This document shows, piece by piece, positions 1 to 64,000 of a stretch of DNA of 64,000 nucleotides; position 1 is the first letter of the stretch, and each line of letters begins with the position of its first letter. The position numbers and the translations under genes are program-made. The notes under the pieces are model-generated. The model searched no databases. It was given only the letters and a program-made list of their open reading frames with translations, and had not been told where the DNA came from. Source of the stretch: Ostreococcus lucimarinus (lineage: Eukaryota); the NCBI GenBank assembly GCA_000092065.1, contig CP000588.1; one strand, written 5' to 3'.

Positions 1-481
1 GTTTCGCTCGCGCGCGACGCGCCTCGCGACGCGTCCGTCGCGCTCGCGCCCGCGAAACGAAGCAAATTTGCGTTTCGCAGTTTCAGCGCCGCGGCGAGCG
101 CGCTTCGACGCGCGTCGTCGTCTTCACCGGCGGTCGACATTGCACGCACCGCGCGCGCAAATTCACCGCGCGTCGCGCGCGCGAACGACGAAGGCGACGC
201 CCGGGACGCGGACGCGATGCGCGCGCAATCACGGAACGCTCTCGAGCGAACGCGCGCGCCGAACGACATGCGTCGGCGAGTGTCAGTCGGCGCGGCGACG
301 AGCGCTCGGTCGACGCGTCGCGAACGAGTCGAAGAGTTGATTTCGTCGCGTCGAAAGACCGAGCGTGAATGAATTAATACATCAAAGATAAAGTTCGCGC
401 GCTCGTCCGCGGCGCGCGATGACTCGCGAACGCGCGGGCGCGCGCGCGACCCGACGTCGCGTTCGCCTCGGCTCGGCCGCG

Positions 482-971
482 CTATCCGCCGAGCTGCTTA
501 TTCGCCAACAACACCAACAATCCTTGTTTCCCCAACAAAATCTCATTCATAAAACTAATCATCCCGACCCAGATGATCGGCGAGACGTCCACCCCCCCCA
601 CCGGCGGCACGAGCGCGCGCGTGGGCTTGAGCAAAGGCTCCGTCGGCGCGTACGCCAAGACCCACGGCAACTTCGTGTACGGCACGCTCGGATACCACGT
701 CATGACGATGCGCACGATGAACAAAATCGTGCTCAGCGCGAACAACGGTCCCAGCACCGCGCTCGCCGTCTTCGCGCCCTCCGGATCGAGCGCGAGTTCG
801 CTCACCAGCTGCGCCGCCGACGCCGCGCCCGCGTTCGTCGCCGCGAGCGCCGCCGCGCTCAGCGCCAGCGCGTCCGTCGCGCGCCGCGTCGTCCGTTCGC
901 TCCCTCGCGCCCGCGTCGTCGTCATCGTCTCTGTCACCGCCGCGTCGTCGTCCGTGCGGTTTCGTCGCGCC

Positions 972-1006
<35 letters not shown>

Positions 1007-1108
1007 GCGCGTCGTCACCATCCGCGTCGTCCCTCGTCGTCGTCGCGTCGCGCGCGCGACCGCGCCCGCGTCGCCGCCGACGCGCGCGCGCGCGCACCGA
1101 AGCATCAT
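482..1108 (-). CDS. YggT/Ycf19-family integral membrane protein (plastid-type) with transit-peptide-like N-terminus
   Basis: The C-terminal part of the 482..1729 minus ORF reads ...FIVRIVMTWYPSVPYTKLPWVLAYAPTEPLLKPTRALVPPVGGVDVSPIIWVGMISF..., the YggT signature (SW-P ... TEP-L-P-R ... PP-GG-D-SP). The start is placed at MML (ATG 1106-1108, 'catcat' on plus). The rest of the 415-aa ORF upstream is Arg-rich and antisense to the MAPK gene. It includes a poly-Thr tract from an (ACG)n repeat. Confidence 0.55.
975..1004. repeat. (GTC)10 trinucleotide microsatellite, lies inside YggT coding region (poly-Thr on minus strand)
   Basis: Direct reading: gtcgtcgtcgtcgtcgtcgtcgtcgtcgtc at 975-1004. Confidence 0.8.
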
Positions 1109-1228
1109 CGCTCGCCCCGTCGTCGCCCGCGCGTCGTCGCTTCCTCTCGCGCGGTGAAGTGCCGCGCGCGCGTCGGCCCGACGCCATTCGATCGCGCGAT
1201 CGCGCGCGCGCGACGACGCGACGACGCG

Positions 1229-2746
1229 ATGAGCGACGCGCGCGCGCGCGACGACGCCGCCGACGACGCGCGCGCGGCGTCGTCGTCGACGAAACCGACG
1301 AACGCGACGGAATTCTTCGCCAATCTGCGCGAATCGTCGAACGAGTCGGCGCGGTACGAGCTCGAGGAAGTCATCGGAAAGGGGAGCTACGGCGTCGTGT
1401 GCGCGGCGATCGATCGACAGACGGGGAACAGGGTCGCGATAAAGAAGGTCAAGAACGCGTTCGATCACGCGAGCGACGCGACGCGGATCCTGCGAGAGGT
1501 GACGCTGTTGCGACACCTGAAGCACCCCGACATTGTGGAGGTGTTGAACATCATGTTGCCGCCGAACCCGAGGGATTTTAACGATGTCTTCATCGTGTTC
1601 GAGCTCATGGAGACGGATTTGCATCAAGTCATCAAGGCGAACGATGACTTGACGGACGAACACTATCAGTTCTTCTTGTATCAACTGTTGCGCGGGTTGA
1701 AGTACATGCACAGCGCCAACGTCTTTCACAGAGACTTGAAGCCGAAGAATATTTTGGCCAACAGCGACTGTAAGCTCAAGATTTGTGATTTTGGCTTGGC
1801 GCGGGCGATGACCGCTAAAGCTGGACCGCAGATGATATTCTGGACCGACTACGTCGCGACGAGATGGTACCGCGCGCCAGAGTTGTGCGGGAGTTTCTTC
1901 ACCAAGTACACGCCGGCGATCGATATTTGGGGCGTCGGGTGCATTTTCGCCGAACTCTTGCGAGGGAAGCCGCTGTTTCCGGGTAAAAACGTTGTGAAGC
2001 AGTTAGAAATCATCACAGATCTACTCGGGACGCCGACGCCGCTGCAAATCGCCAAGGTTCGCAATGAAAAGGCGAGACGGTTTTTACAAAACATGCGTAT
2101 CAAACCCGCGGTGCCGCTATCGGAGAAATTCCCTGGCGTCGACCCCAAGGCGCTGAACTTGCTTAGTAAATTATTAGCATTTGATCCGGACGATCGCCCC
2201 ACCGCCGCGCAGGCGCTGGCAGATCCGTACTTTGACGGTTTAGCGGACGTCTCGCGAGAGCCGGCGCGACGACCGTTGCCGAAGGATGAATTTGATTGGG
2301 ACTCTCGGAAGCTGTCTCGCGAAGAAGTTCGCGAGCTTCTGTACAAGGAGATTCTACACTATCATCCGCAGGCCAAGCGCGAGTACGAGGGCAACGAAAA
2401 GAAGAGTGGGTTTGACTATCCGAGCGGCGTTTCGGACATGGCGCATAAGTTCAATTCGCTCGAGCAGGGCGGTCCCGAGACGCGTTTCCAAACTTCCAAG
2501 TCCCTTCCCAAGCACGCACTGGGCGCTTATCGCGAAGAAGCACAGCGATTCGCCGGCGGCGTCCACGCTCTGGCGCGCTCGGACAGCGCCAAACCGGGCG
2601 CGTCGCCAAGCGCCATGGACGCCGCGGACGACGACTTTGATTTGGCCGACGTCGTCCAAGCAATGTCGCTCGACGCCAAAGAAGCCGACGCCATCGCGAA
2701 GGAGGCGGAAGCTCTATTGGCCAGCGGACACGAGATCGCCATGTGA
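1229..2746 (+). CDS. Mitogen-activated protein kinase, TDY activation-loop type (plant group-D-like) with long C-terminal extension
   Basis: It reads YELEEVIGKGSYGVVCAA, VAIKK, HRDLKPKNIL, DFGLAR and the activation loop TDYVATRWYRAPE (TDY motif). ATG at 1229 is in frame with the 419..2746 ORF. The upstream 419-1228 part of that ORF is Arg-rich and antisense to YggT, so it was not taken as coding. N-terminus FFANL...RYELEEVIGKGSYG resembles plant group D MAPKs. Confidence 0.85.
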   Translation: MSDARARDDAADDARAASSSTKPTNATEFFANLRESSNESARYELEEVIGKGSYGVVCAAIDRQTGNRVAIKKVKNAFDHASDATRILREVTLLRHLKHPDIVEVLNIMLPPNPRDFNDVFIVFELMETDLHQVIKANDDLTDEHYQFFLYQLLRGLKYMHSANVFHRDLKPKNILANSDCKLKICDFGLARAMTAKAGPQMIFWTDYVATRWYRAPELCGSFFTKYTPAIDIWGVGCIFAELLRGKPLFPGKNVVKQLEIITDLLGTPTPLQIAKVRNEKARRFLQNMRIKPAVPLSEKFPGVDPKALNLLSKLLAFDPDDRPTAAQALADPYFDGLADVSREPARRPLPKDEFDWDSRKLSREEVRELLYKEILHYHPQAKREYEGNEKKSGFDYPSGVSDMAHKFNSLEQGGPETRFQTSKSLPKHALGAYREEAQRFAGGVHALARSDSAKPGASPSAMDAADDDFDLADVVQAMSLDAKEADAIAKEAEALLASGHEIAM

Positions 2747-2850
2747 GCGACGCTCACGGCGGCGACTACGTGGTAACTAACTTACTAAATCAGTCTTGTA
2801 CAAAAAAAAAAGCATTCCTTTTTGTCTCGACTTCATTCCGAGGCGCCGCC

Positions 2851-3387
2851 ATGGGAGCCTCCCACTCCGCCCCGACGCCCGACGTGGACGACGTGCAAAG
2901 CTTAGATCAACTCCCGAGCGCGCGCACGGCCACCGGCGAGGACTTCGACTTCAAATCGACGCGCAATAAGGTCACCCTAGTCGTCAACGTGGCGAGTGCT
3001 TGCGGGCTCACGACGAAAAACTATGCGGATTTCGCATCTCTGCAGGACCGATTCGGCGACGATCTAGTCATCCTGGCGTTCCCGTGCAATCAGTTCTTGT
3101 TCCAGGAGAGCGGGAGCTCGAAGTCGATCTGCGCGTTCGCGCAAAAGCGTGGCTTCAAGGGCACCGTTTTTGAGAAATGCAAGGTGAACGGCAAGGCGGC
3201 GTCGCACGTGTTTCGTTGGCTGAAGCGCGCGCAGCGCGTGAGGCGCGTGCAGTGGAATTTCGGGAAGTTTTTAGTGGATAGAAAAGGACGCGTGCGCGGG
3301 TATTTTTCTCCGCACACGCGGCCCATGGAGTTCGAGGACGCGATAAAGGCGCTGTTAGACGAGCCAGTCGACGCGGACGCGAGTTAG
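2851..3387 (+). CDS. GPX: Glutathione peroxidase (Cys-type, non-selenoprotein) with N-terminal MGxxxS N-myristoylation-like motif
   Basis: Reads VNVASACGLT (active-site Cys), LAFPCNQF, WNFGKFLVD, the GPX signatures. ATG at 2851 (MGASHSAP) is in frame with ORF 2743..3387. Confidence 0.8.
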   Translation: MGASHSAPTPDVDDVQSLDQLPSARTATGEDFDFKSTRNKVTLVVNVASACGLTTKNYADFASLQDRFGDDLVILAFPCNQFLFQESGSSKSICAFAQKRGFKGTVFEKCKVNGKAASHVFRWLKRAQRVRRVQWNFGKFLVDRKGRVRGYFSPHTRPMEFEDAIKALLDEPVDADAS

Positions 3388-3425
3388 GTGGTCGGACGGA
3401 TAGAAGATGGATGTCGGAGGTAATG

Positions 3426-3430
3426 TTACA
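3426..3430 (-). promoter_or_regulatory. TGTAA green-algal type poly(A) signal ~50 nt downstream of NOP56 stop
   Basis: Plus strand ttaca at 3426-3430 gives TGTAA on the minus strand. The NOP56 stop is at 3477-3479. Confidence 0.35.
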
Positions 3431-3476
3431 CACAAAATTCGTTAATTCGATCGATATCGGATCGATTATTCGCCTT

Positions 3477-4010
3477 CTAGGCCTTCGCCTTCTTGGCGGA
3501 CTTTTCTTTCTTGTCCTTCTTTTCCTTCTTGGACTTCTTCGGAGTCGCCGTCGCAGAGTCGGTCGCCTTTCGCTTGCCGCCGCCGCCCGCCTGCGGGCCG
3601 ATCTCGGCGATCACCTCTTGCATCATGGCGATATTCTTACGCGGTGCCGTGCCCTTGTCGTAAAATGCCAATCGCTCTTCGACTTGATCCTTCAACTTTT
3701 CGCCGAACAAGGTGGTTTGGAAGTCGCTAAAGCAGTCAATTCTGCTTGCGATGCTACACTTGTTGGCTAAGTATCGAGAAATTCTCCCCTTGTTTCGCGC
3801 GTTCGCCTTGCCGATGAACGTGCTGTGGAAAATCAAACCGTACTTGGGCGTGTTCCCCTTGGTCTTCAGCGCGCGGAAGAGCGCTTTTTCGGCGCCGAGA
3901 ATTTGCACCGTCGACGCCGGGTACTTGGCTAAGTTCGTGAGCGAACCGGCGTGCGAAATCAAACGCGCGGCGATAATGTCACCGATCAACGCGCCCAGGT
4001 TCGGGGCCAC
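3477..4010 (-). CDS. NOP56: Nucleolar protein NOP56 (box C/D snoRNP), exon 2 of 2
   Basis: Reads [90 protein letters not shown], near-identical to NOP56. C-terminal [10 protein letters not shown] tail. Acceptor ...tactggcag|GTGGCC at 4011/4010. Confidence 0.8.
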
Positions 4011-4252
4011 CTGCCAGTACGATAAAACGATAAAAATGGTCAGTGTCTTCGTTCGGGTTGTTTTGATGAAAAATTTCCGCGTCGACGTTGTTCCCCACAG
4101 ACGCGAGTCAGAGTGGTGCATGAATTGTTTCAACAAGGTAATTCAGATCAGGTCTGTGATTGGTGTATCATAATCATCAACCCCACGAACTGCGAGAGAA
4201 TCATTGGCGATTGATCGGTACGAGCGTTCGTCGCGCGCTTCGAAATACTTAC
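4011..4252 (-). other. NOP56: Spliceosomal intron of NOP56 (242 nt, GTAAGT...CAG)
   Basis: ORFs 4148..5122 and 3477..4136 are in different frames. Homology jumps from ...YLNNKMSV to VAPNLGA. Donor ATGAGTGTG|GTAAGT on minus strand at 4253/4252. Confidence 0.7.
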
Positions 4253-5122
4253 CACACTCATCTTGTTGTTCAAGTAGTTGTGAAGACTGGTTCGGTACTC
4301 GGCGAGGGAAATGACGCGCTTGGCGAAGGACTCAATGTTGATCATGTCCACCGGTGAGATGTCTTGACCCATCGACGCTTTGGCTGCCTCGATCACTTCT
4401 TTAGCCTTGTCCTCGTCCCCGGTGATTTCCTTCAACGCCGGCATCGCCTCATCGGTGAGCGTCGCCTTGTCCTTGATCACGAGCGCCAGTCTCGCGTACA
4501 TGTAGTTGTCGTTGACGACTTTGACGAGCTCGGGAAAGTGCCAACCGTACCATTCGCGCACGCGCATGATGAAGGTGTTGATGTCCTTATCGAGCGTGTC
4601 GATCAGCGCGATGGCCTGGATGATCATGTTATCCGATCGGTTCACGTTGAACTTGACCTTGGCGCGAGAGTACGAGTGCGCCAAGCCGAGTTGCGCCTTT
4701 TCGTAGTCGCCACCCTTGAAACCCTTGACAAACTTTGTGAAATACGCGCGAATGCCCCGAATAATCTCACCGACGTGATCGTTGCACACGCACGGAATCT
4801 TCGTCGTCTCCACGATCGAGTTCCCGAGCTTGGAGTCCGCGACGCCGAGCTGAAACTTGGCCTTTTTAGAATCCTTCAACTTTGGCAAGTTTTGCTCTAA
4901 AAAGTTTTGCAAATCCTCCGAGGCCACGCCCTCGGACACGCAATTAATCTGCTCCAGCGCGTTCGCCGCCGACGTAAACGGTTTAAACCCGTGCAATTTC
5001 ACAACCTTCCCGAACTTATCCGCGCTCTGCGTCGTCTCCTGCACCTTCTCCAGCGCCTGTCCCACGACGTCCAAATCCAGCGTCTCGAACAACCCGTACC
5101 CCGACGAGGACTCGAACAGCAC
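4253..5122 (-). CDS. NOP56: Nucleolar protein NOP56, exon 1 of 2
   Basis: Reads MLFESSSGYGLFE...LGLAHSYSRAKVKFNVNRSDNMIIQAIALIDTLDKDINTFIMRVREWYGWHFPELVKVVNDN..., matching the NOP56 (not NOP58) core. Confidence 0.8.
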
Positions 5123-5487
5123 GAACTGCGCCTGTTCGCGTCACCGATCGCGCGTCGCGCGTCTCCGTCAGTCTCCGCGCGTCTCCGATCGTCCCGCGCG
5201 CGTCGCGCGCGCTCGCATCGCGCGCTCCCGTCGCGTCTTCGTTCCGCGGAGGTTTACGCCGCGATCGTCCTCGCGCGCGTTTCACCGCCGTCTCGCGCGT
5301 CGCCGTCTCGCGCGCCGTCTCGCGCGCCGCGTCTCCCACCGCCGCGTCGCGCATCGCGTCTCGCGTCTCGCGTCGCGTCGCGTCGCACCATGATCGCCGT
5401 TCCGCGCCGTCGTCGCGCGCCGCGCAATGCGGCGGAATCGGCCCGGCGGCGCGCCGCGACGCGCGTCGCACTGTTTGCGCACACACG

Positions 5488-8148
5488 ATGAGTGATGACT
5501 CGAAGACGACGCACGGGGTACACGCGACGGATCGAGAGCGTCACTTTTACGCGTCGGCGACGCGCCGCGTCGGCGACGCGCCGACGCCGCGCTCGCGTCG
5601 TCGTCATTCCCGTCGCGCGGTCGCGCGGTCGGGACTCGTCGAACGATCGGTCGCGCGCCGAGGTGTCGCGACCCGCACTCGCCGCCGCGCGCGTTCGTTC
5701 CGCGCGCGCGCGATGCCGCTGCGACGCGACTACGCGAGCGCGGGCGCGAACCGCGGGACGCGATGCGCGACGTTCGCGCGCTGCGGACGCGCGACGGTGC
5801 ACTGCGGCGGCGACGGCGCGCACGCGCGCGCGATGGACGACGGAGGCGCGACGACGACGACGCGAGGCGCGGGCGCGCGCGCGACGTGCGTCGAAACGCT
5901 CGACGACGGACGAATCGTCGTCGGCGACGCGCTCGGGCGCGTGCGGGCGCGCGCGCCGGGCGAGGACGGGGGCGAGGGGGCGGTCGGGAGGCACGCGCGA
6001 GGACCGGTGCGGGACGTCGCGGCGGCGACGCGCGGGACCTTCGTCACGTGCGCGGACGACGGGGACGTCATCGCGTGGGCGACGCCGGAGAGGAACGAGA
6101 GCGGCGAAGAATTGAGAGAAATTGGGAGGTTGACGATGGCGAGCGCGAGCGCGCCGCTGTGCGCGGCGGTGACGCGCGCGCCGGGCGTCGAGGAGCGACG
6201 CGTGCTCGCCGTCGGGTGCGTCGACGGACGGACGCGGGTGTACGCGTGCGATTTCACGAACGAGGGCGCGGTGACGTTCGAGGCGTGCGGGGTTTTGGAC
6301 GGGCACGCGGATTGGGTGCGCGGCGTCGCCTTCGCGCCGACGAGGCGCGACGACGCCGTCTTCTTAGCGACGGCGAGTCAGGACCGCACCGCGAGGGTGT
6401 GGCGCGTGCAAACCGTGCCCGCGGACGGCGCGCGGGCGTCGAAGGACGCCGCGCCGTTCGCGCGTCTCGCCGCGCCGCCGGAGCCACCGAGCGCGGTGCT
6501 CGTCGGCCGGCGCGTGAAGACGTCGCTCGAGAGCTTGCTCATCGGACACGAGGATTGGGTCACGTCCGTGGCGTGGCACCCGGACGCGTCGAAGATGGTT
6601 TTGATGACGGCGAGCATGGATCGCTCGCTCGTGCTTTGGTCTCCGGCGGGCGCGCCGTGGACGAGCGAAGAGGCTGGCAGCGAGCTTTGGATGAGCTCGA
6701 CGTCCTTGGGCGAGGCGGCGGCGGTGTGCTTGGGGTACTACGGCGCGTCGTTTTCGCCCGACGGCGACGCGATAATGGCCAACAGTCACGGCGGCGCCCT
6801 ACACCAGTGGCTGCGCGACGACGATGGGTCGTGGCGTGCGATTCCGGGAACGTCTGGACACACGATGCGCGTGACGTGCTTGCGCTGGGACACCGCCGGT
6901 CGATGGCTCATGTCCGGCGGCGGAGATCAAACCGTCCGCGTGCACGCGCCGTGGCACGGCGACGGTCCGAAAGGTTGGCGCCAAATCGCTCGACCGCAAG
7001 TGCACGGCCACGACATCGTGTGTTTTGCTACGATGCACGACGACGCGGGGACGACGACGTACGTCAGCGGGGCGGATGAAAAGGTGTTGCGAGTTTTCGA
7101 AGCCCCCGGCACGTTCTTAGGAACCGTGATCAATAGTTTAGGAAACACGGACCCCGTCGCCGCGGCCGCGCTGACCAAGGCGAAGAACCTTTCTCTCGAG
7201 TCGCTCGGCGCCGAACTTCCCGCGCTCGGGTTGTCGAACAAGGCGCTTCGAGGCGCGGACGCGGAGGACTTGCCGAGCGACGTCGCGGGTCTTCGCGCGC
7301 AGGCGGCGCAGCAGGAAGGTTTAATCGAGGAATACAACGCGCGCGGCGTCGAAGCCATCACACCGCAGGCGCTCACGCACCCGCCACTCGAAGAAGTCCT
7401 CGCACAGGCGACGCTTTGGCCCGAAACGCGAAAATTGTACGGACATGGCAACGAAATTCGCGCCGTCGCCGCGCATCCGAGTGGCGATTTGATCGCTTCG
7501 GCGTCGAACGCGCTCACGGCGGCTTCGGCGGCTATTTGGGTCTGGTCGCGCGGACAGAACTGGAAGCCACTCGGAACTCTCAGCGGCGCGACACTCACGG
7601 TGACCGCGTTAGAGTTTACGCCGAGAAACGCCGCGCGAGATTACCTTCTCGCTGCGAGCCGCGACAGGCACGTCTGCCTGTTTGCGCCGTCGTCGCGCGA
7701 CGCGCCTCGAGGAGAATTCGGTGACGACGGGTGGCGCTTGCTGACGCGCTTCAAGGCGCACGATCGCGAGATATACGCCGCGTCTTGGGCGCCGTGCGGC
7801 GCTTTATTCGCCACAGCGGGGCGGGACAAAAAGGTGAAGATTTGGCGCGTCGTCGACGACGCGTGCGAGCCCGCGTGCGAGCTTCCCAAATTCACCGCCG
7901 CGCCGACGGCGATGGCGTTCGCGTCCGACCCCGACGCTCCACTCGCGATCGCAATCGGCTTCGACGACGGTGGGATCGAAGTCCACGTCGCATCCGCCGA
8001 CGCCGCGTCTTGGACGTTGTCGTCTCGCGCGTCCGCGAACGATCGTCACGGCGCCGCCGTGCGCGCCGTCGCGTGGCGTCCCGGCTCCTCCGCCGTCTTC
8101 GCCTCCGCCGGCGACGACCACGCCGTGCACGTGTACGAACACGAGTAA
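5488..8148 (+). CDS. ELP2: Elongator complex protein 2 (ELP2), WD40 repeat protein
   Basis: Multiple WD repeats. The C-terminal block LYGHGNEIRAVAAHPSGDLIASAS...AAIWVWS...LTVTALEFTP...LLAASRDRHVCLF aligns to the ELP2-specific region (LYGHGYEIFCV...AAIILWNT...SRDRTWSLW). The ORF begins at ATG 5488. The first ~110 codons are Arg-rich and the real start may be ATG 5713 or 5833 (both in frame). Confidence 0.7.
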   Translation: MSDDSKTTHGVHATDRERHFYASATRRVGDAPTPRSRRRHSRRAVARSGLVERSVARRGVATRTRRRARSFRARAMPLRRDYASAGANRGTRCATFARCGRATVHCGGDGAHARAMDDGGATTTTRGAGARATCVETLDDGRIVVGDALGRVRARAPGEDGGEGAVGRHARGPVRDVAAATRGTFVTCADDGDVIAWATPERNESGEELREIGRLTMASASAPLCAAVTRAPGVEERRVLAVGCVDGRTRVYACDFTNEGAVTFEACGVLDGHADWVRGVAFAPTRRDDAVFLATASQDRTARVWRVQTVPADGARASKDAAPFARLAAPPEPPSAVLVGRRVKTSLESLLIGHEDWVTSVAWHPDASKMVLMTASMDRSLVLWSPAGAPWTSEEAGSELWMSSTSLGEAAAVCLGYYGASFSPDGDAIMANSHGGALHQWLRDDDGSWRAIPGTSGHTMRVTCLRWDTAGRWLMSGGGDQTVRVHAPWHGDGPKGWRQIARPQVHGHDIVCFATMHDDAGTTTYVSGADEKVLRVFEAPGTFLGTVINSLGNTDPVAAAALTKAKNLSLESLGAELPALGLSNKALRGADAEDLPSDVAGLRAQAAQQEGLIEEYNARGVEAITPQALTHPPLEEVLAQATLWPETRKLYGHGNEIRAVAAHPSGDLIASASNALTAASAAIWVWSRGQNWKPLGTLSGATLTVTALEFTPRNAARDYLLAASRDRHVCLFAPSSRDAPRGEFGDDGWRLLTRFKAHDREIYAASWAPCGALFATAGRDKKVKIWRVVDDACEPACELPKFTAAPTAMAFASDPDAPLAIAIGFDDGGIEVHVASADAASWTLSSRASANDRHGAAVRAVAWRPGSSAVFASAGDDHAVHVYEHE

Positions 8149-8286
8149 CCCTAGCATTTTAGTCCATCGGAAACGTCGTAGCCACGTCGCCGCCTTCGCC
8201 TTCGCGCGTCGTCGCTCGTCGCCACTTCGCGCCTCGCGTCGAAGCCCGCGACGTCGTCCGCGCTCGACCGAGCGATTTCGCGCCCC

Positions 8287-8886
8287 ATGCGACCCGACGC
8301 GTGCGTTCGCGTCGCCGCGCGCGCGCTCTCGACTCGAGCGAGCGCCGGCGCGCCGTCGACGTCGTCGCCCCGCGCCGGTCCCGTCACCATCGCCCTGCGC
8401 GCGTTCGTCGCCGGCTGCACGCTCTACGCCTGCGACGCCGCGCTGGACGATTACGTGTTACTCGGCGTCGCGAAATCGCTCGCGCGCGAGCGCTCGACGA
8501 TCGACGACGACGCGCGGCTTCGCGAGGCGCTCGGCGACGACTACGCCGACGACGGCGCGTGGTGGAAATCGACGGTGTCGCGAGGCGGACGAAGCGACGT
8601 CGCGCGGGTGGTTTGGACGATCGAGGGCGCGAAAGCGGCGTGCGACGTCACGCTGACGATGCTGAACCGACGCGCGGAGCGGGAATCGGGATTGGGATGG
8701 ACGCGGTTCGCGCCGCCGAGTTTGGCGCACGCCGCGCTCGGGACGTCGATGTGGACGGCGTTCGCGGTGGATTGTTCGCTCCCGACGACGCGCGGGGGCG
8801 GGAGAAGCGCGCTCGTCAGTTTAATGCGCGACGTCGACGCCGCCGCCGACGGCGCGTCGGCCGCGAAAGTCGAAAAGAAATCGTAG
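8287..8886 (+). CDS. Hypothetical protein (199 aa) with transit-peptide-like N-terminus; family not recognised
   Basis: ATG-initiated ORF with balanced composition (W, Y, F, C present) in the 830-bp gap between ELP2 and the thioredoxin-like gene. An overlapping frame 7970..8656 is Pro/Arg-rich junk. Confidence 0.35.
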   Translation: MRPDACVRVAARALSTRASAGAPSTSSPRAGPVTIALRAFVAGCTLYACDAALDDYVLLGVAKSLARERSTIDDDARLREALGDDYADDGAWWKSTVSRGGRSDVARVVWTIEGAKAACDVTLTMLNRRAERESGLGWTRFAPPSLAHAALGTSMWTAFAVDCSLPTTRGGGRSALVSLMRDVDAAADGASAAKVEKKS

Positions 8887-8978
8887 CCGCGTTGCATTGC
8901 CCTATCGTCGCTCGCGCTCGTCGCCCGACGTCGCGAATCGTCGCCTCGCGCGTTCGCCGACCGCGCGTTCGCCCTCGA

Positions 8979-9404
8979 TCAATCGCGCGCCCTCTCCAAA
9001 TAATGCTCCACGAACGTCGCCAGCGCGTCGTACGTCGCCGCGCGGCTCGTCCCGTACTCGCGTCCCAGCTCGTCGCCGTCGCCCGGGACGTAATACTTGA
9101 TCGTCGGAAACCGCGTCGCGCGCTGCCACGCGCACACCTCCCGCGCCTCGCCGCAGTCGATCTCCAGGACGTCCACCGTTCGCTTTCGCACCGCGAACTC
9201 GTCGCGCAGCGCTTCCCAGTGCGGCTTCAGCGCCGCGCAGTGCGGACACCGCGCCATCGTGAACGCGACGACGACGGCGTCGCGCGTCTCCTGCTGCAGC
9301 ACGCGCTCGGCGAACGCGTCCACCGCGGTGACGTCGCCCGCCGCGACCGCGCGCGCGACGCACAGCGCGACGCACAGCGCGACGACGCCGACGCGTCGCG
9401 CCAT
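8979..9404 (-). CDS. Thioredoxin-fold / PDI-like secreted protein (signal peptide, CPHC active site)
   Basis: Reads MARRVGVVALCVALCVARAVAAG (signal peptide) ... VVAFTMARCPHCAALKPHWEAL ... FPTIKYYVPGDG. ATG at 9402-9404. Confidence 0.6.
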   Translation of the reverse strand: MARRVGVVALCVALCVARAVAAGDVTAVDAFAERVLQQETRDAVVVAFTMARCPHCAALKPHWEALRDEFAVRKRTVDVLEIDCGEAREVCAWQRATRFPTIKYYVPGDGDELGREYGTSRAATYDALATFVEHYLERARD

Positions 9405-9521
9405 TGTGACGTCCCGGCGCGACCGTTACGTCCCGTCCTCCATCGCGCCGCGCAGCGCGACGCGCGCGCGCTTCGGCGTCGCGCCGCGCGCGGCGACGCG
9501 CGCGACGACCGCCGCGACGCG

Positions 9522-11321
9522 ATGGACGACGCCGGCGCGCTTCGGCGCCGCGCTTCGGCGCTCGGCGCGACGCTCGGCGCGGACGACGACGCGCGCGCGT
9601 TCGGCGAACGCGTCGCGCGCGGCGACGTCGCCGGGACGCTGCGCGACGCCGAAGCGCGACCTGAACTCTTGCGCGCTTGCGTCGACGACGAGGGACGGCG
9701 CGCGACGCACGCGGCGGCGGCGCGCGGACGCGCGGGGGCGCTCGAGGCGCTGCTCGCGAGCGGCGCGGCGGCGGACGCGCGAGACGGCCGAGGACGGACG
9801 GCGCTGCACGAAGCGGCGAAGAGAGGCGACGGGGCGTGCGCGCGGGCGATACTGGACGCGCGGCGGAATTACGGGGCGCGGCATCCGAGCGCGCTGGGGG
9901 CGAGGGTGGACGCGAACGCGCGGGACGCGGCGGGATCGACGCCGCTGCTGGAGGCGACGTCGAGGGAGATGATCGCGACGCTGCTGCGAGAGGGCGCGGA
10001 TGGATCGATGCGACGGGGCGATGGATCGAACGCGGTGCACCTGGCGTGCGATCGCGCGGATGGGTGGGCGGTGGAGGCGTTGTTGGGGTGCGGCGTCGAT
10101 TGCGACGCGAGAGACGGGTCGAAGCGGACGGCGCTGCACCGAGCGAGGGACGCGCGATCCGTGGTCGCGCTGTGCGCGTCGGGCGCGGACGTCGAGTGCG
10201 TGGACGCGCGGGGACACACGCCGCTTCACGCGGCGGCGATCGAGGGTAAGCCGGAGGTCGTCGTGCCTCTCGCGAACGCGGGCGCGCGGTTGCGCGCGAG
10301 GACGCGAGGCGGGTTCTTGCCGGGCGCCACCGCGGCGGACTTGGCGGCCAAGTACGGGCACGACGACGTCGCGCGATTGCTGGCCGACGCGAGACAGGTG
10401 TCGCGCGTCGCGTATTTATCGATGTGTGCCGTCAATCACGAGGAAGAGCGAATTAAAAAGCAAATGAGGCGCTCGAGCGAGAAGCGCGCGGCGCTCCTGT
10501 GGGGCGCGCTCGTCGCGGTCGGCGTCGTGTTGTTCGCGCTCGTCGTCGGTCACTTTTGGTTCGCGGGGGCGAAGAGAGAGTTGCGCGAGTGGCGAGAAAT
10601 CCGACAGTCCAGAGAAAAGGCGAAGATTCTAAAGGCGAAACAGCAGGAAGCGGCGGCGAAGGCGGAGCTGAAACGCAAAATGAAGGCGGAGGCGGCGGCC
10701 GAGGCGTGGCGAGAGAACGCTCGCCAAAACGTTGAACGCGTGTTGAGATGCGGCGTGCACGGGACCTTGAAAGATGGCGTCAAGAAGGGCGGTGTTCACC
10801 GCTGCATTCTTTTCGGTCAAGATGGTAAAGGCCTGTCCAAAGAAGCTAACGCCGCGTGCGGCGTATGTGCAGATTTCCTCGCGGCGTTGCGCGAACGCCT
10901 CGACGCGTCGAACAAAGGAAAGACTGAAGCCGAAGTGGACGCTCACCTGACGGCGGCGTGTAAGAAGGCCGAAGGTCGTACTTCCAAGGTGTGTGATTCT
11001 CTTTTGGCCGCGCGAAAAGATTTGAACAGGCAAATGTCGTTCGGGGCGCCGCCGGCGAAAATTTGCGCGCGCCTCGGATCAAAAGATCCCGAATTATGCG
11101 CGGTGAAACCCGCGAGGGAAGGTGACCTCTCGAGCGATGGTAAAGGCGATGCGGCGGCGAGAGATGCGTTCAGAAAGTTGTCCGTGTTCGTGCATCCAGA
11201 CAAGCACGATAATTCCCCTCAAGCGACGGAAGCGTTCAAGATGCTCAACACGGCGAGGGCGTACTTCGATTCGCGCGCCAAGTTGAATGCCAAACGAGCG
11301 GCGTCTCAAGCGAAAACCTAG
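9522..11321 (+). CDS. Ankyrin-repeat protein with single TM helix, coiled coil and C-terminal J-domain (HPD motif)
   Basis: Reads RTALHEAAKRGD, GSTPLLEA, GSNAVHLAC, GHTPLHAAAIEG (ANK repeats). TM ALLWGALVAVGVVLFALVVGHFWF. K/E/A coiled coil. C-terminus FRKLSVFVHPDKH...AFKMLNTARAYF is J-domain-like. ATG 9522 (MDDAGAL) is in frame. Upstream of that the 8301.. ORF is Arg-rich and overlaps the thioredoxin-like gene. Confidence 0.6.
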   Translation: MDDAGALRRRASALGATLGADDDARAFGERVARGDVAGTLRDAEARPELLRACVDDEGRRATHAAAARGRAGALEALLASGAAADARDGRGRTALHEAAKRGDGACARAILDARRNYGARHPSALGARVDANARDAAGSTPLLEATSREMIATLLREGADGSMRRGDGSNAVHLACDRADGWAVEALLGCGVDCDARDGSKRTALHRARDARSVVALCASGADVECVDARGHTPLHAAAIEGKPEVVVPLANAGARLRARTRGGFLPGATAADLAAKYGHDDVARLLADARQVSRVAYLSMCAVNHEEERIKKQMRRSSEKRAALLWGALVAVGVVLFALVVGHFWFAGAKRELREWREIRQSREKAKILKAKQQEAAAKAELKRKMKAEAAAEAWRENARQNVERVLRCGVHGTLKDGVKKGGVHRCILFGQDGKGLSKEANAACGVCADFLAALRERLDASNKGKTEAEVDAHLTAACKKAEGRTSKVCDSLLAARKDLNRQMSFGAPPAKICARLGSKDPELCAVKPAREGDLSSDGKGDAAARDAFRKLSVFVHPDKHDNSPQATEAFKMLNTARAYFDSRAKLNAKRAASQAKT

Positions 11322-11357
11322 ATTTGACTAGTGTGAATGTTACAAAAGTTACAATCC

Positions 11358-14300
11358 TTACCTTTTCACCCGTTGGATGCCGACGCCAATCGCGGCTCTT
11401 TCGTTTCGAGCTTGCCACATCTTCTCAATCGCCGACGACTCACGACTTTGCTTAAACCTCGAAACGTGCGCCAACGTAATTTGACTCTGTTCGCGCATCT
11501 GAATTTGCTTCTTCACTTGACCCTTTTCAGCATCGTCTGGTGCATCCTTTTGCGCTAACACTTTCTTCCACGTCGCCTTGTTTACGGTGGCTGTTACTTT
11601 TGAAGAATCCTTCACCTTACGCACACCGACTCTGCGTTTCTCACTCTCAATCACTTCGTTCTCAATCTTCGTCAGCATACGCCGCGCGCGCGTGCGACGG
11701 AGGAGCGTGTACGCCACAAACGCAGCGAACATGGCACAGATGCAAGATACGACGATGAGAGCGACGTTGACATCACCGAAGACGTTTGGCACTCCGCGCG
11801 GCGGCGTCGGCTCTTTTTCGACGATAAGCGACCCGCTAGGATCTTCGTACAATTGTCCCTGCACCACGCCACCAATTCCCGCCGTGGTCGTCGAAAAGAA
11901 TGCCACTGGATCGCTGCGAAGCGTGAGCAATATGGCCGCCGCTTGCGCACGCGTCGCGTCGATAGCCGCCTTTGTAGTTTCGTAATCGCGCACGACGCCG
12001 AATCGCAACATCTCCGTGGCTTGCATCGTCACCGTGACTACGACGGCGCGAATGCAATTTTGAGAAGCCGAGCACGTCACTGAAACAGACGAGCCACTTT
12101 GCAAGAGCCTTCTTCGGCCCGCTGGCGTCGACGCGGTCGCGCCGGGTTGAGCGACATCCAGACGAATCGAACCGCGGGTGACGTTGAACTTTGTCGCGAC
12201 GTCGATTTCCATCGCGCGAACGAATGCAGAGTTTGCATCTGCATCAACGCCGATGTTCGCCGCCATGTTTGCCAAAGAACCTCCGGCTTGATGGAATGAA
12301 ACACCAAAAACGACATCGACGTAAAAGACATCGGGATGCGCGCGATCCACCGGCGCGGTGGATACGTTGCACATCGTCGATCCGGCTGTCGACGTCGTCG
12401 CCTGACGCGGGCAAGGCGTGCACAAGCGCGCGCCCGTCACATTGGCGAACGCGTCGCGTGGGCACTGCAAACACTGCGTCGCACCAGATTCGGCCATGTA
12501 CATACCTTGTGGGCATTGTACGCACGCCTTAGTCAACACGCTCGGCGATGCAGAACCAGGCGGACACAGCTGGCACTGTAGCGAGTTCATGTCGGAGGCG
12601 AAGGATCCCGCGGAGCAGTACGTGCACGTGGCGTTATCTCGCGGTTCCGTCGGCCGTGGTGTCGGTGCCGGTGGTGCCGGTGGCGCTGGTGGAGCCTGTA
12701 AAGCACCTTCGGGTGGTGGTGGCGACGGATGGGTCCAAGGTGGCGGCGGAGGAGGAGAAGGCGGCGTGGGTGGTGGCGGCGGCGGTGAGGGAGGATTCGC
12801 CACCATCGCCAGCCTTTCTATAGTCAATCGATATGTCTCACTGGATTGCCCGTTCGGTGACGTGGTGATCAATCGAATCACGTTGTCGCCTTGGTTCAAC
12901 GTGAAATACTTCATATTCACGAGGCTCGCCGCGAGCAATCGCCGTCGAGCGCTCAGAGTCGTCGTGATGGACGTCGTCGACTGTCGAAACTGATAGAACA
13001 CTTGCACACCGGTGACGCCATGAGGGACTGTCGCAGTGTACGTGTGTCTTGTCGGATCAAACGCGGGCTGAATGGCGATGCCATCCGGAACGTAAGGAAA
13101 CACGCTCGACATCGCCACGGTGGTGTTGGCGACGACTGACAAGGACAAAATAGCCGAATCCACGCTCACTGAGGGCGGTGGTGGCGATGGCGGAGGAGGG
13201 CTGAGTGCCTGAGGAACGGGTGGCGGCGCCACGTACGTAGTTGGATCCGTTCGTCGCGTACCAGGCGGACAAGATCCGGGCGGAACGCCAAATATGAACA
13301 ACGCCGCATCTTCAGATTCGACAAAACTCGACGGGATAGCGGCCACCCGTGACTCGCTGACGGCGGTGAGGTTGACGTGTAATCGTAAGCTTGCCTCAGA
13401 AGGGATATTGCTCCAATCGAGTACGACTTCAGCGTGCTGCGTCTTACCGTAATCACCAGGCATCCACGTCAGCCGTCCCGTGGCGGCGGCGTAGTGCACA
13501 CCCGCCACCGCCGATGAAGCCGCGCCGCTCGTCACAATTTCGTAATCGATGACCGCGGGCAGGGCGAAATTACCGCCGCCAATTATATCGATGGGTATTT
13601 TCACGGTTTCCTGTGAATAACGATATAACGGCGGAAATGCGACATTGCGGGCTCGAACGCCGAACAACGGCGCCGGGTCGTCGTCGGCGATGGTCACCAC
13701 AGCTGATTTATTCTTGAAATCAGTCTCGATATCGGCGTTCATAGCGTCGACGAGCGTCAGCGTGAGCGCCTCCAATGCGTTTTCGTGCACGCGATCGTTC
13801 CTGATTCGAACGTACACGAAGTTTTCTCCCGATTCTCCCGCCATCCAGTGAAGCGTCGTCGGGCTGACGCTAAAGTCGTAATCGCCGCGCGCGTCCGTGG
13901 CGTTGTCCCTCGCGCTCGCGTGCGTTACTTGAACCAACGCTTGATCACCGCTCGTTCCGGGCATCTGAGATATGCCCCCGTACGTCACATTCACCCCAAC
14001 GCTCACTAATCTTCTATTGACGCCTTCTAGCTCCACGGGCACCGCGATCACGCGCGCGTCTTCGTTACCGTTTTGAGCGGTGGAGTAATAATGCTTCGTC
14101 CGAAGCACCGGACCACGGGCGACGATCGACACCTTCGACGGATCCGTGAGCACCAAATTCGGTAGCATGTACTGCTGACCGTTATAGGATACGCGAACGT
14201 CGTGCGTTCCCATAGGAATCGTGATGTCGGGAACCATGCACGTGATGGCTTGCCCCGACGCCGACACCACTCCCGGAACCACGGCGATGGCCGATGCCGT

Positions 14301-15359
14301 TTGATTCGAAGACGTCCCCATTCCGAGCGCGCACGTCACGTTCACTTTACCCGCGTGCGTCGCGTCGCTCCCGCCCGGTCCGTACTGCGAGGCGTAATAC
14401 GTATTCGTCGCGTACGCGCTAAAGTTGTTCCGCCCGAAACGCGGCGCGTGTCGCGGAATCACCAACAGCACCTCTGGATTCTGATAGTACAGAAACTGCG
14501 CCGTTTCGTAGCACGAGTCGGGGTACACTAACTTCACGTCGATGACCCCGGACTGCGCGGGCATCTCGCACGTCACCGTCCCGTCCGGCAGATGCGTCGC
14601 CCGCTGCACGACGACGGAGTTGCCGTCGCTAATCGAGCAATTCATCGTCGACCCCGCGACGTCGTTGAAACCGTCGCCGCTAAACGTCACCACCGTCCCC
14701 CCCGTCGACGGCCCCGATTTCGGCGAATAATCGCGCAGACTCGTCCTTCGAATCGTCTTCGAACTGTCGGGCTTGGTGACGTCCGTCACGCCTCCCGCGG
14801 GATCCGCCGCCGCCACCACCGCGTACACCCCCCCCGCGCCCGCCGGTATCGAGCACCCGTACGTCGCCTCGCTCCCGCTCGCGCTCACCTGCGTCGCCGT
14901 CCCACTATCCGCGATCGCCAGCGCCGCCTCCACCGCCGCGTGCGCGCTCGCGTTCACCGCCTTCGCGCGTTCGTAATCCGCGCTCGCGCTCGCGTTCGCC
15001 GCCAGCGCCGCCGCCACCCCGTCGTCGTCGATTCCAACCATGTTCTGCGCGAATATCTCCGCGTTCGCGTCGCGTTCGACGAATATCGCCTTCATCGCCG
15101 TCGCGTTCGCGCTCGCGCGCTCCGCCTCGCGCACGACGTCGTACGGCGCGAAGACGCACCGCGTCGTCGCGCCGCCGTCCCGCCGCGTAAACTCAAAGCT
15201 CGCGCTCTCGCTCGTCGCGCACGCCCGCGTCAGCGTCTCCAGCGTCCCTCGAACGCGCATCGTCATCGCCGTCGCCGCGTCGAGCAGCGCGAGCGTCAGC
15301 GTCAGCGTCAGCGCCGTCGTCGCGCCGTCGCGCCGTCGCCGACGGTTCGCCCGACGCAT
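11358..15359 (-). CDS. Giant type-I transmembrane receptor-like surface protein: signal peptide, IPT/TIG-like domains, Calx-beta, cadherin-like beta-sandwich, ephrin-receptor/TNFR-type Cys-rich repeats, SPPPP extensin-like spacers, TM, K-rich cytoplasmic tail
   Basis: Continuous 1413-codon ORF. Signal-like TALTLTLTLALLDAATA after MRRAN (ATG 15357-15359; alternative upstream ATG 15599). TFSGDGF (IPT-like). GDYDFSV...VYVRIRNDRVHENALEALTLTLVD...AVVTIADDD (Calx-beta). AILSLSV...PAFDPTRHTYTATVPHGVTGVQV (cadherin-like). CTYCSAGSFAS..CQLCPPGSAS..CVQCPQGMY..CLQCP..CTPCP (Cys-rich). PPSPPPPPPTPPSPPPPPPW. TM VALIVVSCICAMFAAFVAYTLL. Confidence 0.7.
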   Translation of the reverse strand: MRRANRRRRRDGATTALTLTLTLALLDAATAMTMRVRGTLETLTRACATSESASFEFTRRDGGATTRCVFAPYDVVREAERASANATAMKAIFVERDANAEIFAQNMVGIDDDGVAAALAANASASADYERAKAVNASAHAAVEAALAIADSGTATQVSASGSEATYGCSIPAGAGGVYAVVAAADPAGGVTDVTKPDSSKTIRRTSLRDYSPKSGPSTGGTVVTFSGDGFNDVAGSTMNCSISDGNSVVVQRATHLPDGTVTCEMPAQSGVIDVKLVYPDSCYETAQFLYYQNPEVLLVIPRHAPRFGRNNFSAYATNTYYASQYGPGGSDATHAGKVNVTCALGMGTSSNQTASAIAVVPGVVSASGQAITCMVPDITIPMGTHDVRVSYNGQQYMLPNLVLTDPSKVSIVARGPVLRTKHYYSTAQNGNEDARVIAVPVELEGVNRRLVSVGVNVTYGGISQMPGTSGDQALVQVTHASARDNATDARGDYDFSVSPTTLHWMAGESGENFVYVRIRNDRVHENALEALTLTLVDAMNADIETDFKNKSAVVTIADDDPAPLFGVRARNVAFPPLYRYSQETVKIPIDIIGGGNFALPAVIDYEIVTSGAASSAVAGVHYAAATGRLTWMPGDYGKTQHAEVVLDWSNIPSEASLRLHVNLTAVSESRVAAIPSSFVESEDAALFIFGVPPGSCPPGTRRTDPTTYVAPPPVPQALSPPPPSPPPPSVSVDSAILSLSVVANTTVAMSSVFPYVPDGIAIQPAFDPTRHTYTATVPHGVTGVQVFYQFRQSTTSITTTLSARRRLLAASLVNMKYFTLNQGDNVIRLITTSPNGQSSETYRLTIERLAMVANPPSPPPPPPTPPSPPPPPPWTHPSPPPPEGALQAPPAPPAPPAPTPRPTEPRDNATCTYCSAGSFASDMNSLQCQLCPPGSASPSVLTKACVQCPQGMYMAESGATQCLQCPRDAFANVTGARLCTPCPRQATTSTAGSTMCNVSTAPVDRAHPDVFYVDVVFGVSFHQAGGSLANMAANIGVDADANSAFVRAMEIDVATKFNVTRGSIRLDVAQPGATASTPAGRRRLLQSGSSVSVTCSASQNCIRAVVVTVTMQATEMLRFGVVRDYETTKAAIDATRAQAAAILLTLRSDPVAFFSTTTAGIGGVVQGQLYEDPSGSLIVEKEPTPPRGVPNVFGDVNVALIVVSCICAMFAAFVAYTLLRRTRARRMLTKIENEVIESEKRRVGVRKVKDSSKVTATVNKATWKKVLAQKDAPDDAEKGQVKKQIQMREQSQITLAHVSRFKQSRESSAIEKMWQARNERAAIGVGIQRVKR

Positions 15360-15603
15360 CGTCGGCGATGATTCCGCCGCTTCGGCGCGCGTCGCGCGGC
15401 GGTTCCGCGTCGCCGCGTCGCCGACGACGCGCGCGCGCATCGTCGCCGTCGCGCGCGCGTCCGGGCTCGCGCGCGCGCGCGCTCGCGCGTCGACGAGTGG
15501 CGACGACGCGCCCGCGGCCGCGCGGTCGTTCATTCCCCTCGACACTCCGAGTCGCGCCCATCGCGACCGCGTCCATCGCGACGCGCGCGCGCGCGCCACC
15601 GCG

Positions 15604-15789
15604 ATGGACGCGCGCGCGGTGCGCGACGCCGTGGCGCGCGCGGTGCGACGCGGACGCGCGGCGGGGACGATGACGACGGAGACGCGCGAGGACGCGACGG
15701 ATGGATACCGCGCGCGCGTGGACGTCGTGTACGCGCGGCTGAGCGGCGCGGACGCGAGGGAGGACGGCGATAAATTGCGCGTGCTGCTG
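15604..15789 (+). CDS. M14 zinc carboxypeptidase, putative exon 1 (N-terminal beta-strand region)
   Basis: Reads ATG 15604 MDARAV...DGYRARVDVVYARLSGADAREDGDKLRVLL. The frame then hits a stop unless spliced at CTG|GTGCGT (15790). This exon supplies the region preceding the HxxE zinc motif. Confidence 0.4.
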
Positions 15790-15898
15790 GTGCGTCGCGC
15801 GAGGGCGAGATCGAGCGCGCGGAGGGGAAGGGGAGAGGCGCGCGCGAGCGGGCGGGACTGACGAGACGACGACGCGCGCGGCGACGACTCGAACGAAG
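15790..15898 (+). other. Putative intron of carboxypeptidase gene (109 nt, GTGCGT...AAG)
   Basis: Joins frame 1 (..KLRVLL) to frame 2 (NYGEHGRELV...). Both are phase 0. This restores the HGRE zinc-binding motif upstream of NRNW. Confidence 0.4.
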
Positions 15899-16849
15899 AA
15901 TTACGGAGAACACGGACGGGAATTGGTGCCCGTGGACGCGGCGGTGCGATTGCTGGAGACGATGGCGGAGGGTGAGGACGCGGTGGTGGCGCTGGCGCGC
16001 GGGAGGGGTGTGGACGAGACGCGGTTGCGAGCGATGCTTCGAGCGACGACGTTCGCGGTGGTGCCGATGGAGAACGAGCGAGGACGGGAGCTGGTGGAGA
16101 GGGGGGATCCGTGCGAGCGGAAGAATGGGCGAGGGGTGGACCCGAATAGGAATTGGGGGGTGAATTGGGGGGTGAAGGCGCCGGATTACGATCCCAAGGA
16201 GGAGTTTCCGGGGACGGCGCCGTTTAGCGAGCCGGAGAGTCGGATATTTCGGGATCTCGTCGCGTCGTTCGAGCCGCACGCGGTGGTGAATTGGCACAGT
16301 GGGATGTCGGCGATATTCACGCCGTATGATCACGTCGCGCGCGAGCCCACTGGGGCGGGGGCGGAGGCGATGATGCGTTTCGCGCGCGTCATCGACGCCG
16401 AGCACTGCGCGAAAAAGTGCACGCTCGGTTCGGGCGGGAAGGGCGTGGGGTACCTCGCGCACGGTACGGCGACTGATTACATATACGAAAAGATGAAGGT
16501 GCCCGTGGTGTACACGTGGGAAATATACGGCGATCTCGATGCGCCTTTCGAGGATTGTCATCGCGCGTTCAACCCGACGACGAAGGAGACGCGCGACGCC
16601 GTCGTCGAAGCGTGGTTCGGAGCGCCCATCACGCTCGTATCCATGCTCGACCAGCACCCCGACATAAATTTCAAACATCAAAGCGTCGTGCCGGCTGTCG
16701 CGTCATCTTCATCGTTCGCAGTTGGTGATGAACAGCGCCGTTTCCCTTGGACAATTTCGTTGGCCTTCGCGTTCTTCACCTTGGTGGCGCTGCGTCGACT
16801 TCGGCGATCCAAGCGCGGCGGTGGTGCGGCGATCGGTACATCGCTTTGA
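15899..16849 (+). CDS. M14 zinc carboxypeptidase, main exon, with C-terminal TM anchor
   Basis: Reads YGEHGRE (HxxE), GVDPNRNW, PFSEPE, WHSG, GTATDYIY, YTWEIYG (catalytic Glu). C-terminus WTISLAFAFFTLVALRRLRR (TM). The ORF track starts at TTG 15923, but the frame is open back to 15899. Confidence 0.7.
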   Translation, partial: NYGEHGRELVPVDAAVRLLETMAEGEDAVVALARGRGVDETRLRAMLRATTFAVVPMENERGRELVERGDPCERKNGRGVDPNRNWGVNWGVKAPDYDPKEEFPGTAPFSEPESRIFRDLVASFEPHAVVNWHSGMSAIFTPYDHVAREPTGAGAEAMMRFARVIDAEHCAKKCTLGSGGKGVGYLAHGTATDYIYEKMKVPVVYTWEIYGDLDAPFEDCHRAFNPTTKETRDAVVEAWFGAPITLVSMLDQHPDINFKHQSVVPAVASSSSFAVGDEQRRFPWTISLAFAFFTLVALRRLRRSKRGGGAAIGTSL

Positions 16850-17191
16850 GCGAAATATTCACGACTCCTCGCGCGCGTTCAAGTAGCACAAAGTAGGACA
16901 TAGCGTTAGCACGACATGTAGTGGCGCACGCGTAGACGAGTCGCGATGAAAAGACTCTTTTATTGATGTTTCGTCATTTTCATTAAAACACGTCGCGTCG
17001 TTTCTCGTAAATCGTGAACGACCGACCTCGAACCCGCCCATTCGAGTGGCTATAAGATACTCCCCTCTACCGGTTGATACATGTGATGTGAATATATACC
17101 GTCGCGTCGTCGTGACGTCGCTGATAACTCATACACTCTTGCCTCGCTCTCGCTAAAATCATAGAATAACTTCCTCATATGCCCGTTACGC

Positions 17192-17847
17192 TTAGAAGTC
17201 TTCGTCGAGGGAGAACGCGTTCGCGTTGCCACCCCCGATAGAGTTCATGACACCCGCCTTCTGGTATTCGCCGACGCGCTTCTCGAAGAAGTTCGTCTTA
17301 CCTTGAAGAGAGATGAGTTCCATCCAATCAAACGGATTCGTCGTGTTGTACTCCTTGGCCAAGCCCAAAGAGCAGAACAAGTGATCGGCGACGTATTCAA
17401 TGTAGTCGCTCATCATGCCGGCGTTCATGCCCACGAGCGCGCACGGAAGAGAGTCGCACACGAACTCCTTCTCGATTTCAACAGCCTCGGTGACAATCTT
17501 GCGAATGGTTTCTTCGCTCGGCTTGTTGTTCAACATGCTGAACAACAAGCACGCGAAATCGCGGTGCAAACCTTCGTCACGAGAAATGAGCTCGTTGGAG
17601 AAGGTCAAGCCCGGCATCAAGCCACGCTTCTTGAGCCAGTAGATGGAGCAGAAAGAACCAGAGAAGAAGATGCCTTCAATGCACGCGAACGCCAAGAGAC
17701 GCTCGGCAAACGAGTCGCTCGAGTCGATCCACTTCAACGCCCAGTCAGCCTTCTTCTTCACGCACGGGATGGTATCGATGGCACGGAACAGGTGGTCCTT
17801 TTCCACCGGATCCTTGATGTACTGATCGATCAACAAAGAATACATTT
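17192..17847 (-). CDS. RNR2: Ribonucleotide reductase small subunit (R2), exon 4 of 4
   Basis: Reads (E)[13 protein letters not shown]...[38 protein letters not shown]...[17 protein letters not shown]. Acceptor ttcgcag|AAATG at 17848/17847. Confidence 0.85.
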
Positions 17848-17954
17848 CTGCGAACGATGAAGAAAGCGTTTTGAGTCAGTCGGTTTGAATTCGAGAGCGT
17901 TTGCGCGCGCGAGGTGGAAATTCCTTCTCCAATCGCAAGAATCGAGCGCATCTC
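17848..17954 (-). other. RNR2: RNR2 intron 3 (107 nt, GTACGT...CAG, phase 1)
   Basis: IAIENIHS|G-GTACGT donor. The split codon G/AA gives Glu as in R2 (IHSEMYS). Confidence 0.75.
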
Positions 17955-18173
17955 TCGACGTACCGGAGTGAATGTTCTCGATGGCGATTTGGAAGCCATA
18001 GAACGCGCGGGCTTCCGGAATCTGAACCTCGCCCATGAAACGAACGCCGAGGTTTTCGAGCACGATGCCGTCCGAGGCGGCGAAGAACGCAAGCACGTGC
18101 GAGACAAAGTGCTTCTCATCCTTCGTGAGCGTCTCCCAGTGCTTCATGTCGTCCGACAGATCGACTTCCTCCG
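17955..18173 (-). CDS. RNR2: RNR2, exon 3 of 4
   Basis: Reads (A)[69 protein letters not shown]. Confidence 0.8.
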
Positions 18174-18322
18174 CTGTTTGCGCACAAAAGCACGCGCGAT
18201 CGCGTCGATGTACCGTTAGTCACGCGTCCCGTTCGCCCTTCGCTCTCTCGCGCGCCGCGCGATTTCAAACTTTGCGCAGCGTTCGACGTGACGTCACCCC
18301 ACGCGCTCGTTCGCGCACGCAC
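18174..18322 (-). other. RNR2: RNR2 intron 2 (149 nt, GTGCGT...ACAG, phase 1)
   Basis: Reads FWT-G|GTGCGT ... gcttttgtgcgcaaacag|CG GAG. The split codon GCG (Ala) restores the plant R2 sequence FWTAEEVDL. Confidence 0.7.
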
Positions 18323-18396
18323 CGGTCCAGAAAGACGCCTCAGCCTTCTTATACATCTCCCACACCTGCGGGTACTGAATCGGGAACATCGTGAAC
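18323..18396 (-). CDS. RNR2: RNR2, exon 2 of 4
   Basis: Reads (R)[24 protein letters not shown], essentially identical to plant R2 ([25 protein letters not shown]). Confidence 0.75.
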
Positions 18397-18748
18397 CTGC
18401 GAGCGACCGCGAAACGCGCGCGAAACCTCCGTCAGTGTCTTTTTCAACTAAACGACTCGAAAATCATCCACGACGTCATCTTCCCCAACCTCCCACACCA
18501 CCCGCGCCTCGCGCGCGCCGTCGCCCGCGCCGACGCGCGCGTCGAAATCCCTCACGCAGTCTTCGCCCCCCGAACCGCGCCATCGCGCGTCGCGCGCGCG
18601 TCCAGCCCCGCGAAACGATTCCCGGCACCGGCGCGATTTCAAATTCGAACGTTGCGCCCCATCGTTCGCGCGTCCCTCACCGCGCGCGCGCGCGTCCATC
18701 GACGCCGTCGCGCGCGCGCACGCGTCGCGAATATTTTTCTTCACGCAC
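18397..18748 (-). other. RNR2: RNR2 intron 1 (352 nt, GTGCGT...CGCAG, phase 2)
   Basis: Exon 1 ...GAC CAA CG|GTGCGTGAAG. Acceptor gctcgcag|G TTC ACG ATG. The split codon CG/G gives Arg. Confidence 0.6.
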
Positions 18749-18798
18749 CGTTGGTCGTTTTCATCGAGCAAAGGCTCGGCGAGCGGGAGAGGCGACAT
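18749..18798 (-). CDS. RNR2: RNR2, exon 1 of 4 (MSPLPLAEPLLDENDQ + 2 nt)
   Basis: ATG 18796-18798 reads MSPLPLAEPLLDENDQ(R), aligning to Arabidopsis TSO2 N-terminus (..EEPLLTPTPDR|FCMFPI). Total spliced length is 332 aa. Confidence 0.6.
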
Positions 18799-19065
18799 GT
18801 TTTGCGTCGGCGGGCGTGGAGTAATGACGCGCGTGCCGGCCTGACGCGCGTGCCGGCCTCGTGGTCGCGCTCTCGGCGGACGCGCGGAAAATCACCCGCG
18901 CGTCCGCCGAGACGCATTTAAGATACTTTGAGCGCCATCATCGCTACTTATGAGTCACGAACGGTGCTTTCGAGACTCGGTCAAAAATCACACGCGTGCG
19001 GCGCTTCAAACGTTTTTCGGCCTCGACGCGCCAACGCCGCGCGCGTCACACATCGTCTCGAAGCC

Positions 19066-19104
19066 ATGGGAAAGGTCCACGGTTCGCTCGCTCGCGCTGG
19101 TAAA
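19066..19104 (+). CDS. RPS30: 40S ribosomal protein eS30, exon 1 (MGKVHGSLARAGK)
   Basis: Reads ATG GGA AAG GTC CAC GGT TCG CTC GCT CGC GCT GGT AAA|GTACGT. Confidence 0.8.
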
Positions 19105-19455
19105 GTACGTACACGATATTCTTCTCGATCGATGCGGCGCGCGCGGCGCGCGTTCGGCGCGGCGCGGCGCGCGCGGCGTGGGATCGTCGCGTTAGGGCTT
19201 CGCACGGCGGCGATCGACGACGCGCGCGGCGATCGACGCGCGGCGTCGCTTCGAACGCGCGAACGCGGGGAGTCGCGATGAGATGGCGCGATGGATGGGG
19301 TCGGACATCGCGCGCGGGCGGGAACGGGGCGCGAGATGCGTCGGCGTGGGGGCGCGGGGCGACGGGGCGATCCATGGATGATGGCGGGCGAGGGACTAGG
19401 GCTGAGACGCGCGCGAACGCGAGACTGACGAAGCGATTTCTTACGCGTTGATCAG
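19105..19455 (+). other. RPS30: RPS30 intron (351 nt, GTACGT...GATCAG)
   Basis: Unspliced reading continues as junk (..VRTRYSSRS). Splicing joins ..AGK to [15 protein letters not shown]. Confidence 0.8.
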
Positions 19456-19605
19456 GTTCGTGGTCAAACCCCGAAGGTCGCGAAACAAGAAAAGAAGAAG
19501 CAGCCCAAGGGCCGCGCGTTCCAACGCATCAAGTACAACCGTCGTTTCGTGAACGTCGTCGTGGGCATTGGCAAGAAGCGCTCGCCGAACTCTAACCAAG
19601 CGTAA
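19456..19605 (+). CDS. RPS30: 40S ribosomal protein eS30, exon 2
   Basis: Reads [49 protein letters not shown], matching animal eS30/FAU C-terminus ([35 protein letters not shown]). Total 62 aa. Confidence 0.85.
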
Positions 19606-19616
19606 ACGACGAGAAG

Positions 19617-20198
19617 ATGATTAGTGTTTTCGGAAATCGTTTGAAAGGTGCGACGGCGGTGCGGTCGTTCGCTGTTAATAGTTTGGAGAGTATGAGAGGA
19701 TGTTTGATGAGTAGTGAGTTAGGCAGCCAGTGGGCGCCGGCGACGCGCTGGGCGAAGTCGATTGTTTCGACGACATCCGTCGCCGCCGGAGACGCCGCTG
19801 AGGGTCGATCGAGCCGACGTTCGCTGGACTTGAATCAAAAGTCTGGTGAAATCAAACCCGAATTAGTGAAAAAGTATCTGAGTGAGACCAACATGTCGAG
19901 GGGAGACGTGAACAAGCGCGCGCTCGCCGAAGAGCGAGCCGCGTTTGCGCGCGACGAACACGACACGGGGTCGAGCGAAGTACAAATCGCCAACTTGACC
20001 ATGCGCATTAAGCTCATGACGGAACATTTGCGTGAACATGGAAAGGACACGCACAGCCGTCACGGGCTCATGGCCATGCTCGAGCGCCGGAAGAAGCTTT
20101 TAAAGTACCTCCGACGCACCGACGGCGATAGGTACGCGGATGTCATTTTACGACTCGGTTTGAAGGATCGATCTTTCGTAGACGACAAGTACGCTTAA
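19617..20198 (+). CDS. Organellar (bacterial-type) ribosomal protein uS15 with ~90-aa N-terminal presequence
   Basis: C-terminal reads GSSEVQIANLTMRIKLMTEHLREHGKDTHSRHGLMAMLERRKKLLKYLRRTDGDRYADVILRLGL, the rpsO/S15 signature. ATG 19617 lies only 11 nt after the RPS30 stop. The N-terminal 90 aa are AT-richer, so the start could be an internal Met (e.g. MSRGDVNK). Confidence 0.65.
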   Translation: MISVFGNRLKGATAVRSFAVNSLESMRGCLMSSELGSQWAPATRWAKSIVSTTSVAAGDAAEGRSSRRSLDLNQKSGEIKPELVKKYLSETNMSRGDVNKRALAEERAAFARDEHDTGSSEVQIANLTMRIKLMTEHLREHGKDTHSRHGLMAMLERRKKLLKYLRRTDGDRYADVILRLGLKDRSFVDDKYA

Positions 20199-20345
20199 TA
20201 TTTTGTGATACGAGTCTTCAACTGCGTTTACACCGCGTGCCCGTCTCCGCCTCCCGAACGACGCGACGACGTAGTCGCATTTTTTTCGTCCGGGCTCGAG
20301 CGCCAAAAAGCCGTTTGCCGTTCCTCACACGCCACCGCGCGCACC

Positions 20346-21302
20346 ATGCTCGCATCGCGTCTCGCCAACGCCGCGCGACGCGCCACCGCGAGAACCGCGC
20401 GCGCGTCTTCATCCGCGCCCGCGTCCGCACCGCTGCGCCGCGCGCACGCGCTCGCGACGCGTCGTCGGTCGTCCCGCTCGAGCGCTTCGCGAAGCGCGTC
20501 TTCATCGAACGATGCCGACGCCGAAGCGCGCTCGCGCGACGATTGGATCGTCGTCGGGTGCGATTCCGACGCCCACGGCGCGCTGTGCGTGATCTCGGGC
20601 GCGTCCGTGGGCTCGGTGCGAAGCGTGAACGTTCGGGACAATCCCACGAGCACGGTGACGGTGAACGGACGCGCGCGACTGCGACTGGACCCGGACGCCA
20701 TGCGCGGCGCGGTGCGCGCGCTGGGCGTGCCCAAAGGCACGAGGGTGTATTTGGAAGAGGGCGGGGTCGAGTTCGGGTTCAGCGCGCAGACGGCGTTCGT
20801 GCAAGGGTATAATTTCGGGCTGTGGCGAGGCGTGCTCGCGGCGGAGGAATTCGAAGTGCGCGTGGTGAAGCCGCAGGCGTGGAAAGCGGCGATGGGGTTG
20901 AAGTTCAAGGGAAGCACGAAGGATGATTCGATCGCGATGGCGAAGATGCTTTTTCCCGAGATCGCCGGCGAGCTGAAGCGGAAGAAGGATCACGGGAGAG
21001 CCGAGTCGTTGCTCATCGCCGCGTACGGGCACGTCGCAGACGGGGGCGCGGCGGCGAAAGAGGAAGACGAACTGTGTTCTCGCGTACGCGCCGCGCTCGC
21101 CGACCGAGGCGTCGTCGACCGCGAAGAGGGCGCGGCGATGCCGTACTTTGGGCCGTATTTCGGCATGACTGGGGAAGAATTGAGGAAAGAACTCAAAGCG
21201 CGCGGGTGCAAAGTCGGCGGCAACAAAGCCGACTTGATTTTACGTCTCGAGTCGAGCGACGCGGAGATCAACGAGCGCGAATCCAAGAGCGCCGCGGCGT
21301 AG
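20346..21302 (+). CDS. RuvC/YqgF-like RNase-H-fold nuclease (Holliday-junction-resolvase-like) with C-terminal SAP domain and organellar transit peptide
   Basis: Reads MLASRLANAARRATARTARASSS... (transit-like). WIVVGCDSDAHGALCVISGA (RuvC motif I-like). RVYLEEGGVEFG (Glu). ESLLIAAYGH. C-terminus GMTGEELRKELKARGCKVGGNKADLILRLES is a SAP motif. ATG 20346 is in frame with ORF 20205. Confidence 0.5.
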   Translation: MLASRLANAARRATARTARASSSAPASAPLRRAHALATRRRSSRSSASRSASSSNDADAEARSRDDWIVVGCDSDAHGALCVISGASVGSVRSVNVRDNPTSTVTVNGRARLRLDPDAMRGAVRALGVPKGTRVYLEEGGVEFGFSAQTAFVQGYNFGLWRGVLAAEEFEVRVVKPQAWKAAMGLKFKGSTKDDSIAMAKMLFPEIAGELKRKKDHGRAESLLIAAYGHVADGGAAAKEEDELCSRVRAALADRGVVDREEGAAMPYFGPYFGMTGEELRKELKARGCKVGGNKADLILRLESSDAEINERESKSAAA

Positions 21303-21380
21303 GGTAGTATTCGAGTTGGCTTAATCATAAATCAATGTACAACACACTTCGCGCCGGCGGCGCGCGTTCGTCTCCGAAAG

Positions 21381-21716
21381 CTACGTCTCGTCGTCGGTCT
21401 CGCCCAGGCGTTCTCTCAACTTAAAAATCTCCACATCTCTCGCGCGCACCTCCTTCACCGCCCACACCAGCGGCGCGAACAGCACTAACGATCCCACGAT
21501 GCTCGGCAGCGCGATCGGGACGTAGTGCGTGCCGTACACCACGCACACGTTCCCCCACGGCGCGCACCGCAGCAGCAAGTCATCCTTCGTCAGCACCTCT
21601 CCGAGCATTTCCGCCGCCCTCGCGCGCGCGATGCGCGTCCGCGCGCGCGGCGCGCGCCCCGCGCGACGTCCGCGCGCGCCCACGCGGTGCTGAAGCGCGC
21701 GCGACGCGGTCGCCAT
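21381..21716 (-). CDS. Small hypothetical membrane protein (~111 aa) with basic presequence
   Basis: MATASRALQHRVGARGRR... then LLLRCAPWGNVCVVYGTHYVPIALPSIVGSLVLFAPLVWAVKEVRARDVEIFKLRERLGETDDET. ATG 21714-21716. The start is uncertain. Confidence 0.3.
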   Translation of the reverse strand: MATASRALQHRVGARGRRAGRAPRARTRIARARAAEMLGEVLTKDDLLLRCAPWGNVCVVYGTHYVPIALPSIVGSLVLFAPLVWAVKEVRARDVEIFKLRERLGETDDET

Positions 21717-22194
21717 GACGCCCGGCGCGCACTGCCGCCGCACACCCGGACGCATGAACGCCTGGTGCATCGGCGCGCGCCGGCGACCGACGCACGGCGG
21801 CGGCGGCGACGCCGACGGCGGCGGTGATGGCACCGCGACCGCGTCGGGCGAGCGCGAGAGCGGCGCGGGGACGACGGGCGCGGGACAGCGGGTGAATCAC
21901 CTACACCAAGGACATCCGCCGTCTGAACGCGACCACAAGCGCGAATTAGAGCTCAAGCGCGGCACGCGACGAGCGAGGGTGTGCATCGGAGCGTTGTTCG
22001 TCGGTTCGCTCGCGCTCGCGAGCGGAAGGCCGTTTTATGCGCCTTATATAGATGTGTTCGGGGACGCGAACGCGAACGCGACGGCGACCTCGGGCGGCGC
22101 CGTCCTCGCGGCGCCGCCGCCGCCGCCGTCCGCGGCGTCGGGGAGACGGAAGAAACGAACAGGCGCGCGAAAGTTTGGATTCCTGTTCGGGTAG
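21715..22194 (+). CDS. Questionable ORF; C-terminal part has a TM helix (CIGALFVGSLALASGRPFYAPYIDVF) and is followed by an AT-rich UTR-like tract
   Basis: ATG 21715 overlaps the minus-strand ATG in a CATG palindrome. The N-terminal half is Gly/Arg-rich. Reported only as a candidate. Confidence 0.15.
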   Translation: MTPGAHCRRTPGRMNAWCIGARRRPTHGGGGDADGGGDGTATASGERESGAGTTGAGQRVNHLHQGHPPSERDHKRELELKRGTRRARVCIGALFVGSLALASGRPFYAPYIDVFGDANANATATSGGAVLAAPPPPPSAASGRRKKRTGARKFGFLFG

Positions 22195-22206
22195 CGCGCG
22201 CGCGGA

Positions 22207-22230
22207 TTGATTGATTGATTGATTGATTAT
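22207..22230. repeat. (GATT)6 microsatellite in intergenic/UTR region
   Basis: Direct reading: gattgattgattgattgattgatt. Confidence 0.8.
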
Positions 22231-22342
22231 ATTTGGACGAGCGGCGGCGCGTCGAGGCGTCGCCGACGAGCCACACTAGAGTTAGACCACGCATGTATTA
22301 GGCACCACAGCGAAATATTCGTACGCACCGCATGCGCTTCAA

Positions 22343-22347
22343 TTACA
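22343..22347 (-). promoter_or_regulatory. TGTAA poly(A) signal ~70 nt downstream of QCR6 stop
   Basis: Plus ttaca at 22343-22347. QCR6 stop at 22417-22419. Confidence 0.3.
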
Positions 22348-22416
22348 ACGTGATCCCTTAAAATTTACGCCCGCCCACGCGCGCGCGAACCGTCGCGCGC
22401 GCGCCGCGACCGCGCC

Positions 22417-22488
22417 CTACGCCGTGCGTCGCATCACTTCGTCCTTCGCGCATTCATCCACGCACTTGTACATGTCAAAATATTGCCC
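22417..22488 (-). CDS. QCR6: Ubiquinol-cytochrome c reductase hinge protein (QCR6/UQCRH), last exon
   Basis: Reads GQYFDMYKCVDECAKDEVMRRTA*, matching plant QCR6 (HCTGQYFDYWQCVDKCVAPKLF). Acceptor gcgcgcag|GGG. Confidence 0.75.
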   Translation of the reverse strand, partial: GQYFDMYKCVDECAKDEVMRRTA

Positions 22489-22591
22489 CTGCGCGCGCCA
22501 TCGTCTTTCCGAGTCAGTCTCCGCGCGTCGTCGCCGTCCTCGTTCGCTCGTTCGCGTCTCTCGCGTCTCTCGGTCGCCTCGCCTCGCGCAC
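22489..22591 (-). other. QCR6: QCR6 intron 2 (103 nt, GTGCGC...GCAG)
   Basis: Reads CAC TGC ACG|GTGCGC. The two exons lie in different ORF-track frames. Confidence 0.7.
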
Positions 22592-22742
22592 CGTGCAGTG
22601 CGCCTCCCCCGTCTCGTCTCCCTTGATCCTCTCCGCGCACGCCTCGTACAGCTTGACGAACTTTTCGCACTTCGGCATGCACTTCTCCTCCACCTCGGGC
22701 TTGTGATCGACCGGTTCGTCGTCGTCGTCCTCCACGTCCGTC
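22592..22742 (-). CDS. QCR6: QCR6 middle exon: (M)TDVEDDDDEPVDHKPEVEEKCMPKCEKFVKLYEACAERIKGDETGEAHCT
   Basis: Acidic N-terminus and CxxxC...C pattern of the complex III hinge protein. It aligns with Arabidopsis QCR6 (DEEVVDPKKYLEESCKPKCVKPLLEYQACVKRIQGDDSGHKHCT). The in-frame upstream codon is TGA, and the only in-frame ATG is internal (MPKC). Confidence 0.7.
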
Positions 22743-22890
22743 CTGTCGTCGCGTCGTCGTCGTCGCGATCGTCGTCAGTCGTCGCGATCGACGTCGTCGC
22801 GTCGTTCGGCGCGTCGTTCGCCCGCGCCCGCGCGCGTCGTTCGCCCGCGCGCGTCGTTCGCCCGCGCGGCGCGCCCGCGGTCGCACGCAC
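22743..22890 (-). other. QCR6: Putative QCR6 intron 1 splitting the start codon (AT|GTGCGT ... cgacgacag|G)
   Basis: Minus strand ...GGAGAACGAT|GTGCGTGCGACC at 22891-22892/22890. Acceptor ACAG|G ACG GAC GTG at 22743/22742. This gives M-T-D-V-E-D-D... with phase 2. Confidence 0.45.
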
Positions 22891-23125
22891 ATCGTTCTCC
22901 CGCGCGTCCGCGTCGCCGTGTGCCGACGCGACCGCTCGAGCGATCGTCCAGGGGCGCGCGCGCGATCGTCGCCGCACACCGCGACGCGCGTCGCGCGCCC
23001 GCGACCAGTTCCGCGCGCGTTCGCTCGCGCGCGTTTCGCGTCACCGTTTCGCGCGGTTTCGTCGCTCGAACGCGCTCGACGGCGACGCCGCGCGCGGATT
23101 CGTCGCGCGCGCCGGCGCGCGCGCG

Positions 23126-23191
23126 ATGACGGAGGTCACGACGCGCGGGACGCCGGGCCTGCGCTCGGTGCGCGATCTACCGATCGTGCAG
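23126..23191 (+). CDS. NDUFA13: NADH dehydrogenase [ubiquinone] 1 alpha subcomplex subunit 13 (GRIM-19/B16.6), exon 1
   Basis: MTEVTTRGTPGLRSVRDLPIVQ|GTGCGG, aligning with Arabidopsis [22 protein letters not shown]. Confidence 0.75.
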
Positions 23192-23383
23192 GTGCGGCGA
23201 TCGATGCGAAAAGTTTTCGCGCGTCGCGGACGGCGCGCGGTGGCGGACGCGCGCGGTCGCGAAGGGCGCGCGCGCGCGCGAACGATGGCGCGCGAAGGCG
23301 GTGGGTTGGGTGGAGGACGCGGCGCGCGAGACGCGCGCGAAGCCGGAGACTGACGAACGCGCGATGCGCGCGCTCGGAAACAG
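23192..23383 (+). other. NDUFA13: NDUFA13 intron (192 nt, GTGCGG...AAACAG)
   Basis: The frame-2 exon 2 has an upstream in-frame TGA. Splicing restores ..PIVQ|DGPPPGGY. Confidence 0.7.
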
Positions 23384-23749
23384 GATGGACCGCCGCCGGG
23401 AGGATACTCCGCGATTCGATACGGACGGCGAATTCCGAGCACGGGACCGACGGGCGCGGCGCTGCTCGCGGTGTACGCCGGGATGTTTACGTACGGGTTT
23501 TATCAAATCGGCGTCGGAAACCGCGAGAGGCGAGAGGCCAAGGAGGAGAAGATCTTAGCGCGAGCGGTGATCGTGCCGTATTTACAAGCGGAGGAAGATA
23601 GACGGTTCGTGCGCGCGTGGACGGCGAAGAAAGAGAACGACAAGGCGATCATGGCTGAGGTGCGAGGATGGGACGCGGACGCGCGTCCGACGACGTCGAG
23701 GTGGATGCCGCCGGGCGCCTCGACGCGACCGAGCATGGCGAAGTCGTGA
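23384..23749 (+). CDS. NDUFA13: NDUFA13 (GRIM-19), exon 2
   Basis: Reads DGPPPGGYSAIRYGRRIPSTGPTGAALLAVYAGMFTYGFYQIGVGNRERREAKEEKILARAVIVPYLQAEEDRRFV...RWMPPG. Strong match to plant and animal GRIM-19. The ORF track began at GTG 23471. Confidence 0.85.
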   Translation, partial: DGPPPGGYSAIRYGRRIPSTGPTGAALLAVYAGMFTYGFYQIGVGNRERREAKEEKILARAVIVPYLQAEEDRRFVRAWTAKKENDKAIMAEVRGWDADARPTTSRWMPPGASTRPSMAKS

Positions 23750-23911
23750 TGGACGCGCGGTCGGTGTGGCGGTGTGTTCTCTAGCGTGTGTAAAACAATC
23801 AAACAAACGAATGAACGACCGATGAGAAGATCGAAGCGAAGCGAAGCGCGTCCCGCTCGCCTCGCGCGCGTCGCCGCACTCGTCGCCGCGCGCGCCGCCT
23901 CGACGCTCGCG

Positions 23912-24709
23912 ATGCGTCGTCGCGCGGGCGTGAGCGCGATTAAGCACGCGAACGAGCTCGACGACAAATTTCGTCGTTTGGGCGTCGAGCGCGCGCGATT
24001 CCGCGAGGAAGAGACGCAAAAACAGTTGCAAAAGTTCACCTCGCAACTCGAACGGTTCGCCGCGTCGCACCGCGACGGCATTCGAGCCGACCCCGAGCTC
24101 CGCGCCGCGTTCCACGCCATGTGCGCGTCCGTGGGCGTGGACCCGCTGGCGTCGAGGAAGAGCGCGTGGGGACAGATTTTGGGCTTGGGCGACTTTTACG
24201 TCGAGCTCGCGGTGGGCGTCGCCGACTGTTGTTTGGCCTCGCGCGCGCACGACGGCGGATTGTGCGAATTGAGCGCCCTCGTCGATCGCGTGAATCGTCG
24301 ACGGTCGAGCGCGGTGGGACAGGTGAGCGCGGACGACGTCGAACGCGCCATCGGCGCGCTCGCGACGCTCGGCGGCGGTTGGCGCGTGGAATCGACGGGG
24401 ACGGCGTCGAAATCAAACGGTGACTCGGCGCGACGCCCAAACGGCGCGGTTAAGATGGTTCGGAGCGTGCCCATGGAGCTTAGCGATGACGTCAACGCCG
24501 CGCTCGCGTTTGCGAAGGACACGCCCGAGGGACGCGCGACGACGGCGGAGCTCGAGGAATCGCTCGCGTGGTCGCGCGCTCGCGCCGAGGACGCGCTCGA
24601 AGCCGCCGTGAAGCTCGGCGTCGCGCTCGTGGACGATCAGAACAACGATCCAGGTCACGCGCGTTTATACTGGTTTCCAGCGTTCCGCGCGGATTTGTAC
24701 GCGGGATGA
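23912..24709 (+). CDS. VPS22: ESCRT-II subunit VPS22/SNF8 (EAP30)
   Basis: Reads MRRRAGVSAIKH...FHAMCASVGVDPLASRKSAWGQILGLGDFYVELAVGVADCCLASRAHDGGL...MVRSVPMELSDD...LYWFPAF. Collinear with SNF8 ([40 protein letters not shown]). Confidence 0.8.
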   Translation: MRRRAGVSAIKHANELDDKFRRLGVERARFREEETQKQLQKFTSQLERFAASHRDGIRADPELRAAFHAMCASVGVDPLASRKSAWGQILGLGDFYVELAVGVADCCLASRAHDGGLCELSALVDRVNRRRSSAVGQVSADDVERAIGALATLGGGWRVESTGTASKSNGDSARRPNGAVKMVRSVPMELSDDVNAALAFAKDTPEGRATTAELEESLAWSRARAEDALEAAVKLGVALVDDQNNDPGHARLYWFPAFRADLYAG

Positions 24710-24805
24710 TGATCCGTCGCGAGCCGTCGCGTCGATTCGTCGCGTTGACCGACGTCGCGTTGACCGCACGCGCACAGCCATTTCTCGACGCTTCGGTCGG
24801 TCGGC

Positions 24806-25888
24806 ATGGGCGACCCGCCGCCGCGAACGGGTCCTTCGGCAAAGTCACAGCGACGCTTGTCCGATGATTTTCGAGGCGGCGCGCACGCGTTTCGCCGTAG
24901 AGTTCAAGAGGTCTACGGCGACGACGAACCGGCGCTCAACGAGTGGCACGACTTGTGCGGGAGATTGGTGGACAACGGTTTGCTCCCCACGCGGTTGTGC
25001 GAGCTGAGCCTCACGGAGAGCTCATCTCGCGACGTAGAGCTGCGCGCGTTGATTGGCATGCAAATCGTCGGGCGGTACGTGTTGGAGGAAATGTTTACAA
25101 ACAAACTCGTGGCGACTACCGGAGAGGCTCAACGATTCTTCTCGGACATCGCGAGCGCGCAGACGTTCACGGATCTGTGCCCGAAGTTGTTTCCGTATCG
25201 CGATCCGAACTCGGCCAAGCGGCGAGGGGCGTGGACGCAAGAGAAGGAACGCGCGAACGCGGCGAGCACGATCATAGCGGCGGCGGCGTACGACGTGAGT
25301 CGACTGCGCGGCGGCGAATCGGCGTTGAAGCAGCTCGCAAAGTTTCTTTGTTTTAGCGCGCTGGCGCAGCGTCGAATGACAGCGCAACAGATCGCGAACC
25401 CAAAAGGCTTACTCTTAGAGCTCAACGGTGAAACGATCACCGAGCGCGTGCCGGGAACGGCGGATCACGAACCCGTGTTCGCCGCCGAAGCAATCTGGCC
25501 GGCGAAGACGAGCGGCGAGCCCAAGTTCCAAAGGCAAGCCTTGGGAAAGTCGAAAAAAGCCGCCGAGGCACAGGCCTCGCTGCTGTTGCTCACCGATTAC
25601 GGTCACATCATCAAATCCGTCGACGCCGGCGACGAGGACGAAAGCGCGCGCGCGGAAAAAAAGCGCGCGCGTTTAGAAAACGCCTTCGGCGAAGCCAAAA
25701 CCTTCGGCGCTCACCTCGTGTCTTGCGAAAACGTCCGTGGCTCGGGTCAGCCGCCTCTATTCGTCGCGATGATGCGACTCGCCTCCCACGCATGCACGTT
25801 AGAGTTCGTCGCCGAGGCCGACACCAAAAAACAAGCCGTGCGCGCGGCGTCGCAACAACTCTTAGCCGCCATCGGCAAGTACGCGTGA
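24806..25888 (+). CDS. dsRNA-binding-domain protein with degenerate RNase III-like N-terminal region (mL44/RNC1-like architecture)
   Basis: Reads ..LRALIGMQIVGRYVLEEMF (RNase III signature position but lacking catalytic acidic residues). HEPVFAAEAI...GEPKFQRQALGKSKKAAEAQASLLLL (dsRBM). A second dsRBM-like stretch LFVAMMRLASHACTLEFVAEADTKKQAVRAASQQLLAAI. Confidence 0.45.
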   Translation: MGDPPPRTGPSAKSQRRLSDDFRGGAHAFRRRVQEVYGDDEPALNEWHDLCGRLVDNGLLPTRLCELSLTESSSRDVELRALIGMQIVGRYVLEEMFTNKLVATTGEAQRFFSDIASAQTFTDLCPKLFPYRDPNSAKRRGAWTQEKERANAASTIIAAAAYDVSRLRGGESALKQLAKFLCFSALAQRRMTAQQIANPKGLLLELNGETITERVPGTADHEPVFAAEAIWPAKTSGEPKFQRQALGKSKKAAEAQASLLLLTDYGHIIKSVDAGDEDESARAEKKRARLENAFGEAKTFGAHLVSCENVRGSGQPPLFVAMMRLASHACTLEFVAEADTKKQAVRAASQQLLAAIGKYA

Positions 25889-25974
25889 GTCGACGCCTTC
25901 CCGCGTTCGCCCCTCCGCGCGCGCCGACGACCGCCTCTCGGCCTCGTTCGTTCGCTCGCCTCTCGGCCTCGTTT

Positions 25975-26340
25975 TCACAGATACTTCTCGCACAAGTGCA
26001 ACAAATCGTCCACCTCGTCCTCCGTCAGCCTCCGCGCGCACTTCTCCACCACCGCGTGCACCGTCACCCGCTCCGTCGGTTTCAGATTGATCAGCTGCAC
26101 CACCTCCGCCTGCGTCAGCTCGATCGCCGCGATGTGTTCGATGAACAATCGCACGTTCTCGCGGTCCTGCGCCCCCGCCGGCGCCGCGCGCAGCGCGTCG
26201 TAGCACTCCATCTCCGTCGGGAACGGGTCGTGCGGCTGCGGGTACGTCGCCAGCCGTCCCGGCTCCCCCGCGCGCTCGCGCAGCAGGTCCAGGACCTCGA
26301 CGTTCGTCAGCAGGCCCTCGGCGACGCCGAGCACGCGCAT
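25975..26340 (-). CDS. RPC9: RNA polymerase III subunit RPC9 (Rpb4/C17/CGRP-RCP family)
   Basis: Reads LTNVEVLDLL...LTQAEVVQLINLKPTERVTVHAVVEKCARRLTEDEVDDLLHL, matching RPC9 (LTKPEKLQLVNIRPSSVVELHAIVEECDQRFSAEQLEEIL). Confidence 0.6.
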   Translation of the reverse strand: MRVLGVAEGLLTNVEVLDLLRERAGEPGRLATYPQPHDPFPTEMECYDALRAAPAGAQDRENVRLFIEHIAAIELTQAEVVQLINLKPTERVTVHAVVEKCARRLTEDEVDDLLHLCEKYL

Positions 26341-26502
26341 GTCGGCGCGTCAGCGTCGCTCGCGCGCCGAAATGACGCCGGCGGTCGGGACATCCGGCGG
26401 CGCGACATTCGCGCGCGCGCGACGCGTCGCCGACGCGCCCTCGGCTCGGCGCGCGCGCGACGCGACGCGACGCGCACGAGCGCGTCGATATTCGCGCGCG
26501 CG

Positions 26503-28602
26503 ATGGCGAGCGACGACGACGTCGATCCGCTGGACGCGTTCATGGCGACGCTCGACGTGCCGGCGAGCGGGACGCGCGACGACGCGCGCGCGACGACGAC
26601 GCGCGACGACGACGACGACGACGACGCGTTCGGACTGTCGATGGCGATGCTGGGCGCGCGCGCGGCGACGCGGCGCGCGACGGACGCGGACGCGGACGAG
26701 GAGGAGGAGGACGACGCGCGGGCGACGACGGCGAGCGACGACGACGACGACGCGGGCGACGCGCGAGGACGACGCGGACGACGAGACAGCCTGCGCGAGG
26801 TCGATCACGCGCGCGAGGAGTACGAAAAGTTTGAGCGCGTGACGTACGTCGCGCCGAAGGAGCTCGCGGACGTGGACGTCGGCGCGGCGCGGGCGGCGGC
26901 GGACGCGCGCGCGAGCGGCGGCGCGGAGGACGTCGCGCCGATCTCGCGGTTCGGTCAAGGCGGCGCGTTGGACGTCGATTGCCTGCGGGCGCTGCGGCGG
27001 ATGGGATACGAATCGCCGACCGCGGTTCAGGCGCAGTGCTTGCCGGTGATCTGGAGCGGGCACGATGCGTTGGTGATGGCGAAGACGGGGTCGGGGAAGA
27101 CGCTGGCGTTTTTGCTGCCGGCGTACGCGCAAATTTCCAGGCAAAGGCCGTTGACGAAGCGCGAGGGCCCGATCGCGCTCGTGCTCGCGCCCACGCGCGA
27201 ACTCGCGTCGCAGATCGCGAACGAGGCGCACAAGTTTACGAAATTTGGCGTATCGGGGGCGCGATGTTGCGCAATCTTCGGCGGCGTCTCCAAGCGCGAC
27301 CAATTCAAAAAGCTTCGCGCGGGAGCGGAGATCGTCGTCGCGACGCCCGGGCGTTTGGTGGACGTGCTGTGCATGAAGAATTCGACAAATTTACGTCGCG
27401 TCACGTACTTGGCGCTGGACGAAGCCGACCGAATGCTTGACATGGGTTTCGAAAAAATCGTACGCTCGATTTGTCAGGCGGTTCGTCCCGACAGGCAGTG
27501 CGTGATGTTTAGCGCCACGATGCCCGCGGCCATGCAGCGATTGGCTCGCGACGTTCTCGCGCGAGACGCTGTCACTGTCTCCATCGGTAACGTCGGAGGC
27601 GCGAATGAGGACGTGCGACAAGTCGTGTACGTCTTCGAAGACGACGCTCGCCGCGCGGCTTGGTTGTTTGAAAATCTCGGCGACGCCGTCGACGAAGGAC
27701 AAGCCATCGTCTTCGTCAATCACAAGTCGTCCGTGGAAGAGCTCGTGAACGAGCTCGCGACGCGCGGAATAAAAGCCGTCGCCTTGCACGGCGACTTGGA
27801 TCAAGCGCAAAGACAATTCGCGATGAAGGCTTTTAAGAGTGAGCACGCGCACGTGCTCGTGGCGACGGATGTCGCCGCTCGCGGACTCGACGTTGAGGCG
27901 ATTAAAACCGTCGTAAACTTCCACCCCGCGCGCGATATGTCGACGCACGTGCATAGAATCGGTCGCACCGGTCGCGCAGGTGCGCTCGATGGCCGTGCGT
28001 ACACCTTGTTCACCGCGCGTGATTCTGCAAAGTTCGCGCAGCAGTTGGAACAAAATTTGGAAGCCGCGGGCCAACCGGTGCCGCTCGATTTGAAGGCGCT
28101 CGCGCGCGGCACGTACAACAAACGCCCTAGAAGTGATCACGGCGGCGACGCACCTCGGCACGGCAAGGTCGGCGGTAGGGGACTTGGTTTCACATCGCAC
28201 CATCGGCCGAGCGCAGGCGGCGGCGCGTTCGGCGGTGGCCGCGGCGGCGCGGCGAGACCCGCGCCGAGCGCCGACTTTACCGCGGTACCGCCGCCATCAC
28301 AAACGCAGCAACCACAAGCGCCGAACGCCGCTGCGATCATCGCTCAGGCGCGCGCGAAAGCCGAGGCCATCGCGAAGCAGCTACAGGCGCCCGCGATGGT
28401 ATCCGTGCCGAACGCCGCTGCGATCATCGCTCAGGCGCGCGCGAAAGCCGAGGCCATCGCGAAGCAGCTACAGGCGCCCGCGATGGTATCCGTGCCTCCA
28501 CCGCCGCCGCCGGCGCCCGTCGGACCCGCTGCTGCTGCGGCGGCGGCGGCCGCCGCCATCGCGGCGCGCCTCGCGGCGCAAGCGCCTCCACCGAATCCGT
28601 GA
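26503..28602 (+). CDS. DDX42: DEAD-box ATP-dependent RNA helicase DDX42-like (SF3b-associated)
   Basis: Reads AKTGSGKT, PTRELA, DEADRMLDMGF, SAT, HRIGRTGRAG. Long collinear identity to DDX42 (GPIAxxxxPTREL..GAEIVVxTPGRL..NLxRVxYLxxDEADRMxDMGFE..VRPDRQ..FSAT..GxANEDVxQxV..VLVATDVAARGLD..IKTVxN..ARDxxTHxHRIGRTGRAG). ATG 26503 (MASDDDVDPL). The upstream 25723-26502 part of the ORF is antisense to RPC9. Confidence 0.8.
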   Translation: MASDDDVDPLDAFMATLDVPASGTRDDARATTTRDDDDDDDAFGLSMAMLGARAATRRATDADADEEEEDDARATTASDDDDDAGDARGRRGRRDSLREVDHAREEYEKFERVTYVAPKELADVDVGAARAAADARASGGAEDVAPISRFGQGGALDVDCLRALRRMGYESPTAVQAQCLPVIWSGHDALVMAKTGSGKTLAFLLPAYAQISRQRPLTKREGPIALVLAPTRELASQIANEAHKFTKFGVSGARCCAIFGGVSKRDQFKKLRAGAEIVVATPGRLVDVLCMKNSTNLRRVTYLALDEADRMLDMGFEKIVRSICQAVRPDRQCVMFSATMPAAMQRLARDVLARDAVTVSIGNVGGANEDVRQVVYVFEDDARRAAWLFENLGDAVDEGQAIVFVNHKSSVEELVNELATRGIKAVALHGDLDQAQRQFAMKAFKSEHAHVLVATDVAARGLDVEAIKTVVNFHPARDMSTHVHRIGRTGRAGALDGRAYTLFTARDSAKFAQQLEQNLEAAGQPVPLDLKALARGTYNKRPRSDHGGDAPRHGKVGGRGLGFTSHHRPSAGGGAFGGGRGGAARPAPSADFTAVPPPSQTQQPQAPNAAAIIAQARAKAEAIAKQLQAPAMVSVPNAAAIIAQARAKAEAIAKQLQAPAMVSVPPPPPPAPVGPAAAAAAAAAAIAARLAAQAPPPNP
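28321..28494. repeat. Perfect 87-bp tandem duplication (2 copies) inside DDX42 C-terminal coding region (29-aa repeat PNAAAIIAQARAKAEAIAKQLQAPAMVSV)
   Basis: 28321-28407 and 28408-28494 are identical base-for-base and in frame. Confidence 0.9.
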
Positions 28603-28644
28603 ATGTACAGTAGTAGCTAACGTTAGAATACAAGTCCTAGATAT

Positions 28645-29307
28645 CTAGTCTCGAAACATCGCAGCGATGCGTTCCTTTCTGTCTTCCTCGGCGCGTTTCT
28701 TCGCCTTGACGTACGCGTCGACGGATCGAAAACGAACGCCGACGTTCGTCGCTTCGATGTGCGTCTTTCCCGGCTCGGTGCCTCTAAAAAAGTGATACTT
28801 GGGATTGGACGACGTCGTCTCTCGTACAATAGCCCCAGTGTGCGAATTCTCGCTCGTATCCACTCGAGAGTACTTGGACAGCAAGCTCTGCAACATCTTG
28901 GCGCGTCGCGCCTCGACGCTCGCCGCCGCGCCCTTGGTACGCTCCACCCTCTCTTGAATCTTCCCCGCGATGACGCGCTCGGATTCGTTTTGCATGGCTA
29001 ATATTTCTCGCATCACGAATTCAGCATCCTTTTCGACGTCGCGAATCTCCGCGCCTTCCACTCGAACGAACGCCGTCTCGCCGTCTTCGTCCTCGTCCTC
29101 GTCGCTCCCCGCGTCCGCCGCCGCGCGCCGTTCCGCCGCGTCGTCGCCCTCGTTCGCGCCATCCCGCGCGTCGCCGCCGTCTGAATCGCGCCGTCCCGCC
29201 GAAAACTCGGACGACGCCTCCGACGTTTCGCGCTCGCGAGACAACCAACCGCGCACCGTCGCCGTCGCCGCGTCGATCGCGTCGTCGTCGCCCCGTTCGT
29301 TGTCCAT
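28645..29307 (-). CDS. Hypothetical acidic (nucleolar-type) protein; C-terminus weakly Fcf2/rRNA-processing-like
   Basis: MDNERGDDD... acidic/Ser-rich then ..KMLQSLLSKYSRVDTSENSHTGAIVRETTSSNPKYHFFRGTEPGKTHIEATNVGVRFRSVDAYVKAKKRAEEDRKERIAAMFRD. ATG 29305-29307. The rest of the ORF upstream runs into the tandem repeat. Confidence 0.4.
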   Translation of the reverse strand: MDNERGDDDAIDAATATVRGWLSRERETSEASSEFSAGRRDSDGGDARDGANEGDDAAERRAAADAGSDEDEDEDGETAFVRVEGAEIRDVEKDAEFVMREILAMQNESERVIAGKIQERVERTKGAAASVEARRAKMLQSLLSKYSRVDTSENSHTGAIVRETTSSNPKYHFFRGTEPGKTHIEATNVGVRFRSVDAYVKAKKRAEEDRKERIAAMFRD

Positions 29308-29457
29308 CGCCTCGCGCGCGCTCGACCCGTCGTCGCCGTCGAGCGCGCGCCTCCGAGACGTCGTCGCGAATCGCCGTCGATCCGCGTCCTCGCGCGCGCG
29401 TCGTCGTCGCGCGCGTCGTCGCGCGTCGCGCGCGCCGTCTCGGAGGCGCGTCGAGGC

Positions 29458-29707
29458 GTGCCGCGGCCGTTGGCGCTGTCGTGTAATGATGGGTATATAT
29501 ACACGCACAGTACATGACTTGGTGTCGTATACAGTACACACACGAGACGATCAGTGCGCGATCGTCGTCGCGTCGGTTCGCGGTGCCGCGGCCGTTGGCG
29601 CTGTCGTGTAATGATGGGTATATATACATGCACAGTACATGACTTGGTGTCGTATACAGTATACACACGAGACCATCAGTGCGCGATCGTCGTCGCGTCG
29701 GTTCGCG
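29458..29707. repeat. ~125-bp tandem duplication (2 copies, ~97% identical) carrying a TATA-box-like motif (gggtatatatac) in the divergent promoter between the 28645..29307(-) and 29864..31402(+) genes
   Basis: Copy 1 29458-29582, copy 2 29583-29707. Differences: cacgcac/catgcac, gtacacacacgagacg/gtatacacacgagacc. AT-richer than the surroundings. Confidence 0.8.
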
Positions 29708-29863
29708 CCGTCGATCGCCGCGGCGCCGCATCTCGACGCGCGCGCGCCGCGACGATCGATCGTCGGCGCGCGCGCGCGCTCGCATCGCGCGCGCGCGTCG
29801 CATCGCTCGCGCGTCGACGCCTCCGCGGCCGCGACGACGCGACGACGCGACGACGACGACGCG

Positions 29864-31402
29864 ATGACGGTTGACGTCGACGTCACGACGGCGCGCGCGA
29901 CGCGCGACGCGTGCGACCCGCGACGGCGGCGGTGGGGCGCGGCGCCGGCGATCGGGCGCGCCGTCGTGACGACGCCGGCCGACGGCGCGCACGACGACGA
30001 TCGACGGGCGTTTCGGAACGGGGCGAGCGCGGTGGAGGATCCGGGGGAGTGCGAGCGCGCGGCGTCGACGCTCTGGGGATCGTCGTCGTGGTTCTCGGGA
30101 GACGTGGACGCGAGCGCGCGCGAGGCGAACGCGGCGAGCGTGGGATACGGCGAGAGGGAGGCGGACGGCGGGGCGGGGGGCGCGCCGGGAGGGGCGACGT
30201 GTCAGAATAGATTTATCGAGGGACGAGGCGCGCGGGATCCGTTCGCGCCGGCGAGCGGCGCGGGGACGAGGTTGGACGAATCGCGGGGGGGGAGGGAAAG
30301 CGACGGCGACGGGTGGAAAATCACGCGATGGGACACGACGATGGTGCCCGCGGGCGAGGGACGCGGCGTGGACGCGGTGGGGAGGAAGCCGGGGTATCGC
30401 GCGTTCGCGGGCGGCGAGGCGAGACGGTTGGCCGAGCGCCCGACGGGGGCGACGTTTGAGTTCGACAGCGCGCGTCAGTGTTGGTTGTTGATTCGAGATG
30501 GGGAGTCGAGGGAGCTGGAGCGGCCGTCCCGCGCGATGGACTCGCCGTCGGCGGTGTCTTCGGGCGACGACGAGTGCTCGACGGACGCCATGGACGCGAC
30601 GACGGTGGACGTCGACGCGTTCGCGGAGGGCGGCGATAACGAAGCCTTCGACGTCGACGACGACGACGAAGGTCGCGAGATGCGCGAAAAGACTCGAGAG
30701 GAGCGCATCAGGCGGTATCAACCCTCGTACGACGAGTGCGCCGCGCGTTTCGTCGACCGCGAGCGCGAACGCCGAGATCGATTCGAGGCGTCGCGCAGGA
30801 CGCTCGCCGAACGGAGAGCTGCGCCGCGAACGACGCCGACGAAGCGTCGTTCGGAAGATGTCGGAGTTGACGCGTCGCAGCAATCGACGTGGATTCCGCT
30901 GACGTGCGACTGCGGCGTCAAGGTGTGGATCGAAGCGTCGCCGACGATCGATCCGAGCGCGCAACTCGCGTCCTGGGTCAACGGCGACGTTCCGTGGCCC
31001 GTCGTCCGCACGCTCGACCTCGGGCGCGACCGCGCGTCTCGAGGAATTCCGCGAAACGCGCCCGGGCCGGTGTGCGTGGACGCCGCCGCGCTCGCGGCGG
31101 TCGAAGCCGAGCTGCGCCGCCGTCACGACGAAAACGTCGAGCACGCCGCGCGATCGAAACGACCGAACGCTCGAGCCGTCGATCCAACCGATCCCGACGC
31201 CGTCAAGCACGCCAGCATCATCGACACCCTCGTTCGGGAGACCACCAAGTCCTCACCGAACGACGTCGACGCTTCTTTATCCATCCACGAGCAGCGCGCT
31301 TTGCGCTCGAAGCTCGAATCGACGATTCGCGAAAAGCACGCCGCGTTGGCCGAGTGCGAGCGCCTTCGCGAGTTACTCCGCAGCGCCGGCGTCGAGCCCT
31401 GA
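29864..31402 (+). CDS. Hypothetical protein (~512 aa), Asp/Glu-rich middle, conserved-looking Cys/Trp-containing C-terminal region
   Basis: ATG 29864 (MTVDVDV...). C-terminus STWIPLTCDCGVKVWIEASPTIDPSAQLASWVNGDVPWPVVRTLDLG. The opposite-strand 729-aa ORF is pure Arg-rich junk. Confidence 0.4.
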   Translation: MTVDVDVTTARATRDACDPRRRRWGAAPAIGRAVVTTPADGAHDDDRRAFRNGASAVEDPGECERAASTLWGSSSWFSGDVDASAREANAASVGYGEREADGGAGGAPGGATCQNRFIEGRGARDPFAPASGAGTRLDESRGGRESDGDGWKITRWDTTMVPAGEGRGVDAVGRKPGYRAFAGGEARRLAERPTGATFEFDSARQCWLLIRDGESRELERPSRAMDSPSAVSSGDDECSTDAMDATTVDVDAFAEGGDNEAFDVDDDDEGREMREKTREERIRRYQPSYDECAARFVDRERERRDRFEASRRTLAERRAAPRTTPTKRRSEDVGVDASQQSTWIPLTCDCGVKVWIEASPTIDPSAQLASWVNGDVPWPVVRTLDLGRDRASRGIPRNAPGPVCVDAAALAAVEAELRRRHDENVEHAARSKRPNARAVDPTDPDAVKHASIIDTLVRETTKSSPNDVDASLSIHEQRALRSKLESTIREKHAALAECERLRELLRSAGVEP

Positions 31403-31663
31403 TCGCGCGCTTTCGCGCGATCGTCGTTTACGCGTCGTTTACATTCATTATTACGGTGTCGCATTAGTGCGAGTCGTCGTCGCGCGCCGCTACTCGGCGC
31501 GTCGTCCCGTCCCGTCCCGTCCCGAGAGTTAGTTGAAATGAAAATATCTTTTCCTCACAATCGCCCGCGCGCGACGTCTCCGCGCGCCATCATACGCGCC
31601 CACGCCGCGCGCTCGATCACCCGCCGCGCCTTGGTCGGCTCGTCGTCGCTGTCGTCGCTCCGA

Positions 31664-32398
31664 ATGGCGTGGCGTTCGCACGGCGTGGACAACGACTCGC
31701 TCGTTCGCGCGCTGGAAAAGAATGCGATAATCAAGTCGCCGCGCGTCGCGAACGCGATGCGCGCGGTCGATCGCGGGAACTACGCGCGACACAAGGAAAA
31801 AGAAGAAGCGTACTACGATCACCCGCTGCCGATCGGGTACCACGCGACGATATCCGCGCCGCACATGCACGCGGCGTGCTTGGAACTCTTCGAGCAAGCC
31901 GACGCGACGCGACGAGGCGCGAAAGTGTTGGACGTCGGCTCGGGCTCTGGGTATCTCGCCGCGTGCTTCGCGGAGTTGGTGACGAGCGAGGCGTTTCGAA
32001 ACGGGGAGAAGGATGAAACGGGCGAGGGAATCGTCGTCGGGATCGAGCACATCGAGGAATTGGTGGTCGACAGTCTGAAAAACGTCGAGCGGGACGGTAA
32101 AGGTCGATTGTTGGAGACGAAACGGTTGATGCTTTTCGCGGGAGACGGGCGAAATGGGTACAAACCCGAGGCTCCGTATGACGCAATTCACGTTGGAGCG
32201 TCGACGCCGAGTGTTCCGGATGCGCTTCTTGAGCAACTCGCCGTCGGAGGTCGTCTCGTGATTCCAGTCGGCGATTCGAGCGGGCAGGCGTTGAAGGTGA
32301 TCGATCGACTCGAAGATGGCACCTTTAAGCGGCGAACGGAGATGGGGGTGATTTACGTGCCCTTGACCGATCGCGCGTCGCAGCTCTCTCTTTTCTGA
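31664..32398 (+). CDS. PCMT: Protein-L-isoaspartate(D-aspartate) O-methyltransferase (PIMT/PCMT)
   Basis: Reads MAWRSHG..LVRALEKNAIIKSPRV...HATISAPHMHAACLELF...KVLDVGSGSGYLAACFA...GDGRNGYKPEAPYDAIHVGAS...GGRLVIPVG...GVIYVPLTD. Near-collinear with human PCMT1. Confidence 0.85.
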   Translation: MAWRSHGVDNDSLVRALEKNAIIKSPRVANAMRAVDRGNYARHKEKEEAYYDHPLPIGYHATISAPHMHAACLELFEQADATRRGAKVLDVGSGSGYLAACFAELVTSEAFRNGEKDETGEGIVVGIEHIEELVVDSLKNVERDGKGRLLETKRLMLFAGDGRNGYKPEAPYDAIHVGASTPSVPDALLEQLAVGGRLVIPVGDSSGQALKVIDRLEDGTFKRRTEMGVIYVPLTDRASQLSLF

Positions 32399-32546
32399 CC
32401 GATCGGCGTACCGTTTGATTAGACGCGCGCTTGAGAGTTTTACCCATTACAGCATCGCTCTCGAGAGTTTTGTCCTATGCGGCATCGCTCGCCTAGAAAC
32501 GTTGAAAACGCGATTGATTACATTTCTTCTTCTAAGTACCACAACT

Positions 32547-35500
32547 CTACGCCTTTGCGACGCTAAACAAGTCGGCGAGCGAAATCCACATGTACGAACT
32601 CTTGTTCATAATCTTTTCGAGCTTTTCGTGCGCCCCGTCTAATGCAATTTCCAACCCAGGCGCCTCGGAAATCTTTTTACGGAACTCGGCGCGTTCATCC
32701 TTGCTCTTATTACTGCGCTCAGCTTCCTTGATGGACAGCAATCGCTTGTAATATAAAAGTTGGTTGTACAATTCGTCCTCTGGGATGCTCTTCTCCATCG
32801 TGCCCTTGGACATCGGGTCAGCGCTCAAAGTGCCTGTCAATTCCGCGTTGGTGTGATGGCAACGAAGCGTGATGTTGCGCGTCTCCGTCGCATCGACGTC
32901 GTCGTCCGATCGAAGCGGGGCTGCGTAGAACTCCTTGATGCGTTCGCGAACGGCGAGACTGACCTGGTTTGCCAATGAGGCGGCATCGATCGTTTCCGTC
33001 CTCAACGCCGTCTTGCCTTGAGCCGGCGCGTTTTCCTTGCCCGCGCCGGGCGTCGGCGGCGCCAACACCTCGGTCGCGGACATCTTGTCATCCATGACTT
33101 CACGAATTCCACGGAAATCAAACTCGACGCCTGTGCGCGTGCGAAGCTTCAGAGGCTTACACTTGGCAAAGCGCTCTTCGTCATCCAACGCGAATCTACC
33201 ACCGCCAAACGTGTCGTCGTACTCGTCCTCATCGCGTGTTTGCGTTTTAAACTTGTTCGAGTCCAACCCGAGGCATTCCGCCATCGCGGCGCCGTCGGTT
33301 TCCTCAATCGGGGCGCACAAACGAGTTATCACGGGATGGACTTGCTGAGACAAGTAGTAGTGCAAATCAACCTTCAAACCCTTCTCGAGGATTTCGTCGG
33401 GATGATAGGCCCGCTCGGCCAAGCCCTTTCCACCAGAGGCGCCGGCTTTTCCCGCGGCGATGTCCTCGAGCGGCAGCTCGCTTTCCAGCGCGATGATGTA
33501 CGGCACAGTCTCTCCCGCCTTGACGCCATCTTGTTTACCAGCCTCCAATCGACGTTTGGCTACCATGACGTGCGGCTGATGCTTTGCGTCGGGGTACTCT
33601 TCAACCGCCTTCGTGAGTTGCTTCGTGATGATGTACTTGGACAACTGCACGCGGTTTTCAACCATGTCCTTTCGGATCGTACGTAAACCGTCGTGAATCG
33701 CGTTCACGCGCTCTTCGCGTTCACCATCCACATCAAGAAGTTCTTCGAGAGTTTGTTTACCAACGTCCTTCACCAGCGGCGCCCAATCACGACGAACGAT
33801 ATCGAGACCCTTCATCTCGAGCTTCGTCGCCTTGGTTCCATTCGGTCCGTTGACAACCTTCATGGCGGCGTACTTCTTCTTCTTCAACAGCAACATCGAT
33901 CGGAAGATGTAATCTTCCTCCAAAACCAATTTCCGATATTCTTTGTTGACGAAACGAATGAGTTTGTTTCCGAGCGCCCTAGAATGATTCAAATCGTGAG
34001 ACTTGGTGTTCACCATAATGGAATCCGTATCGCCGTAAATGACGTCCAGCTCGCACTTCGCTTTCGCGAGATCCTCCGTGCGCTGAAGAATCTTACGACC
34101 TTGCGCCGTGATCAACGCCGCAATGGGCTCGGCAAAAAAGCGCGACTGACTAAAACCCAAGCAACCGTACATGGAGTTTGCGGTGAGCTTGAGAGCCAGC
34201 TGGCGAAGATCATACTGCTTTGCGCGCGCCGGATCTTTTTCGCGAGCCATCAATCCTTTCACTTCTCTACGGCTTTGCACAATGTTCGCGATGACTTTCG
34301 GCAGGACGGCGAAGTCCTTGTCGCTTAAGATCGGCGCGGGTAGTTCAATTTCGGTGTTTTCTTCGCCCGCGTCGAAATGTCGCCGCACCGTGGTGTAGCA
34401 AATGTTGTACTCTTGAATAATCGACGGGTACAACGACTGGTAATCGAGGACGAGGACAAAGGTGTCGTACAGGCCCTTCTTCGGCTCAAGCACCCGGCCA
34501 CCCGCGTAAGACGGACCCTTCTTACCGCCATCATCCTCTTCTTCACCGCTCGCCGCGGCGACGCGGCGACGTTCCTTGGCACTTAAACGATCGGGGACGA
34601 TGTGCTTGCGACTGTGGAATTCGTGAAGCAAGAGGTACTCGACGCGCTGAGCGCGCGTGTGCCCGAGCGTCTTACTCCAAAGGTTACCGGCGATGTTCGA
34701 CAGCTGCTTCGTCAACGGGACGACTTCCATCTTAAACATCAGATGCAAACTCAACTTTGCGTCGATTTCCGTGCACTTGATCAAATGCATGAGAGCGTTC
34801 GTGTCTTGATAACGGTTGGGGATTTCGGCGCTCGGCACTTCTTCTCGTCGTACGCCAAGTTGCGTTTCAGAGAGCGACGTAAGCGTGTAAGACACCTCCT
34901 TGCCCAACAAATCTTTCGCACTCAAGTACGTATCCGCTAAAAGTCTTCCAGCGAGACACTGCAACGCGCCCATGGACGCACCTCCTCCGTAAGCACCTCC
35001 AGAGCCGTTGATGTTTGGCATGCGCGTACGTTTCATGCGACCGATGCGGCTCCAATGGCCAATCTTGTTCGCCTGAAATCGGCGAAGCAACACTTCGAGA
35101 TTGAAACCGCCGATGTTGTGACCGACGATGACATCCGGGTCGAGTTGGTGCAACTTTGCCAAAAGAAAGTTGAGCAAACCGAGTTCGTTGTTCTGCGCGG
35201 CGAGGACGACGGAGCCTGTACGCTTGGCGATGACATTGGTGTTGTTCTCGTGCGCGACTGCATTTTGCCATCCCGGAGGCATCTCCAGTCCATCGAGCTT
35301 GCGCACGACGGTAAAATGACGTAAACCGGTCTTCAGTTGCGCCGCCGTTGTGGATCCTTCGCAGTTTACGTCGCGAATGTACTGCACCGAGGCGACTGCG
35401 ATTTCGTTCACGTTGGTTTGCTGATTGACGATCGTCTGCAGGTTCAACGAAGCAACGGTGAGACGCGGCGCTGGGCGCGATGCGATGGCTTCGAGACAAG

Positions 35501-37199
35501 GGCGCACACTCTTGTGTGCGTTCGGCAGTGTGAGCTCGAGTTTGCACCAAGACTTTTGCTTCTCCGTCGGAACGATGGCGGCGCCGTGAAGCGCGATCCA
35601 ACTCGGGCCCTTGAGCTTAGACTTGAGCGTGAGAAGTTCCAACATGGGAGCCTGCGTGCCCAAAGCGGCGACGAAGTGCTTACCCTTGATATCGCTCGGA
35701 AACGCTGCGTAAGTCGCCGGGATCTTCACTTTGAGCACGAACAACGGACCTTGCGGAATGTCCTTGCGCTCAAAGCAATAGCGTCGGCGGACGATGGTGA
35801 TCTTCGAGTTCTCAATCTTTCGCGCCTTCAAGACTTCTTTGACTTCGGCGCGAAGGTCACCGGACAAAGGCACGAGTTTTTTCATGAGATCAGATTTCGC
35901 CTTTTGAGCCGCAATTCTCTTTTCCTCCTTCTTGTCGTCCGAATCCGCGCACGACTTGAATTCGCGCCGCGTTTCCTCCATCATTTGCCCCAGCGCTTCC
36001 AACTCTCCATCAGGATCAGCGAACGTAGACGCGGTCGGAACGATGTACATGCATCTTTGCATGTTCTGCACCACCGCACACGCACTGATGGTCTCCGACT
36101 GCGGATCGCTCGACACCGGCACACGACCGAAGAGGAACACTGTGCCGGGGGATTCGCGCTCTTCTTGCGCATCCATGAAGAAGAAGGGCGTCGAACCGTC
36201 CGAATCTCTAGGGAGCTCCGCACCATTGAACGTCACAGGGCCGGCATCTTGCGTCACGGGACCGACATCCTCTGGCTCTTCGTCTTCGTCGAGCGTTTTG
36301 AGAATTGATTCGGGTTCCGGCGGCCGTTGCCCGGCGTCGGTTTTGACAATTTTCACCGACTTCTTCGTTTCAGCGCTCAACGGCTCGGCTTCGGGCATGG
36401 CGACATCTATATCGACGTCATCATTTTCAATCGCACCGTCGTCTTCGTCGTCGAATGCGCCGACATCTCCCGTGGGCAAATCTTCGTCCTCTTCCTCGAT
36501 TTCAAATCGAACTGATTTCTTCGCGCTGCTCCCGGGCGTCTTAGCCGGCGAACGCGCGATCGTCGCCGCGGTAGACGCCGCGACAGCCTTACGCGGTGAA
36601 CGTCGCGGTGCAACAGGCGGAACATACGGCTTTGTCTTCGGCTTGGGCGCCGACACTACCATCGGCGCCGTCGACCCGACGTCCATGTCCACGCCGGCGA
36701 GAATATCTTCCAACATCGCGTCCGTATCCGCTTCTGCCGCCAAATCATCCAACTTCTTCTTCTTCGGCACTCCACCGACGAGCATCCCAGCCTTACTCTT
36801 CGCGTTCGCGTTCGCCTTCTTCGCCTTCTCCTTCGCGCTCAGCTTCTTTTTCGGTTCCGGCGCCGCCTTTTGCGCCTTTCTCCCGTCGGCGTCGTACTCT
36901 TCGTCGTCTGAATAATTCTCATTCGCCGCCGTCCAATCTTCCTCCTCCCCCAGATCCTCGTATCCCTCGCCATCATCGTTCACCACGAATCCCGCTCCCT
37001 CCTCGCGTCGTTTCGCCACTAACGCTCGATATTGTTCCTCGTCCAACTCCTCGTACACGTCCTCGATCGCGTCCGCCTCGGCGTCCACCTCATCGATTCT
37101 CGATCGCTTCCCGCCGCCCTCGCGCAGCTCGCGAAGCTTCGCCGTCGCCGCGAGCGCTTTCGCCGCCTTGGACGAGCCCGCGCGTCGGCTCCCGCTCAT
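32547..37199 (-). CDS. POLA1: DNA polymerase alpha catalytic subunit (family B)
   Basis: 1550-aa uninterrupted ORF. Reads DYQSLYPSII, KLTANSMYGCLGF, YGDTDSIMV. Acidic N-terminal region. C-terminal Cys-rich zinc modules. Confidence 0.9.
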   Translation of the reverse strand: MSGSRRAGSSKAAKALAATAKLRELREGGGKRSRIDEVDAEADAIEDVYEELDEEQYRALVAKRREEGAGFVVNDDGEGYEDLGEEEDWTAANENYSDDEEYDADGRKAQKAAPEPKKKLSAKEKAKKANANAKSKAGMLVGGVPKKKKLDDLAAEADTDAMLEDILAGVDMDVGSTAPMVVSAPKPKTKPYVPPVAPRRSPRKAVAASTAATIARSPAKTPGSSAKKSVRFEIEEEDEDLPTGDVGAFDDEDDGAIENDDVDIDVAMPEAEPLSAETKKSVKIVKTDAGQRPPEPESILKTLDEDEEPEDVGPVTQDAGPVTFNGAELPRDSDGSTPFFFMDAQEERESPGTVFLFGRVPVSSDPQSETISACAVVQNMQRCMYIVPTASTFADPDGELEALGQMMEETRREFKSCADSDDKKEEKRIAAQKAKSDLMKKLVPLSGDLRAEVKEVLKARKIENSKITIVRRRYCFERKDIPQGPLFVLKVKIPATYAAFPSDIKGKHFVAALGTQAPMLELLTLKSKLKGPSWIALHGAAIVPTEKQKSWCKLELTLPNAHKSVRPCLEAIASRPAPRLTVASLNLQTIVNQQTNVNEIAVASVQYIRDVNCEGSTTAAQLKTGLRHFTVVRKLDGLEMPPGWQNAVAHENNTNVIAKRTGSVVLAAQNNELGLLNFLLAKLHQLDPDVIVGHNIGGFNLEVLLRRFQANKIGHWSRIGRMKRTRMPNINGSGGAYGGGASMGALQCLAGRLLADTYLSAKDLLGKEVSYTLTSLSETQLGVRREEVPSAEIPNRYQDTNALMHLIKCTEIDAKLSLHLMFKMEVVPLTKQLSNIAGNLWSKTLGHTRAQRVEYLLLHEFHSRKHIVPDRLSAKERRRVAAASGEEEDDGGKKGPSYAGGRVLEPKKGLYDTFVLVLDYQSLYPSIIQEYNICYTTVRRHFDAGEENTEIELPAPILSDKDFAVLPKVIANIVQSRREVKGLMAREKDPARAKQYDLRQLALKLTANSMYGCLGFSQSRFFAEPIAALITAQGRKILQRTEDLAKAKCELDVIYGDTDSIMVNTKSHDLNHSRALGNKLIRFVNKEYRKLVLEEDYIFRSMLLLKKKKYAAMKVVNGPNGTKATKLEMKGLDIVRRDWAPLVKDVGKQTLEELLDVDGEREERVNAIHDGLRTIRKDMVENRVQLSKYIITKQLTKAVEEYPDAKHQPHVMVAKRRLEAGKQDGVKAGETVPYIIALESELPLEDIAAGKAGASGGKGLAERAYHPDEILEKGLKVDLHYYLSQQVHPVITRLCAPIEETDGAAMAECLGLDSNKFKTQTRDEDEYDDTFGGGRFALDDEERFAKCKPLKLRTRTGVEFDFRGIREVMDDKMSATEVLAPPTPGAGKENAPAQGKTALRTETIDAASLANQVSLAVRERIKEFYAAPLRSDDDVDATETRNITLRCHHTNAELTGTLSADPMSKGTMEKSIPEDELYNQLLYYKRLLSIKEAERSNKSKDERAEFRKKISEAPGLEIALDGAHEKLEKIMNKSSYMWISLADLFSVAKA

Positions 37200-37574
37200 C
37201 GCGCACGGCGCGCGCGCGTCGATGACGTGCGGCTGATTTTGAATTCAAAATCAGTCGACGATTGGCGACGTTTCGCGCGCGTCGCGTCGGCGCGCGGCGC
37301 GTTCGAGCGACGAGCGCGCGACGAGCGCGCGCGCGCGCTCGAGTCCGGTCGATGCGACGCGGCGCGGGCGTCGAGACGCGGTGTGCGCGTCGCGGTTTGA
37401 CGAAACCGTAGCGACAGCTGGAGAGGGTTAAGGCGGATTTTTTGAATTGTCCGCGCCGGTCGCTCCGAAGCGCGAACGCGGGCAATCGAGGTAGGATTTC
37501 GCGCGCGTTGAGCGCGGACGCGCGCGTTGAGGTGAAAACTAAATTACACCGACGACGTCCCGCGGCGCGCGCGA

Positions 37575-38420
37575 TCACAAACCGCGCTCGAGGGCGCGAT
37601 CGAGCTTTTGCGCGACGACGTCGAACCAGCGTTGGTCGCTCGGCGTCAAACCGCGCTGCGTTCGTGAGCCGATGACGAGCACGGCGCCGTCGCCGATCGG
37701 ACGCACGCACACGGCTTGCGTGTTCACGGGAAAGAATCGCTCGAACTCGACGCGACCCGGGAAGAGGATGAGATTGGCTAGATAGTTGGGCGCGGCGTCT
37801 CGCGCGGCGGCGGCGCAAATCGGACCGAGCTCGACGTCTCGCGTCAACGCCTCGGGATCGCGCAGCGCGTTCGCCGCGATCCCCGCTTGCATGACGCGTC
37901 GTCCATCCTTCGTGAAAACCGCCATGACGTCACAATTCGTCGACTCGCGCGCGGCGTCCCACGCCCACGCTAACTCGTCCCGGAGCGCCTTCGTCGCCGT
38001 CGCCGCGTAATACGGCGTCTCCAATCGCGTCCCCACCAACTCCACCACGTTCGGTGGTTTCGTCTTCAGCGCGATCCACGTCAATCCGGTGAGCACTAAG
38101 CACGCGGACATCGCGAGACAGATGACGTCGGCGCGAGACTGCGCGCTCGACGCGTCCGCCACCGGCGCGACGCCGCTCAGCGCGCGGTTCGCCAGCAGCG
38201 CCACCGCGCTCACCGCGCCGAACGCCGCGGGCGACGCGCGCGCGACGTCGGCGTAACGCTGCAACGGTTCCGCGGGGTCGTCGTCGCCCGCGGCGCGCGG
38301 TCGAGGCGCCGCGCGCCGTCGCGAGAGGCGCAGCGGTCGGCGCGACGTCGACGTCGACGCGCGCGCGCACGACGCGACGCGCGACGCGACGGCGGCGGCG
38401 CGCGGCGCCGTCGTCGTCAT
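37575..38420 (-). CDS. Conserved hypothetical protein with transit-peptide-like N-terminus and one TM segment (plastid-type), family not recognised
   Basis: MTTTAPRAAAVASRV... (Ala/Arg/Ser-rich). TM ADVICLAMSACLVLTGLTWIALK. Then a globular domain ..MAVFTKDGRRVMQAGI...GSRTQRGLTPSDQRWFDVVAQKL. ATG 38418-38420. The upstream 190 codons of the ORF are Arg-rich junk. Confidence 0.4.
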   Translation of the reverse strand: MTTTAPRAAAVASRVASCARASTSTSRRPLRLSRRRAAPRPRAAGDDDPAEPLQRYADVARASPAAFGAVSAVALLANRALSGVAPVADASSAQSRADVICLAMSACLVLTGLTWIALKTKPPNVVELVGTRLETPYYAATATKALRDELAWAWDAARESTNCDVMAVFTKDGRRVMQAGIAANALRDPEALTRDVELGPICAAAARDAAPNYLANLILFPGRVEFERFFPVNTQAVCVRPIGDGAVLVIGSRTQRGLTPSDQRWFDVVAQKLDRALERGL

Positions 38421-38587
38421 TCGCGCCGTTCGACGCCGGCGCGCGGCGGTCGCGCGCGCGGGTGTGTGAACGGCGCGCGGACGCGCGGGACGGCGACGCC
38501 GCGACGCGTCGGCGACGCGGCTTCGGCGACGCTCGAGCGATCGATCGGGCGGAAATAATGTACAGTGCACGTTGAAGAAATCTAAAG

Positions 38588-40006
38588 CTACGTCGGTAAG
38601 AGCCTGTCGTCGACGTCGCGCGAGTCGTCGTCGTCGTCGTCGTCTAAGACGCGTTGTCGGCGCGCGTCGCCGCCGGCTCGCCGCGCCGCCGTCGCGAAGA
38701 CGCCCGCGGCGACGACGAATAAGAGCGTGAACGTCGAACACATGGTTCGCCAGCGCTCGGGCGTGGGGGCGCCATCGCGCTCGAGGAAGTGCCCGAAGAG
38801 CGGCGGCGATGGGACGTCGCCGAAGAGGTGAATGGTGACGGTGGTCATCGAACACGCGAGCGGGCGCAGACGCGCGGGGACGCTCCAGAGCACGACGGCG
38901 TTGATCGGCGCCTGTAACGCGAAAGCGAACATTTGTCCGATGAGCAAGCACACCGCGAACGATGCGAACGTTTGACACCTGAAAGCGAGCTCGAGGCACA
39001 CGAATCCCCCGACGGCGGCGATGGCGGACGTGCGCAACGCCGTCGCCGTCGAGCTCCCCAACTTGTCCACGACGCCGCCGCCGAGAAGCGTGCCCGCGAT
39101 CCCGCTCACGACGGTGATCGCACCGAGGAGCATGTCCGCGTTCGTCGACGTGTGTAACTCATCTCGAAATATCGCGAACCCGGCTTTCGGTCCCCACGCC
39201 GCGTACACGCCGATGACGGCGGTGTACGCGGCGTACCCGAGCACGACGACGACGTACGTCTCGCGCACGAACAACTCTTTACAATCTCGCGCGAACGCGC
39301 GCGTCAACGACGCCACCGTCGACGTCGCCGCCGCCTCGCGCGCATTCGCATCGCCTCCGACGCCTCGCATGCGCACCGCCGGACGCCAGAAGCAGTACGC
39401 CGCCGCGGGCGCCATCGCGCACGCGTTCAACCCGAACGCCCATCGCCACCCCATCGCCGGCGTCACCGCCCCCCCGAACGCGATCCCGAACGCCACCCCG
39501 AACGGCACGCACGCGTAGAACATCGCCAACCACATCGTCTTCGCGCCTTTCGGCGCTTTATCATCGATGAACGGCGCCGCGAGCGCGATAAAACTCGCCT
39601 CTCCCGCGCCCACCAGCGCGCGCGCCGCGAACGCCCACCCGCACGTCGGCGCCAGCGCGCATCCGAGCTCCCCCACCGCCGCCATCGCCAGCCCGATCGC
39701 GATCAATCTGAACGCGCACGCTTTATTCGCCATCGCGCTGAACGCGGGCGCGCCCGAGAGCAGTCCGATCATGAACGCCGCGTTCAGCGCTCCGTACGCC
39801 GCGTACGAGCACCCGAGCGCGCCCTGCAAGCCTCGCCCCGCGGGCTCGCGCGCGCTCCTCGGCGCCCCGCTCACCGCGGCCGAGCTCGCGATCCCTCGAT
39901 CGACGTACACCAGCGCGCTGACGAGCATGAAGAGTCCCAGCAGCGCCTCGGCGCTCGCGGCGTCGTCGACGTCGTCGTCGGACGGCGATTCCCCGCGCGG
40001 CGTCAT
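38588..40006 (-). CDS. MFS transporter, Spinster-like (SPNS family)
   Basis: 12-TM pattern. LFMLVSALVYVDRGIASSA resembles the Spinster N-terminal motif (NYMDR). Gly/Ala-rich helices. Acidic C-terminus. Confidence 0.6.
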   Translation of the reverse strand: MTPRGESPSDDDVDDAASAEALLGLFMLVSALVYVDRGIASSAAVSGAPRSAREPAGRGLQGALGCSYAAYGALNAAFMIGLLSGAPAFSAMANKACAFRLIAIGLAMAAVGELGCALAPTCGWAFAARALVGAGEASFIALAAPFIDDKAPKGAKTMWLAMFYACVPFGVAFGIAFGGAVTPAMGWRWAFGLNACAMAPAAAYCFWRPAVRMRGVGGDANAREAAATSTVASLTRAFARDCKELFVRETYVVVVLGYAAYTAVIGVYAAWGPKAGFAIFRDELHTSTNADMLLGAITVVSGIAGTLLGGGVVDKLGSSTATALRTSAIAAVGGFVCLELAFRCQTFASFAVCLLIGQMFAFALQAPINAVVLWSVPARLRPLACSMTTVTIHLFGDVPSPPLFGHFLERDGAPTPERWRTMCSTFTLLFVVAAGVFATAARRAGGDARRQRVLDDDDDDDSRDVDDRLLPT

Positions 40007-40180
40007 CGCGTCGTCGTCGCGCGCGCGCCGTACCGGGGAATCGTCAGGTCGGGCGACGCGACGCGGTGCACGCAGCTCGCGCCCGCGAGCAGGCTGGCGA
40101 GGCTCACGACGTACGCGCGCGCGGGGAGCATGCGCGGCGATGTGATGCGCCGCGCCGCACTTTTCCGCGCGTCGCGCGTC

Positions 40181-41368
40181 ATGGCGTACGCGACGCTCGA
40201 CGCGCGCGCGCTGGGCGATTGGAACGCGAACACCGCGCGCGCCGCGACGACGGCGTACGCGCGCCGCGACGCGCTCGACGCGACGGAGTCGTTTTTCGAT
40301 GGATTTTCGTGGCAGCGCGAGGGACGGTTCGGAATGTCGTACGACGTCGCGCGACGCGCGTTCGCCGTGTTTCGCGAGCGCGACGACGAGAGCGTCGGCG
40401 TGACGCGCGCGCGGACGGGCGAGCGCGCGTACGACGCGGCGATATCGCCGAACGAGGACGTGTTCGCGGCGACGGCGCGGGACGCGCCGACGACGACGCG
40501 GCGCGCCGACGGCGACGGGGAAATCGTCGCGTCGTACGTCAGCGTCGATCGACGGAGCGATGAACCGCGATCGGCGTGCGGCGTGGGATACGTGTGCGGG
40601 GGGACGATGCTGGCGTGCGGCGTGGATGGGGCGGTGGATGTGTTCGACGTGACGAGGCCCGGGCGAACGCCGGCGACGCGCGCGGAGACTCGAAGTAGGG
40701 ACGATTTAGATGGGGGAGGGCAACGGGGATTGGTGTCGTGCGTCGACGCGTGTCCGACGGAGAATCATTTGTTTTGCGCGGGGTCGTACGCGGGAGGGCG
40801 AGACGCGATCGATTGTGGGGTGTACGACGCGCGCGCGGAGGGCGGTCGCGCGTGCAGTTGGTCCGCGCGCGGCGGCGGCGTCACGCAAGTTCGATGGAGC
40901 GTCGATGGAAATTTTATTTACACCGCGAGTCGCAGAAGTGATGACATTTTGTGCGTGGACGTGAGAAATACGCTCGGTGTGGTGTACGCGCTGAAACGCG
41001 CGGCGCACGGGACGAATCAAAGGATTCGGTTTGATTTAGAGCCGTGCGGCGCGCACTTAGTCACCGGCGGCGTCGACGGATTCGTGCGCGCGTTCGATTT
41101 GCGCACGGGCGAAGAGGTCGGCCGCACGCAAGTATCCCCGAACGGTGCGTGCGTGAACGCGGTTTCGTTTCATCCGTATTCGTGCGCCGTCGCGGGCTCG
41201 AGCGAGAAATTTCGCCGACTCGCGTGCGTCGTCGGCGAGCGCGTCTTCGTCGACGTTTCCGGTGATGACTCCGACTCCGACGACTCCGACGACTCCGACG
41301 CCGTTAAACGGAACGATTTCGGCGTGTCTTTTTGGGATTACCCGACGATCGAAGCGTCGTGGGCGTGA
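40181..41368 (+). CDS. WD40 protein resembling telomerase Cajal body protein 1 (TCAB1/WRAP53)
   Basis: Reads QRGLVSCVDACPTENHLFCAGSYAGG (cf. QSGIISCIAFSP..LYACGSYGRS). GTNQRIRFDLEPCGAHLVTGGVDGFVRAFDLRTG (cf. [30 protein letters not shown]). CVNAVSFHPYSCAVAGSS (cf. CTNGVSLHPSLPLLATAS). ATG 40181. Alternative in-frame ATG 40130. Confidence 0.5.
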   Translation: MAYATLDARALGDWNANTARAATTAYARRDALDATESFFDGFSWQREGRFGMSYDVARRAFAVFRERDDESVGVTRARTGERAYDAAISPNEDVFAATARDAPTTTRRADGDGEIVASYVSVDRRSDEPRSACGVGYVCGGTMLACGVDGAVDVFDVTRPGRTPATRAETRSRDDLDGGGQRGLVSCVDACPTENHLFCAGSYAGGRDAIDCGVYDARAEGGRACSWSARGGGVTQVRWSVDGNFIYTASRRSDDILCVDVRNTLGVVYALKRAAHGTNQRIRFDLEPCGAHLVTGGVDGFVRAFDLRTGEEVGRTQVSPNGACVNAVSFHPYSCAVAGSSEKFRRLACVVGERVFVDVSGDDSDSDDSDDSDAVKRNDFGVSFWDYPTIEASWA

Positions 41369-41452
41369 CGACTCCGAAAGTAGCCTTCGCCTTGAAATCC
41401 AAAGTAGCCTTAGCCTCAGAATCACGCTCGCCCGCGTCGATTTTCGTCAGCC

Positions 41453-42475
41453 ATGGACGCCTCAACGTCGCTCGTGGACGAGTACGCGCGACTTCCTCTC
41501 TGCGCGCGCGCGCTCGTCCCTTATGCGCTCGTCATTGGCTTCGTTTTGAACCCGTTGTTCAGCTTGGATGATTTCGTCGCGTTTTGTCCGGGCGACATCT
41601 TACGCCGCGCGCAGTTCCATCGCGTGTTCGCGTCGTTGCTGTACATCGAGGGCGCGTTCTCCACGCTGCTCGTCGCGTGGGCGGCGTTTCGCGTCGTCGC
41701 GCCCTGGGAGCGTTCGCGAGGGACGTTGAGGACGCTCAGCGACGCCGTCGCCGCGTCGGTTCTCGCGAACGCCACGACGACGTGCTTCGCGACGATCGTG
41801 GGCGCGTTCGTGCCCGCGGTGTTTGAAGTTAACTTTTTAGGAGGCACGGGGGTGTTTACGAGTTGCTTCGTGTTGTTTACGCGCGAAATTGCGCGCGCGC
41901 CGGCGAACACGGATTTGGCGACGCCGTTCGGCGTCGCGATGCCGGCGAAACGCGCGCCGTACGTTACCGCGGTGATTTTGGTGTTTCTGGGAGGGTGTAA
42001 TCCACTCGAAGTGCTGGCGTGCTTGTACGTTGGCAACGCGTGGGCGGCGAATGGGATTGTTTGGGCGACGGCGAGCGACGGTACGCTGGCGCAGCTCGAG
42101 AACGGCGCGCTGCGATTCGCGAGCCGACAGCCCGGATACGTCGCGGTGAACGGGCAGATGTTGCCCGTCGACTCGCGCGATAGTAGCAGCGATAATTCTA
42201 GCTCAACGGCGAGCTCGTTCGTCGAAGGTGTGGCGGCGATGGTGTCCAACGCGGCGCGCGAGGCGAGACGCCGATTCACCGAAACGGCCAATCGAAGCGC
42301 GGCGCCCGCGGCGGCGACCACGCCCGCGGCACCCGCGACGGCAGATGAAGCCCCGTCGGCATCTCGTGGAGTAGATACGAGACCAAAGCCGCAGACGCGA
42401 GAAGAGCGCGCGGCGGCGTTTGCGGCGGCATTCGAGCGGCGAAACTCAGACGACGCAGACGACGACGCGACTTGA
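41453..42475 (+). CDS. Multi-pass membrane protein (possibly rhomboid-like/derlin-like superfamily), family uncertain
   Basis: ATG 41453. Several hydrophobic helices (PYALVIGFVLNPLF, FASLLYIEGAFSTLLVAWAAF, TAVILVFLGGCNPLEVLACLYVGNAWAANGIVWA). Ser/Ala/Pro-rich acidic tail. Confidence 0.45.
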   Translation: MDASTSLVDEYARLPLCARALVPYALVIGFVLNPLFSLDDFVAFCPGDILRRAQFHRVFASLLYIEGAFSTLLVAWAAFRVVAPWERSRGTLRTLSDAVAASVLANATTTCFATIVGAFVPAVFEVNFLGGTGVFTSCFVLFTREIARAPANTDLATPFGVAMPAKRAPYVTAVILVFLGGCNPLEVLACLYVGNAWAANGIVWATASDGTLAQLENGALRFASRQPGYVAVNGQMLPVDSRDSSSDNSSSTASSFVEGVAAMVSNAAREARRRFTETANRSAAPAAATTPAAPATADEAPSASRGVDTRPKPQTREERAAAFAAAFERRNSDDADDDAT

Positions 42476-42555
42476 GTGTCCATAGTCACGACGTCGTGCG
42501 ACGAAGACGACGAAGATTCGATTCGCCACGTCACTCACGCGCGGCGGTCCGGAGA

Positions 42556-43395
42556 ATGAGCAGTGCTCGAGAATCGTTGGTGTTCTCCGCGAAGCTATCA
42601 CAGCAATGCGGCAGAGACGAGGATATGCTCGGAAGCATGCGTACGCTCGCGGCGACGTGCGACGAAGAGCTCACTGACGAAGAACGAAATCTTTTTTCGG
42701 TGGCGTTGAAGAACGTGCTTCAATCCCTGAGATCGAGCATCGCCGTCGCGAAAGCGATGGAACTGCGGGAACGACAGCTTGCGAACGACGACGGGGCGGC
42801 GCTCGCGAAGGGTTATGCGCAGAAGCTGTCCGCAGAGCTCTCGCGTTTTTGCTCTTCGACGATTGAGGCGATAGAGCGACGGTTGTCCACGCCGACGGAA
42901 TCTTCCGCGCACGCGCGCGTGTTTTACCTCAAGCTTCTGGGAGATTACTGGCGATACACGTGTGAAGTTGACATCGACGCCGACAAGCGGGACGAAGCCA
43001 TCGCGCATTGTACCGACGCGTACGAAGTCGGCGTGGAACTCGCCGCGACATCTGGGCTCACCATGTGCGATCCGATACGCTTGGGATTGTACCTGAACCA
43101 AACAGTCTTTCTTTACGAGATCGTCGGGAAACACAGTGGCGCAATCGCCATCTCCAACGCCTGCGTATGCGCATTCGAATCCGCTCGAGAAGCCATCGGC
43201 GTCGCCGACGTCGCCGACGTCGGCGAGGCGATGGCCGACGCGGAAGCGATCGTCCAACTCATGCGAAACAACTGCGTACTGTGGCAGCGTGAACTCGAAC
43301 ACGAGCGCGAGCGCGCGTCCGCTGGTGCGCGCGGCGCGACGGACGACGACGAGATCGATCAACTCCTACAAAAATTACATTTAGCGGCGCGTTAG
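42556..43395 (+). CDS. 14-3-3-like protein (divergent)
   Basis: Reads MSSARESLVFSAKLSQQCGRDEDM..ELTDEERNLFSVALKNVLQSLRSS..VFYLKLLGDYWRYTCEV..IVQLMRNNCVLWQ. Collinear with 14-3-3 helices (ELSNEERNLLSVAYKNV, VFYLKMKGDYYRYLAEV, LIMQLLRDNLTLW). Confidence 0.65.
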   Translation: MSSARESLVFSAKLSQQCGRDEDMLGSMRTLAATCDEELTDEERNLFSVALKNVLQSLRSSIAVAKAMELRERQLANDDGAALAKGYAQKLSAELSRFCSSTIEAIERRLSTPTESSAHARVFYLKLLGDYWRYTCEVDIDADKRDEAIAHCTDAYEVGVELAATSGLTMCDPIRLGLYLNQTVFLYEIVGKHSGAIAISNACVCAFESAREAIGVADVADVGEAMADAEAIVQLMRNNCVLWQRELEHERERASAGARGATDDDEIDQLLQKLHLAAR

Positions 43396-43403
43396 ACGCC
43401 GAG

Positions 43404-43976
43404 CTACTCGCGTTGAAATCGAACGAGCGCCTCCGCCAACGCGTCGTATCCAATCTCGCGCAAATTCCGCGCGTTTCTCGCCGGCGTCTCGCGCGCGTCG
43501 ACGGCGAAATCATCCACGGCATCGCTCACGTCGATCTCGCGCAAGATGTGCCACGACGGCCAAGGCGACCGATTCGTAAAATTCCCCGCGGCGTCCGGCG
43601 ATTCGCCCGCGAAAACGAACGACGGGTGAAACGCGACGCACTGCACCTCGCCCTCCAACCCCGACACGACGAGCGCCTCATCGATCACTTCCTGCGCGTC
43701 CAACATCGCGCCGAAATCCCCCGCGAACGCGTCGACGCGCGGCGCGACGACGACGATCGTCGTCCACGCGCCGCCGCCGCCTTCGTCGTCGCTCGCCGTC
43801 GCCGCGAGCGCCGCCGCCTCGCGCACCACCGCCTCGCACGCCCCCGCTTCGCTCGCGTCCTCGCACACGCGCACTCGAAGCTTCGCGCGGCTCGCGAACG
43901 GGCACACGCGCGCGCCGTCGACGACGAACGCGTCGACCCACTCGCGCGTCCGTCGCTCGATGAATTCCGCCGACAT
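43404..43976 (-). CDS. Conserved hypothetical protein (~190 aa), family not recognised
   Basis: Reads MSAEFIERRTREWVDAFVVDG...VQCVAFHPSFVFAGESPDAAGNFTNRSPWPSWHILREIDVSD. ATG 43974-43976. Its stop lies only 8 bp from the 14-3-3 stop on the other strand. Confidence 0.4.
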   Translation of the reverse strand: MSAEFIERRTREWVDAFVVDGARVCPFASRAKLRVRVCEDASEAGACEAVVREAAALAATASDDEGGGGAWTTIVVVAPRVDAFAGDFGAMLDAQEVIDEALVVSGLEGEVQCVAFHPSFVFAGESPDAAGNFTNRSPWPSWHILREIDVSDAVDDFAVDARETPARNARNLREIGYDALAEALVRFQRE

Positions 43977-44227
43977 CGCCTTCGTTCGCGCGCCTCGCGC
44001 GCTCGACCGCGCGCGAACGCGCGCGCGCGCGGCGCGCGGTGACGCGCGCGCGTTCGCGCGCGGTCGAGCGCGCATGCGCGCGCGCGACGCGCGGCGGTGT
44101 GTCGCCTCGTCGAGTGCCGGCGGCCGAGGCGGCGCGGGCGGCACTCATGCGCGCGTCTCTCGCGACCGCGCGCCCGCTCGTCGCGTCCTGGACGCGCGCG
44201 ACGCGCGAACGCGCGCCGACGACGCGC

Positions 44228-44677
44228 ATGCGACGCGTCGACGCGAGCGCGAGCGCGCCCGCGTCGACGAAGACGACGGATGATGAATTGTACCAGTTCA
44301 TCGTTCTGCGGAAAGATTTGGGACGCGCGCTGCGCTGGCCGCTCGGCGCGCTCGCGGCGCAGTGCGCGCACGCGGCGGTGAGCGCGGTGTGGACGTACGC
44401 CGATCGCGAGGACACGCGAGAGTATTGTTCGAAGGAAAACATGGCGAACATGCGCAAGGTGGTGCTGGAGATAAAGAATGAGAGTCAGTTGACGGCGCTG
44501 AGCGAAAAATTGAAAGGAGACGGAATCGAACACGCGCTGTGGAGAGAACAGCCGGAAGACGTGGTGACGTGCCTGGCGACGCGACCGTATCGGCGCAGTG
44601 TGGTGGGGGGGTACTTTAAAAAGTGTAATTTGGCCAAGGACGTGTTCGGCGCGGCGAAAGAGGGCGACTCGTCGTGA
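44228..44677 (+). CDS. PTRHD1: Peptidyl-tRNA hydrolase domain protein PTRHD1 (PTH2 family)
   Basis: Reads LYQFIVLRKDLGRALRWPLGALAAQCAHAAVSAVWTY...NMRKVVLEIKNESQLTALSEKLKGDGIEHALWREQPEDVVTCLATRPY. Nearly collinear with human PTRHD1 (LVQYVVVRSDL..SWPLGAVIAQACHAA...[34 protein letters not shown]). Confidence 0.75.
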   Translation: MRRVDASASAPASTKTTDDELYQFIVLRKDLGRALRWPLGALAAQCAHAAVSAVWTYADREDTREYCSKENMANMRKVVLEIKNESQLTALSEKLKGDGIEHALWREQPEDVVTCLATRPYRRSVVGGYFKKCNLAKDVFGAAKEGDSS

Positions 44678-44719
44678 GGTCGTCGTGTATCACATCGCTA
44701 GTAGAAAGTGTAAGCATCG

Positions 44720-46747
44720 CTAGAACAGACTCGAACTGCTCGGCCAAAGACTTCTTCCATTCGGCGCGCCGTCTTCTTCGTCCTCTTTGTTTGACATGTA
44801 GTCCTCGACCGCGTTCAAGCGGCTTCCCGCGCCGACGTTTAGCCTGCGCTGCAAGCCAAGCAAAGAGCGGTTCACGAGCAGTTTCGTCTTCAACCTAAAT
44901 CGACTGGGCGGGACTTCACCGTTGAGTACGAGCGCGTTGCGCGCGATGGCTTCCCACGCCTCGACCATGGACATGCGCAAGCCGCACGTGCTGAGCATAC
45001 CGCGCAAGAGAAAGACGCTTCGTATCGCGAAGAAGCCCTCTTGCGTGTTTTGTACAATTTTATTCTGCACGAATGGAGAGTTCTTTAGATCCATGACGTT
45101 CATTTCCGCCAAAGGCGACGGCCGCGTATCAAAGTATGCGTACGCGAGCGCGCTCAACGCTTCCGTGGTCGGGCGCTGGAGTCGCACGGTGCCGTGTTCG
45201 CTAATTTCCCGCGCGATGGACACGTGGTCTTCGTTCGCCATGTACAGCGACAACCGACACATGTGCATGCGCTCTACCTCGCTCACGCGCTTGGTTTGTC
45301 CCCAGTCGAGCAAGACTAGCTTTCCATCGTTAGCGACCATGAAATTTCCTGGATGCGGATCGGTGTGGAAGTGACCGTGCTTCAACATCATCACCCCCCA
45401 CGCGGTGAACATTGAGTGAAACACGCCTTGCCAGCCGAACCCACCCGCGCCGTGACACTTGGACACGGGCGTGGGGCAGCGTGGAATTTTGTTCTGCGCC
45501 CGCGCGCGATTGAAAAGCGTCAGCAGTTTCATCCCGCGAACGCGTCGCATGATCAACACGCGACGCGTCGACATTATGACTTGCGGCACGGATATGCGAT
45601 CCGCCAAACCCGCCGCGTCGAGCAACTTTCCAAACTCTTCCGTCTTCGCGCCTTCGATGGTGAAATCGAACTCTTCGTCGACGACGTCCAAGTAAGCGCG
45701 AAAAATGGTCGGGAAATCTAGCCCTTCGTCGAGACCGAGCCAACGCATGGCTTTGGTGGTTTGCAACATGCTCTCGATGTCGCCGATCATCATCGCCGCG
45801 TCCGTCGCTTGCACTTTCACCGCCACTTCACGGCCGTCGAGTAAACGCCCGAAGTGCACCTGCGCGATCGACGCCGTCGCCACAGGCTTACGACTGAGCT
45901 CGGCAAAGTGCTCTCCGAGGTGTCCACCGAGAGATTCCTCCAACGTCTTTCGCACCTCGCGAAACGAAACCGGCGGATTGTTGTCCATGGTTTTCGAAAA
46001 GCACTCAATGTACGGCGCCGGCATCATCTGTTTCGCCGTGCCCGCGATTTGTCCAACCTTTCTATAAAATCCACCGAAATCTTCTATGACGTCTCGCATG
46101 CGCTCGGCCCCCCATTGATGCTGTCGCTCCCACGCCTCGTCGCGCTTTTCGGCGTCGCGAATCCTCGCGATGCGCCTCTTCGCGATCAAATACGACCCAA
46201 TCACCGGCGCCACGCGCATAGAGTAGTCAATCTTCCTCTGTTGTTTCCTCGCCGTGACGCGCATGACGAGCCGCATGCCTTGCCACGTCGCCCACCGCCT
46301 CAAAGTCCCCCTCGCCTTGGCCGGCGCCGCCGCGAGCGCGCGCGCGCACGCCCGCCCTCCCGGTCCCGGAATCTTCCGCTCCACGAATCGCACGATCGGC
46401 GACGCGTCTCCAGTGCGTCGCGTCGACGCCGCCGCGACGATCACCGCCGTCACCACTCCGTGCACCTTCGGCGCCCAGCACCGCAGCGTCGCGCTCGCCG
46501 CCGCGCATCCGAACGCCTTCGCCGCGCCGCCGAGCGCGCGCAACCCGAATCCAACCTTCCCGAGCGCGCTCGCGCGCTTAAACTCCCCCACCGCTCCCAA
46601 CGTCGCCCTTCCCACCACCGCACCGACGCCCGCGAGCCACTCCGCGCCTCGATCGCGCTCTCTCGCCAACCTCTTCGCGCCCCGCTCGAACGCTCGCGGC
46701 CGCTTCATCCGCCGCGGCCGCAGCCGCGCCAACCCGAACCGTTTCAT
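44720..46747 (-). CDS. ABC1/ADCK (UbiB-family) atypical kinase
   Basis: Reads ..SRKPVATASIAQVHFGRLLDGREVAVKVQ.., ..LLDWGQTKRVS.. and the ABC1 domain. Start placed at MKRFGLARL (ATG 46745-46747). The full ORF to 47026 overlaps the start of the divergent GCP gene. Confidence 0.65.
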   Translation of the reverse strand: MKRFGLARLRPRRMKRPRAFERGAKRLARERDRGAEWLAGVGAVVGRATLGAVGEFKRASALGKVGFGLRALGGAAKAFGCAAASATLRCWAPKVHGVVTAVIVAAASTRRTGDASPIVRFVERKIPGPGGRACARALAAAPAKARGTLRRWATWQGMRLVMRVTARKQQRKIDYSMRVAPVIGSYLIAKRRIARIRDAEKRDEAWERQHQWGAERMRDVIEDFGGFYRKVGQIAGTAKQMMPAPYIECFSKTMDNNPPVSFREVRKTLEESLGGHLGEHFAELSRKPVATASIAQVHFGRLLDGREVAVKVQATDAAMMIGDIESMLQTTKAMRWLGLDEGLDFPTIFRAYLDVVDEEFDFTIEGAKTEEFGKLLDAAGLADRISVPQVIMSTRRVLIMRRVRGMKLLTLFNRARAQNKIPRCPTPVSKCHGAGGFGWQGVFHSMFTAWGVMMLKHGHFHTDPHPGNFMVANDGKLVLLDWGQTKRVSEVERMHMCRLSLYMANEDHVSIAREISEHGTVRLQRPTTEALSALAYAYFDTRPSPLAEMNVMDLKNSPFVQNKIVQNTQEGFFAIRSVFLLRGMLSTCGLRMSMVEAWEAIARNALVLNGEVPPSRFRLKTKLLVNRSLLGLQRRLNVGAGSRLNAVEDYMSNKEDEEDGAPNGRSLWPSSSSLF

Positions 46748-47115
46748 CCGCGTCCTCGCCGGCGTTCGCGCGCTCCGCTGCGACCGTCTCGCGCGACGGT
46801 GCACCGTCAGCGTCGGTCGCGCCGTCGTCGCGTCGTCGCTCGCGCGCGTCGTCGCGTCGTCGTCGCGCCCGTTCGCCTCCCGATGCGGCGCCGTCGCGAA
46901 TCCTTCCCCGCGCGCGCCGTGGAGCCCGTACGCGGGCAGCGGCAGCGCGGGCAGCGGCGGCGGCGGTGCGCGCGCCGCGCGCGCCTCGCCCGCGCCGCCG
47001 TCGTCGCCCGCGCCGTCGCTCGACATGGCGCGCGTCGCGCAGTGCCGGTCGTTGCGTCAATCATCGCCTCGCGCGTCGCCGACGTCGCGCGCGCGACGTC
47101 GGCGCGCCGCGAACG

Positions 47116-47267
47116 ATGCGCGCGACGACGTCGTCGACGGCGCCGCGCGCGCGCGACGGCGATCGGCGCGACGGCGAGGCGTCGACGGCGCCGTCTTTGA
47201 CTGATTTGTTCAAACGCCTCGCGCGGACGCACGTCGAGCGACGACGACGCGACGGCGCGGCGGCGCG

Positions 47268-47299
<32 letters not shown>

Positions 47300-50200
47300 T
47301 GGTGCGAGCGATGACGGCGCGGGCGTGGGCGCGCGCGCTGGGCGCGGAGCGACGGACGCTTTCGGGACGCGCGGCGTCGGCGCTCGCGAGACGCGAGACG
47401 CGACGAAGGCGCGACGACGACGAACGAACGAACGACGACGAGGCGCGCGCGATCGGCGCGGATGAGATGTACGTGCGATTGTGCGAGCGGGACGGGGACG
47501 ACGGACGAGCGCGAGCGATGGATGAGATGTTGGCGGCGTTGGAGGCGAGCGCGGGCGAAGACGCGGCGGCGATTCAGAGGTTGGCGTTCGCGCTCGAGGG
47601 AAGCGGTGGTGGTGGGAACGAGCGCGCGAGCGGGGCGGGGGGGCTCGAGAGGATCGATGTCGTCGCGAGCGCGGGGCGGGATTGGAGCGCGGTGCCGGAT
47701 GTCGGTCGGTTGCGAATCGCCGCGGCGACGACGCGAGAGTTCGCGATGGAGGACGACGGCGCGGAGGCGGCGAGACGCGTGCCGGGATTGCGGCACGGTG
47801 CGGTGTTCGGACTCGACCGGGCGGTCGTGGACGAGGGCGACGGCGACGACGACGACGACGACGGCGACGACGATGACCGTGTTGTGAGTGGTGAAATAGA
47901 TAGCGCGAAAGATGACGACGCCGGCGGACGCGACGCCGGCGTCGCGGACAAGGCGCTCGCGTTAGACAGAGGGTCAGGCGACTCTGCGTCGCTTTGGCTC
48001 GCCGCCGCGGCGGATATCGAGACTACGACGTTGCGTTCGTGTTGGGATACGCGAAACGCCGGTGCGCGTGCGACTTCGAGTGCGCTCGACGCGGAAACGT
48101 TTGATCTTGCGTATCGACGCGCGTTTCGGCCGGTGAAGGGGATTGATACCGAGCCCGTCATCGCGAGCGAGCGTGATTGCGCGCACGTCGTCGCAATGGC
48201 GCTCAGTGGGTGTCAAACGAGCGCAGACATACTCGTCGCGGCGGCAGCAAGCACAGGTAGTGGTGTACGCATGCGTTTCGCGTCGAGCTCGACGCTGGCG
48301 TTTAGGAACGCTTTGAAAACTATGGCGTCGGCGGCGGAGCGCCGATGCGAGCTCGACTACGCCGTCAGCCGCATGACGACGCCATACATGCGACCGATGG
48401 CGAGCGCGATACGCGATATTCTTCGCGCCCACGCCGCAGCGTTGCAAGCCATGCCAGAGGCGACGGCGGAACGGCGTCTCGCCGAGCGCGATACTGTTGA
48501 CGACCTGACCGAAACGCAATCGGACGTAGGCGACGTCACGTTACTCGAGGTCACCGTGCACACGAAACGTTTGCGTCGTCAAGTGGATATTATTTTCAAC
48601 CTCATCACCGACGAGCGGTCGTTAGATACTTCTTTGGTGCCGCATCCGGTGTTGATCCGTCGTCTGGAGACGTCGCTGTCGCACGTGGAGGATGAAGAAA
48701 CACCGATGATTCAGTACTTGTATGCGCGAGCGGCAAAACCTATCATCGACGACACCTTGTCTTGGATATACGCTGCGGCGCCGCCGTTTTCGAAGTCAGA
48801 GTTTTTCATAGAGTGCTCGCCAACGTGGTCAAATCTTTCTACATTTCATGAAAGTCCCGTGCGAGGAGGCGCGCCGCCGTGCTGGCTCGGCGGCCGCGCG
48901 CACGATGGCGAAGACGAATTCGCGGAGACCGATACGCTCACCATCGCGCGTGTTCGGTCGAGTGTGAACCCCGCTCTGGCGGTCGATCGAGCGAAAGAAG
49001 TCCTCCGCATTGGTTTGCAGCTTCGCATTTTACAGCGATTGCCGCACACGCGCGGGTTTGCACGCGCTGTGAAAGATGCATTCGTCAAAATTTCGGCGTT
49101 TCAAGCGCACACAGAGCGCGATGCCAGGCAGTGGCTCAATCGAGTGCGCTTGCTCGAATCGCGCGTCGTCGCGCTGGCTCGAGAAAGCACGAACAGCATG
49201 CACGAGATGCGCGCCGCACGAGCGCGAGAGTTGGACTCGGCGAGAGCAGCATTCGTCGCCAAGACGCGCGCCGAAATACTGGCGCGCGAAAAAACGCGAC
49301 TAAGACGTCTTGAGGAGATCGACGAATCGAAGCGAGTGGAGCGTAAAGGGCAGCTCGAAGAGTTGGACGAACGTGAAAAGCAACGTCGCGACGCGCGCGC
49401 GCAAAAGATTGCCGACGAGCGCGCATGGCTTGAAGATCGAGAGGAAAAGCAGCGCGCCTTTGAGCAACAAAAAGTGGAAAAGAAGATGGAAGAAACGCGC
49501 TTACGCCTTGAACAAGAGGATGCGAAATTAGCGTGGTTTCGATGGCACGAAAGCCGTCTGGTGCTTAATGATAAGCGAAGAGCCTTCGTGCGCGCAATGG
49601 AATCAGTGCAAGAAGAAGAAGCAGTGACCGCGCTCGCAAACGCGATGAGCTTAGGTTTCGCGACGTCGCCATCACCGTCGAACGACCTCTTCATCGAGCC
49701 CTTCGAGAGTGTCACGCCAACAGTGATGATTGAAGAAGCCGAAGAGGTGAATGTTATCGAAGAAGACGACATCGCATCAGACGATTTTGCCGACGCTTCC
49801 GAAATGTTCATCGACGAATCCGCGACGTCGTCGCCGTCGACAGTCTTATCCTTACATTCCGCAGATGACGATGAGCGCAGCGTGGATATAAAAGAGAAAG
49901 ACATCGTGGAAACTGTTTCGGCGCCGGACAACATGGACGAGATGCGTGACGGCGCAAAAGATCTTGAAACGCACGACCACACATCTCGAGCGTATTTGGG
50001 TGAAGCTTTCGGCACGCCTTTGCCACTTTTGTTGGAACAAGAAATGCGCGAAATCATCACACGCCAATCCGATGTTTTGGGACGGTACACCACGACAGTG
50101 CTTATGGATCATCTCGCGCTCGAACTTCATCTTGACGCCATCGTTCGGTTCACCATGGGAGGTGAACTCGGCTTCGCGGACGCGCTGCTGAACAATCTAC

Positions 50201-51087
50201 AATCAAAATGCGTCGCCGCACGAGAACGAATGACACAAGGCTCCGCGCGTGTCATGCAAACTGTATTGGAGGGCGCCATCGACGATACAGGTTTGCGAGA
50301 TGACCACATGAGTAAGCGTTTACGTTTATGCGAGAATGCCGATGCGCTGGTGTCTGTTGACCCGTACAATTTGAATTTATCCGCCGCCGTCGAGTGTTCG
50401 TACGCTGCTCCCTGGCCCTTGAACCTTATTTTTGCGGATGCGGGAGACGACCACCCGCTCGCGCACACGAAAATTGCGCTATTGCAAATACGGCACGCGG
50501 CGAGTGCTGTCAAAGATGTTTCGGCGTTGGTACACGCGAGCTCAAGAACGCGAGCTTTACTGGATTCGACGCAAACAAATTTGGATTTGCGTGCGAGGCG
50601 ATTGCGCAAACTATCCTTGCTCGCGTCATCTTTTCAGCATTTCGTCGATGCTCTTCACGGGCATGTGTTCGAAGCCGTACACGTCGGCGCGCGAGGACGC
50701 TTGTTTGCAAGTCTTCGCGACGACGGCGGGAACATCCTCCCACGCAACATCGACGCCCTTCGCGACGTGTTTGATGAATTCTGCGCTCGCACGTACGCTG
50801 CGTGTTTCTTGCGCCCCATCGACACGGCGCTCAAGGCCCTGGTGGACGATGGTTTACAGCTCGCCCTAGAGTTGAAGTCTCTTCTCGCGTCGAGCGACGC
50901 CGAATCGTTACTCGAAGATGGTCTCGCGTGCGCCGCAGCGCAGCAAATCCACTCGAAATTTCACGCGTTGATGACGCAACTGTGCTTCCGCGCGCGCATC
51001 ACTTCCTCCGACACCGCGGTTGGCTTCATCCAACGCGTCGATTTCAACGAATTCTATCTCGGCGCGACCATCGACATGGAATTTTAA
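47116..51087 (+). CDS. Gamma-tubulin complex component (GCP/Spc97-Spc98 family, large GCP5/6-like) with a long K/E/R coiled-coil insert
   Basis: C-terminal GRIP2-like region ..VECSYAAPWPLNLIFADAGDDHPLAHTKIALLQIRHAASAVKDV.. (cf. WPLSLIIt..KYq.IFrfLf.lKhVE). Coiled coil 49150-49560. ATG 47116. The upstream part of the ORF is Arg-rich. Confidence 0.5.
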
Positions 51088-51195
51088 CCACGGCGAGCGC
51101 ATTCGTCGTACAGTAGCGTTCATAGGTAATTACAACAGTAGCGGTCTTAGGTACACGGCGCGACGAGCCCGCATCGCTCGTCGCGCATTATTCAT

Positions 51196-51636
51196 TCACG
51201 CGTCTTCAAACCGTTCGATCGCGCGTTCTTGCTCCGCCGCGATCGCCAGTTGAATTCTATCAATCTCATCCTCGGCGCGTTCGATTTCCCGCGAAATTTC
51301 GCGCGCCTCGCTGAACCGCTCGAGCAACAGTCGCGCGTTCAGGTCGGATTTGAGCCGTCGCACGCGCGCCTCGGCCTCGAACTTTCGCCCGCGCATCTGC
51401 GTGACGTCGTCGTTGACGTAATCGCCGCCGCGCACGCGATTCCGCGCGAGATTTAACGCGCGCTGCTTGATGCAAAGCGCGCGCTCGTGCAAGTCGCCAG
51501 CGTTGTCACCCGCGTGCGTCGCGCGCGCGGGGACGCGGCGCGCGCGTCGGGACGCGCGCGCGCGCGGCGGGGCGGGCGACGCGCGAGTGCGGTCAAACCG
51601 CAAAGCGTTCTCGTGCGCGCGCGCGACGCGCGCCAT
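51196..51636 (-). CDS. Small UVR-domain-containing protein with transit-peptide-like N-terminus
   Basis: C-terminus ..KFEAEARVRRLKSDLNARLLLERFSEAREISREIERAEDEIDRIQ resembles the UvrB/UvrC-type UVR motif. Confidence 0.35.
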   Translation of the reverse strand: MARVARAHENALRFDRTRASPAPPRARASRRARRVPARATHAGDNAGDLHERALCIKQRALNLARNRVRGGDYVNDDVTQMRGRKFEAEARVRRLKSDLNARLLLERFSEAREISREIERAEDEIDRIQLAIAAEQERAIERFEDA

Positions 51637-51793
51637 CGCGCGATGGCGTCGCGGTCGGCGTAATGCCGCGAACTAACTTTAGACATCGTTAACGGTTTTT
51701 CAAAAAGGCGCCTCGAGTCGCGGCGAATTCGCGCGGTTGTTTGTTCGATCGCTTACATCGCCGCGGAAGCTAGGAGGTGAGAGAATCGGTGGT

Positions 51794-53902
51794 CTAGTCC
51801 GAGTCGTGTTCGTCGTCGGCGATTTCGTCGGCGTTCTTCTTCGCTTTCGGGGTGAAACCATCCGTCATGAGCGTCTTCAAGTCTTCGCCGCTGAGTTTCG
51901 AGAGCTTCTTCGTCAACGCCCTGGAGAGGTTTTCGATTTCGGGCTCCATATCTTCGCAGAGCTCGCCCAAGAACGGAATGGCCTCCGGTAAGAGCTGCAA
52001 GTATTCCTCTTGGAGCTTGTCGACGATTTGTTCGATCGTCATGATGCTCAAGACGCGAGTACGGATCTTCGAGTCGCGCGAACACATGAGCACTGCGCGG
52101 TGCAACGGTTTCCAGTGAGCGTCATCGGGCGCCGCGGCGAGGAGCGACGCGCACGCACCGACTGCTTCAACACCGAAAGAACCTTCGCGCATGAACGTGT
52201 CGTAGTCGTCTTCGTCGGAATCCGACGGTGGCGCCGCCTTGAGCTGCTCGACCACCATCGGATAGAGCGAGTTGAAACGGTTCGACTCGATGAATCCGAC
52301 GTTGTCGTACTGGAAGCAACGTCTCAGAGCGGCGAGCGTCCACTTTCGCATGCGCCAGATATCGTGTTCTGACAAACTCTCGGCGTTCACGCTCTTGCGC
52401 TTCTTTTTCCCCGAGCTCGTTGGATCGGCGGCGACGTCCAGCGCCGCAGCCGCAAGATCGAGCAAGTGTCGGAAGAAGGGCACGAAGACGGCGCGAAGCT
52501 CGTCCGCGAGCGCGGCGGCGAGCCTGAAGAGCGCGGCGAGACGTGTGCGGGTGACATCGGCTTCGCCAGAACGCGCGCGCGCCCACTCGACGCACTGCAG
52601 GAAAAACGGCAAGAATTCACTTTCGGTGCACTTGAGCGCCAAGGCGACACAAGCGTCGACGGCTTTACCTTCGATGACGTCAAGAGCCTTCTCGGGGGCG
52701 CCCACCGGCGCATCACGCCTGATATCGAGCGCGCGTAGTACTATGCTGAATAATTGCTGTCTGTGTGCGTTCGTCGCCTTTGCAGAATCGCCGGCGGCGG
52801 CGATGATTTCGAGGAGCGCCGCGCACGACGCCGCGCCGTCTTCGCCGCCGTAAGTTAAGCACGAGTCCCAAGATTCCACCAGTGGCCGAATGAGCAATCG
52901 GAGCTCGACGACGTCTGGTAATTCTCCGCGAAGCTCCAACGCTAAATCATGTAAAGCCTTCGTCTCACCCGCTTCTGTGCCGGCTTCGCCATCGCACTGT
53001 GGCACCATTGCTGGGTGCAACGCGACCTTGATGATGTCTCCGAGAAAGGGTGAAATAAATCCGGCTACGTGCTTGACGAACATGCGCAGCGCAGCTAGGC
53101 ACGAGTGCGCAACGAGCACGAGCTCTCCCACATCGCTGTTGCCATGAAGCGCGTCTGCGCTCGCCAATGTAGTCTTAAGAAGTGCTGGTATCGCAGTGTT
53201 GACGACAGCGACCATACGAACACCCAAGATCTTTGAAAGCGTCGCCAACGACAGCGCCGCGGACGCTTTAAGCGTAGCTGACGCCCCTTCCAGCTGCGAG
53301 ATGACGGCGGGAACCACAGACAACAAGGGCTTCGTCGCCGCTTGTGCGACGCTGAAACGCACAGCAGCAGCTTCTAGAGCCATGAGCGCTGCCTGTGACG
53401 TCGTCACGCTCTTGGACTGAATCAACGCTGAAAGCTCTTCGATCAACGCGATACCCGCTTGCGTCTCCACATCATCTTCTTCCGTACTTTCGGTACTCGC
53501 GTTTTGTAGACGTTCGGTGACGAGTGTCAGCGCCTTTCGACGGACGCGCCCTTCCTTATGATCGAGTAATGGTGTCAACGCGCTCAAGAATGGACCCGAA
53601 GCCAGCAAGCCGTTGAGCGCGCTCAACAGACTTTGTCCGCTCGCCTCCGCCTTTGCCGCAAGTTTCGCTGGAGATTTACCTGGAGATTTTGATTTCTCTG
53701 ACGGCGTGCCATCATTAACTCCCACCGATTGCAAGAGCACAATAGCGGACTCAGCTAACGCGGCGTAACCCCTTTGAAGGCCTGCTTTCTCATCCTGATC
53801 CATCGGACGTTGTTGCGCACGAACGAATCGAGGCGAAGAGAGATGCTTGGCGGCGGACTCGGCGCACATGCGCACAATACGCCCTCCCTCGGAAGCAGAT
53901 TC
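51794..53902 (-). CDS. HEATR1: HEAT repeat-containing protein 1 (HEATR1/UTP10/BAP28), exon 3 of 3 (C-terminal BP28CT region)
   Basis: Reads ...EAIPFLGELCEDMEPEIENLSRALTKKLSKLSGEDL (cf. HEATR1 ESIPFLAELMEDECEEVEHQCQK). Acceptor ttgtcag|GAA TCT at 53903/53902. Confidence 0.75.
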   Translation of the reverse strand, partial: ESASEGGRIVRMCAESAAKHLSSPRFVRAQQRPMDQDEKAGLQRGYAALAESAIVLLQSVGVNDGTPSEKSKSPGKSPAKLAAKAEASGQSLLSALNGLLASGPFLSALTPLLDHKEGRVRRKALTLVTERLQNASTESTEEDDVETQAGIALIEELSALIQSKSVTTSQAALMALEAAAVRFSVAQAATKPLLSVVPAVISQLEGASATLKASAALSLATLSKILGVRMVAVVNTAIPALLKTTLASADALHGNSDVGELVLVAHSCLAALRMFVKHVAGFISPFLGDIIKVALHPAMVPQCDGEAGTEAGETKALHDLALELRGELPDVVELRLLIRPLVESWDSCLTYGGEDGAASCAALLEIIAAAGDSAKATNAHRQQLFSIVLRALDIRRDAPVGAPEKALDVIEGKAVDACVALALKCTESEFLPFFLQCVEWARARSGEADVTRTRLAALFRLAAALADELRAVFVPFFRHLLDLAAAALDVAADPTSSGKKKRKSVNAESLSEHDIWRMRKWTLAALRRCFQYDNVGFIESNRFNSLYPMVVEQLKAAPPSDSDEDDYDTFMREGSFGVEAVGACASLLAAAPDDAHWKPLHRAVLMCSRDSKIRTRVLSIMTIEQIVDKLQEEYLQLLPEAIPFLGELCEDMEPEIENLSRALTKKLSKLSGEDLKTLMTDGFTPKAKKNADEIADDEHDSD

Positions 53903-54111
53903 CTGACAAGTCGAAAAAGTAGGTTAGTCGCGGCTTCATGGTGTCACGCTCGTGGCAAATCGCGTACGAGCGATTTCTCAGAAGGAAAGCAGCAGATTCG
54001 TATGTCTCATCAATGGAATCAGAATCCTGACACAATGAATCTTTCATCATCGAAAATCAAACACGACACGAGCGGCGCTGAAAACTGTTTTGCGAGTCGA
54101 GTCATACGTAC
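53903..54111 (-). other. HEATR1: HEATR1 intron 2 (209 nt, GTACGT...GTCAG)
   Basis: GCG CTC AAG|GTACGT donor at 54112/54111. The two large ORFs are in different frames. Confidence 0.7.
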
Positions 54112-57100
54112 CTTGAGCGCGTCCACGAGTGCATTCACCGCAGAAATCGGGGTTTCGCGAACGAGTAGCGCGTCGAGTAATTCCGCGACCCATGCATCGT
54201 CATCGGCAACAGGTAGGTCAGAGGTATCCACTGCGGCGGCGTATGGAGCTCGCGCTTCTCGAGCAGACGATTCCAAAGACTTTGAACGGCGTATCAAATT
54301 CAAGATAATCGCCGGAAGCGCCTCGCCAGGGGGTGCCGCACGAACAAGCGCCGCACAAATGGGAGCACGTCGACGTGTGGGCGCATGAGGCAGCGAATCT
54401 ATGAGCCTGCTGACGACGTTCATTAACGATTCACCACTTTGTAACCACACCGGAACGACGGCAACGAGCGCACTCTCTAAAGCGCGTTGAGACAGTACAT
54501 CGTCGTTCGCAGCGGCACGAGCGGATAAAGCAGATCCGATGTCAAACACATGACTCAGGACCGCTTCCGGTTTCGTGTGCGCAATTTGTGCCAAGCACGC
54601 AAGCGCTGCGCTTCGCGCAGCGCCTTCGTCTACCTCGCGAACGGCGCGAATGATAAGCGGAACGTTCCACTGTTTTCCACCGACTTTTGCGAGCGCGAGA
54701 GACTCCAATGTACGCAAAGCGAGCGCTTCGAGATAACCTCCTGCAGCAACACCTGCCTCGTCGTCGTCTGACTCCTCAAAGTCTGAGTCTTCGTCCATCG
54801 TCTCGCGAGCTTTAGCTCGCGCAGCCGCATCATTCATCATCGCCTCTAGAAAGTTTTGACACGGCTCGACAAGCGTGTCGAGATTATCAGTCTTGTCAAG
54901 CTTCCACGCCAGCACTTCGAGCGAAGTAGCCGCTGCTTGCGTAGTTTCGCTCGAGCCGAGCGAGAGACTCGAATGTGCGTCATCGTCCGCCTTTTTACCT
55001 TTCTTCTTTGACGGCGGCGCTGTCGGTGCGTCAGCTAACGCAGCGTTCAACGTCTTAACGACATCCTTGGCGTCAATCGTCAGCGCGTCGACGGCATTTT
55101 GCGCTTCACGTCTCGAAATGTCGTCAGTATCGGCATTCACGGCGCTGAACAAAATCTTGAGCAGCTGTGATTTCGGCCCGCTATTTAACGCGGCGACGAA
55201 TTCACCAGATATCAGGTTGAACGCCGCAGTACGAACGGCCGAAGGTGAAGGCGCCACCATGCACCTAGACAAAATTGCCCATCCCTCGCCACCATCTTTG
55301 CCGAACGACTTGGCGAGCTCGGGTGTGTACACGTTCATAATCTCAACCATCAACGCCGCTTTTGCCGTTTTAGAGTCGTCTTCGAGCGTTTGTAAGCACC
55401 ATGAAAGCACCGGTAACAGTATTGAAGCCTTCGTCGTCGCATCGCCCAATCCGCGAGTCGTCGCAACTAAACATCTCGCACCGTACGCATCCATCGCCGG
55501 CCTTGTCTCGCTCGTCATTTCCTGTACCGGCTCCAAATACGCGGCCAATTCATCCGATGGCGACTTGGCGGCGTTCACACCGTCTTCGATAGCGCGGCAC
55601 AAAGCTGTGGCACCCTTCAGCGCGATCTCTTCGGCGGCCTTTGTTACGGATTTGACTATGTTGCTCGCTTTCTTGTCGCGCGCATATGCCGAAAGAAGTG
55701 CCGCGGCCGCCGCACGCACCGGCGACGCGGATGATGCGGCGGCAACGATTACTGGTGCGATTGGCGGCAACTTAGAACACGCGGTGCAGAGCTCCAAAGC
55801 GGCGACTTGCACTCGCGCGTCTTCAATCGATGGATCAGAGGCGAATTTGGACGCAAGGAAAGCGCTAGACCCCGCGGCACCGTAGCAACGATCGCACGCA
55901 TTCAGTACTTCACGCAGAAGCTCGCCGATTCGGGCGTCAAAAGCATCGTCCATACGACCAGTCTTCGTATCCTTCGCTTCGGTGGTGGCGAGAAGCTCAA
56001 AAGACTCGCTCAAGTACTCGTCGGCGTCAACACTCGACTTCTTTGAAGTACTCGCAAGAACTGCGCGCAAGACAGATCGATGGCACGACGGTAAAAACTT
56101 CCGAGCAGCTGAATCGCTCGACACGAGTTTGCACAAAGTCTCCGAATCCGGCAACGCGTCGGCAGGAAATATTTCGTCGTTTTGAACGCCTCGCACCTGT
56201 CCCACGCCACCTTCATTCCACGAGTCGCGAATGATGGCCCACGAAGCCGCGCGAAGCGCTGAAGCCGCGGCGGTCGACTTCCCGGACGTCTTCTCTATGG
56301 CAAGCTTACATGCAATGAAGAACGTCATTCTACCGATCCCAGTTGCGTCTCTGTACACTTCACGAAGCCACAGCACGCGTGACGTGTGTTCGTCGCCGCC
56401 CGTACCCCAATCGCTCGCTAAAGATTCCGCGAGCGCTGATAAAACAGCCTGATTGCACTTTTCCTCAAACATGCGTCGCTCGTCGCCGTCTTTGCTCGAT
56501 TTACTGTCCTCGGCGACGGATTTAAGAGAATCAGAGCGAATTCCGTCGAGTGCGGGATGTGGGCAACTTCTGGCGGCATTTAACGCCGACTTGGTGACGT
56601 TTCGAAGCGCCGGCGTCGTGGAGAAGAGAACATACTCATAAGCCAGCGCAGCAGCTCGACCTGCGAGCGCTGACGGCGCAGTGTGGTCTAGCGATTTCGA
56701 AAGCACGCCAATCGTCAGACGAAGCGCCCTCTTTGCTAAGCGGCGCTCGCCGTCGCTGTTCGGACTGCCCGCTACGATCGCCGTCATCGCCGCGCTCAAT
56801 CGCGCCTTGGCGGCGGCGAACAAGGCTACGTCATCGGAAACCATTCGACGCAACGAATCGAGGTCCATCGCCGCCGCAGCTACGCGCGGATCGTCATCTG
56901 ACACCCGTCGAAGCATAGCTGGACCGAGCGCAGACCCATTCTTAAGTGATGACGGGACGTCCTCCCCACCGTCGCCTTTATCTTTGCTCAACTGCGCCAG
57001 CTGCGCAATCGCGTTTTCTCGCAAACTAGCGTTGGGGTGATCAAGCGCAGCGTGAATTGACATCGCGTGTCCAATCATGGGCCCAGCAGCCGAACCGAGC

Positions 57101-57855
57101 AAAGCATCACGCAGGAAAGCCGCATCTTCTTCGCTAGCAACCATCTTCTCCTTCTTCTTCGTCACTTTCTCAGATGTCTTGTCTTTTCCGCTCTTTGCCG
57201 CAGCACCGCGGAAAATAAAATCTACCGCCTCGCTCGTGGCGACAGGTCGGCACTGATCGGCCAGTTTCAACACCGATTTGGCCATATCTGCCGCGGCTGT
57301 ACTTTTCTTTGCAGTTTGCAACAGTACAGGCAACGCCGCGATGAAATGCTTCCCCGTCAGCGGAACCTTTTCAATCACTCCTCGCAAGACGCGTTCATAA
57401 TTCGAGTGCACGTCGGCAAACTCGGCGAGTGAACGCATGAGCGGGATTGAAAACGCATCCGCACGATAGCTGTGTTCCAAATCCGCGACTAATTCTTCCA
57501 ACTCGGGAATTTTCACCAAATGCTTGAACGCGCGCTCGGGCAAAGCCTTGACGCGCTGCGTTTGGCACAGAGCCAGCATCGCCTGCAAAGCCTGCGAGTG
57601 CAAAGGTACTCGCGTACCCTTGGCGATTCCTTCGAGTAGCGCCTCCACGAGCGGCTCACCCATTTTCGTGCGAGCCGCGAGCTGGGTCGCAACCATGAGC
57701 GCGCCCGCAAATTGCTCCGAATTCGCAGTCGACGCCAAGCCGGCTTCGAGATACGGCAAAAGGCGCGTCGTCACCGTTGGATCGACTTCCTTCATCAGGC
57801 CTATCGCCTCCGTGATGAGCACGGCGTAGAACGCCGACGTCGTTCCAACGTTTCC
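54112..57855 (-). CDS. HEATR1: HEATR1/UTP10, exon 2 of 3 (HEAT repeats)
   Basis: 1248 codons of HEAT-like helical repeats. Together with the flanking exons it gives ~2177 aa (human HEATR1 2144 aa). Confidence 0.75.
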
Positions 57856-57911
57856 CTGTGAAATGAAAAATATATTGTTAGTTTCACGAGTACTCGTGCG
57901 CGTGATTAAAC
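57856..57911 (-). other. HEATR1: HEATR1 intron 1 (56 nt, AT-rich, ATC|GTTTAA ... aaCTAACaa ... tttcacag|GGA)
   Basis: Exon 1 frame ends TAA at 57906 unless spliced. The only GT before it is at 57910-57911. CTAAC is a branch-point-like motif. The acceptor is in phase with exon 2. Confidence 0.5.
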
Positions 57912-58592
57912 GATCCAATCGCCGTGGAAAACAAACAAAAAAGTCGTCGCCGGCGCCTCGAAGTCACGCACCTTTGCCGTCGCCATCTCCGTCGCACTCT
58001 GCGCACAAAACGTAAAAAATGCCTTATCCTTCGAACATCGCACCGCCAACGCATCTCTCGGCGGCGCCGCGCCCGTCTCTTTCACCCCACCCAACCACTT
58101 AAAATGCCTACTATTCTCCAACTGACACGTCTGCGTCGCTTTGACGAACGCCGCCGTCCCGTGCCACGGCAATCCACACGCGATGAGCGCGTCCACGTCG
58201 TACACGTGTATCTTAAACCGCCGAATCAAGTATTCAAGCGTCTCACTCGCGCACCGTTCGTTAAAGTACCCGCTCAGCAACCGCAAATATCCCTCCACGC
58301 GCGCGCTCGTCGCCGCGAGTTCCTCCGCCGTCTCCAACTCCCTGTGTTTCCCCTCCGCCACGCTTCGCGCGAACAGCGTCTTCGCGTGTAGTTCGAACCG
58401 CCCGTCCCTTCGGCACAGCTCTTCGAATCCTCGCGCGCCGATCGCGTGCGCGGTCTCGCGATCGACGTCCGCGGCGTCTTTGACGTCGTACAGCAGCGAC
58501 GCCTTCGCGTTCTTTCCGATGCGTCGCTCGTGCGCGCCGGCGCGCTCCTGGAGCCCGCGCAGGGCGTCCGCGAGGGCGGTGGACGGCGCCAT
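57912..58592 (-). CDS. HEATR1: HEATR1/UTP10, exon 1 of 3 (U3 snoRNP10 N-terminal domain)
   Basis: Reads MAPSTALADALRGLQ...ASLLYDVKDAADVDRETAHAIGARGFEEL...LEYLIRRFKIHVYDVDALIACGLPWHGTAAFVK. Collinear with the HEATR1 N-terminus (ASLLFDPKEAATIDRDTAFAIGCTGLEEL..LEWLIHRFHIHLYNQDSLIACVLPYHETRIFVR). ATG 58590-58592. Confidence 0.75.
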
Positions 58593-58836
58593 CGCGCGTC
58601 GGTCGCTCGACGTCCTCGCGGCGCGCGCGACGCGAGCGACGCGCGCGACGTCGAGTGCCGCCGCCGCCGCCGGCGTCGCGCCGACGTCGCGCGCGCGTTA
58701 CATGGCGATCCATCGCGCTCGTGTACGCGAAAATGCTCGTATCGTGGACCCATGTAAGCCGATGTGGTGACGCGACGCCCACGCGACCGCGCGGCACACG
58801 CCGACGCGCGATCGCGGGCTCGACGTCGCGCGCGCG

Positions 58837-58899
58837 ATGGAGGCGTACAGGAACAAGTTCATCGCCACGGGGAAGTTCGCGCCGCTGAAACACTTCATG
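58837..58899 (+). CDS. Small His-rich membrane protein, exon 1 (MEAYRNKFIATGKFAPLKHFM)
   Basis: ATG 58837. Donor CAC TTC ATG|GTGCGC at 58900. Confidence 0.45.
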
Positions 58900-59033
58900 G
58901 TGCGCGCGCGAGAGACGCGCGCGAGGGATCGTTCGCGACGCGAACGTTCGAATGAATGCGCGCGCGGAACGACGACGACGCGACGACGGCGCGCGAGGGC
59001 GCGAGGACTGACGGAAGAACGCGCGCGCGATAG
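58900..59033 (+). other. Intron of His-rich protein gene (134 nt, GTGCGC...GATAG)
   Basis: Exon 2 (ORF 59034..59267) begins with GTG immediately after tag and lacks an upstream ATG. The phase-0 join to the exon-1 ATG ORF gives a continuous 98-aa protein. Confidence 0.45.
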
Positions 59034-59267
59034 GTGGGCGTGTTCGTGCTGGCGTTCGGGTTGGAGACGTATCATCATCACAAGTACCACGGGGAGCATG
59101 ACCACGGCGACGAGGGCCACGGGGACGGCGCGGAGGCGGCGAACGGGGCGGCGGCGAACAGCGCGAGGGAACGGGCGGCGCTGGGAAGCTTGGACGGGGC
59201 GCAGATGGAGGTGGAGGAATTGCGGGAGAAGGTGAAGGCGATGCGGGAGACTATGATGGGGCGGTGA
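59034..59267 (+). CDS. Small His-rich membrane protein, exon 2 (VGVFVLAFGLETYHHHKYHGEHDHGDEGHGDG...coiled-coil tail)
   Basis: Hydrophobic helix followed by H-x-H-x-H-rich acidic stretch and EVEELREKVKAMRETMMGR*. Confidence 0.45.
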   Translation: MGVFVLAFGLETYHHHKYHGEHDHGDEGHGDGAEAANGAAANSARERAALGSLDGAQMEVEELREKVKAMRETMMGR

Positions 59268-59469
59268 GGAGGACTTCGGCGAGGCGAGGCGAGGCGATAC
59301 CCTCGCGTAGTCGGTTTTTGTTTTGGTAATACTCAGTTAAATGTACAAAAGCGCCGCGGCTTATTCGATCGACAATGCGCGTCGGTCGTCGTGTGATGCG
59401 TCTGATGCGCGCGGGCGTCGCTTTCGCGAGCGCTAGCTATCGCGGACGCGGGCAAAAAAACAAGTCTCG

Positions 59470-60195
59470 TCACTTGACGCCGTTGGCGTTGAGACGTACG
59501 GCTTCCAACTCGCCGCGAACGTGCAGGTCCGTGGACGTCGAGTTCACGCGTTTAGCTGAGTTTATCGGAGGTGCACTCACCGGCGTGTCGCTTCCTTCGC
59601 GTTCATCGCGTTTCGTTCCGCGCTGCGCGTCCACGGATCGATTGTTGTGCGCGAACTCGTCGCCGTCGACGACGATGCGTTCGCTCGGCGAAAGCGGTTC
59701 GTCTTCGCTGTCGGAATCGCTCGGTGACTTTGAAGGCTCGGCGTCGTGCTTCCACGTGCCCCCGTCCATGGGATCGTGCACCCAATACTTCTCTCTGAAC
59801 GTGTCACGCCCGGGGTAGATGTCTGGGGTGATGACGTCGTCGCCGCCGCGCAACCAACTCATGCACATCACGAGGCACTGTCGCGCCGTCGGGCGCTTGG
59901 CTGGATTCGTCTGCGTCGCTAATCGACCTAATTCACGAATAAACTCAACCTCGTCGGCGTTCGTTTTCCTCGTTCGTCGTCGCAACTGTTCGACGAGCTG
60001 AAAACACATCACTCCGTACCCGTATATGTCGCTCGAACAGTCGTACGGCGCCCCGCTCTCGACTTCGGGCGCGCGATACTTTGGCGGTCCAATTTTGGGC
60101 GTCAACCGCGGGTTCACGTCCTCTCGCGCGGACGTCGTCCCACCCGGAAGCACGCGCGCGAGTCCAAAATCCGTCAGCTTGGCCGTTTGATAATC
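59470..60195 (-). CDS. Ser/Thr protein kinase, exon 2 (C-lobe and acidic Ser-rich tail)
   Basis: Reads DYQTAKLTDFGLARVLPGGTTSAREDV...PKYRAPEV...SDIYGYGVMCFQL. Acceptor ggtag|GAT TAT at 60196/60195. Confidence 0.7.
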   Translation of the reverse strand, partial: DYQTAKLTDFGLARVLPGGTTSAREDVNPRLTPKIGPPKYRAPEVESGAPYDCSSDIYGYGVMCFQLVEQLRRRTRKTNADEVEFIRELGRLATQTNPAKRPTARQCLVMCMSWLRGGDDVITPDIYPGRDTFREKYWVHDPMDGGTWKHDAEPSKSPSDSDSEDEPLSPSERIVVDGDEFAHNNRSVDAQRGTKRDEREGSDTPVSAPPINSAKRVNSTSTDLHVRGELEAVRLNANGVK

Positions 60196-60306
60196 CTACC
60201 GCCGCGCGAAATCGCCGAAACCGTCAGTCGAGATATTTTCTCTCCCCCTCGCGTCGCCTCGCGTCTCGCGTCGCGTCTCTTCGTCTCGTCCCCATCCCAC
60301 GCGTAC
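60196..60306 (-). other. Kinase intron (111 nt, GTACGC...GGTAG)
   Basis: ATA TCC GAG|GTACGC donor. Without splicing the frame reads VRVGWGRDEETRRE... and loses the DFG motif. Confidence 0.7.
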
Positions 60307-60753
60307 CTCGGATATCAGCACATTCCTCGCCTTCACATCCCTATGCACGTGTCCCGCCGCGTGCACGCGCGTCAGCGCTCTCGCCACGTCCGCCAGCGCC
60401 TTCACTCGATTCGTCTCGTTCACCACTCGCTTGCTCCGCAGCGAGTGCGGCACGAACTCCATCACCATGTGACAATCGCCCCTCTCGATGAACGCCCCGT
60501 ACACGCGCGTGATGTTCGGGTGCGCGAACGCGTTCAGGTACCACAGATCGCGCTTCAGGCCGGCGATTCGGTCCGGTCGCGCGTTCGCCGTGACTTTTAT
60601 CGCCACGGGTTCGCCGAGGAGTTCGCCGCGGTAAACCTTGCCGAACGAGCCGTCGCCGACTTGGCGCCACGCGTCGCGGTGCGTGAGGTCGTCCGGGTCG
60701 AAGCCGAGGGGGGCGTTGGCGCACGGGATGAGCGTCGCGTCGGGGTGCGGCAT
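60307..60753 (-). CDS. Ser/Thr protein kinase, exon 1 (N-lobe to catalytic loop)
   Basis: Reads VGDGSFGKVYRGELLGEPVAIKV...HPNITRVYGAF...HRDVKARNVLISE. ATG 60751-60753. Confidence 0.7.
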
Positions 60754-60948
60754 CGCGCGACGCCGCGGGCGCGCGCGCGGCGGCGAGTGGCGGCGATCCC
60801 ACCGATTCGGTTACGGAATTGCGCTTTTTCATCAGTCGCCGGGGGCGCGCGAGGGAGGCGAGAGGGGAGGCGAGCGCGGAGGCGAGATCGCGGACGAGGG
60901 GGGAGAGCATCGAGACGGGGACGGCGCGAGGCGATGAAATACAGGAGG

Positions 60949-63900
60949 CTAGACCTGCGGACGGGTTTGGACGACGAAGACGCGGCCGTCGCGGACGACG
61001 CCCTCGACGTCTTGGGGAGCGCCGAGCGCGCGCTCGATGGCGGCGCCGGCGCGGGCGACGGCGGCGAGCGTGGCCTGGCTCGCGTCGTGGTCCCATATCA
61101 TCGGATCAGACGCGTAATCGGCGTGGTGTTCCACGGTGGCGTGCATGGGGACGGATTCGTACAGGCCAGCGCCGGCGTAGCCTTCGAGGTCTTCGCCGTT
61201 GGAGTCGGAGCGGAAGATGAGCGTCTCGCGGGGGACGCGAAGGACGGTGTTCTTGGATGGGAATCCAGCGATTTCCGGCGGTGAGACGTCGCCGTCGGGC
61301 GTCTTCTTCACCGTAAAACTCAGCGCGCGCCCAGGATAGTTCCCGACGAGCGTTTCGCCCATGCCTTGGACGACTTCGGCGTAGAGCTCGTCGGCGGCGT
61401 TCGTGCTCGGATTCACGGTGTGAATCACGAAGGCGTGATCGGCGTTGATGACGGGTTGCACGAGCACAGACATGCGCAGATTATTGTGATCGAGACCGCG
61501 ATTACGCATGCTGACAAACGCGCGCTCGTTCCACTTTGATGCCCACACGTCACAGATGGCTTTCCACGCGAGCTCCCACGCGTCGTCGTCCTCCGGAGGG
61601 GTTAACCCGCCGCTTCGCATGACGGCGGCGAGTTTTTCGAGCATCCCAGCGGGGGGTACGATGGTGCGAACGCAACGACGGCACGATCGTAGTGACGCGG
61701 AGAGCGTCACACCAGTAGTGTCATCGATTTCACTCAAAAGCTTGTTGAGTGTCTCGGCTTGCTTTTCATTCTCCGGTCTCGCGAGGACGTGCTCAAACGT
61801 GCCGAACGGAATCGCCACGGACACCGGGAGGTTGATCCAATCGGGAATCCCGCCATTCTTCAAGGCGTCGCGCAGCGCCTTCGTATTGCGCGCTTTCGCG
61901 CCAACGAGATCCTCGCGGAAGTCTTCCATTGAAACGGCGAAATCGCCCGCGAAATCGATGGCTTTAATGTTGATTCGCTGCGCGTCACCGTTGTGCGAGG
62001 CGCCGTCTGCCGAGTTTTCCTTGCCAATGTTCTCAAATGCAATCTCATCGAACGCCACGCACTCGTCCGCGGTGACGTGTAACTTGACTGCCTTTTTGTT
62101 CATCCCAGAAAACTTGTCCAAGAGAGTCGGATCGTAGCAAGTGGCGAACAGAACGCCGCCGTTGCGCGCTCGAACGGCGCTGTGCGACAGCACGTCGACA
62201 GAGGATCCCGTGAGCACGGCGATTGCGCCGGAAGGTATCTCCTCGCCTCCGCCTACGTGATCGCAAACCAACACGGTTGGGGTTTTGAATGTTTCGTTCA
62301 TCACCTCTGCGAGGGTTTTCACGTGCGCAACAACTCCGGCGCACGTCGCGGGAGAGATAATTTGCCAATCGCCCATGTTCGCCTCGCGGCGCAAGTACGG
62401 GTCGAGTCTTGTAAGCATCAGCGAAAGCGCGAACGCCGGACCGCCGCGAATGACTTCTTCTGAAAAGAGATCGACCACCCATTTATCGCAATCGCATCGA
62501 GTGCCGATGGTATGCGCCGCCGGTTGCATGCTATCCGAAATCGCCACGGCGTGTTCGGTGACGGCGAGACGAACGCGGTCGACCGTCGCCTTTGCTCGAA
62601 GCGCCCAGGCGGCGTCGCCAGCGCGCTGTAAGTCGCGGATGCGTCGCCAGTTCATCAAACTATACAGCAAGTCATCGTTTGTAGATGGTAGAGACAGACA
62701 CAAATCTTCGAGGACCATGTCCGTCAGCTCTAACAAACCCTCCGTATCCGTCACGCCGTCCGAGCCGCGCTGAATCGCGCGATTGCTGATGTCGGCGATG
62801 GACAAGTCGAGATACAGCAACTCGCGACACCATGGCGCATCCGAAGGATCGCCCAAACCAGCATCACGTAAACCGTGTCGAGCCTCCAAGCACGCGTTCA
62901 CGACGGGAAAGATATCACCGCTCGATTGTTGCGCGATGACGTACTCGACTGCGCCTCGCGTGACGTCGGATAAACGACTGCGGCACGCGTCGTAACTCTC
63001 CGCCAAGTCTGCACCGCTATGCACGGATTTGAGAATCTTTAAATAGTTTTCGAAGTCTCGAATGAGATTATCCTTAATATTTGGTCGCCAGATCGGTTCA
63101 CTTCTCACGGGACGCTCGAAAGATTCCAACCGTTCCTTGGTGACGCCGCCTTCGGAGAGAGTATGCCAGTACGCCCCCAAATTACCGTCGGATCGTAAAA
63201 AGTCCAAGTAGGCTTGACAGATAATGATATCGTCTGGAGTAGTATTATTGTGTAGCTTTTGATGCCACTCCTCCATCCAAATGCCCTTAACCTCCTTAAT
63301 GTTGTTTCGGTGCATAATGTTCAAGATTTCGTCGCGAATTTGTTGGCCTTGTCCACCCTCGCCGCCCTTGCCCACGGTGCCGAGCATGAGACGCGCCATA
63401 TCGCGTAAATGCGGCTTTGTGACGTAAATTTCTGCGAGCATGTGCGTCAGACGAGATTGCGCGCTCGACAGTTCTCGTGGTTTGACGTTGTAGTTCCGTT
63501 GCCAGGTCAACTGTCGAATGGAGCTGTATCGAAGCCATACAAAAATTTTAGCCGCCGCGCTTTGCGCCTTGGCCGAGTCTTCGCCCTGGACGCAATATTT
63601 TTCCAAAAGCGATCGCGCGAGATTAAAACGATGCATGAGCGACCACCACGATCCTCCAGCTTCGGCGCGCGTGATGGTATCCACGAGCTCATCCGCGACG
63701 CGATCTTCTTCCTTGACTCGTATGCACGACGCGTGATAATTGGCGTTGCCGTTGGACGTGTCCTTGTACCACGCGGTCCCGTCAACGTTGCGAAAGACGA
63801 AATGCAACCCCATGAGCTCGTTTGGGCCATCACCCGGAAGATTGAACTCGAGTCTTTGCATGTAAGCGCACTCGTCGAACAGATCTGCGTCATCCATGGA

Positions 63901-64000
63901 CGGTGTCGACGATACGCGATCCGCCGGAAAGCAACCGGTGAATTCCTCGAGCGGCGTCTCGCAGCTCATGTGTGACACCGCCTCCGTACCGGCGGGATGC
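60949..64000 (-). CDS. GWD: Alpha-glucan water dikinase (GWD/PWD family), 5'-truncated by window edge
   Basis: C-terminus reads ..VLSHSAVRARNGGVLFATCYD (phosphohistidine domain) and ..GAPQDVEGVVRDGRVFVVQTRPQV* (PEP/pyruvate-binding). N-terminal region ..WMEEWHQKLHNNTTPDDIIICQAYLDFLRSD..AYWHTLSEGGVTKERL matches GWD. The reading frame is open from 63978 to the window end, so the true start and CBM45 domains probably lie beyond 64000. Confidence 0.8.
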   Translation of the reverse strand, partial: HPAGTEAVSHMSCETPLEEFTGCFPADRVSSTPSMDDADLFDECAYMQRLEFNLPGDGPNELMGLHFVFRNVDGTAWYKDTSNGNANYHASCIRVKEEDRVADELVDTITRAEAGGSWWSLMHRFNLARSLLEKYCVQGEDSAKAQSAAAKIFVWLRYSSIRQLTWQRNYNVKPRELSSAQSRLTHMLAEIYVTKPHLRDMARLMLGTVGKGGEGGQGQQIRDEILNIMHRNNIKEVKGIWMEEWHQKLHNNTTPDDIIICQAYLDFLRSDGNLGAYWHTLSEGGVTKERLESFERPVRSEPIWRPNIKDNLIRDFENYLKILKSVHSGADLAESYDACRSRLSDVTRGAVEYVIAQQSSGDIFPVVNACLEARHGLRDAGLGDPSDAPWCRELLYLDLSIADISNRAIQRGSDGVTDTEGLLELTDMVLEDLCLSLPSTNDDLLYSLMNWRRIRDLQRAGDAAWALRAKATVDRVRLAVTEHAVAISDSMQPAAHTIGTRCDCDKWVVDLFSEEVIRGGPAFALSLMLTRLDPYLRREANMGDWQIISPATCAGVVAHVKTLAEVMNETFKTPTVLVCDHVGGGEEIPSGAIAVLTGSSVDVLSHSAVRARNGGVLFATCYDPTLLDKFSGMNKKAVKLHVTADECVAFDEIAFENIGKENSADGASHNGDAQRINIKAIDFAGDFAVSMEDFREDLVGAKARNTKALRDALKNGGIPDWINLPVSVAIPFGTFEHVLARPENEKQAETLNKLLSEIDDTTGVTLSASLRSCRRCVRTIVPPAGMLEKLAAVMRSGGLTPPEDDDAWELAWKAICDVWASKWNERAFVSMRNRGLDHNNLRMSVLVQPVINADHAFVIHTVNPSTNAADELYAEVVQGMGETLVGNYPGRALSFTVKKTPDGDVSPPEIAGFPSKNTVLRVPRETLIFRSDSNGEDLEGYAGAGLYESVPMHATVEHHADYASDPMIWDHDASQATLAAVARAGAAIERALGAPQDVEGVVRDGRVFVVQTRPQV

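Follow-up and report, generated by a model that had tools for sequence, protein, structure and literature searches.

Spliceosomal introns with GTGCGT-type donors in a 64-kb window of the Ostreococcus lucimarinus genome

Intron content of the window

The window (the whole stretch of O. lucimarinus DNA analysed here, 64,000 nt) holds ~35 genes, in nine of which we reconstructed a total of 14 spliceosomal introns. The host genes encode RPS30, UCR hinge, GRIM-19, RNR2, NOP56, HEATR1, an M14 peptidase, a protein kinase, and a 98-aa membrane protein, and intron lengths range from 103 to 352 nt, with a mean of 185 nt (n = 14). Based on the evidence below, these are almost certainly ordinary U2-type (GT-AG) nuclear introns of the "canonical" non-chromosome-2 class of this intron-poor genome. 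Coding frames were chosen by codon log-odds, with eight large ORFs as the training set; GC3 by itself discriminated poorly. [quoted passage not shown]

4011-4252, minus strand: NOP56 intron 2; 242 nt, 46% GC, donor GTAAGT, branch ACACTGACC at 29 nt, acceptor GGCAG, phase 0
5132-5388, minus strand: NOP56 intron 1; 257 nt, directly after the start codon (ATG/GTGCGA), branch AGACTGACGG at 36 nt, acceptor AACAG
15790-15898, plus strand: M14 carboxypeptidase intron; 109 nt, donor GTGCGT, branch GGACTGACGA at 37 nt, acceptor CGAAG, phase 0
17848-17963, minus strand: RNR2 intron 3; 116 nt, donor GTACGT, phase 1; contigs L003 and L004 join 17964 to 17847
18174-18322, minus strand: RNR2 intron 2; 149 nt, donor GTGCGT, branch TGACTAACGG, phase 1; L003 and L004 join 18323 to 18173
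18397-18748, minus strand: RNR2 intron 1; 352 nt, donor GTGCGT, phase 2; L003, L004, and L007 join 18749 to 18396
19105-19455, plus strand: RPS30 (eS30) intron; 351 nt, donor GTACGT, branch AGACTGACGA at 27 nt, acceptor ATCAG, after codon 13
22489-22591, minus strand: UCR-hinge (QCR6) intron 2; 103 nt, donor GTGCGC, branch AGACTGACTC at 25 nt, acceptor CGCAG
22743-22890, minus strand: UCR-hinge (QCR6) intron 1; 148 nt, donor GTGCGT, splitting the start codon (AT/.../G)
23192-23383, plus strand: GRIM-19 (NDUFA13) intron; 192 nt, donor GTGCGG, branch AGACTGACGA at 30 nt, acceptor AACAG, after codon 22
53903-54111, minus strand: HEATR1/UTP10 intron 2; 209 nt, 46% GC, donor GTACGT, branch CGACTAACC at 21 nt, acceptor GTCAG
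57856-57971, minus strand: HEATR1 intron 1; 116 nt, donor GTGCGT, branch AAACTAACAA at 22 nt, acceptor CACAG
58900-59033, plus strand: intron of the 98-aa membrane protein gene; 134 nt, donor GTGCGC, branch GGACTGACGG at 22 nt, acceptor ATAG, after codon 21
60196-60306, minus strand: protein-kinase intron; 111 nt, donor GTACGC, branch CGACTGACGG at 28 nt, acceptor GTAG

All 14 introns begin with GT and end with AG, the nine spliced models all keep an open frame, and Pfam domains become unbroken and higher scoring after splicing wherever a junction falls within one. Seven of the models (NOP56, RPS30, GRIM-19, kinase, M14, 98-aa protein, and RNR2) correspond exactly to GenBank proteins. Six introns (RNR2 introns 1-3, RPS30, kinase, and 98-aa protein) are missing to the base from intron-free contigs that are otherwise 99-100% identical, and three more (GRIM-19 and both UCR-hinge introns) are missing from contigs of related Ostreococcus, while the remaining five (both NOP56 introns, M14, and both HEATR1 introns) are placed by identity to a GenBank protein, Pfam continuity, or conserved exon ends. 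The structure of the intron-free contigs suggests that they are RNA-derived, a designation that their source does not itself give, and the introns beyond the six covered in this way are probably also spliced as modelled. Splicing of each intron from the pre-mRNA would restore the reading frame.

A first-pass annotation of the same DNA had listed 13 introns of 56-352 nt. Twelve of these were correct, while one donor (in HEATR1) was misplaced and one intron (NOP56 intron 1) was overlooked; since the 56-nt HEATR1 intron represents the 3' half of a 116-nt one, the lower end of the size range has to be raised to 103 nt. The ribosomal, respiratory, RNR2, NOP56, and HEATR1 genes that it had named as hosts were all recovered in our reconstruction. 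Its summary did not include the M14 peptidase, the protein kinase, or the 98-aa membrane protein.

Interrupted reading frames could also result from errors of sequencing or assembly, or from frameshifts in pseudogenes, and the interruption itself is the sole point in favor of such an origin. Against it, all interruptions have GT...AG borders and a branch motif at constant spacing, the intron-free contigs drop exactly these intervals, and the NOP56 introns have the same sequences in L022, which was assembled independently from a near-identical strain; this explanation is thus already refuted and retains virtually no probability. Because the second NOP56 locus in L022 is 99.6-100% identical, it is uninformative on conservation.

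For the genes with the most direct evidence, models and independent sequences agree throughout. The RNR2 exon is 100% identical to the protein of O. lucimarinus CCE9901, the spliced RNR2 product is the annotated 329-aa O. lucimarinus protein (P0001), and its three introns fall within the codons for Arg17, Ala42, and Glu112 (phases 2, 1, and 1), the same Arg, Ala, and Glu residues that the first-pass annotation had reported as split. The 62-aa RPS30 ORF is unbroken in intron-free contigs L005-L008, and the spliced model is identical to XP_001419064.1, with a Pfam Ribosomal_S30 match over positions 1-58 of 58. Likewise, the spliced model of the 98-aa protein equals XP_001419077.1 and is matched by intron-free contig L011, with the intron position kept in related contigs L019 and L020. 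The 390-aa kinase model equals XP_001419288.1, with a Pkinase match continuous over the junction (124 bits), and in intron-free contigs L011 and L012, 60307 is followed directly by 60195; the precise absence of this intron from one related lineage indicates that it is dispensable. The 143-aa GRIM-19 model equals XP_001419067.1, and its junction is identical in a relative's contig (L013). For the 356-aa M14 model (XP_001419063.1), the Pfam match spans the junction when spliced (profile 34-284, vs. 55-284 unspliced). A joined query spanning the M14, HEATR1, NOP56, and GRIM-19 junctions retrieved ORFs of genomic exons and remote M14 homologues, and zero transcript-derived proteins.

With both introns removed, NOP56 yields a 471-aa model exactly identical to XP_001419274.1 and a single continuous Nop domain (profile 1-226, 294.7 bits), as opposed to two fragments in the unspliced ORFs. 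The O. tauri Nop56 N-terminus likewise reads MAQFVLFE. An alternative acceptor for intron 1 at 5126 was rejected, as the resulting model is missing from the protein collection while the 5132 model is present. An exact junction scan of JGI contigs gave 0 matches for NOP56 intron 1, and the same scan gave 0 matches and no same-species RNA for UCR-hinge intron 1.

The UCR-hinge gene has no other in-frame ATG upstream of its conserved domain, and splicing raises the Pfam UCR_hinge score from 32 to 60.2 bits. Genomic contig L016 from a related lineage carries intron 1 as ...GACGAT/GTACGC...ACTGAC...CGCAG/GACG, while related-Ostreococcus contigs L013-L015 read ...GCGATGACCGAC across this junction and share an identical intron 2 junction. 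The spliced model has no entry in the protein collection, and this gene, whose ATG arises only after splicing, appears to be unannotated in O. lucimarinus. The annotation of its orthologue in O. tauri is partial. We found no mention of the start-codon-splitting intron in the portion of Irimia & Roy 2008 available to us (PMC2483917).

For HEATR1 intron 1, both the 116-nt version and the 56-nt version of the first-pass annotation (57856-57911, donor GTTTAA) are in frame, and neither full-length model matched any collection protein exactly, so that the donor had to be settled by comparative alignment. The end of exon 1 (...GGCAAAG/) is kept in L019 and L020, where it is followed by GTAACG or GTACGC and by introns of 354 and 342 nt, and the L019 intron read in frame reaches an in-frame stop. 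The shorter version was therefore discarded. For intron 2, tblastn alignments to L019 and L020 break at the same ...ALK/ESA... junction.

Splice signals and intron class

The splice signals of the 14 introns are unusually uniform, and the donor is GC-rich. Donors are GTGCGT (five), GTACGT (three), GTGCGC (two), and GTACGC, GTGCGG, GTGCGA, and GTAAGT (one each), with G (9) or A (5) at +3, C at +4 in 13/14, G at +5 in all, and T at +6 in 9/14. The consensus GT(G/A)CG(T/C/G) proposed in the first-pass annotation therefore holds: 13 of the 14 introns start with GT[AG]CG, a pentamer present at 6.6% of the GT dinucleotides across the window (binomial P ~7e-15). Its donor list matches ours except that it lacked GTGCGA (NOP56 intron 1) and gave GTTTAA where GTGCGT is correct. 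An ACT[GA]AC motif is present in every intron (ACTGAC in 11, ACTAAC in three, and the extended form GACTGACG in seven), with the branch A located 21-42 nt from the intron end, and of the 21 ACTGAC sites in the window, 11 are in the 3'-terminal 45 nt of one of the 14 introns. Other ACTGAC sites were rejected as being on the antisense strand or within continuous ORFs. Acceptors are YAG in 13/14 introns (CAG in 11, TAG in two) and AAG in one; the earlier description as mostly (C/T)CAG is thus right for the CAG and inaccurate as a 4-mer, the -4 base being a pyrimidine in 2/14. Recognition would then use a 5' site G-T-(G/A)-C-G-(T/C/G/A), a branch motif (G)ACT(G/A)AC(G) 21-42 nt before the 3' end, and, as 3' splice site, the first usable AG, mostly CAG.

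A scan for motifs only (donor, branch, and AG) returned 19 candidates vs. 13 +/- 3.7 in simulated sequences, and is not diagnostic without frame or RNA evidence; chance candidates rejected include a 14-3-3 site (42641-42711) and a kinase-1 stop site (2743-2793). None of the 14 donors resembles the TATCCTT of the U12-type signal ((G/A)TATCCTT with branch TCCTTAAC). Chromosome-2 or BOC-type introns of Mamiellophyceae are 40-65 nt in size, and this small AT-rich class was not found among the 14 introns, which are longer and carry a strong consensus. The O. tauri orthologues are located on chromosome 8. As described by Irimia & Roy 2008, the chromosome-2 introns of O. lucimarinus are short, use a GTRNGT donor, almost lack a common branch motif, and come from an intron-dense half of that chromosome (PMC2483917).

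For non-chromosome-2 introns confirmed by ESTs, the same study (PLoS Genet 4:e1000148; PMC2483917) reports a GTGCGTG donor, a CGCAG acceptor, and a branch-to-AG distance of 20-35 nt; 66.5% of them have GACTGACG and 87% have ACTGAC. The introns in the window share the organism, the donor, the (G)ACTGAC(G) branch, and the CGCAG-type acceptor, with slightly different branch-to-AG distances (~20-35 nt in the published text vs. 21-42 nt here) and a near-identical mean length (187-188 nt in the literature vs. 185 nt). They are a 14-intron sample of that class with nothing essential different. Because publications of 2008 had already described, for O. lucimarinus, the GTGCGT-type donor consensus as well as the association with well-expressed genes, the original finding is correct but ordinary, and has little discovery value. 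The gains of the re-analysis are a base-accurate intron map of the window, with one splice site corrected and one intron added, as well as a record of two snoRNA-host introns, a start codon built by splicing, and lineage differences (one intron absent, one snoRNA truncated).

Intronic snoRNAs

Two introns contain predicted snoRNA genes:

4099-4184, minus strand: C/D box snoRNA in NOP56 intron 2, orthologue of Ot-CDsno72, with 96.5% identity over the full 86 nt
53974-54055, minus strand: C/D box snoRNA in HEATR1 intron 2, orthologue of Ot-CDsno73, with 96.4% identity

In both, C (RUGAUGA), D (CUGA), and internal C' and D' boxes are visible in sense orientation within the host intron. Rfam C/D family scores are under the gathering score for both, with a SNORD33-like match of 32.9 bits and partial snR56 and DdR1 matches for the NOP56 intron, and a snoU83-like match of 36.2 bits, the top snoRNA-like match of the whole window, for the HEATR1 intron; at gathering thresholds, Rfam returned nothing across the window. 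A block of ~85 nt corresponding to the HEATR1 snoRNA is near-invariant in L019 and L020, the remaining intron sequence being unalignable, i.e., a footprint across three lineages. Ot-CDsno72 and Ot-CDsno73 are expressed in O. tauri at 1757 and 1263 TPM (PMC7671301). The host of Ot-CDsno72 is Nop56 (ostta08g00480), the orthologue of the NOP56 gene in the window, and gene order suggests that ostta08g00800 ("Armadillo-type fold"), which hosts both Ot-CDsno73 and Ot-HAsno74, is HEATR1. On the basis of sequence orthology, NOP56 intron 2 and HEATR1 intron 2 are thus hosts of C/D box snoRNAs, with expression data coming from O. tauri only. The snoRNAs would be released from the excised introns, and such a cargo would be a direct functional reason to retain them.

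Two related lineages carry the H/ACA snoRNA Ot-HAsno74 within HEATR1 intron 1, and only a ~50-nt remnant is found in this strain, which suggests that the snoRNA was mostly lost here while the intron was retained. The snoRNA was recognized only via the published O. tauri sequence (PMC7671301 supplement); Rfam returned nothing on the relative's HEATR1 intron 1.

Introner elements and intron age

Introner elements, known from the sister genus Micromonas (Worden 2009; Verhelst 2013; Simmons 2015), are likewise spliceosomal, and the IE-C class of Micromonas RCC299 has the same GACTGACG branch motif (PMC3879977). Along with the GC-rich simple sequence common to several introns in the window, this would be compatible with recently spread introner families, as in M. 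pusilla CCMP1545. A self-BLAST, which the first-pass annotation had suggested for the genome as a check for such families, was run within the window, intron against intron and intron against window, and no introner-like repeats were found among the 14 introns. Pairs of introns align only over low-complexity stretches of ~40-60 nt, the best match (43 nt at 86%) being GC-rich simple sequence that coding regions match equally well. Micromonas introners in contrast exist as many mutually similar copies. In addition, eight intron positions are common to divergent Ostreococcus lineages (both HEATR1 introns, the 98-aa protein, the kinase (one relative only), both UCR-hinge introns, GRIM-19, and NOP56 intron 2, the last judged from its snoRNA within the O. 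tauri Nop56 gene), and these eight introns must therefore be old. On this search of the window and these common positions, a recent introner origin is highly improbable.

Gene size, expression, and intron position

The first-pass annotation had also associated introns with small genes, which is weakly supported in the window. Four of six genes <150 aa carry introns vs. 5/29 of the others (Fisher p = 0.027); median lengths of the nine intron-bearing and 26 intronless genes are 329 vs. 350 aa (Mann-Whitney p = 0.18). Its statement that the largest genes are intronless applies to POLA1, receptor, GCP, GWD, and ELP2, all single ORFs with complete domains, and fails for HEATR1, which is the largest of all (2157 aa) and has two introns. 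Genome-wide, Lanier et al. 2008 (PLoS One 3:e2171; PMC2367439) reported from 19,200 ESTs a significant but weak correlation between intron number and expression (R ~0.09), which stands with and without ribosomal proteins, and no significant correlation with transcript (cluster) length. The expression claim of the first-pass annotation is hence the same as the published one, in which the effect is one of expression and not of gene size.

Ten of the 14 introns are located in the first 25% of the coding sequence, including one right after the ATG and one splitting it. Similar features are known from intron-poor yeasts (Saccharomyces, Yarrowia), i.e., uniform and strong splice-site and branch signals, a 5' bias, introns in or at the ATG, and an enrichment of introns in ribosomal-protein genes, and introns in the window, like those of the yeasts, are present in ribosomal and respiratory genes. 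In Yarrowia, 42 introns follow the ATG immediately or split it (PMC13309789). The yeast signals are GTATGT and TACTAAC, whereas the introns in the window use GTGCGT and ACTGAC; given the different lineage, the resemblance is convergent.

These patterns raise the question of whether introns are kept only where needed, either to host snoRNAs or to enhance expression from a 5' position, i.e., through selection rather than chance survival. Two introns host conserved snoRNAs that are expressed in O. tauri, the 5' bias includes two introns at the start codon, the genome-wide expression correlation is positive (PMC2367439), and start-codon-proximal introns accompany the highest expression in Yarrowia (PMC13309789). 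5'-proximal introns may thus persist because they benefit expression. Yet the published correlation is weak, HEATR1 intron 1 survives here even though its H/ACA snoRNA, present in relatives, is truncated, and the kinase intron is precisely missing in one related lineage. Reverse-transcriptase-mediated, 3'-biased intron loss is an established model, and would produce the same 5' bias. Overall, we consider selective retention possible, though somewhat short of probable.

Donor preference and the spliceosome

The C at donor position +4 does not pair with U1, and Irimia & Roy 2008 left the cause of the atypical donor open (PMC2483917). The same study raises the possibility that a second spliceosome, or a modified one, with co-evolved snRNAs recognizes the GTGCGT and GACTGACG signals. 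The consensus does depart from the usual GTRAGT at +4, and the chromosome-2 introns of the same genome have weaker and more typical signals (PMC2483917). Three of the four AT-richer introns in the window (NOP56 intron 2, HEATR1 intron 2, and RNR2 intron 3) also have A at +3, NOP56 intron 2 even having a fully canonical GTAAGT. However, in the sister species O. tauri the published snRNAs keep canonical sequences at the positions that matter here (U1 5'-AUACUUACCUG, U2 GUAGUA, U6 ACAGAGA, and U5 loop CUUUUAC; PMC7671301 supplement), and CUGAC can probably pair with a canonical U2 via one G-U wobble. The snRNA genes of O. lucimarinus itself are located outside the window. Judged from the O. tauri snRNAs, a dedicated machinery seems very unlikely, and we retain the assignment to ordinary U2-type introns.

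Since U1, U2, U5, and U6 of O. tauri are canonical at their binding sites, the donor preference is not explained by these O. tauri snRNAs. If the GUGCGU preference indeed evolved without a compensating change in these snRNAs, as the O. tauri genes would suggest, another factor, or composition-driven drift combined with purifying selection, might enforce the consensus across Mamiellophyceae, a tentative proposal that we regard as rather doubtful. If true, it would offer a concrete way into the question of why rigid splice signals evolve convergently in intron-poor genomes. Micromonas likewise displays AG/GTGCGT and NCTGAC signals (PMC3879977). Among the AT-richer introns of the window, the fourth, HEATR1 intron 1, departs from the +3 A pattern.

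A compact set of U2-type introns

Across the window, we identified a total of 14 introns, spread over 9 of ~35 genes. Frame breaks were found with a codon log-odds table and Pfam, junctions were read in a three-frame map, and spliced models were then built.

Introns of the window, numbered from the gene 5' end (coordinates, strand, intron, length, donor; a slash marks the splice junction)
4011-4252, minus, NOP56 intron 2, 242 nt, GTAAGT
5132-5388, minus, NOP56 intron 1, 257 nt, ATG/GTGCGA
15790-15898, plus, M14 peptidase intron, 109 nt, GTGCGT
17848-17963, minus, RNR2 intron 3, 116 nt, GTACGT
18174-18322, minus, RNR2 intron 2, 149 nt, GTGCGT
18397-18748, minus, RNR2 intron 1, 352 nt, GTGCGT
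19105-19455, plus, RPS30 intron, 351 nt, GTACGT
22489-22591, minus, UCR-hinge intron 2, 103 nt, GTGCGC
22743-22890, minus, UCR-hinge intron 1, 148 nt, GTGCGT
23192-23383, plus, GRIM-19 intron, 192 nt, GTGCGG
53903-54111, minus, HEATR1 intron 2, 209 nt, GTACGT
57856-57971, minus, HEATR1 intron 1, 116 nt, GTGCGT
58900-59033, plus, 98-aa membrane protein intron, 134 nt, GTGCGC
60196-60306, minus, protein kinase intron, 111 nt, GTACGC

These introns average 185 nt (n = 14); 10/14 are in phase 0, 13/14 end in YAG, and all carry a branch motif (ACTGAC in 11, ACTAAC in 3) whose branch A lies 21-42 nt before the 3' end. In this set, delimited by reading frame, homology and transcript evidence, GT[AG]CG starts 13 of the 14, compared to 6.6% of all GT sites in the window (P ~7e-15), and their 3' ends hold 11 of the window's 21 ACTGAC sites. 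Over the whole window ACTGAC is not over-represented (21 observed vs 18.8 expected), and the motif combination alone is not a reliable intron finder there (19 observed vs 13 +/- 3.7). Most introns are GC-rich (64-77% G+C) and largely simple sequence, with NOP56 intron 2, HEATR1 introns 1 and 2, and RNR2 intron 3 being AT-richer (46-52% G+C). One further ACTGAC site with an AG downstream, at the window's left edge (282-287, minus strand) and outside the intron set studied, could be part of an intron in a gene running off the window.

The introns are U2-type, and their main features have all been published for this genome. Irimia & Roy 2008 (PMC2483917) describe an "atypical consensus GTGCGTG", ACTGAC at 87% and GACTGACG at 66.5%, a preference for CGCAG acceptors, and a branch-to-AG distance of ~20-35 nt, while canonical introns of Micromonas likewise combine AG/GTGCGT with NCTGAC (PMC3879977). 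Given this published consensus and the likeness to Micromonas, the intron set is a correct rediscovery. The 2008 study suggested that altered snRNAs might fit the odd consensus. In the sister species O. tauri, snRNA contact sequences are canonical (U1 AUACUUACCUG, U2 GUAGUA, U6 ACAGAGA, U5 CUUUUAC; PMC7671301 supplement), so this suggestion is not borne out in that species; the O. lucimarinus snRNAs lie outside the window. By standard pairing rules, GUGCGU would pair with U1 at +1, +2, +5 and +6, with a wobble at +3 and a mismatch at +4, and CUGAC would pair with U2 via one G-U wobble.

The first-pass annotation had listed 13 introns. That observation is real but needs two corrections: its donor tally is the same as ours except that NOP56 intron 1 was omitted and the HEATR1 intron 1 donor misplaced. 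The latter intron had been drawn as 56 nt with a GTTTAA donor, and both the 56-nt and 116-nt versions keep the reading frame. Comparison with two related Ostreococcus lineages (L019 and L020) decides for 116 nt and GTGCGT: exon 1 ends in both at the same ...ATGGCGACGGCAAAG/ as in the window, followed by GTAACG or GTACGC, and homology to the window ends exactly at its GTGCGT. The intron is 354 or 342 nt long in these lineages, and reading in frame through that of L019 reaches an in-frame stop. The earlier assignment of split Arg17, Ala42 and Glu112 codons to the RNR2 introns was correct (phases 2, 1 and 1).

The accompanying interpretation was right on consensus, weak on gene size and wrong on introners. 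Introner elements, for which the first-pass annotation had proposed a check, lack support here: within the window the introns share only GC-rich simple sequence, common also to coding DNA, and eight intron positions are common to other lineages. As for the proposed enrichment in small, highly expressed genes, the <150-aa class is indeed enriched (introns in 4/6 such genes vs 5/29 larger ones, Fisher p = 0.027), but the overall size difference is weak (median 329 aa for intron-bearing vs 350 aa for intronless genes in the window, Mann-Whitney p = 0.18). HEATR1, the largest gene in the window at 2157 aa, holds two introns, and the M14 peptidase and kinase genes are also interrupted. Genome-wide, intron number shows a significant but weak positive correlation with EST abundance and no relation to transcript length, and the average intron is 188 bp (Lanier et al. 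2008, PMC2367439).

Evidence of splicing

Public assemblies include near-identical contigs (99-100% exon identity) in which the proteins are uninterrupted and the alignment to the window omits exactly the intron intervals. Between them, L003, L004 and L007 account for RNR2 introns 1-3, L005-L008 for the RPS30 intron, and L011 and L012 for the kinase and 98-aa protein introns; the L011 contig also places the 98-aa protein start upstream of the ATG adjoining the donor. L011 and L012 go back to sequencing runs SRR28369099 and SRR28369231. The 3' 2.8 kb of GWD is collinear with an intron-free contig, and GWD is thus without an intron in that stretch. L005-L008, L011 and L012 extend over adjacent genes including intergenic DNA (window 18323-20429 and 58737-63753), joining RNR2, RPS30 and organellar S15 in one case and GWD, the kinase and the 98-aa protein in the other, which suggests overlapping or read-through transcription units. 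Since some contigs span neighbouring genes plus intergenic DNA in this way, we infer that the intron-free contigs were assembled from RNA, out of transcripts that overlap.

Contigs of a related Ostreococcus (L013-L015) show the splice junction of GRIM-19 and the two of UCR-hinge. For the NOP56, M14 and HEATR1 introns, the support consists of annotation identity, continuous and higher-scoring Pfam domains, and exon ends conserved in relatives. Two exact-junction scans of JGI contigs, for UCR-hinge intron 1 and NOP56 intron 1, returned 0 matches. The kinase intron is also found in L020 (3302-3418, 117 nt) and is precisely absent from L019 (3228/3229), a sequence pattern that indicates recent loss or gain within Ostreococcus.

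An intron within a start codon

In the UCR-hinge (QCR6) gene (22418-22892, minus strand), the start codon is split AT/G by the 148-nt intron 1, and before splicing no in-frame ATG precedes the UCR-hinge domain in the ORF. The window reads ...GAACGAT/GTGCGT...CGACTGACGA...GACAG/GACGGACGTGGAG; after splicing, ATG-ACG-GAC... encodes MTDVEDDDDEP..., and the cDNA expected from this model would be ...GAACGAT-GACGGACGTG. A genomic contig of a relative (L016) has a matching layout, ...GACGAT/GTACGC...ACTGAC...CGCAG/GACGGAC, and contigs from a similar strain read ...GCGATGACCGACGTC, with the 5' UTR collinear with L016 upstream of the donor and the following block beginning exactly at the G. The O. tauri orthologue in GenBank is labelled "partial" and lacks a Met, and the 74-aa model is absent from the protein collection; annotations probably lack the gene or model it wrongly. 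Introns in or straight after the ATG are known elsewhere, with 42 in Yarrowia (PMC13309789). Within intron 1, a GGGCGAACGACGCGCGC-like unit is repeated in tandem about three times at 22790-22880 (minus strand).

Intronic snoRNAs

When the whole window was searched against Rfam at relaxed stringency, the two top snoRNA-like matches each fell within an intron, in the orientation of the host gene. Both resemble expressed O. tauri snoRNAs.

Box C/D snoRNAs (coordinates, strand, host intron, identity)
4099-4184, minus, NOP56 intron 2, 96.5% to Ot-CDsno72
53974-54055, minus, HEATR1 intron 2, 96% to Ot-CDsno73 (L019 9854-9938; L020 9811-9895)

The host of Ot-CDsno72 in O. tauri is also Nop56. Two putative guide segments of the NOP56 snoRNA look complementary to what we take to be snR56-type and SNORD33-type 18S sites. 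The HEATR1 intron 2 snoRNA, an orthologue of Ot-CDsno73, is nearly invariant in three Ostreococcus lineages, and the remaining intron sequence is unalignable. Ot-CDsno73 lies in an O. tauri "Armadillo-type fold" gene, which gene order suggests is HEATR1. In L019 (~9860-9935), the C box of the Ot-CDsno73 orthologue has changed from UGAUGA to UGACGA and the D box from CUGA to CCGA, which could represent a paired U-U to C-C kink-turn change or snoRNA decay.

HEATR1 intron 1 of the relatives, at 342-354 nt, contains the H/ACA snoRNA Ot-HAsno74 (L019 5776-5965; L020 5725-5912), tabulated in O. tauri in intron 1 of the gene that we regard as HEATR1, with 18S U1264 as predicted target (PMC7671301). 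The 116-nt intron of the window retains only approximately the first 50 nt of this snoRNA, and no second copy was found elsewhere in the 64 kb.

Genomic setting

The window has ~63% G+C and very high gene density. Pfam scans of long ORFs revealed a eukaryotic green-algal gene set including DNA polymerase alpha, gamma-tubulin complex protein (GCP), glucan-water dikinase, CCB2/4, NOP56 and RNR2. Seven spliced models are identical to GenBank proteins of O. lucimarinus CCE9901, and the last RNR2 exon has 100% identity to a predicted protein of that strain. The NOP56 orthologue and, judging by gene order, that of HEATR1 are on O. tauri chromosome 8, so the window does not come from the atypical chromosome 2. 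A 146-aa ORF without a Pfam match (51199-51636, minus strand) occupies the ~700-nt gap between the HEATR1 and GCP ends; the corresponding spacing is only ~60-95 nt in L019 and L020, so this ORF or insert is lineage-specific.

Follow-up and report, generated by a model that had tools for sequence, protein, structure and literature searches.

A probable dicistronic nuclear mRNA for cytosolic eS30 and mitochondrial-type uS15m in Ostreococcus and related green algae

The gene for the cytosolic ribosomal protein eS30 of Ostreococcus lucimarinus is followed, after 11 nt and on the same strand, by an ORF for an S15 protein that we read as the precursor of mitochondrial uS15m. Our analysis of the window, i.e., the whole stretch of 64,000 nt of O. 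lucimarinus DNA (GCA_000092065.1 CP000588.1), and of related algal sequences makes it likely that the two ORFs share a conserved dicistronic nuclear mRNA that works as a functional unit. Leaky scanning is proposed as the main route of S15 translation, and this part of the model is less certain than the dicistron itself.

Anatomy of the locus and identity of the S15 protein

The features of the eS30-S15 unit in the window are as follows.

18390..19065, plus strand: divergent intergenic region between the RNR small-subunit gene (minus strand) and eS30, assigned by inference
19066..19104, plus strand: eS30 exon 1, codons 1-13, MGKVHGSLARAGK, with the ATG at 19066; splice confirmed by RNA contig L014
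19105..19455, plus strand: eS30 intron, GT..AG, 351 nt, GC 0.71, from RNA contig L014
19456..19605, plus strand: eS30 exon 2, codons 14-62 and the TAA stop at 19603-19605, from the sequence and a Pfam match
19606..19616, plus strand: inter-ORF spacer ACGACGAGAAG, 11 nt, without ATG
19617..19850, plus strand: predicted uS15m N-terminal presequence and variable region, codons 1-78; homology to solved chains starts at residue 80
19851..20198, plus strand: conserved uS15m body, IKPELVKKYL and onward, with the Pfam S15 domain (residues 106-183) and the TAA stop
20199..20345, plus strand: presumed 3' UTR of the dicistronic mRNA, placed from poly(A) positions in related contigs

The positions of the eS30 (RPS30) stop codon and of the S15 ATG at 19617, their 11-nt separation and their common strand had all been given correctly in the earlier note. 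Upstream of the unit, fragments of the RNR small-subunit gene were called on the minus strand to about 18389. Based on these calls and on related spliced contigs that start 18-40 nt upstream of the eS30 ATG, the promoter and the short 5' UTR that eS30 and S15 would share are presumed to lie in 18390..19065. The next gene 3' of S15 encodes a MOC1-like resolvase, with its ATG at 20346.

The eS30 product has 62 residues and matches Pfam PF04758 (E=1e-30), with residues 3-60 covering profile positions 1-58 of 58. It is identical to XP_001419064.1, annotated as the cytosolic S30 of O. lucimarinus CCE9901. The full-length match places it in the cytosolic eS30 family, and the mature protein begins (M)GKVHGSLARAGK. 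Removal of the intron was observed in the Logan RNA-derived contig L014 (SRR28369075), which joins 19104 directly to 19456. A search of metagenome contigs for the exact spliced exon-exon junction gave no matches. The intron also carries a telomere-repeat-like TTAGGG at 19192-19197.

The S15 ORF spans 19617-20198 on the same strand as eS30 and encodes 193 residues, with a Pfam PF00312 match (E=3.8e-29) at residues 106-183. The description in the earlier note, a cytosolic eS30 followed by a bacterial-type S15, agrees with both Pfam matches, and its term "organellar" can now be refined to mitochondrial-type by comparison with solved structures. The best structural matches were the plant mitoribosomal uS15m chains 9evs_N (2.9e-21) and 6xyw_Bn/At1g15810 (6.8e-21). 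These plant chains align to the S15 from residue 80 and thus include the IKPELVKKYL segment, which is absent from bacterial S15. Chlamydomonas uS15m (7pkq_o, 3e-16) and yeast uS15m (4e-16) both scored about 3-5e-16, and among solved structures chloroplast S15 scored only 1e-9 against the S15 of the window. Close S15 homologues were also found in oomycetes, which have no plastid. Because the uS15m structures rank above chloroplast S15 and because of the oomycete homologues, we read the protein as a mitochondrial uS15m precursor, with the mitochondrion as its predicted location. In the databases, the exact protein carries the name S15 of Ostreococcus 'lucimarinus', with no NCBI source in the protein collection searched, and the Bathycoccus orthologue is auto-named uS15c in UniProt.

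The N-terminal 92 codons of S15 resemble an organelle presequence. The start of the protein is basic, E24 being its first acidic residue; an M-x-x-x-x-R/K-rich start is found in every lineage, and the MxxVFGxRL start is conserved. The GC content is 0.496 in codons 1-41, 0.549 in codons 42-92 and 0.564 in the S15 domain, against 0.626 in the whole window. The presequence had been described as noticeably AT-richer than its surroundings; the direction is right, but the size of the difference is modest. Over the 92 codons, from codon 2 onward, dN/dS was about 0.3 in comparisons with O. tauri and other Ostreococcus (three clades), and purifying selection was found on both the eS30 and the S15 ORFs. 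Every lineage has kept an ATG-initiated presequence directly after eS30. By these comparisons the presequence is protein-coding and under purifying selection from its first codon, and this coding signal, together with the retained MxxVFGxRL start, rules out initiation of S15 at an internal Met (MSRGD, ~19890). That start had been one of two options in the earlier note, and it finds no support in a presequence whose 92 codons are conserved from the ATG at 19617.

Linkage across algae and the RNA that spans both ORFs

Metagenome and metatranscriptome contigs were scanned with an S15 alignment, which gave 80 loci. Together with the loci found earlier, eS30 lies directly upstream of S15 on the same strand in 101 public loci, which encode 45 distinct S15 proteins. 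Four RNA contigs from one further lineage (L109-L112) were examined later and are counted outside the 101 loci. The order of eS30 and then S15 was found in Ostreococcus, Bathycoccus, Micromonas-like and Pyramimonas-like sequences and in the further lineage, so that the synteny check suggested earlier for Ostreococcus, Bathycoccus and Micromonas comes out in favor of linkage, with a spacer of 9-60 nt across all lineages when the later contigs are included. One of the metatranscriptome loci, L093, clusters with Pyramimonas sp. CCMP2087 of the class Pyramimonadophyceae.

Four Ostreococcus clades have spacers of 9-15 nt, and two other Ostreococcus clades have spacers of 30 nt. Bathycoccus spacers measure 51-57 nt, those of Micromonas-like and other lineages 35-56 nt, and that of the further lineage (L110-L112) 60 nt. 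Where an intron interrupts the S15 presequence, as it does in some lineages, the true spacer is 49-56 nt. In O. tauri, the ORFs are annotated as two genes with a 15-nt spacer, the smallest CDS-to-CDS gap in the annotation of that locus, where the other gaps are 61-310 nt. In Bathycoccus prasinos, the S15 ORF lies 53 nt after eS30; it was annotated in the original reference and is uncalled in recent assemblies. Because a gap of 9-60 nt recurs in every related lineage examined, the tight spacing is, on comparative grounds, not a product of chance. The eS30 intron positions differ between genera, lying after codon 13, 20 or 39, or after both 13 and 39, which indicates that the linkage outlasted remodelling of the gene.

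In Chlorella variabilis and Tetrabaena socialis, the 2.5 kb that follow eS30 contain no S15, and S15 linkage was not found in a Prasinoderma-like contig with only ~150 nt 3' of eS30. In one S15 mRNA contig (L113), the leader of 262 nt does not include eS30. From the loci sampled, the linkage appears to be limited to Mamiellophyceae, Pyramimonadophyceae and the one further lineage.

Spliced eS30 and the whole S15 ORF were found together on about 21 assembled RNA-derived contigs from at least eight lineages. As the eS30 intron or introns have been removed from them, these contigs derive from RNA. They include L014, which represents the window's own sequence; L046, L057, L080, L082 and L093, each with a complete S15; L110-L112, from independent SRA runs and again with a complete S15; and 10 of 10 Bathycoccus-like contigs (L114-L123). 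All 21 of the spliced contigs examined that reach past the eS30 stop go through S15, and none ends between the two ORFs. A terminal poly(A) follows the S15 stop by about 40-135 nt in L057, L093, L110 and L112. With the contig end taken as a proxy for the transcription start, several lineages have 5' ends located 18-40 nt ahead of the eS30 ATG, and four independent Bathycoccus-like contigs begin at -27 to -30 from this ATG. The contig dimensions match those expected for a dicistronic mRNA of ~1 kb. In addition, a 274-residue peptide from cultured Ostreococcus sp. RCC789 (MMETSP0932, P0288) runs from spliced eS30 through a short frameshifted stretch into the S15 precursor. The spliced contigs, the four poly(A) ends and this peptide favor polycistronic co-transcription, the other option of the earlier note.

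The RNA contigs are short-read assemblies throughout, and such assemblies may merge overlapping transcripts; L014 and L046 extend into neighbouring genes, and L093 starts in the 3' end of a calmodulin gene. What the short-read assemblies show is that spliced eS30 RNA runs through S15, and other S15-encoding RNAs may exist besides. For living O. lucimarinus cells, we infer that both ORFs reside on one RNA molecule. Two contigs with ubiquitin-eS30 or Ubl-eS30 first ORFs (L064 and L109) were set aside as probable assembly chimeras or paralogues. Only the first 12 nt set L064 apart from the genomic locus L066, and a ubiquitin exon is missing upstream; L064 was probably joined by misassembly at a conserved eS30 k-mer, and L109 probably arose in the same way.

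The contigs could also come from two overlapping monocistronic units, in which S15 would be transcribed as a shorter mRNA from its own promoter or transcription start within eS30 (in the intron or exon 2), and the eS30 message would overlap it or read through. Mamiellophyceae genomes are extremely compact, the O. tauri annotation has two separate genes, and short-read assembly would fuse overlapping RNAs into a single contig, all of which fit such an arrangement. Exon 2 of eS30 has no ATG, so a transcription start there would give a clean 5' UTR; however, the ATG-free path covers exon 1 too. L011 and L088, contigs with their start in the intron, carry several additional ATGs upstream and resemble pre-mRNA or DNA. 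Against a separate S15 unit stands the absence of any end between eS30 and S15 among the 21 spliced contigs. Moreover, spacers of 9-15 nt are too short for cleavage and a poly(A) signal of eS30, and the abundant eS30 mRNA must therefore include at least part of S15.

Two conserved motifs bear on the same question. Site II and telo-box are elements of plant ribosomal-protein genes. In several Micromonas-like lineages, a GGCCCA lies 10-12 nt after the eS30 stop at a conserved position, and a telomere-repeat-like motif, almost the sole copy at each locus, is always located in an intron of the eS30-S15 unit. We take these two motifs to resemble site II and telo-box, respectively. The site II-like motif in the spacer and the telo-box-like motifs, found in introns only, may belong to an internal promoter, and they could equally act as enhancers of the shared promoter. 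Taken together, we consider a separate S15 promoter within eS30 unlikely and prefer the dicistronic mRNA.

Translation of the second ORF

In the dicistronic model, one nuclear transcription unit would give a spliced, polyadenylated mRNA of about 1 kb, with a short 5' UTR, the eS30 ORF (62 codons), the 11-nt spacer, the 193-codon uS15m precursor and a short 3' UTR, in this order. The majority of scanning 40S subunits would initiate at the eS30 AUG. A minority would bypass it, aided by the short leader, and initiate at the next AUG, which is the uS15m start; reinitiation after the short eS30 ORF might contribute. One abundant mRNA would thus yield much eS30 and little uS15m, and the latter would then be imported into mitochondria. 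Leaky scanning has experimental support at bicistronic loci of Auxenochlorella and Chlamydomonas, where the output of ORF 2 is inverse to the Kozak strength of ORF 1 (PMC7896298, PMC11892635), and the route that we prefer for eS30-uS15m mirrors the mechanism demonstrated there.

In 18 of the 19 lineages, the path from the eS30 ATG to the S15 ATG is free of other ATGs in all frames; in the remaining one, a lone in-frame ATG is found 11 codons ahead of the eS30 stop. Under a synonymous-resampling null, the absence of ATG gave P=0.06-0.58 per lineage, and for the spacers alone the combined P was ~0.02 over seven deep lineages. ATG depletion within the eS30 CDS was rejected as independent evidence, since it is confounded by codon bias: the His, Asn, Asp and Tyr codons of eS30 all end in C, with 0 NAT and 6-7 NAC codons in each of the 19 lineages. 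The S15 of the window has 9 NAT and 18 NAC codons, and the mixture varies in other lineages. The bias is much weaker in S15 than in eS30, a difference that would follow from far more translation of ORF 1 than of ORF 2, and the codon usage agrees with a heavily translated ORF 1 and a lightly translated ORF 2.

The start context of eS30 is strong: 18 of 19 lineages have a purine at -3, and all 19 have a G at +4. Nearly all lineages also have a purine at -3 of the S15 start. By the -3/+4 rule only, ORF 1 does not have the weaker Kozak sequence of the two. This departs from the trend published for green-algal polycistrons, which is a trend and not a strict requirement (PMC11892635), and it is compatible with the very unequal demand for a cytosolic and for a mitochondrial ribosomal protein. 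The strong eS30 context also leaves room for a contribution of reinitiation.

Termination-coupled reinitiation after the 62-codon ORF, in place of leaky scanning, would be another way to translate S15 from a dicistronic mRNA. In its favor are the small size of the eS30 ORF, very short spacers of 9-15 nt in most Ostreococcus clades, a TAA stop of eS30 in all 45 distinct loci, and a strong ORF 1 start, which disfavours leakiness; the avoidance of ATG near the stop fits reinitiation as well, as argued in PMC11892635. However, in-vivo mutagenesis in another green alga revealed an ORF 2 output inverse to the Kozak strength of ORF 1 (PMC11892635), which disfavours reinitiation as the main route. The junction itself also speaks against it: spacer length and sequence vary freely among lineages, and no structure or motif common to all lineages was found around it. 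The fold z-score at the eS30-S15 junction was -0.06, which is not significant, and Rfam gave no matches above chance; on these two results an IRES or a structured junction element was rejected as well. Reinitiation as the principal mechanism therefore seems improbable to us, and leaky scanning remains the preferred route.

A single fusion polypeptide, made through readthrough of the stop, a frameshift or the joining of eS30 exon 1 to S15 by alternative splicing, is hardly credible. In its favor, the S15 ATG of the window comes directly after an AG, the phase at the end of exon 1 is 0, and one database peptide (P0288) is fused. However, the spacer lengths cover all three residues modulo 3 among lineages, which excludes a readthrough fusion, the AG is missing in O. 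tauri, where GCC precedes the ATG, the eS30 intron positions vary between genera, the spacer is retained in RNA contigs, and the frameshift of P0288 is absent from the genomic loci of that lineage (L052/L053). The fused artefact peptide places eS30 and S15 in one 90% identity cluster.

We also propose, tentatively, that the dicistron predates the split between Mamiellophyceae and Pyramimonadophyceae and ties the synthesis of uS15m, an early-binding protein of the mitoribosomal small subunit, to a small, fixed fraction of the translation of eS30 mRNA, which ranks among the most abundant mRNAs for cytosolic ribosomal proteins in the cell. If so, leaky scanning past a strong AUG would set the ratio of the two proteins and couple mitochondrial and cytosolic ribosome production, and among prasinophyte picoplankton no conserved polycistronic mRNA with RNA support would precede this one.

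The dicistronic reading would extend nuclear polycistronic expression to the ecologically dominant marine picoalgae Ostreococcus, Bathycoccus and Micromonas and to the mRNA of a ribosomal protein with a core housekeeping role. It suggests a simple way to link the production of mitoribosomes with that of cytosolic ribosomes, and eS30-uS15m would be a natural test of the limits of leaky scanning past a strong start codon. For genome annotation, pipelines that assume one ORF per transcript lose one of the partners, as with S15 in the recent Bathycoccus assemblies. O. tauri can be transformed through homologous recombination, and the dicistron model is therefore directly testable.

Comparison with known two-product mRNAs

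In the FAU gene of animals (FUBI-eS30) and in ubiquitin-ribosomal-protein genes, a single ORF is translated and cleaved post-translationally, with eS30 as the downstream part in FAU. The algal unit resembles these fusions in that a very small eS30 would be co-expressed with a second product from one mRNA, but eS30 and S15 are two separate ORFs, with eS30 first. In the termination-reinitiation cassettes of caliciviruses and influenza B, a conserved upstream motif complementary to 18S rRNA is needed. These cassettes share with eS30-S15 a stop codon and a following start codon a few nucleotides apart and, under the dicistronic model, a second ORF translated at a low ratio; in contrast to them, no conserved element or structure was found at the eS30-S15 junction.

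Land plants and algae have a conserved bicistronic transcript, CDC26-TTM3, which is cited in PMC11892635. It is likewise a conserved two-ORF mRNA of Viridiplantae, in which a short first ORF is followed by one that is translated by scanning. The encoded proteins are unrelated, however, and CDC26-TTM3 is conserved in land plants, whereas eS30-uS15m is apparently restricted to the algal lineages named above.

The closest parallel is found in green algae, where nuclear mRNAs with more than one ORF are an established class (Gallaher et al. 2021, PMC7896298; Duenas et al. 2025, PMC11892635). Bicistronic examples from Chlamydomonas, Chromochloris and Auxenochlorella include REX1-S/REX1-B, TOM22 and OST4, and typical features are a short inter-ORF distance (14 nt in REX1), short 5' UTRs and depletion of AUG before ORF 2 (PMC7896298, PMC11892635). 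For O. lucimarinus and M. pusilla, only the colinearity of orthologues of the Chlamydomonas/Chromochloris loci had been inferred before (PMC7896298, PMC11892635). The eS30-S15 unit resembles these loci in having two colinear conserved ORFs, a small first ORF, a very short inter-ORF distance, a short 5' UTR (with contig ends as proxy), no or few AUGs before ORF 2 (with modest statistics for the depletion) and colinearity kept over long evolutionary distances. Mitochondrial proteins are also frequent among the products of green-algal polycistrons, and one of the ORFs is often missed by annotation.

There are differences as well. The published polycistrons are capped, polyadenylated shared mRNAs, whereas eS30-S15 is known from short-read assembled contigs. 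In contrast to the published loci, eS30 and S15 are unlinked in Chlorella and Tetrabaena and are found together in prasinophyte lineages, and the product of ORF 1 is a cytosolic ribosomal protein expressed at a high level, its start context being strong rather than weak. The eS30/uS15m pair does not appear in the texts of PMC7896298 and PMC11892635 or in the 2025 supplements searched, and a wider literature search found no report of it. We conclude that eS30-uS15m is a new example of the established green-algal polycistrons and not a new kind of biology. It stands out among them by the pairing of a cytosolic with a mitochondrial ribosomal protein, by the strong start of ORF 1 and by its conservation through Mamiellophyceae into Pyramimonadophyceae.

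Conserved gene order around the eS30-S15 unit

The unit is flanked on both sides by genes that could be identified in the window, as follows.

17192-18389, minus strand: ribonucleotide reductase (RNR) small-subunit gene, intron-containing
20346-21302, plus strand: MOC1 homologue gene (match to PDB ID 6is9_A, E = 6e-27)

The RNR small-subunit gene lies upstream and is divergent from eS30, with which it has a common intergenic region of about 680 bp. The next gene downstream begins 147 nt after the S15 stop; its product, which has a C-terminal SAP domain, is homologous to MOC1, the Holliday-junction resolvase of chloroplasts. This MOC1-like gene adjoins the unit in O. tauri and Bathycoccus as well, and the gene order peptidase M14, RNR, eS30, S15 and MOC1-like is syntenic across Ostreococcus and Bathycoccus.

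Annotation, apparent fusions and coding sequence

Eight recent assemblies of Bathycoccus prasinos (GCA_9641994xx-9641996xx; loci L015-L022, approximately 3598-4254) do not call the S15 ORF, whereas the original reference of this species does annotate it (XP_007513682.1). For the exact O. lucimarinus S15 protein, no NCBI source was found in the protein collection searched. The eS30 and S15 proteins fall into one 90%-identity cluster (the P0014 cluster) because P0288, a frameshifted MMETSP peptide, fuses both.

Two RNA contigs carry a domain in frame ahead of eS30: ubiquitin in L064 (1-154) and a FUBI-like ubiquitin-like domain in L109 (28-240). Only the initial 12 nt of eS30 set L064 apart from its genomic counterpart L066, and upstream there is no exon for ubiquitin. 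The ubiquitin-eS30 first ORF of L064 is therefore probably not real, and the contig probably arose in assembly as a chimera with a ubiquitin-eS30 fusion gene from elsewhere.

In each of the 45 distinct loci eS30 ends in TAA. Between O. lucimarinus (window 19617-19706) and O. tauri (L013 3001-3090), S15 codons 1-30 show an unusually low synonymous divergence, with dS at 0.14 versus 0.7-0.8 elsewhere, the sample being small; this low dS was not seen against two other clades.

Short motifs in the introns and the spacer

A "telo-box" resembling the telomere repeat (TTAGGG/TAGGGTT or AACCCTA) is almost single-copy per locus of about 6 kb among the loci compared, and wherever it occurs, one of the introns of the eS30-S15 unit contains it. 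In Ostreococcus and some Micromonas-like lineages the host intron is that of eS30, in others that of the S15 presequence; Bathycoccus lacks the motif.

Positions of the telo-box-like motif
Window 19192-19197, eS30 intron
L013 (O. tauri) 2597 and 2787
L029 2577/2786
L060 2702
L081 1966
L062 2791
L066 1973

In several Micromonas-like lineages the spacer between eS30 and S15 carries a second motif, GGCCCA, conserved in its placement 10-12 nt past the eS30 stop; it is seldom found in the remainder of those loci.

Positions of GGCCCA in the spacer
L060 2846
L062 2562
L067 2532
L058 2534
L066 1744

Read on the opposite strand, GGCCCA is TGGGCC, the site II element of plants.

What the first reader, a model, noticed from the sequence alone, without database searches (positions are those of the whole stretch)
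20346..21302. Organelle-targeted RuvC-like nuclease fused to a SAP DNA-binding motif
An N-terminal Ser/Ala/Arg-rich presequence is followed by an RNase H-fold with RuvC/YqgF-like acidic motifs (VVGCDSD..., ..YLEEGG.., ..ESLLIAAYGH). A C-terminal SAP motif (EELRKELKARGCKVGGNKADLILRL) follows. This architecture is reminiscent of chloroplast Holliday-junction resolvases (MOC1-type), here with an appended SAP module.
Basis: partly seen in the sequence, partly recalled or inferred. Interest (0 to 1): 0.5.

Follow-up and report, generated by a model that had tools for sequence, protein, structure and literature searches.

The report
Algal MOC1 resolvase with SAP tail
This Ostreococcus nuclear gene encodes a relative of MOC1, the plant chloroplast enzyme that cuts Holliday junctions, with an extra C-terminal SAP DNA-binding motif that land-plant MOC1 lacks; it is a modest variant of a known enzyme, not a new system.

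Summary
Window 20346-21302 (+) is one uninterrupted 318-aa ORF. It has an acid-free Ser/Ala/Arg-rich N-terminus, an RNase H-fold nuclease core and a C-terminal SAP motif.

- **Core:** it matches solved MOC1 structures (phmmer E 6e-27; predicted fold on ZmMOC1 at TM 0.91, rmsd 1.4 Å). The catalytic D-D-E-E tetrad (D73, D75, E137, E220) and K192/H216 are kept.
- **SAP motif:** it passes Pfam's curated cut-off (34.9 vs 23.9 bits).
- **Organism:** Ostreococcus lucimarinus. The RefSeq model (XP_001419065.1, "predicted protein, partial", 195 aa) omits both the presequence and the SAP.
- **The fusion is real:** relatives down to about 48% identity keep it, in genomes of 41-67% GC, with the same ribosomal-S15 gene upstream. 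Three more divergent unnamed groups also carry a C-terminal SAP.
- **Where SAP is absent:** the land-plant, Chara, Botryococcus and Bigelowiella homologues scanned.
- **Difference from plant MOC1:** the base-recognition loop that gives plant MOC1 its cytosine specificity is not conserved.

Best reading: an organelle-imported, probably plastid, Holliday-junction resolvase tethered to nucleoid DNA by SAP. Chloroplast versus mitochondrial targeting is unresolved. This is a new variant of a known kind, of modest interest.

The parts
20346..21302 (+). Complete single-exon CDS, 318 aa plus stop: presequence, MOC1-type nuclease, linker and SAP.
   Evidence: An identical 318-aa protein is called on many marine metagenome contigs.
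20346..20531 (+). Putative organellar targeting presequence, aa 1-62. It is Ser/Ala/Arg-rich, has no acidic residue before aa 56, and has an amphipathic N-terminal stretch (muH up to 0.60).
   Evidence: pLDDT is below 50. Identity among Ostreococcus-like orthologues is only 37%, against 83% for the core, but the composition is kept. Targeting itself is inferred, not tested.
20541..21038 (+). MOC1-type RNase H-fold Holliday-junction resolvase core, aa 66-231.
   Evidence: phmmer against PDB MOC1 chains gives E 6e-27 to 1e-21. In the AF2 model nearly all 10-residue blocks of the core have mean pLDDT of 89 or more (three are lower). Foldseek to ZmMOC1/NtMOC1 gives TMt 0.82-0.92 and rmsd 1.4-2.9 Å over about 161 columns. 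phrog_1770 matches at E 1.3e-23.
20562..20570 (+). Catalytic D73-S-D75, equivalent to NtMOC1 D116/D118 and ZmMOC1 D115/D117.
   Evidence: Alignments; coordinates; residue roles from PMC7078210 and PMC11183143.
20754..20792 (+). Catalytic E137 (equivalent to NtMOC1 E175) followed by the base-recognition loop EEGGVEFGFSAQT. The loop has the same length as in plants but a different sequence: Nt Y180 aligns with E142 (F143 is adjacent) and Nt D183 aligns with F145.
   Evidence: The alignment is ungapped between the conserved E137 and G158-L-W160. Loop variants across the family are listed. Loop function in NtMOC1 comes from PMC7078210.
20919..20921 (+). K192, equivalent to ZmMOC1 K229 (mutated to Ala in solved MOC1 entries 8kfv/8kfw); invariant in alignment A1.
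   Evidence: K229A structures are listed.
20991..21005 (+). H216-G-R-A-E220: the active-site His (ZmMOC1 H253) and the fourth catalytic acid (NtMOC1 E258, ZmMOC1 E257), within the family signature KKDHGRAE(A/S)LLIAAYG.
   Evidence: PMC11183143.
21060..21107 (+). Conserved linker helix EEDELCSRVRAALADR, aa 239-254.
   Evidence: Predicted helix 242-253; mean pLDDT is 91 for residues 241-250 and 80 for 251-260. Identity is 79% among Ostreococcus-like and 38% among other SAP-bearing relatives. Its role is unknown.
21135..21167 (+). Clade-specific motif (A/L)PYFGPYFGM immediately before the SAP, aa 264-274.
   Evidence: It is conserved at 77-87% identity across relatives whose flanking linker has diverged to 16-35%. 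It is absent from the other SAP-bearing groups. Its function is unknown.
21159..21254 (+). SAP motif, aa 272-303, a predicted helix-extended-helix DNA-binding module.
   Evidence: Pfam PF02037 matches at E 1.1e-8, above the gathering score. Predicted helices are 276-285 and 294-317, with block-mean pLDDT of 81-92 over residues 271-300. There are weak individual matches to the SAP domains of MKL1, Tho1, Hcc-1 and E1B-AP5.

Best explanation
This gene encodes the Ostreococcus lucimarinus member of the MOC1 family of organellar Holliday-junction resolvases.

Shown:
- A nuclear, single-exon gene makes a 318-aa protein.
- Residues 66-231 are homologous to MOC1 by sequence and adopt the MOC1 fold in the prediction.
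- The four metal-binding acids (D73, D75, E137, E220) and the conserved K192 and H216 are retained.
- Residues 272-303 are a SAP motif.
- The fusion is conserved across divergent relatives.

Inferred:
- The acid-free Ser/Ala/Arg-rich N-terminus is a transit peptide that delivers the protein to an organelle. By homology with Chlamydomonas and Arabidopsis MOC1 this is most likely the single chloroplast.
- After import, the core dimerises and embeds a four-way junction in its basic cleft. It makes two symmetric nicks by two-metal-ion catalysis and so separates recombined or replicated plastid genome copies before organelle division.
- The SAP module sits on a roughly 40-residue conserved linker and binds duplex DNA non-specifically. 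This keeps the resolvase concentrated on the nucleoid, as SAP domains do for the Chlamydomonas nucleoid protein CNS.
- The base-recognition loop differs from that of plants, so the preferred cleavage sequence probably differs from the plant C-C site.
For: - **Family identity:** phmmer against the PDB hits only MOC1 chains at E 6e-27 to 1e-21 over aa 64-229. The AF2 model has mean pLDDT 79, with most of the core above 90. Foldseek places it on ZmMOC1/NtMOC1 at TMt 0.82-0.92 and rmsd 1.4-2.9 Å, while bacterial RuvC reaches only TM 0.5-0.6.
- **Active site:** D73, D75, E137 and E220 are present in at least 90% of 23 aligned homologues, and K192 and H216 are invariant. Their roles are established by mutagenesis and crystallography in NtMOC1 and ZmMOC1 (PMC7078210 and PMC11183143).
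- **SAP:** Pfam match above the curated cut-off, with a predicted helix-extended-helix.
- **Genuine, selected fusion:** most of the roughly 80 algal-type homologues carry PF02037. The YFG motif and SAP stay 77% and 55% identical where the presequence and tail fall to 16-22%. Relatives in genomes of 41% and 67% GC keep both the architecture and the upstream S15 neighbour.
- **Nuclear gene context:** neighbours include DNA polymerase alpha, kinases, Rpb4 and EAP30.
- **Presequence:** no acidic residue in the first 55 aa, net charge +9 over 60 aa, disordered, and similar in composition but not sequence in orthologues.
- **SAP on plastid nucleoids has precedent:** the SAP region of CreCNS is sufficient for nucleoid localisation and binds DNA non-specifically, and pTAC3 is a SAP protein of plant nucleoids (PMC4758235).
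Against: - No targeting predictor or localisation data were available. Chlorophyte plastid and mitochondrial presequences resemble each other, so 'chloroplast' rests on homology alone.
- In a rough NJ tree the Ostreococcus-type clade, the plant-type clade and the phage/bacterial-type proteins form three separate clusters, so strict orthology with plant MOC1 is not demonstrated.
- I could not search the rest of the Ostreococcus genome for a second, plant-type MOC1.
- The residues that plant MOC1 uses for cytosine recognition (Nt Y180, D183) are not conserved.
- Nuclease activity, dimerisation and DNA binding by the SAP are all untested here.
- SAP motifs are typically nuclear.
Confidence: 0.7

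Rival explanations
1. The enzyme is the same, but it is imported into the mitochondrion, or into both organelles, and resolves junctions in mitochondrial DNA.
For: The N-terminus (MLASRLANAARRATARTARA) can form an Arg-faced amphipathic helix with muH up to 0.60, which is a classic mitochondrial-presequence feature. The conserved upstream neighbour is an organellar-type ribosomal S15 of unknown destination. No Ydc2/Cce1-type match was seen for this protein, so it does not exclude a mitochondrial role. From general knowledge, no dedicated mitochondrial resolvase is known in the green lineage.
Against: Every experimentally localised MOC1 (Chlamydomonas, Arabidopsis) is plastidial (cited in PMC7078210). 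The long Ser-rich second half of the presequence (RRRSSRSSASRSASSS) is more transit-peptide-like. Green-algal plastid transit peptides are known to resemble mitochondrial ones, so the amphipathic helix does not discriminate.
Confidence: 0.2
2. The gene is not the orthologue of plant MOC1. It is a separately acquired or anciently duplicated phage-type RuvC-like resolvase that gained a presequence and a SAP on its own path. It would be functionally analogous to MOC1 but have a different history.
For: The core matches the phage family phrog_1770 at E 1.3e-23. It also matches phage genomes, including cyanophages, at 28-35% identity over about 95% of the core, not far below the 36-45% identity to land-plant MOC1. 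The profile search finds 11,590 cluster representatives, many of them stand-alone proteins of about 165 aa. In the NJ tree the window's clade sits apart from the plant-type clade, which itself contains Botryococcus, Bigelowiella and another SAP-bearing group. The loop and the GCDSD motif differ from the plant-type GIDPD.
Against: The tree is a quick NJ/BLOSUM distance tree without support values and with midpoint rooting. It is equally compatible with the two eukaryotic clades being sisters and the root lying among the phage sequences. PDB phmmer scores to plant MOC1 (E 1e-27) are much better than tblastn scores to any phage (best 2e-12). No second MOC1-like protein named as Ostreococcus, Micromonas or Bathycoccus appeared among the hits.
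Confidence: 0.15
3. A nuclear DNA-repair nuclease. The SAP motif is a typically nuclear chromatin or scaffold-binding module, and the Arg-rich N-terminus would act as a nuclear or nucleolar signal rather than a transit peptide.
For: The solved SAP domains it weakly resembles (MKL1, Tho1, Hcc-1, E1B-AP5) are nuclear proteins. From memory, the nuclear resolvase scaffold SLX4 also contains a SAP domain.
Against: The N-terminal extension is acid-free, Ser/Ala-rich, disordered and fast-evolving, like the extensions on the plant MOC1 sequences retrieved here, whose mature cores align with it. All characterised family members are plastidial. SAP proteins are documented inside plastid nucleoids (PMC4758235).
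Confidence: 0.04
4. A gene-model artefact: two adjacent genes (nuclease and SAP protein), or a nuclease plus a chance in-frame tail, read as one ORF in GC-rich DNA.
For: The RefSeq model stops at aa 247 and lacks the SAP. GC-rich DNA gives many long spurious ORFs.
Against: The RefSeq entry is flagged partial at both ends rather than ending at a stop codon. There is no stop between aa 247 and 318. The same collinear nuclease-linker-YFG-SAP arrangement occurs in dozens of relatives down to 48% identity and in genomes of 41-67% GC. The linker helix and YFG motif are themselves conserved.
Confidence: 0.02

Closest known systems
MOC1 (monokaryotic chloroplast 1), the chloroplast Holliday-junction resolvase of Chlamydomonas, Arabidopsis, maize and tobacco (PDB 6is8/6is9, 6kvn/6kvo, 8kfr-8kfw)
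   Same: The core is homologous (E 6e-27; 36-45% identity) and the predicted fold is the same (TMt 0.91). The D-D-E-E tetrad and the Lys/His equivalents are kept, along with the KKDHGRAE(A/S)LLIAAYG signature. An N-terminal extension precedes the core, and the gene is nuclear.
   Different: It carries a C-terminal linker plus SAP motif of about 85 aa that is absent from every streptophyte homologue scanned. The first catalytic motif is GCDSD instead of GIDPD. The base-recognition loop is EEGGVEFGFSAQT instead of EQSxPxPxDGKQG, so the Tyr/Asp pair that reads the cytosine in NtMOC1 is missing.
Phage RuvC-like Holliday-junction resolvases (PHROG phrog_1770; for example Planktothrix phage PaV-LD, Ralstonia phage DU_RP_II, Caulobacter phage CcrRogue)
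   Same: Full-length core similarity: phrog_1770 at E 1.3e-23, and tblastn at 28-35% identity over about 95% of the core. The ...DHGRAEALLIA... motif is shared.
   Different: The phage and bacterial-type proteins are stand-alone, about 155-185 aa, with no presequence and no SAP. Most have GIDPG rather than a second Asp in motif 1.
Bacterial RuvC (E. coli, Thermus, Deinococcus, Pseudomonas)
   Same: RNase H-like resolvase fold and acidic active site. Foldseek gives E 6e-5 to 3e-3.
   Different: Only fold-level similarity: TM 0.5-0.6, 14-19% identity, and no Pfam RuvC match even at E<=10.
Cce1/Ydc2 mitochondrial resolvases of fungi
   Same: Nuclear-encoded, organelle-imported RNase H-fold junction resolvases, so an analogous role (general knowledge; discussed in PMC7078210).
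   Different: No detectable sequence match (no Pfam Ydc2 hit, and none among the PDB hits). They have no SAP.
SAP-domain chloroplast nucleoid proteins CreCNS (Chlamydomonas) and pTAC3 (land plants)
   Same: A SAP motif operating inside the plastid on nucleoid DNA. In CreCNS the SAP region suffices for nucleoid localisation and binds DNA non-specifically (PMC4758235).
   Different: Those are architectural or transcription-associated proteins (CreCNS has four SAPs at its N-terminus), not nucleases. Here a single SAP sits at the C-terminus of an enzyme.

Membership tests
MOC1 family (organellar Holliday-junction resolvase) | Significant sequence homology of the core to characterised MOC1 proteins | tested here: met
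   phmmer against the PDB: nine MOC1 sequences at E 6e-27 to 1e-21 over aa 64-229, with no other significant hit. Land-plant proteins named MOC1 match at E 1e-31 to 1e-21.
MOC1 family (organellar Holliday-junction resolvase) | RNase H-like fold superimposable on MOC1 crystal structures | tested here: met
   Most of the core has block-mean pLDDT of 89 or more in the AF2 model. Foldseek gives TMt 0.82-0.92 and rmsd 1.4-2.9 Å over about 161 columns to 6jrf, 6is8, 6kvo, 6lcm and related entries. This is a predicted model, not an experimental structure.
MOC1 family (organellar Holliday-junction resolvase) | Catalytic tetrad D-D-E-E (NtMOC1 D116, D118, E175, E258) | tested here: met
   D73, D75, E137 and E220 align to these residues and are at least 90% conserved in A1. 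Residue roles come from PMC7078210.
MOC1 family (organellar Holliday-junction resolvase) | Conserved active-site Lys and His (ZmMOC1 K229, H253) | tested here: met
   K192 and H216 are invariant in A1. Both residues are mutated in solved ZmMOC1 structures, and PMC11183143 notes that H253 does not coordinate the Mn2+ ions.
MOC1 family (organellar Holliday-junction resolvase) | Base-recognition loop with aromatic residue and Asp (NtMOC1 Y180, D183) that gives cytosine-dependent cleavage | tested here: not met
   The loop has the same length, but Y180 aligns to E142 (F143 is adjacent) and D183 aligns to F145. The loop EEGGVE(F/Y)GFSAQT is conserved in the algal clade. This feature sets specificity rather than catalysis. 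Its absence argues for a different cleavage preference, not against the resolvase function.
MOC1 family (organellar Holliday-junction resolvase) | N-terminal transit peptide and chloroplast nucleoid localisation | tested here: inconclusive
   The composition is presequence-like: no Asp/Glu in the first 55 aa, 12 Arg/Lys and 17 Ser/Thr in the first 60 aa, and predicted disorder. No TargetP or PredAlgo was available, and plastid and mitochondrion cannot be told apart.
MOC1 family (organellar Holliday-junction resolvase) | Homodimer that binds and symmetrically cleaves four-way junctions | not testable with these tools
   This needs biochemistry. Only a monomer model could be predicted.
SAP motif (Pfam PF02037) | Profile match above the curated threshold with the conserved L..L...G....G.K..L..RL pattern | tested here: met
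   34.9 bits against a cut-off of 23.9, E 1.1e-8, aa 272-303. L279, L283, R286-G287, G291, K294, L297 and R300-L301 are present.
SAP motif (Pfam PF02037) | Two helices separated by an extended loop | tested here: met
   Predicted helices are 276-285 and 294-317, separated by an 8-residue non-helical stretch, with block-mean pLDDT of 81-92 over residues 271-300. This is a prediction only.
SAP motif (Pfam PF02037) | Binds DNA | not testable with these tools
   Inferred from characterised SAP domains, including CreCNS in plastids (PMC4758235).
Canonical bacterial RuvC (Pfam PF02075) | Match to the RuvC profile | tested here: not met
   There was no Pfam hit other than SAP and a sub-threshold LEM match at E<=10. 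Only fold-level similarity was found.
YqgF/RuvX and Ydc2/Cce1 families | Match to the family profile or to solved members | tested here: not met
   There was no Pfam hit, and no member appears among the PDB sequence or Foldseek matches at E<=1e-3.

The most novel reading that the evidence does not exclude
The SAP-tethered form is the ancestral or a repeatedly selected state of the green-lineage plastid resolvase. At least four sequence-divergent groups carry it, while streptophytes, Botryococcus and Bigelowiella lack it. In picoalgae with a single plastid, the SAP tail together with a rebuilt base-recognition loop would give a nucleoid-anchored resolvase whose cleavage specificity differs from the plant C-C rule. 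The whole MOC1 family would descend from a phage RuvC-like resolvase (phrog_1770), adding the plastid resolvase to the list of phage-derived organellar DNA enzymes.
Probability: 0.3. Interest if true: 0.5.

Novelty: new variant of a known kind. Interest (0 to 1): 0.3.

Why it matters
MOC1 is the only known plastid Holliday-junction resolvase, and it is required for nucleoid segregation. It is also being developed as a structure-guided nuclease tool (PMC10867802).

- A natural version with a built-in DNA tether and a different base-recognition loop would show how resolvase recruitment and sequence preference can be changed. It would also be a ready source of variants with other cleavage specificities.
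- For Ostreococcus, a cell with one plastid and one mitochondrion, it names the probable enzyme that untangles organelle genomes before division.
- It corrects a truncated public gene model.
- The clear link to a phage resolvase family bears on the origin of organellar DNA-maintenance enzymes.

None of this overturns current understanding. It extends a known family.

Tried and rejected
- **Search with the C-terminal 82 aa alone**, to ask whether the linker+SAP module occurs in other protein contexts. Only 7 candidates and 4 fragments of the same gene came back, so it was uninformative.
- **Profile search with the seven divergent SAP-bearing proteins**, meant to put species names on those groups. 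Low-complexity words saturated the candidate list, only 9 unnamed hits came back, and the taxa remain unknown.
- **Foldseek against afdb50**, to obtain named UniProt homologues and their architectures. The library was not installed.
- **Kobayashi et al. 2017** (Science, the MOC1 discovery paper). It is not held, so I could not check whether Chlamydomonas MOC1 itself has a SAP or what their phylogeny shows.
- **Cluster look-ups**. They named only O. lucimarinus, streptophytes, Botryococcus, Bigelowiella and Closterium. No Chlamydomonas, Micromonas or Bathycoccus entry was recovered, so 'Mamiellophyceae-wide' is inferred from similarity, synteny and marine origin, not from names.
- **The EukProt label 'Pelagococcus subviridis' on P0016**. 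I judged it unreliable as evidence for a stramenopile MOC1-SAP, because the sequence is very close to the GC-rich Micromonas-like group.
- **Viral-contig scan and context look-up for the stand-alone 203-aa relatives** (P0193 group). Nothing was found.
- **NCBIfam.** It gave nothing relevant for the window protein or the short relatives.
- **Rejected readings.** A chance ORF, a two-gene read-through, and a YqgF or Ydc2 family assignment; the reasons are in the rivals and membership tables.
Full report
**1. What is in the sequence.**
Window 20346-21302 (+) is an uninterrupted ORF of 318 codons, from ATG to TAG.
- The mechanical ORF list extends it to a GTG at 20205. However, the nearest upstream in-frame stop (20196-20198) is the stop codon of the preceding gene, and ATG 20346 is the first Met after it. 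Orthologues start at the same place (MLAARL..., MLARV...).
- GC3 is 0.80 against 0.67 overall GC, as expected for a real coding frame in this genome.
- Long ORFs on the opposite strand (229 and 176 aa) were not searched for homologues; such ORFs are expected by chance in DNA of 66% GC.

**2. Organism and gene model.**
The identical protein is the representative of a 58-member cluster that contains XP_001419065.1, [quoted passage not shown].
- That public model is 195 aa and corresponds to aa 53-247 (nt 20502-21086). It therefore lacks both the N-terminal extension and the SAP motif.
- The full 318-aa product is called on hundreds of marine metagenome contigs.
- The neighbours are ordinary nuclear genes: ribonucleotide reductase small subunit, ribosomal S15, cytochrome bc1 hinge, GRIM-19, EAP30, Rpb4, a DEAD-box helicase, DNA polymerase alpha, protein kinases and a gamma-tubulin complex protein.
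- This is a nuclear chromosome of a compact picoalgal genome. The gap between the S15 stop and the ATG is only 147 nt.

**3. The nuclease core.**
- Pfam has no model that matches the core; the only Pfam hit is SAP.
- Against the PDB, the protein hits nine MOC1 sequences (maize, tobacco and further MOC1 entries) at E 6e-27 to 1e-21 over aa 64-229, and nothing else of significance.
- An AlphaFold2 model built on a 23-sequence alignment has mean pLDDT 79. Most of the core is above 90 and residues 1-56 are below 50.
- Foldseek puts the model on ZmMOC1/NtMOC1 at TMt 0.82-0.92 and rmsd 1.4-2.9 Å over about 161 columns. Bacterial and phage RuvC follow at TM about 0.5-0.6.
- The four acidic residues shown by mutagenesis and crystallography to bind the catalytic metals (NtMOC1 D116, D118, E175, E258; ZmMOC1 D115, D117, E174, E257; PMC7078210 and PMC11183143) align with D73, D75, E137 and E220. 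ZmMOC1 K229 and H253 align with K192 and H216. All of these are invariant or at least 90% conserved among the aligned homologues.

**4. What differs in the core.**
In NtMOC1, the loop after the catalytic Glu inserts Y180 into the junction and uses D183 to read a cytosine. This explains cleavage between two cytosines (PMC7078210).
- The loop has the same length here, so the alignment register is fixed by conserved residues on both sides.
- Its sequence is EEGGVEFGFSAQT rather than EQSxPxPxDGKQG. Y180 falls on E142 (with F143 adjacent) and D183 falls on F145.
- This loop is strictly conserved within the algal clade and varies between family branches.
- I infer a different sequence preference. 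This is not tested.

**5. The SAP motif and linker.**
- Pfam SAP matches aa 272-303 at 34.9 bits (cut-off 23.9; E 1.1e-8), and the consensus Leu/Gly/Lys/Arg positions are present.
- The model shows two helices (276-285 and 294-317) separated by an extended segment.
- Individual solved SAP domains (MKL1, Tho1, Hcc-1, E1B-AP5) match only weakly, as is usual for a 35-residue motif.
- Between core and SAP lie a confidently predicted, conserved helix (aa 239-254) and a striking clade-specific motif, (A/L)PYFGPYFGM. I cannot assign a function to either.

**6. Is the fusion real and selected?**
Yes.
- Of the roughly 80 algal-type homologues at 45-80% identity, most carry PF02037. None of the land-plant MOC1 proteins listed does.
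- Identity by region to the divergent SAP-bearing relatives is: core 65%, YFG motif 77%, SAP 55%, against presequence 22%, first linker 16% and C-terminal tail 16%.
- Two relatives at 48-51% identity sit in genomes of 41% and 67% GC. Both have the same ribosomal-S15 gene immediately upstream on the same strand, and one also has the RNR small subunit. These are therefore orthologues in related picoalgae, probably other Mamiellophyceae. That taxonomic assignment is inferred, because no names were recoverable.

**7. Wider distribution.**
A profile search of 1.84 billion cluster representatives found 11,590 family members at E<=1e-3.
- Among the best 150, further C-terminal SAP motifs occur in three more divergent, unnamed groups: P0196/P0207; P0209/P0212/P0219/P0272; and P0202/P0225.
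- Each group has its own loop sequence.
- Representatives from Diphasiastrum, Marchantia, Chara, Closterium, Welwitschia, Botryococcus and Bigelowiella lack SAP.
- A rough NJ tree gives three clusters: the window's clade (with P0202/P0225 and some short SAP-less proteins); the stand-alone phage/bacterial-type proteins; and a plant-type clade that contains the other SAP groups.
- The tree has no support values. It leaves open whether SAP is ancestral or was gained more than once, and whether the window's clade is strictly orthologous to plant MOC1.

**8. Relation to phage enzymes.**
- The core matches PHROG phrog_1770 ("Holliday junction resolvase") at E 1.3e-23.
- tblastn finds 59 phage genomes at under 40% identity (27-35% in the 25 rows listed); 28 of them cover at least 80% of the core. 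They include cyanophages of Planktothrix and Microcystis.
- BFVD fold matches are phage RuvC-like proteins.
- MOC1 therefore belongs with a phage/bacterial RuvC-like family distinct from canonical RuvC. I found no paper in the library that makes this point, though I did not read them all.

**9. Mechanism.**
Shown:
- the domain architecture;
- the retained active site;
- conservation of the tail.

Inferred from established MOC1 work:
- a dimer binds the open junction in a basic cleft and makes paired nicks by two-metal catalysis (a third metal ion is also reported), which allows plastid nucleoids to segregate.

Inferred from SAP biology, including the plastid nucleoid protein CreCNS, whose SAP region alone localises to nucleoids and binds DNA non-specifically, and pTAC3 (PMC4758235):
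- the SAP tail holds the enzyme on nucleoid DNA.

Inferred from composition only:
- import into an organelle. The N-terminus has no acidic residue for 55 aa, is Arg/Ser/Ala-rich, has an amphipathic start and is disordered. Orthologues share this character but not the sequence.
- Chloroplast is favoured because all localised MOC1s are plastidial. A mitochondrial or dual location cannot be excluded.

**10. Comparison and novelty.**
The protein passes the defining tests for the MOC1 family (homology, fold, tetrad, Lys/His) and fails only the specificity-loop test. It passes the SAP tests.
- It is not a member of the canonical RuvC, YqgF or Ydc2/Cce1 families at sequence level.
- No paper in the searchable library combines MOC1 with a SAP domain or with Ostreococcus in a relevant way.
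- The discovery paper was not available, so I cannot say whether the authors noted SAP in any algal homologue.
- I rate it a new variant of a known kind: correct and tidy, useful for annotation and for enzyme engineering, but not surprising to a specialist.

**11. Verdict.**
Interest is 0.3.

Noticed in passing
window 20502-21086 (aa 53-247 of the CDS 20346-21302): The public RefSeq model for this gene (XP_001419065.1, O. lucimarinus, 'predicted protein, partial', 195 aa) covers only the nuclease core. It omits the start codon, the presequence and the SAP motif, so the domain fusion is invisible in that annotation.
   Followed up: yes
window 19617-20198 (+) and loci L006 1077-1811, L009 2036-2650: A ribosomal protein S15 gene (Pfam PF00312) with an N-terminal extension lies directly upstream on the same strand, and its stop codon is in the same reading frame as the resolvase ORF, 147 nt before the ATG. 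The S15-resolvase adjacency is conserved in relatives of only 48-51% identity with genome GC of 41% and 67%. Whether the pairing has any regulatory meaning is unknown.
   Followed up: partly
window 20541-21038 (core); phage hits H1-H25: The MOC1 core has no Pfam family, but it matches the phage family phrog_1770 (E 1.3e-23) and 59 phage genomes, including Planktothrix and Microcystis cyanophages. A profile search finds 11,590 cluster representatives, many of them stand-alone proteins of about 165 aa. This suggests the plastid resolvase family derives from a phage/bacterial RuvC-like lineage. No proper phylogeny was made.
   Followed up: partly
proteins P0196, P0207, P0209, P0212, P0219, P0272, P0202, P0225 (metagenome-derived; no window coordinates): Three further, mutually divergent groups of MOC1-like proteins also end in a SAP motif. 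They have N-terminal extensions and their own versions of the base-recognition loop (ERATARLGNSLQS, ERPHARHGV..., EGGGVEFHFSSYS). P0202/P0225 also have GKHGRAD in place of KDHGRAE. Their source organisms could not be identified.
   Followed up: partly
protein P0193 (locus L005 356-967) and relatives P0188, P0205, P0233, P0269: Short proteins of 170-260 aa have a core that starts at residue 2-4, with no presequence and no SAP. In the NJ tree they cluster with the Ostreococcus-type clade rather than with the phage-type group. The P0193 cluster alone has 138 members in metagenomes. Their origin (virus of algae, bacterium, or fragmentary gene calls) is unresolved; nothing was found in IMG/VR and there are no Pfam hits on the neighbouring gene.
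   Followed up: partly
window 21135-21167 (aa 264-274): The motif (A/L)PYFGPYFGM directly before the SAP is the best-conserved stretch outside the catalytic core in this clade (77-87% identity). It is absent from the other SAP-bearing groups and matches nothing I could name.
   Followed up: no
window 8001-10000, 38001-40000 and 46001-48000: These are local GC peaks of 0.705-0.735, against 0.63 for the whole window. They lie within or next to large ORFs (an ankyrin/ARMET/DnaJ protein at 8301-11318, and the 5' end of a gamma-tubulin-complex protein ORF at 46966-51084 that overlaps an ABC1-kinase ORF on the other strand). This is probably low-complexity Ala/Arg/Gly-rich coding sequence. It was not examined.
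   Followed up: no
window 32550-37199 (-): A single uninterrupted 1550-aa ORF encodes a complete DNA polymerase alpha catalytic subunit (N-terminal, exonuclease, polymerase and zinc-finger domains). This illustrates the intron-poor, compact nature of this chromosome region.
   Followed up: no
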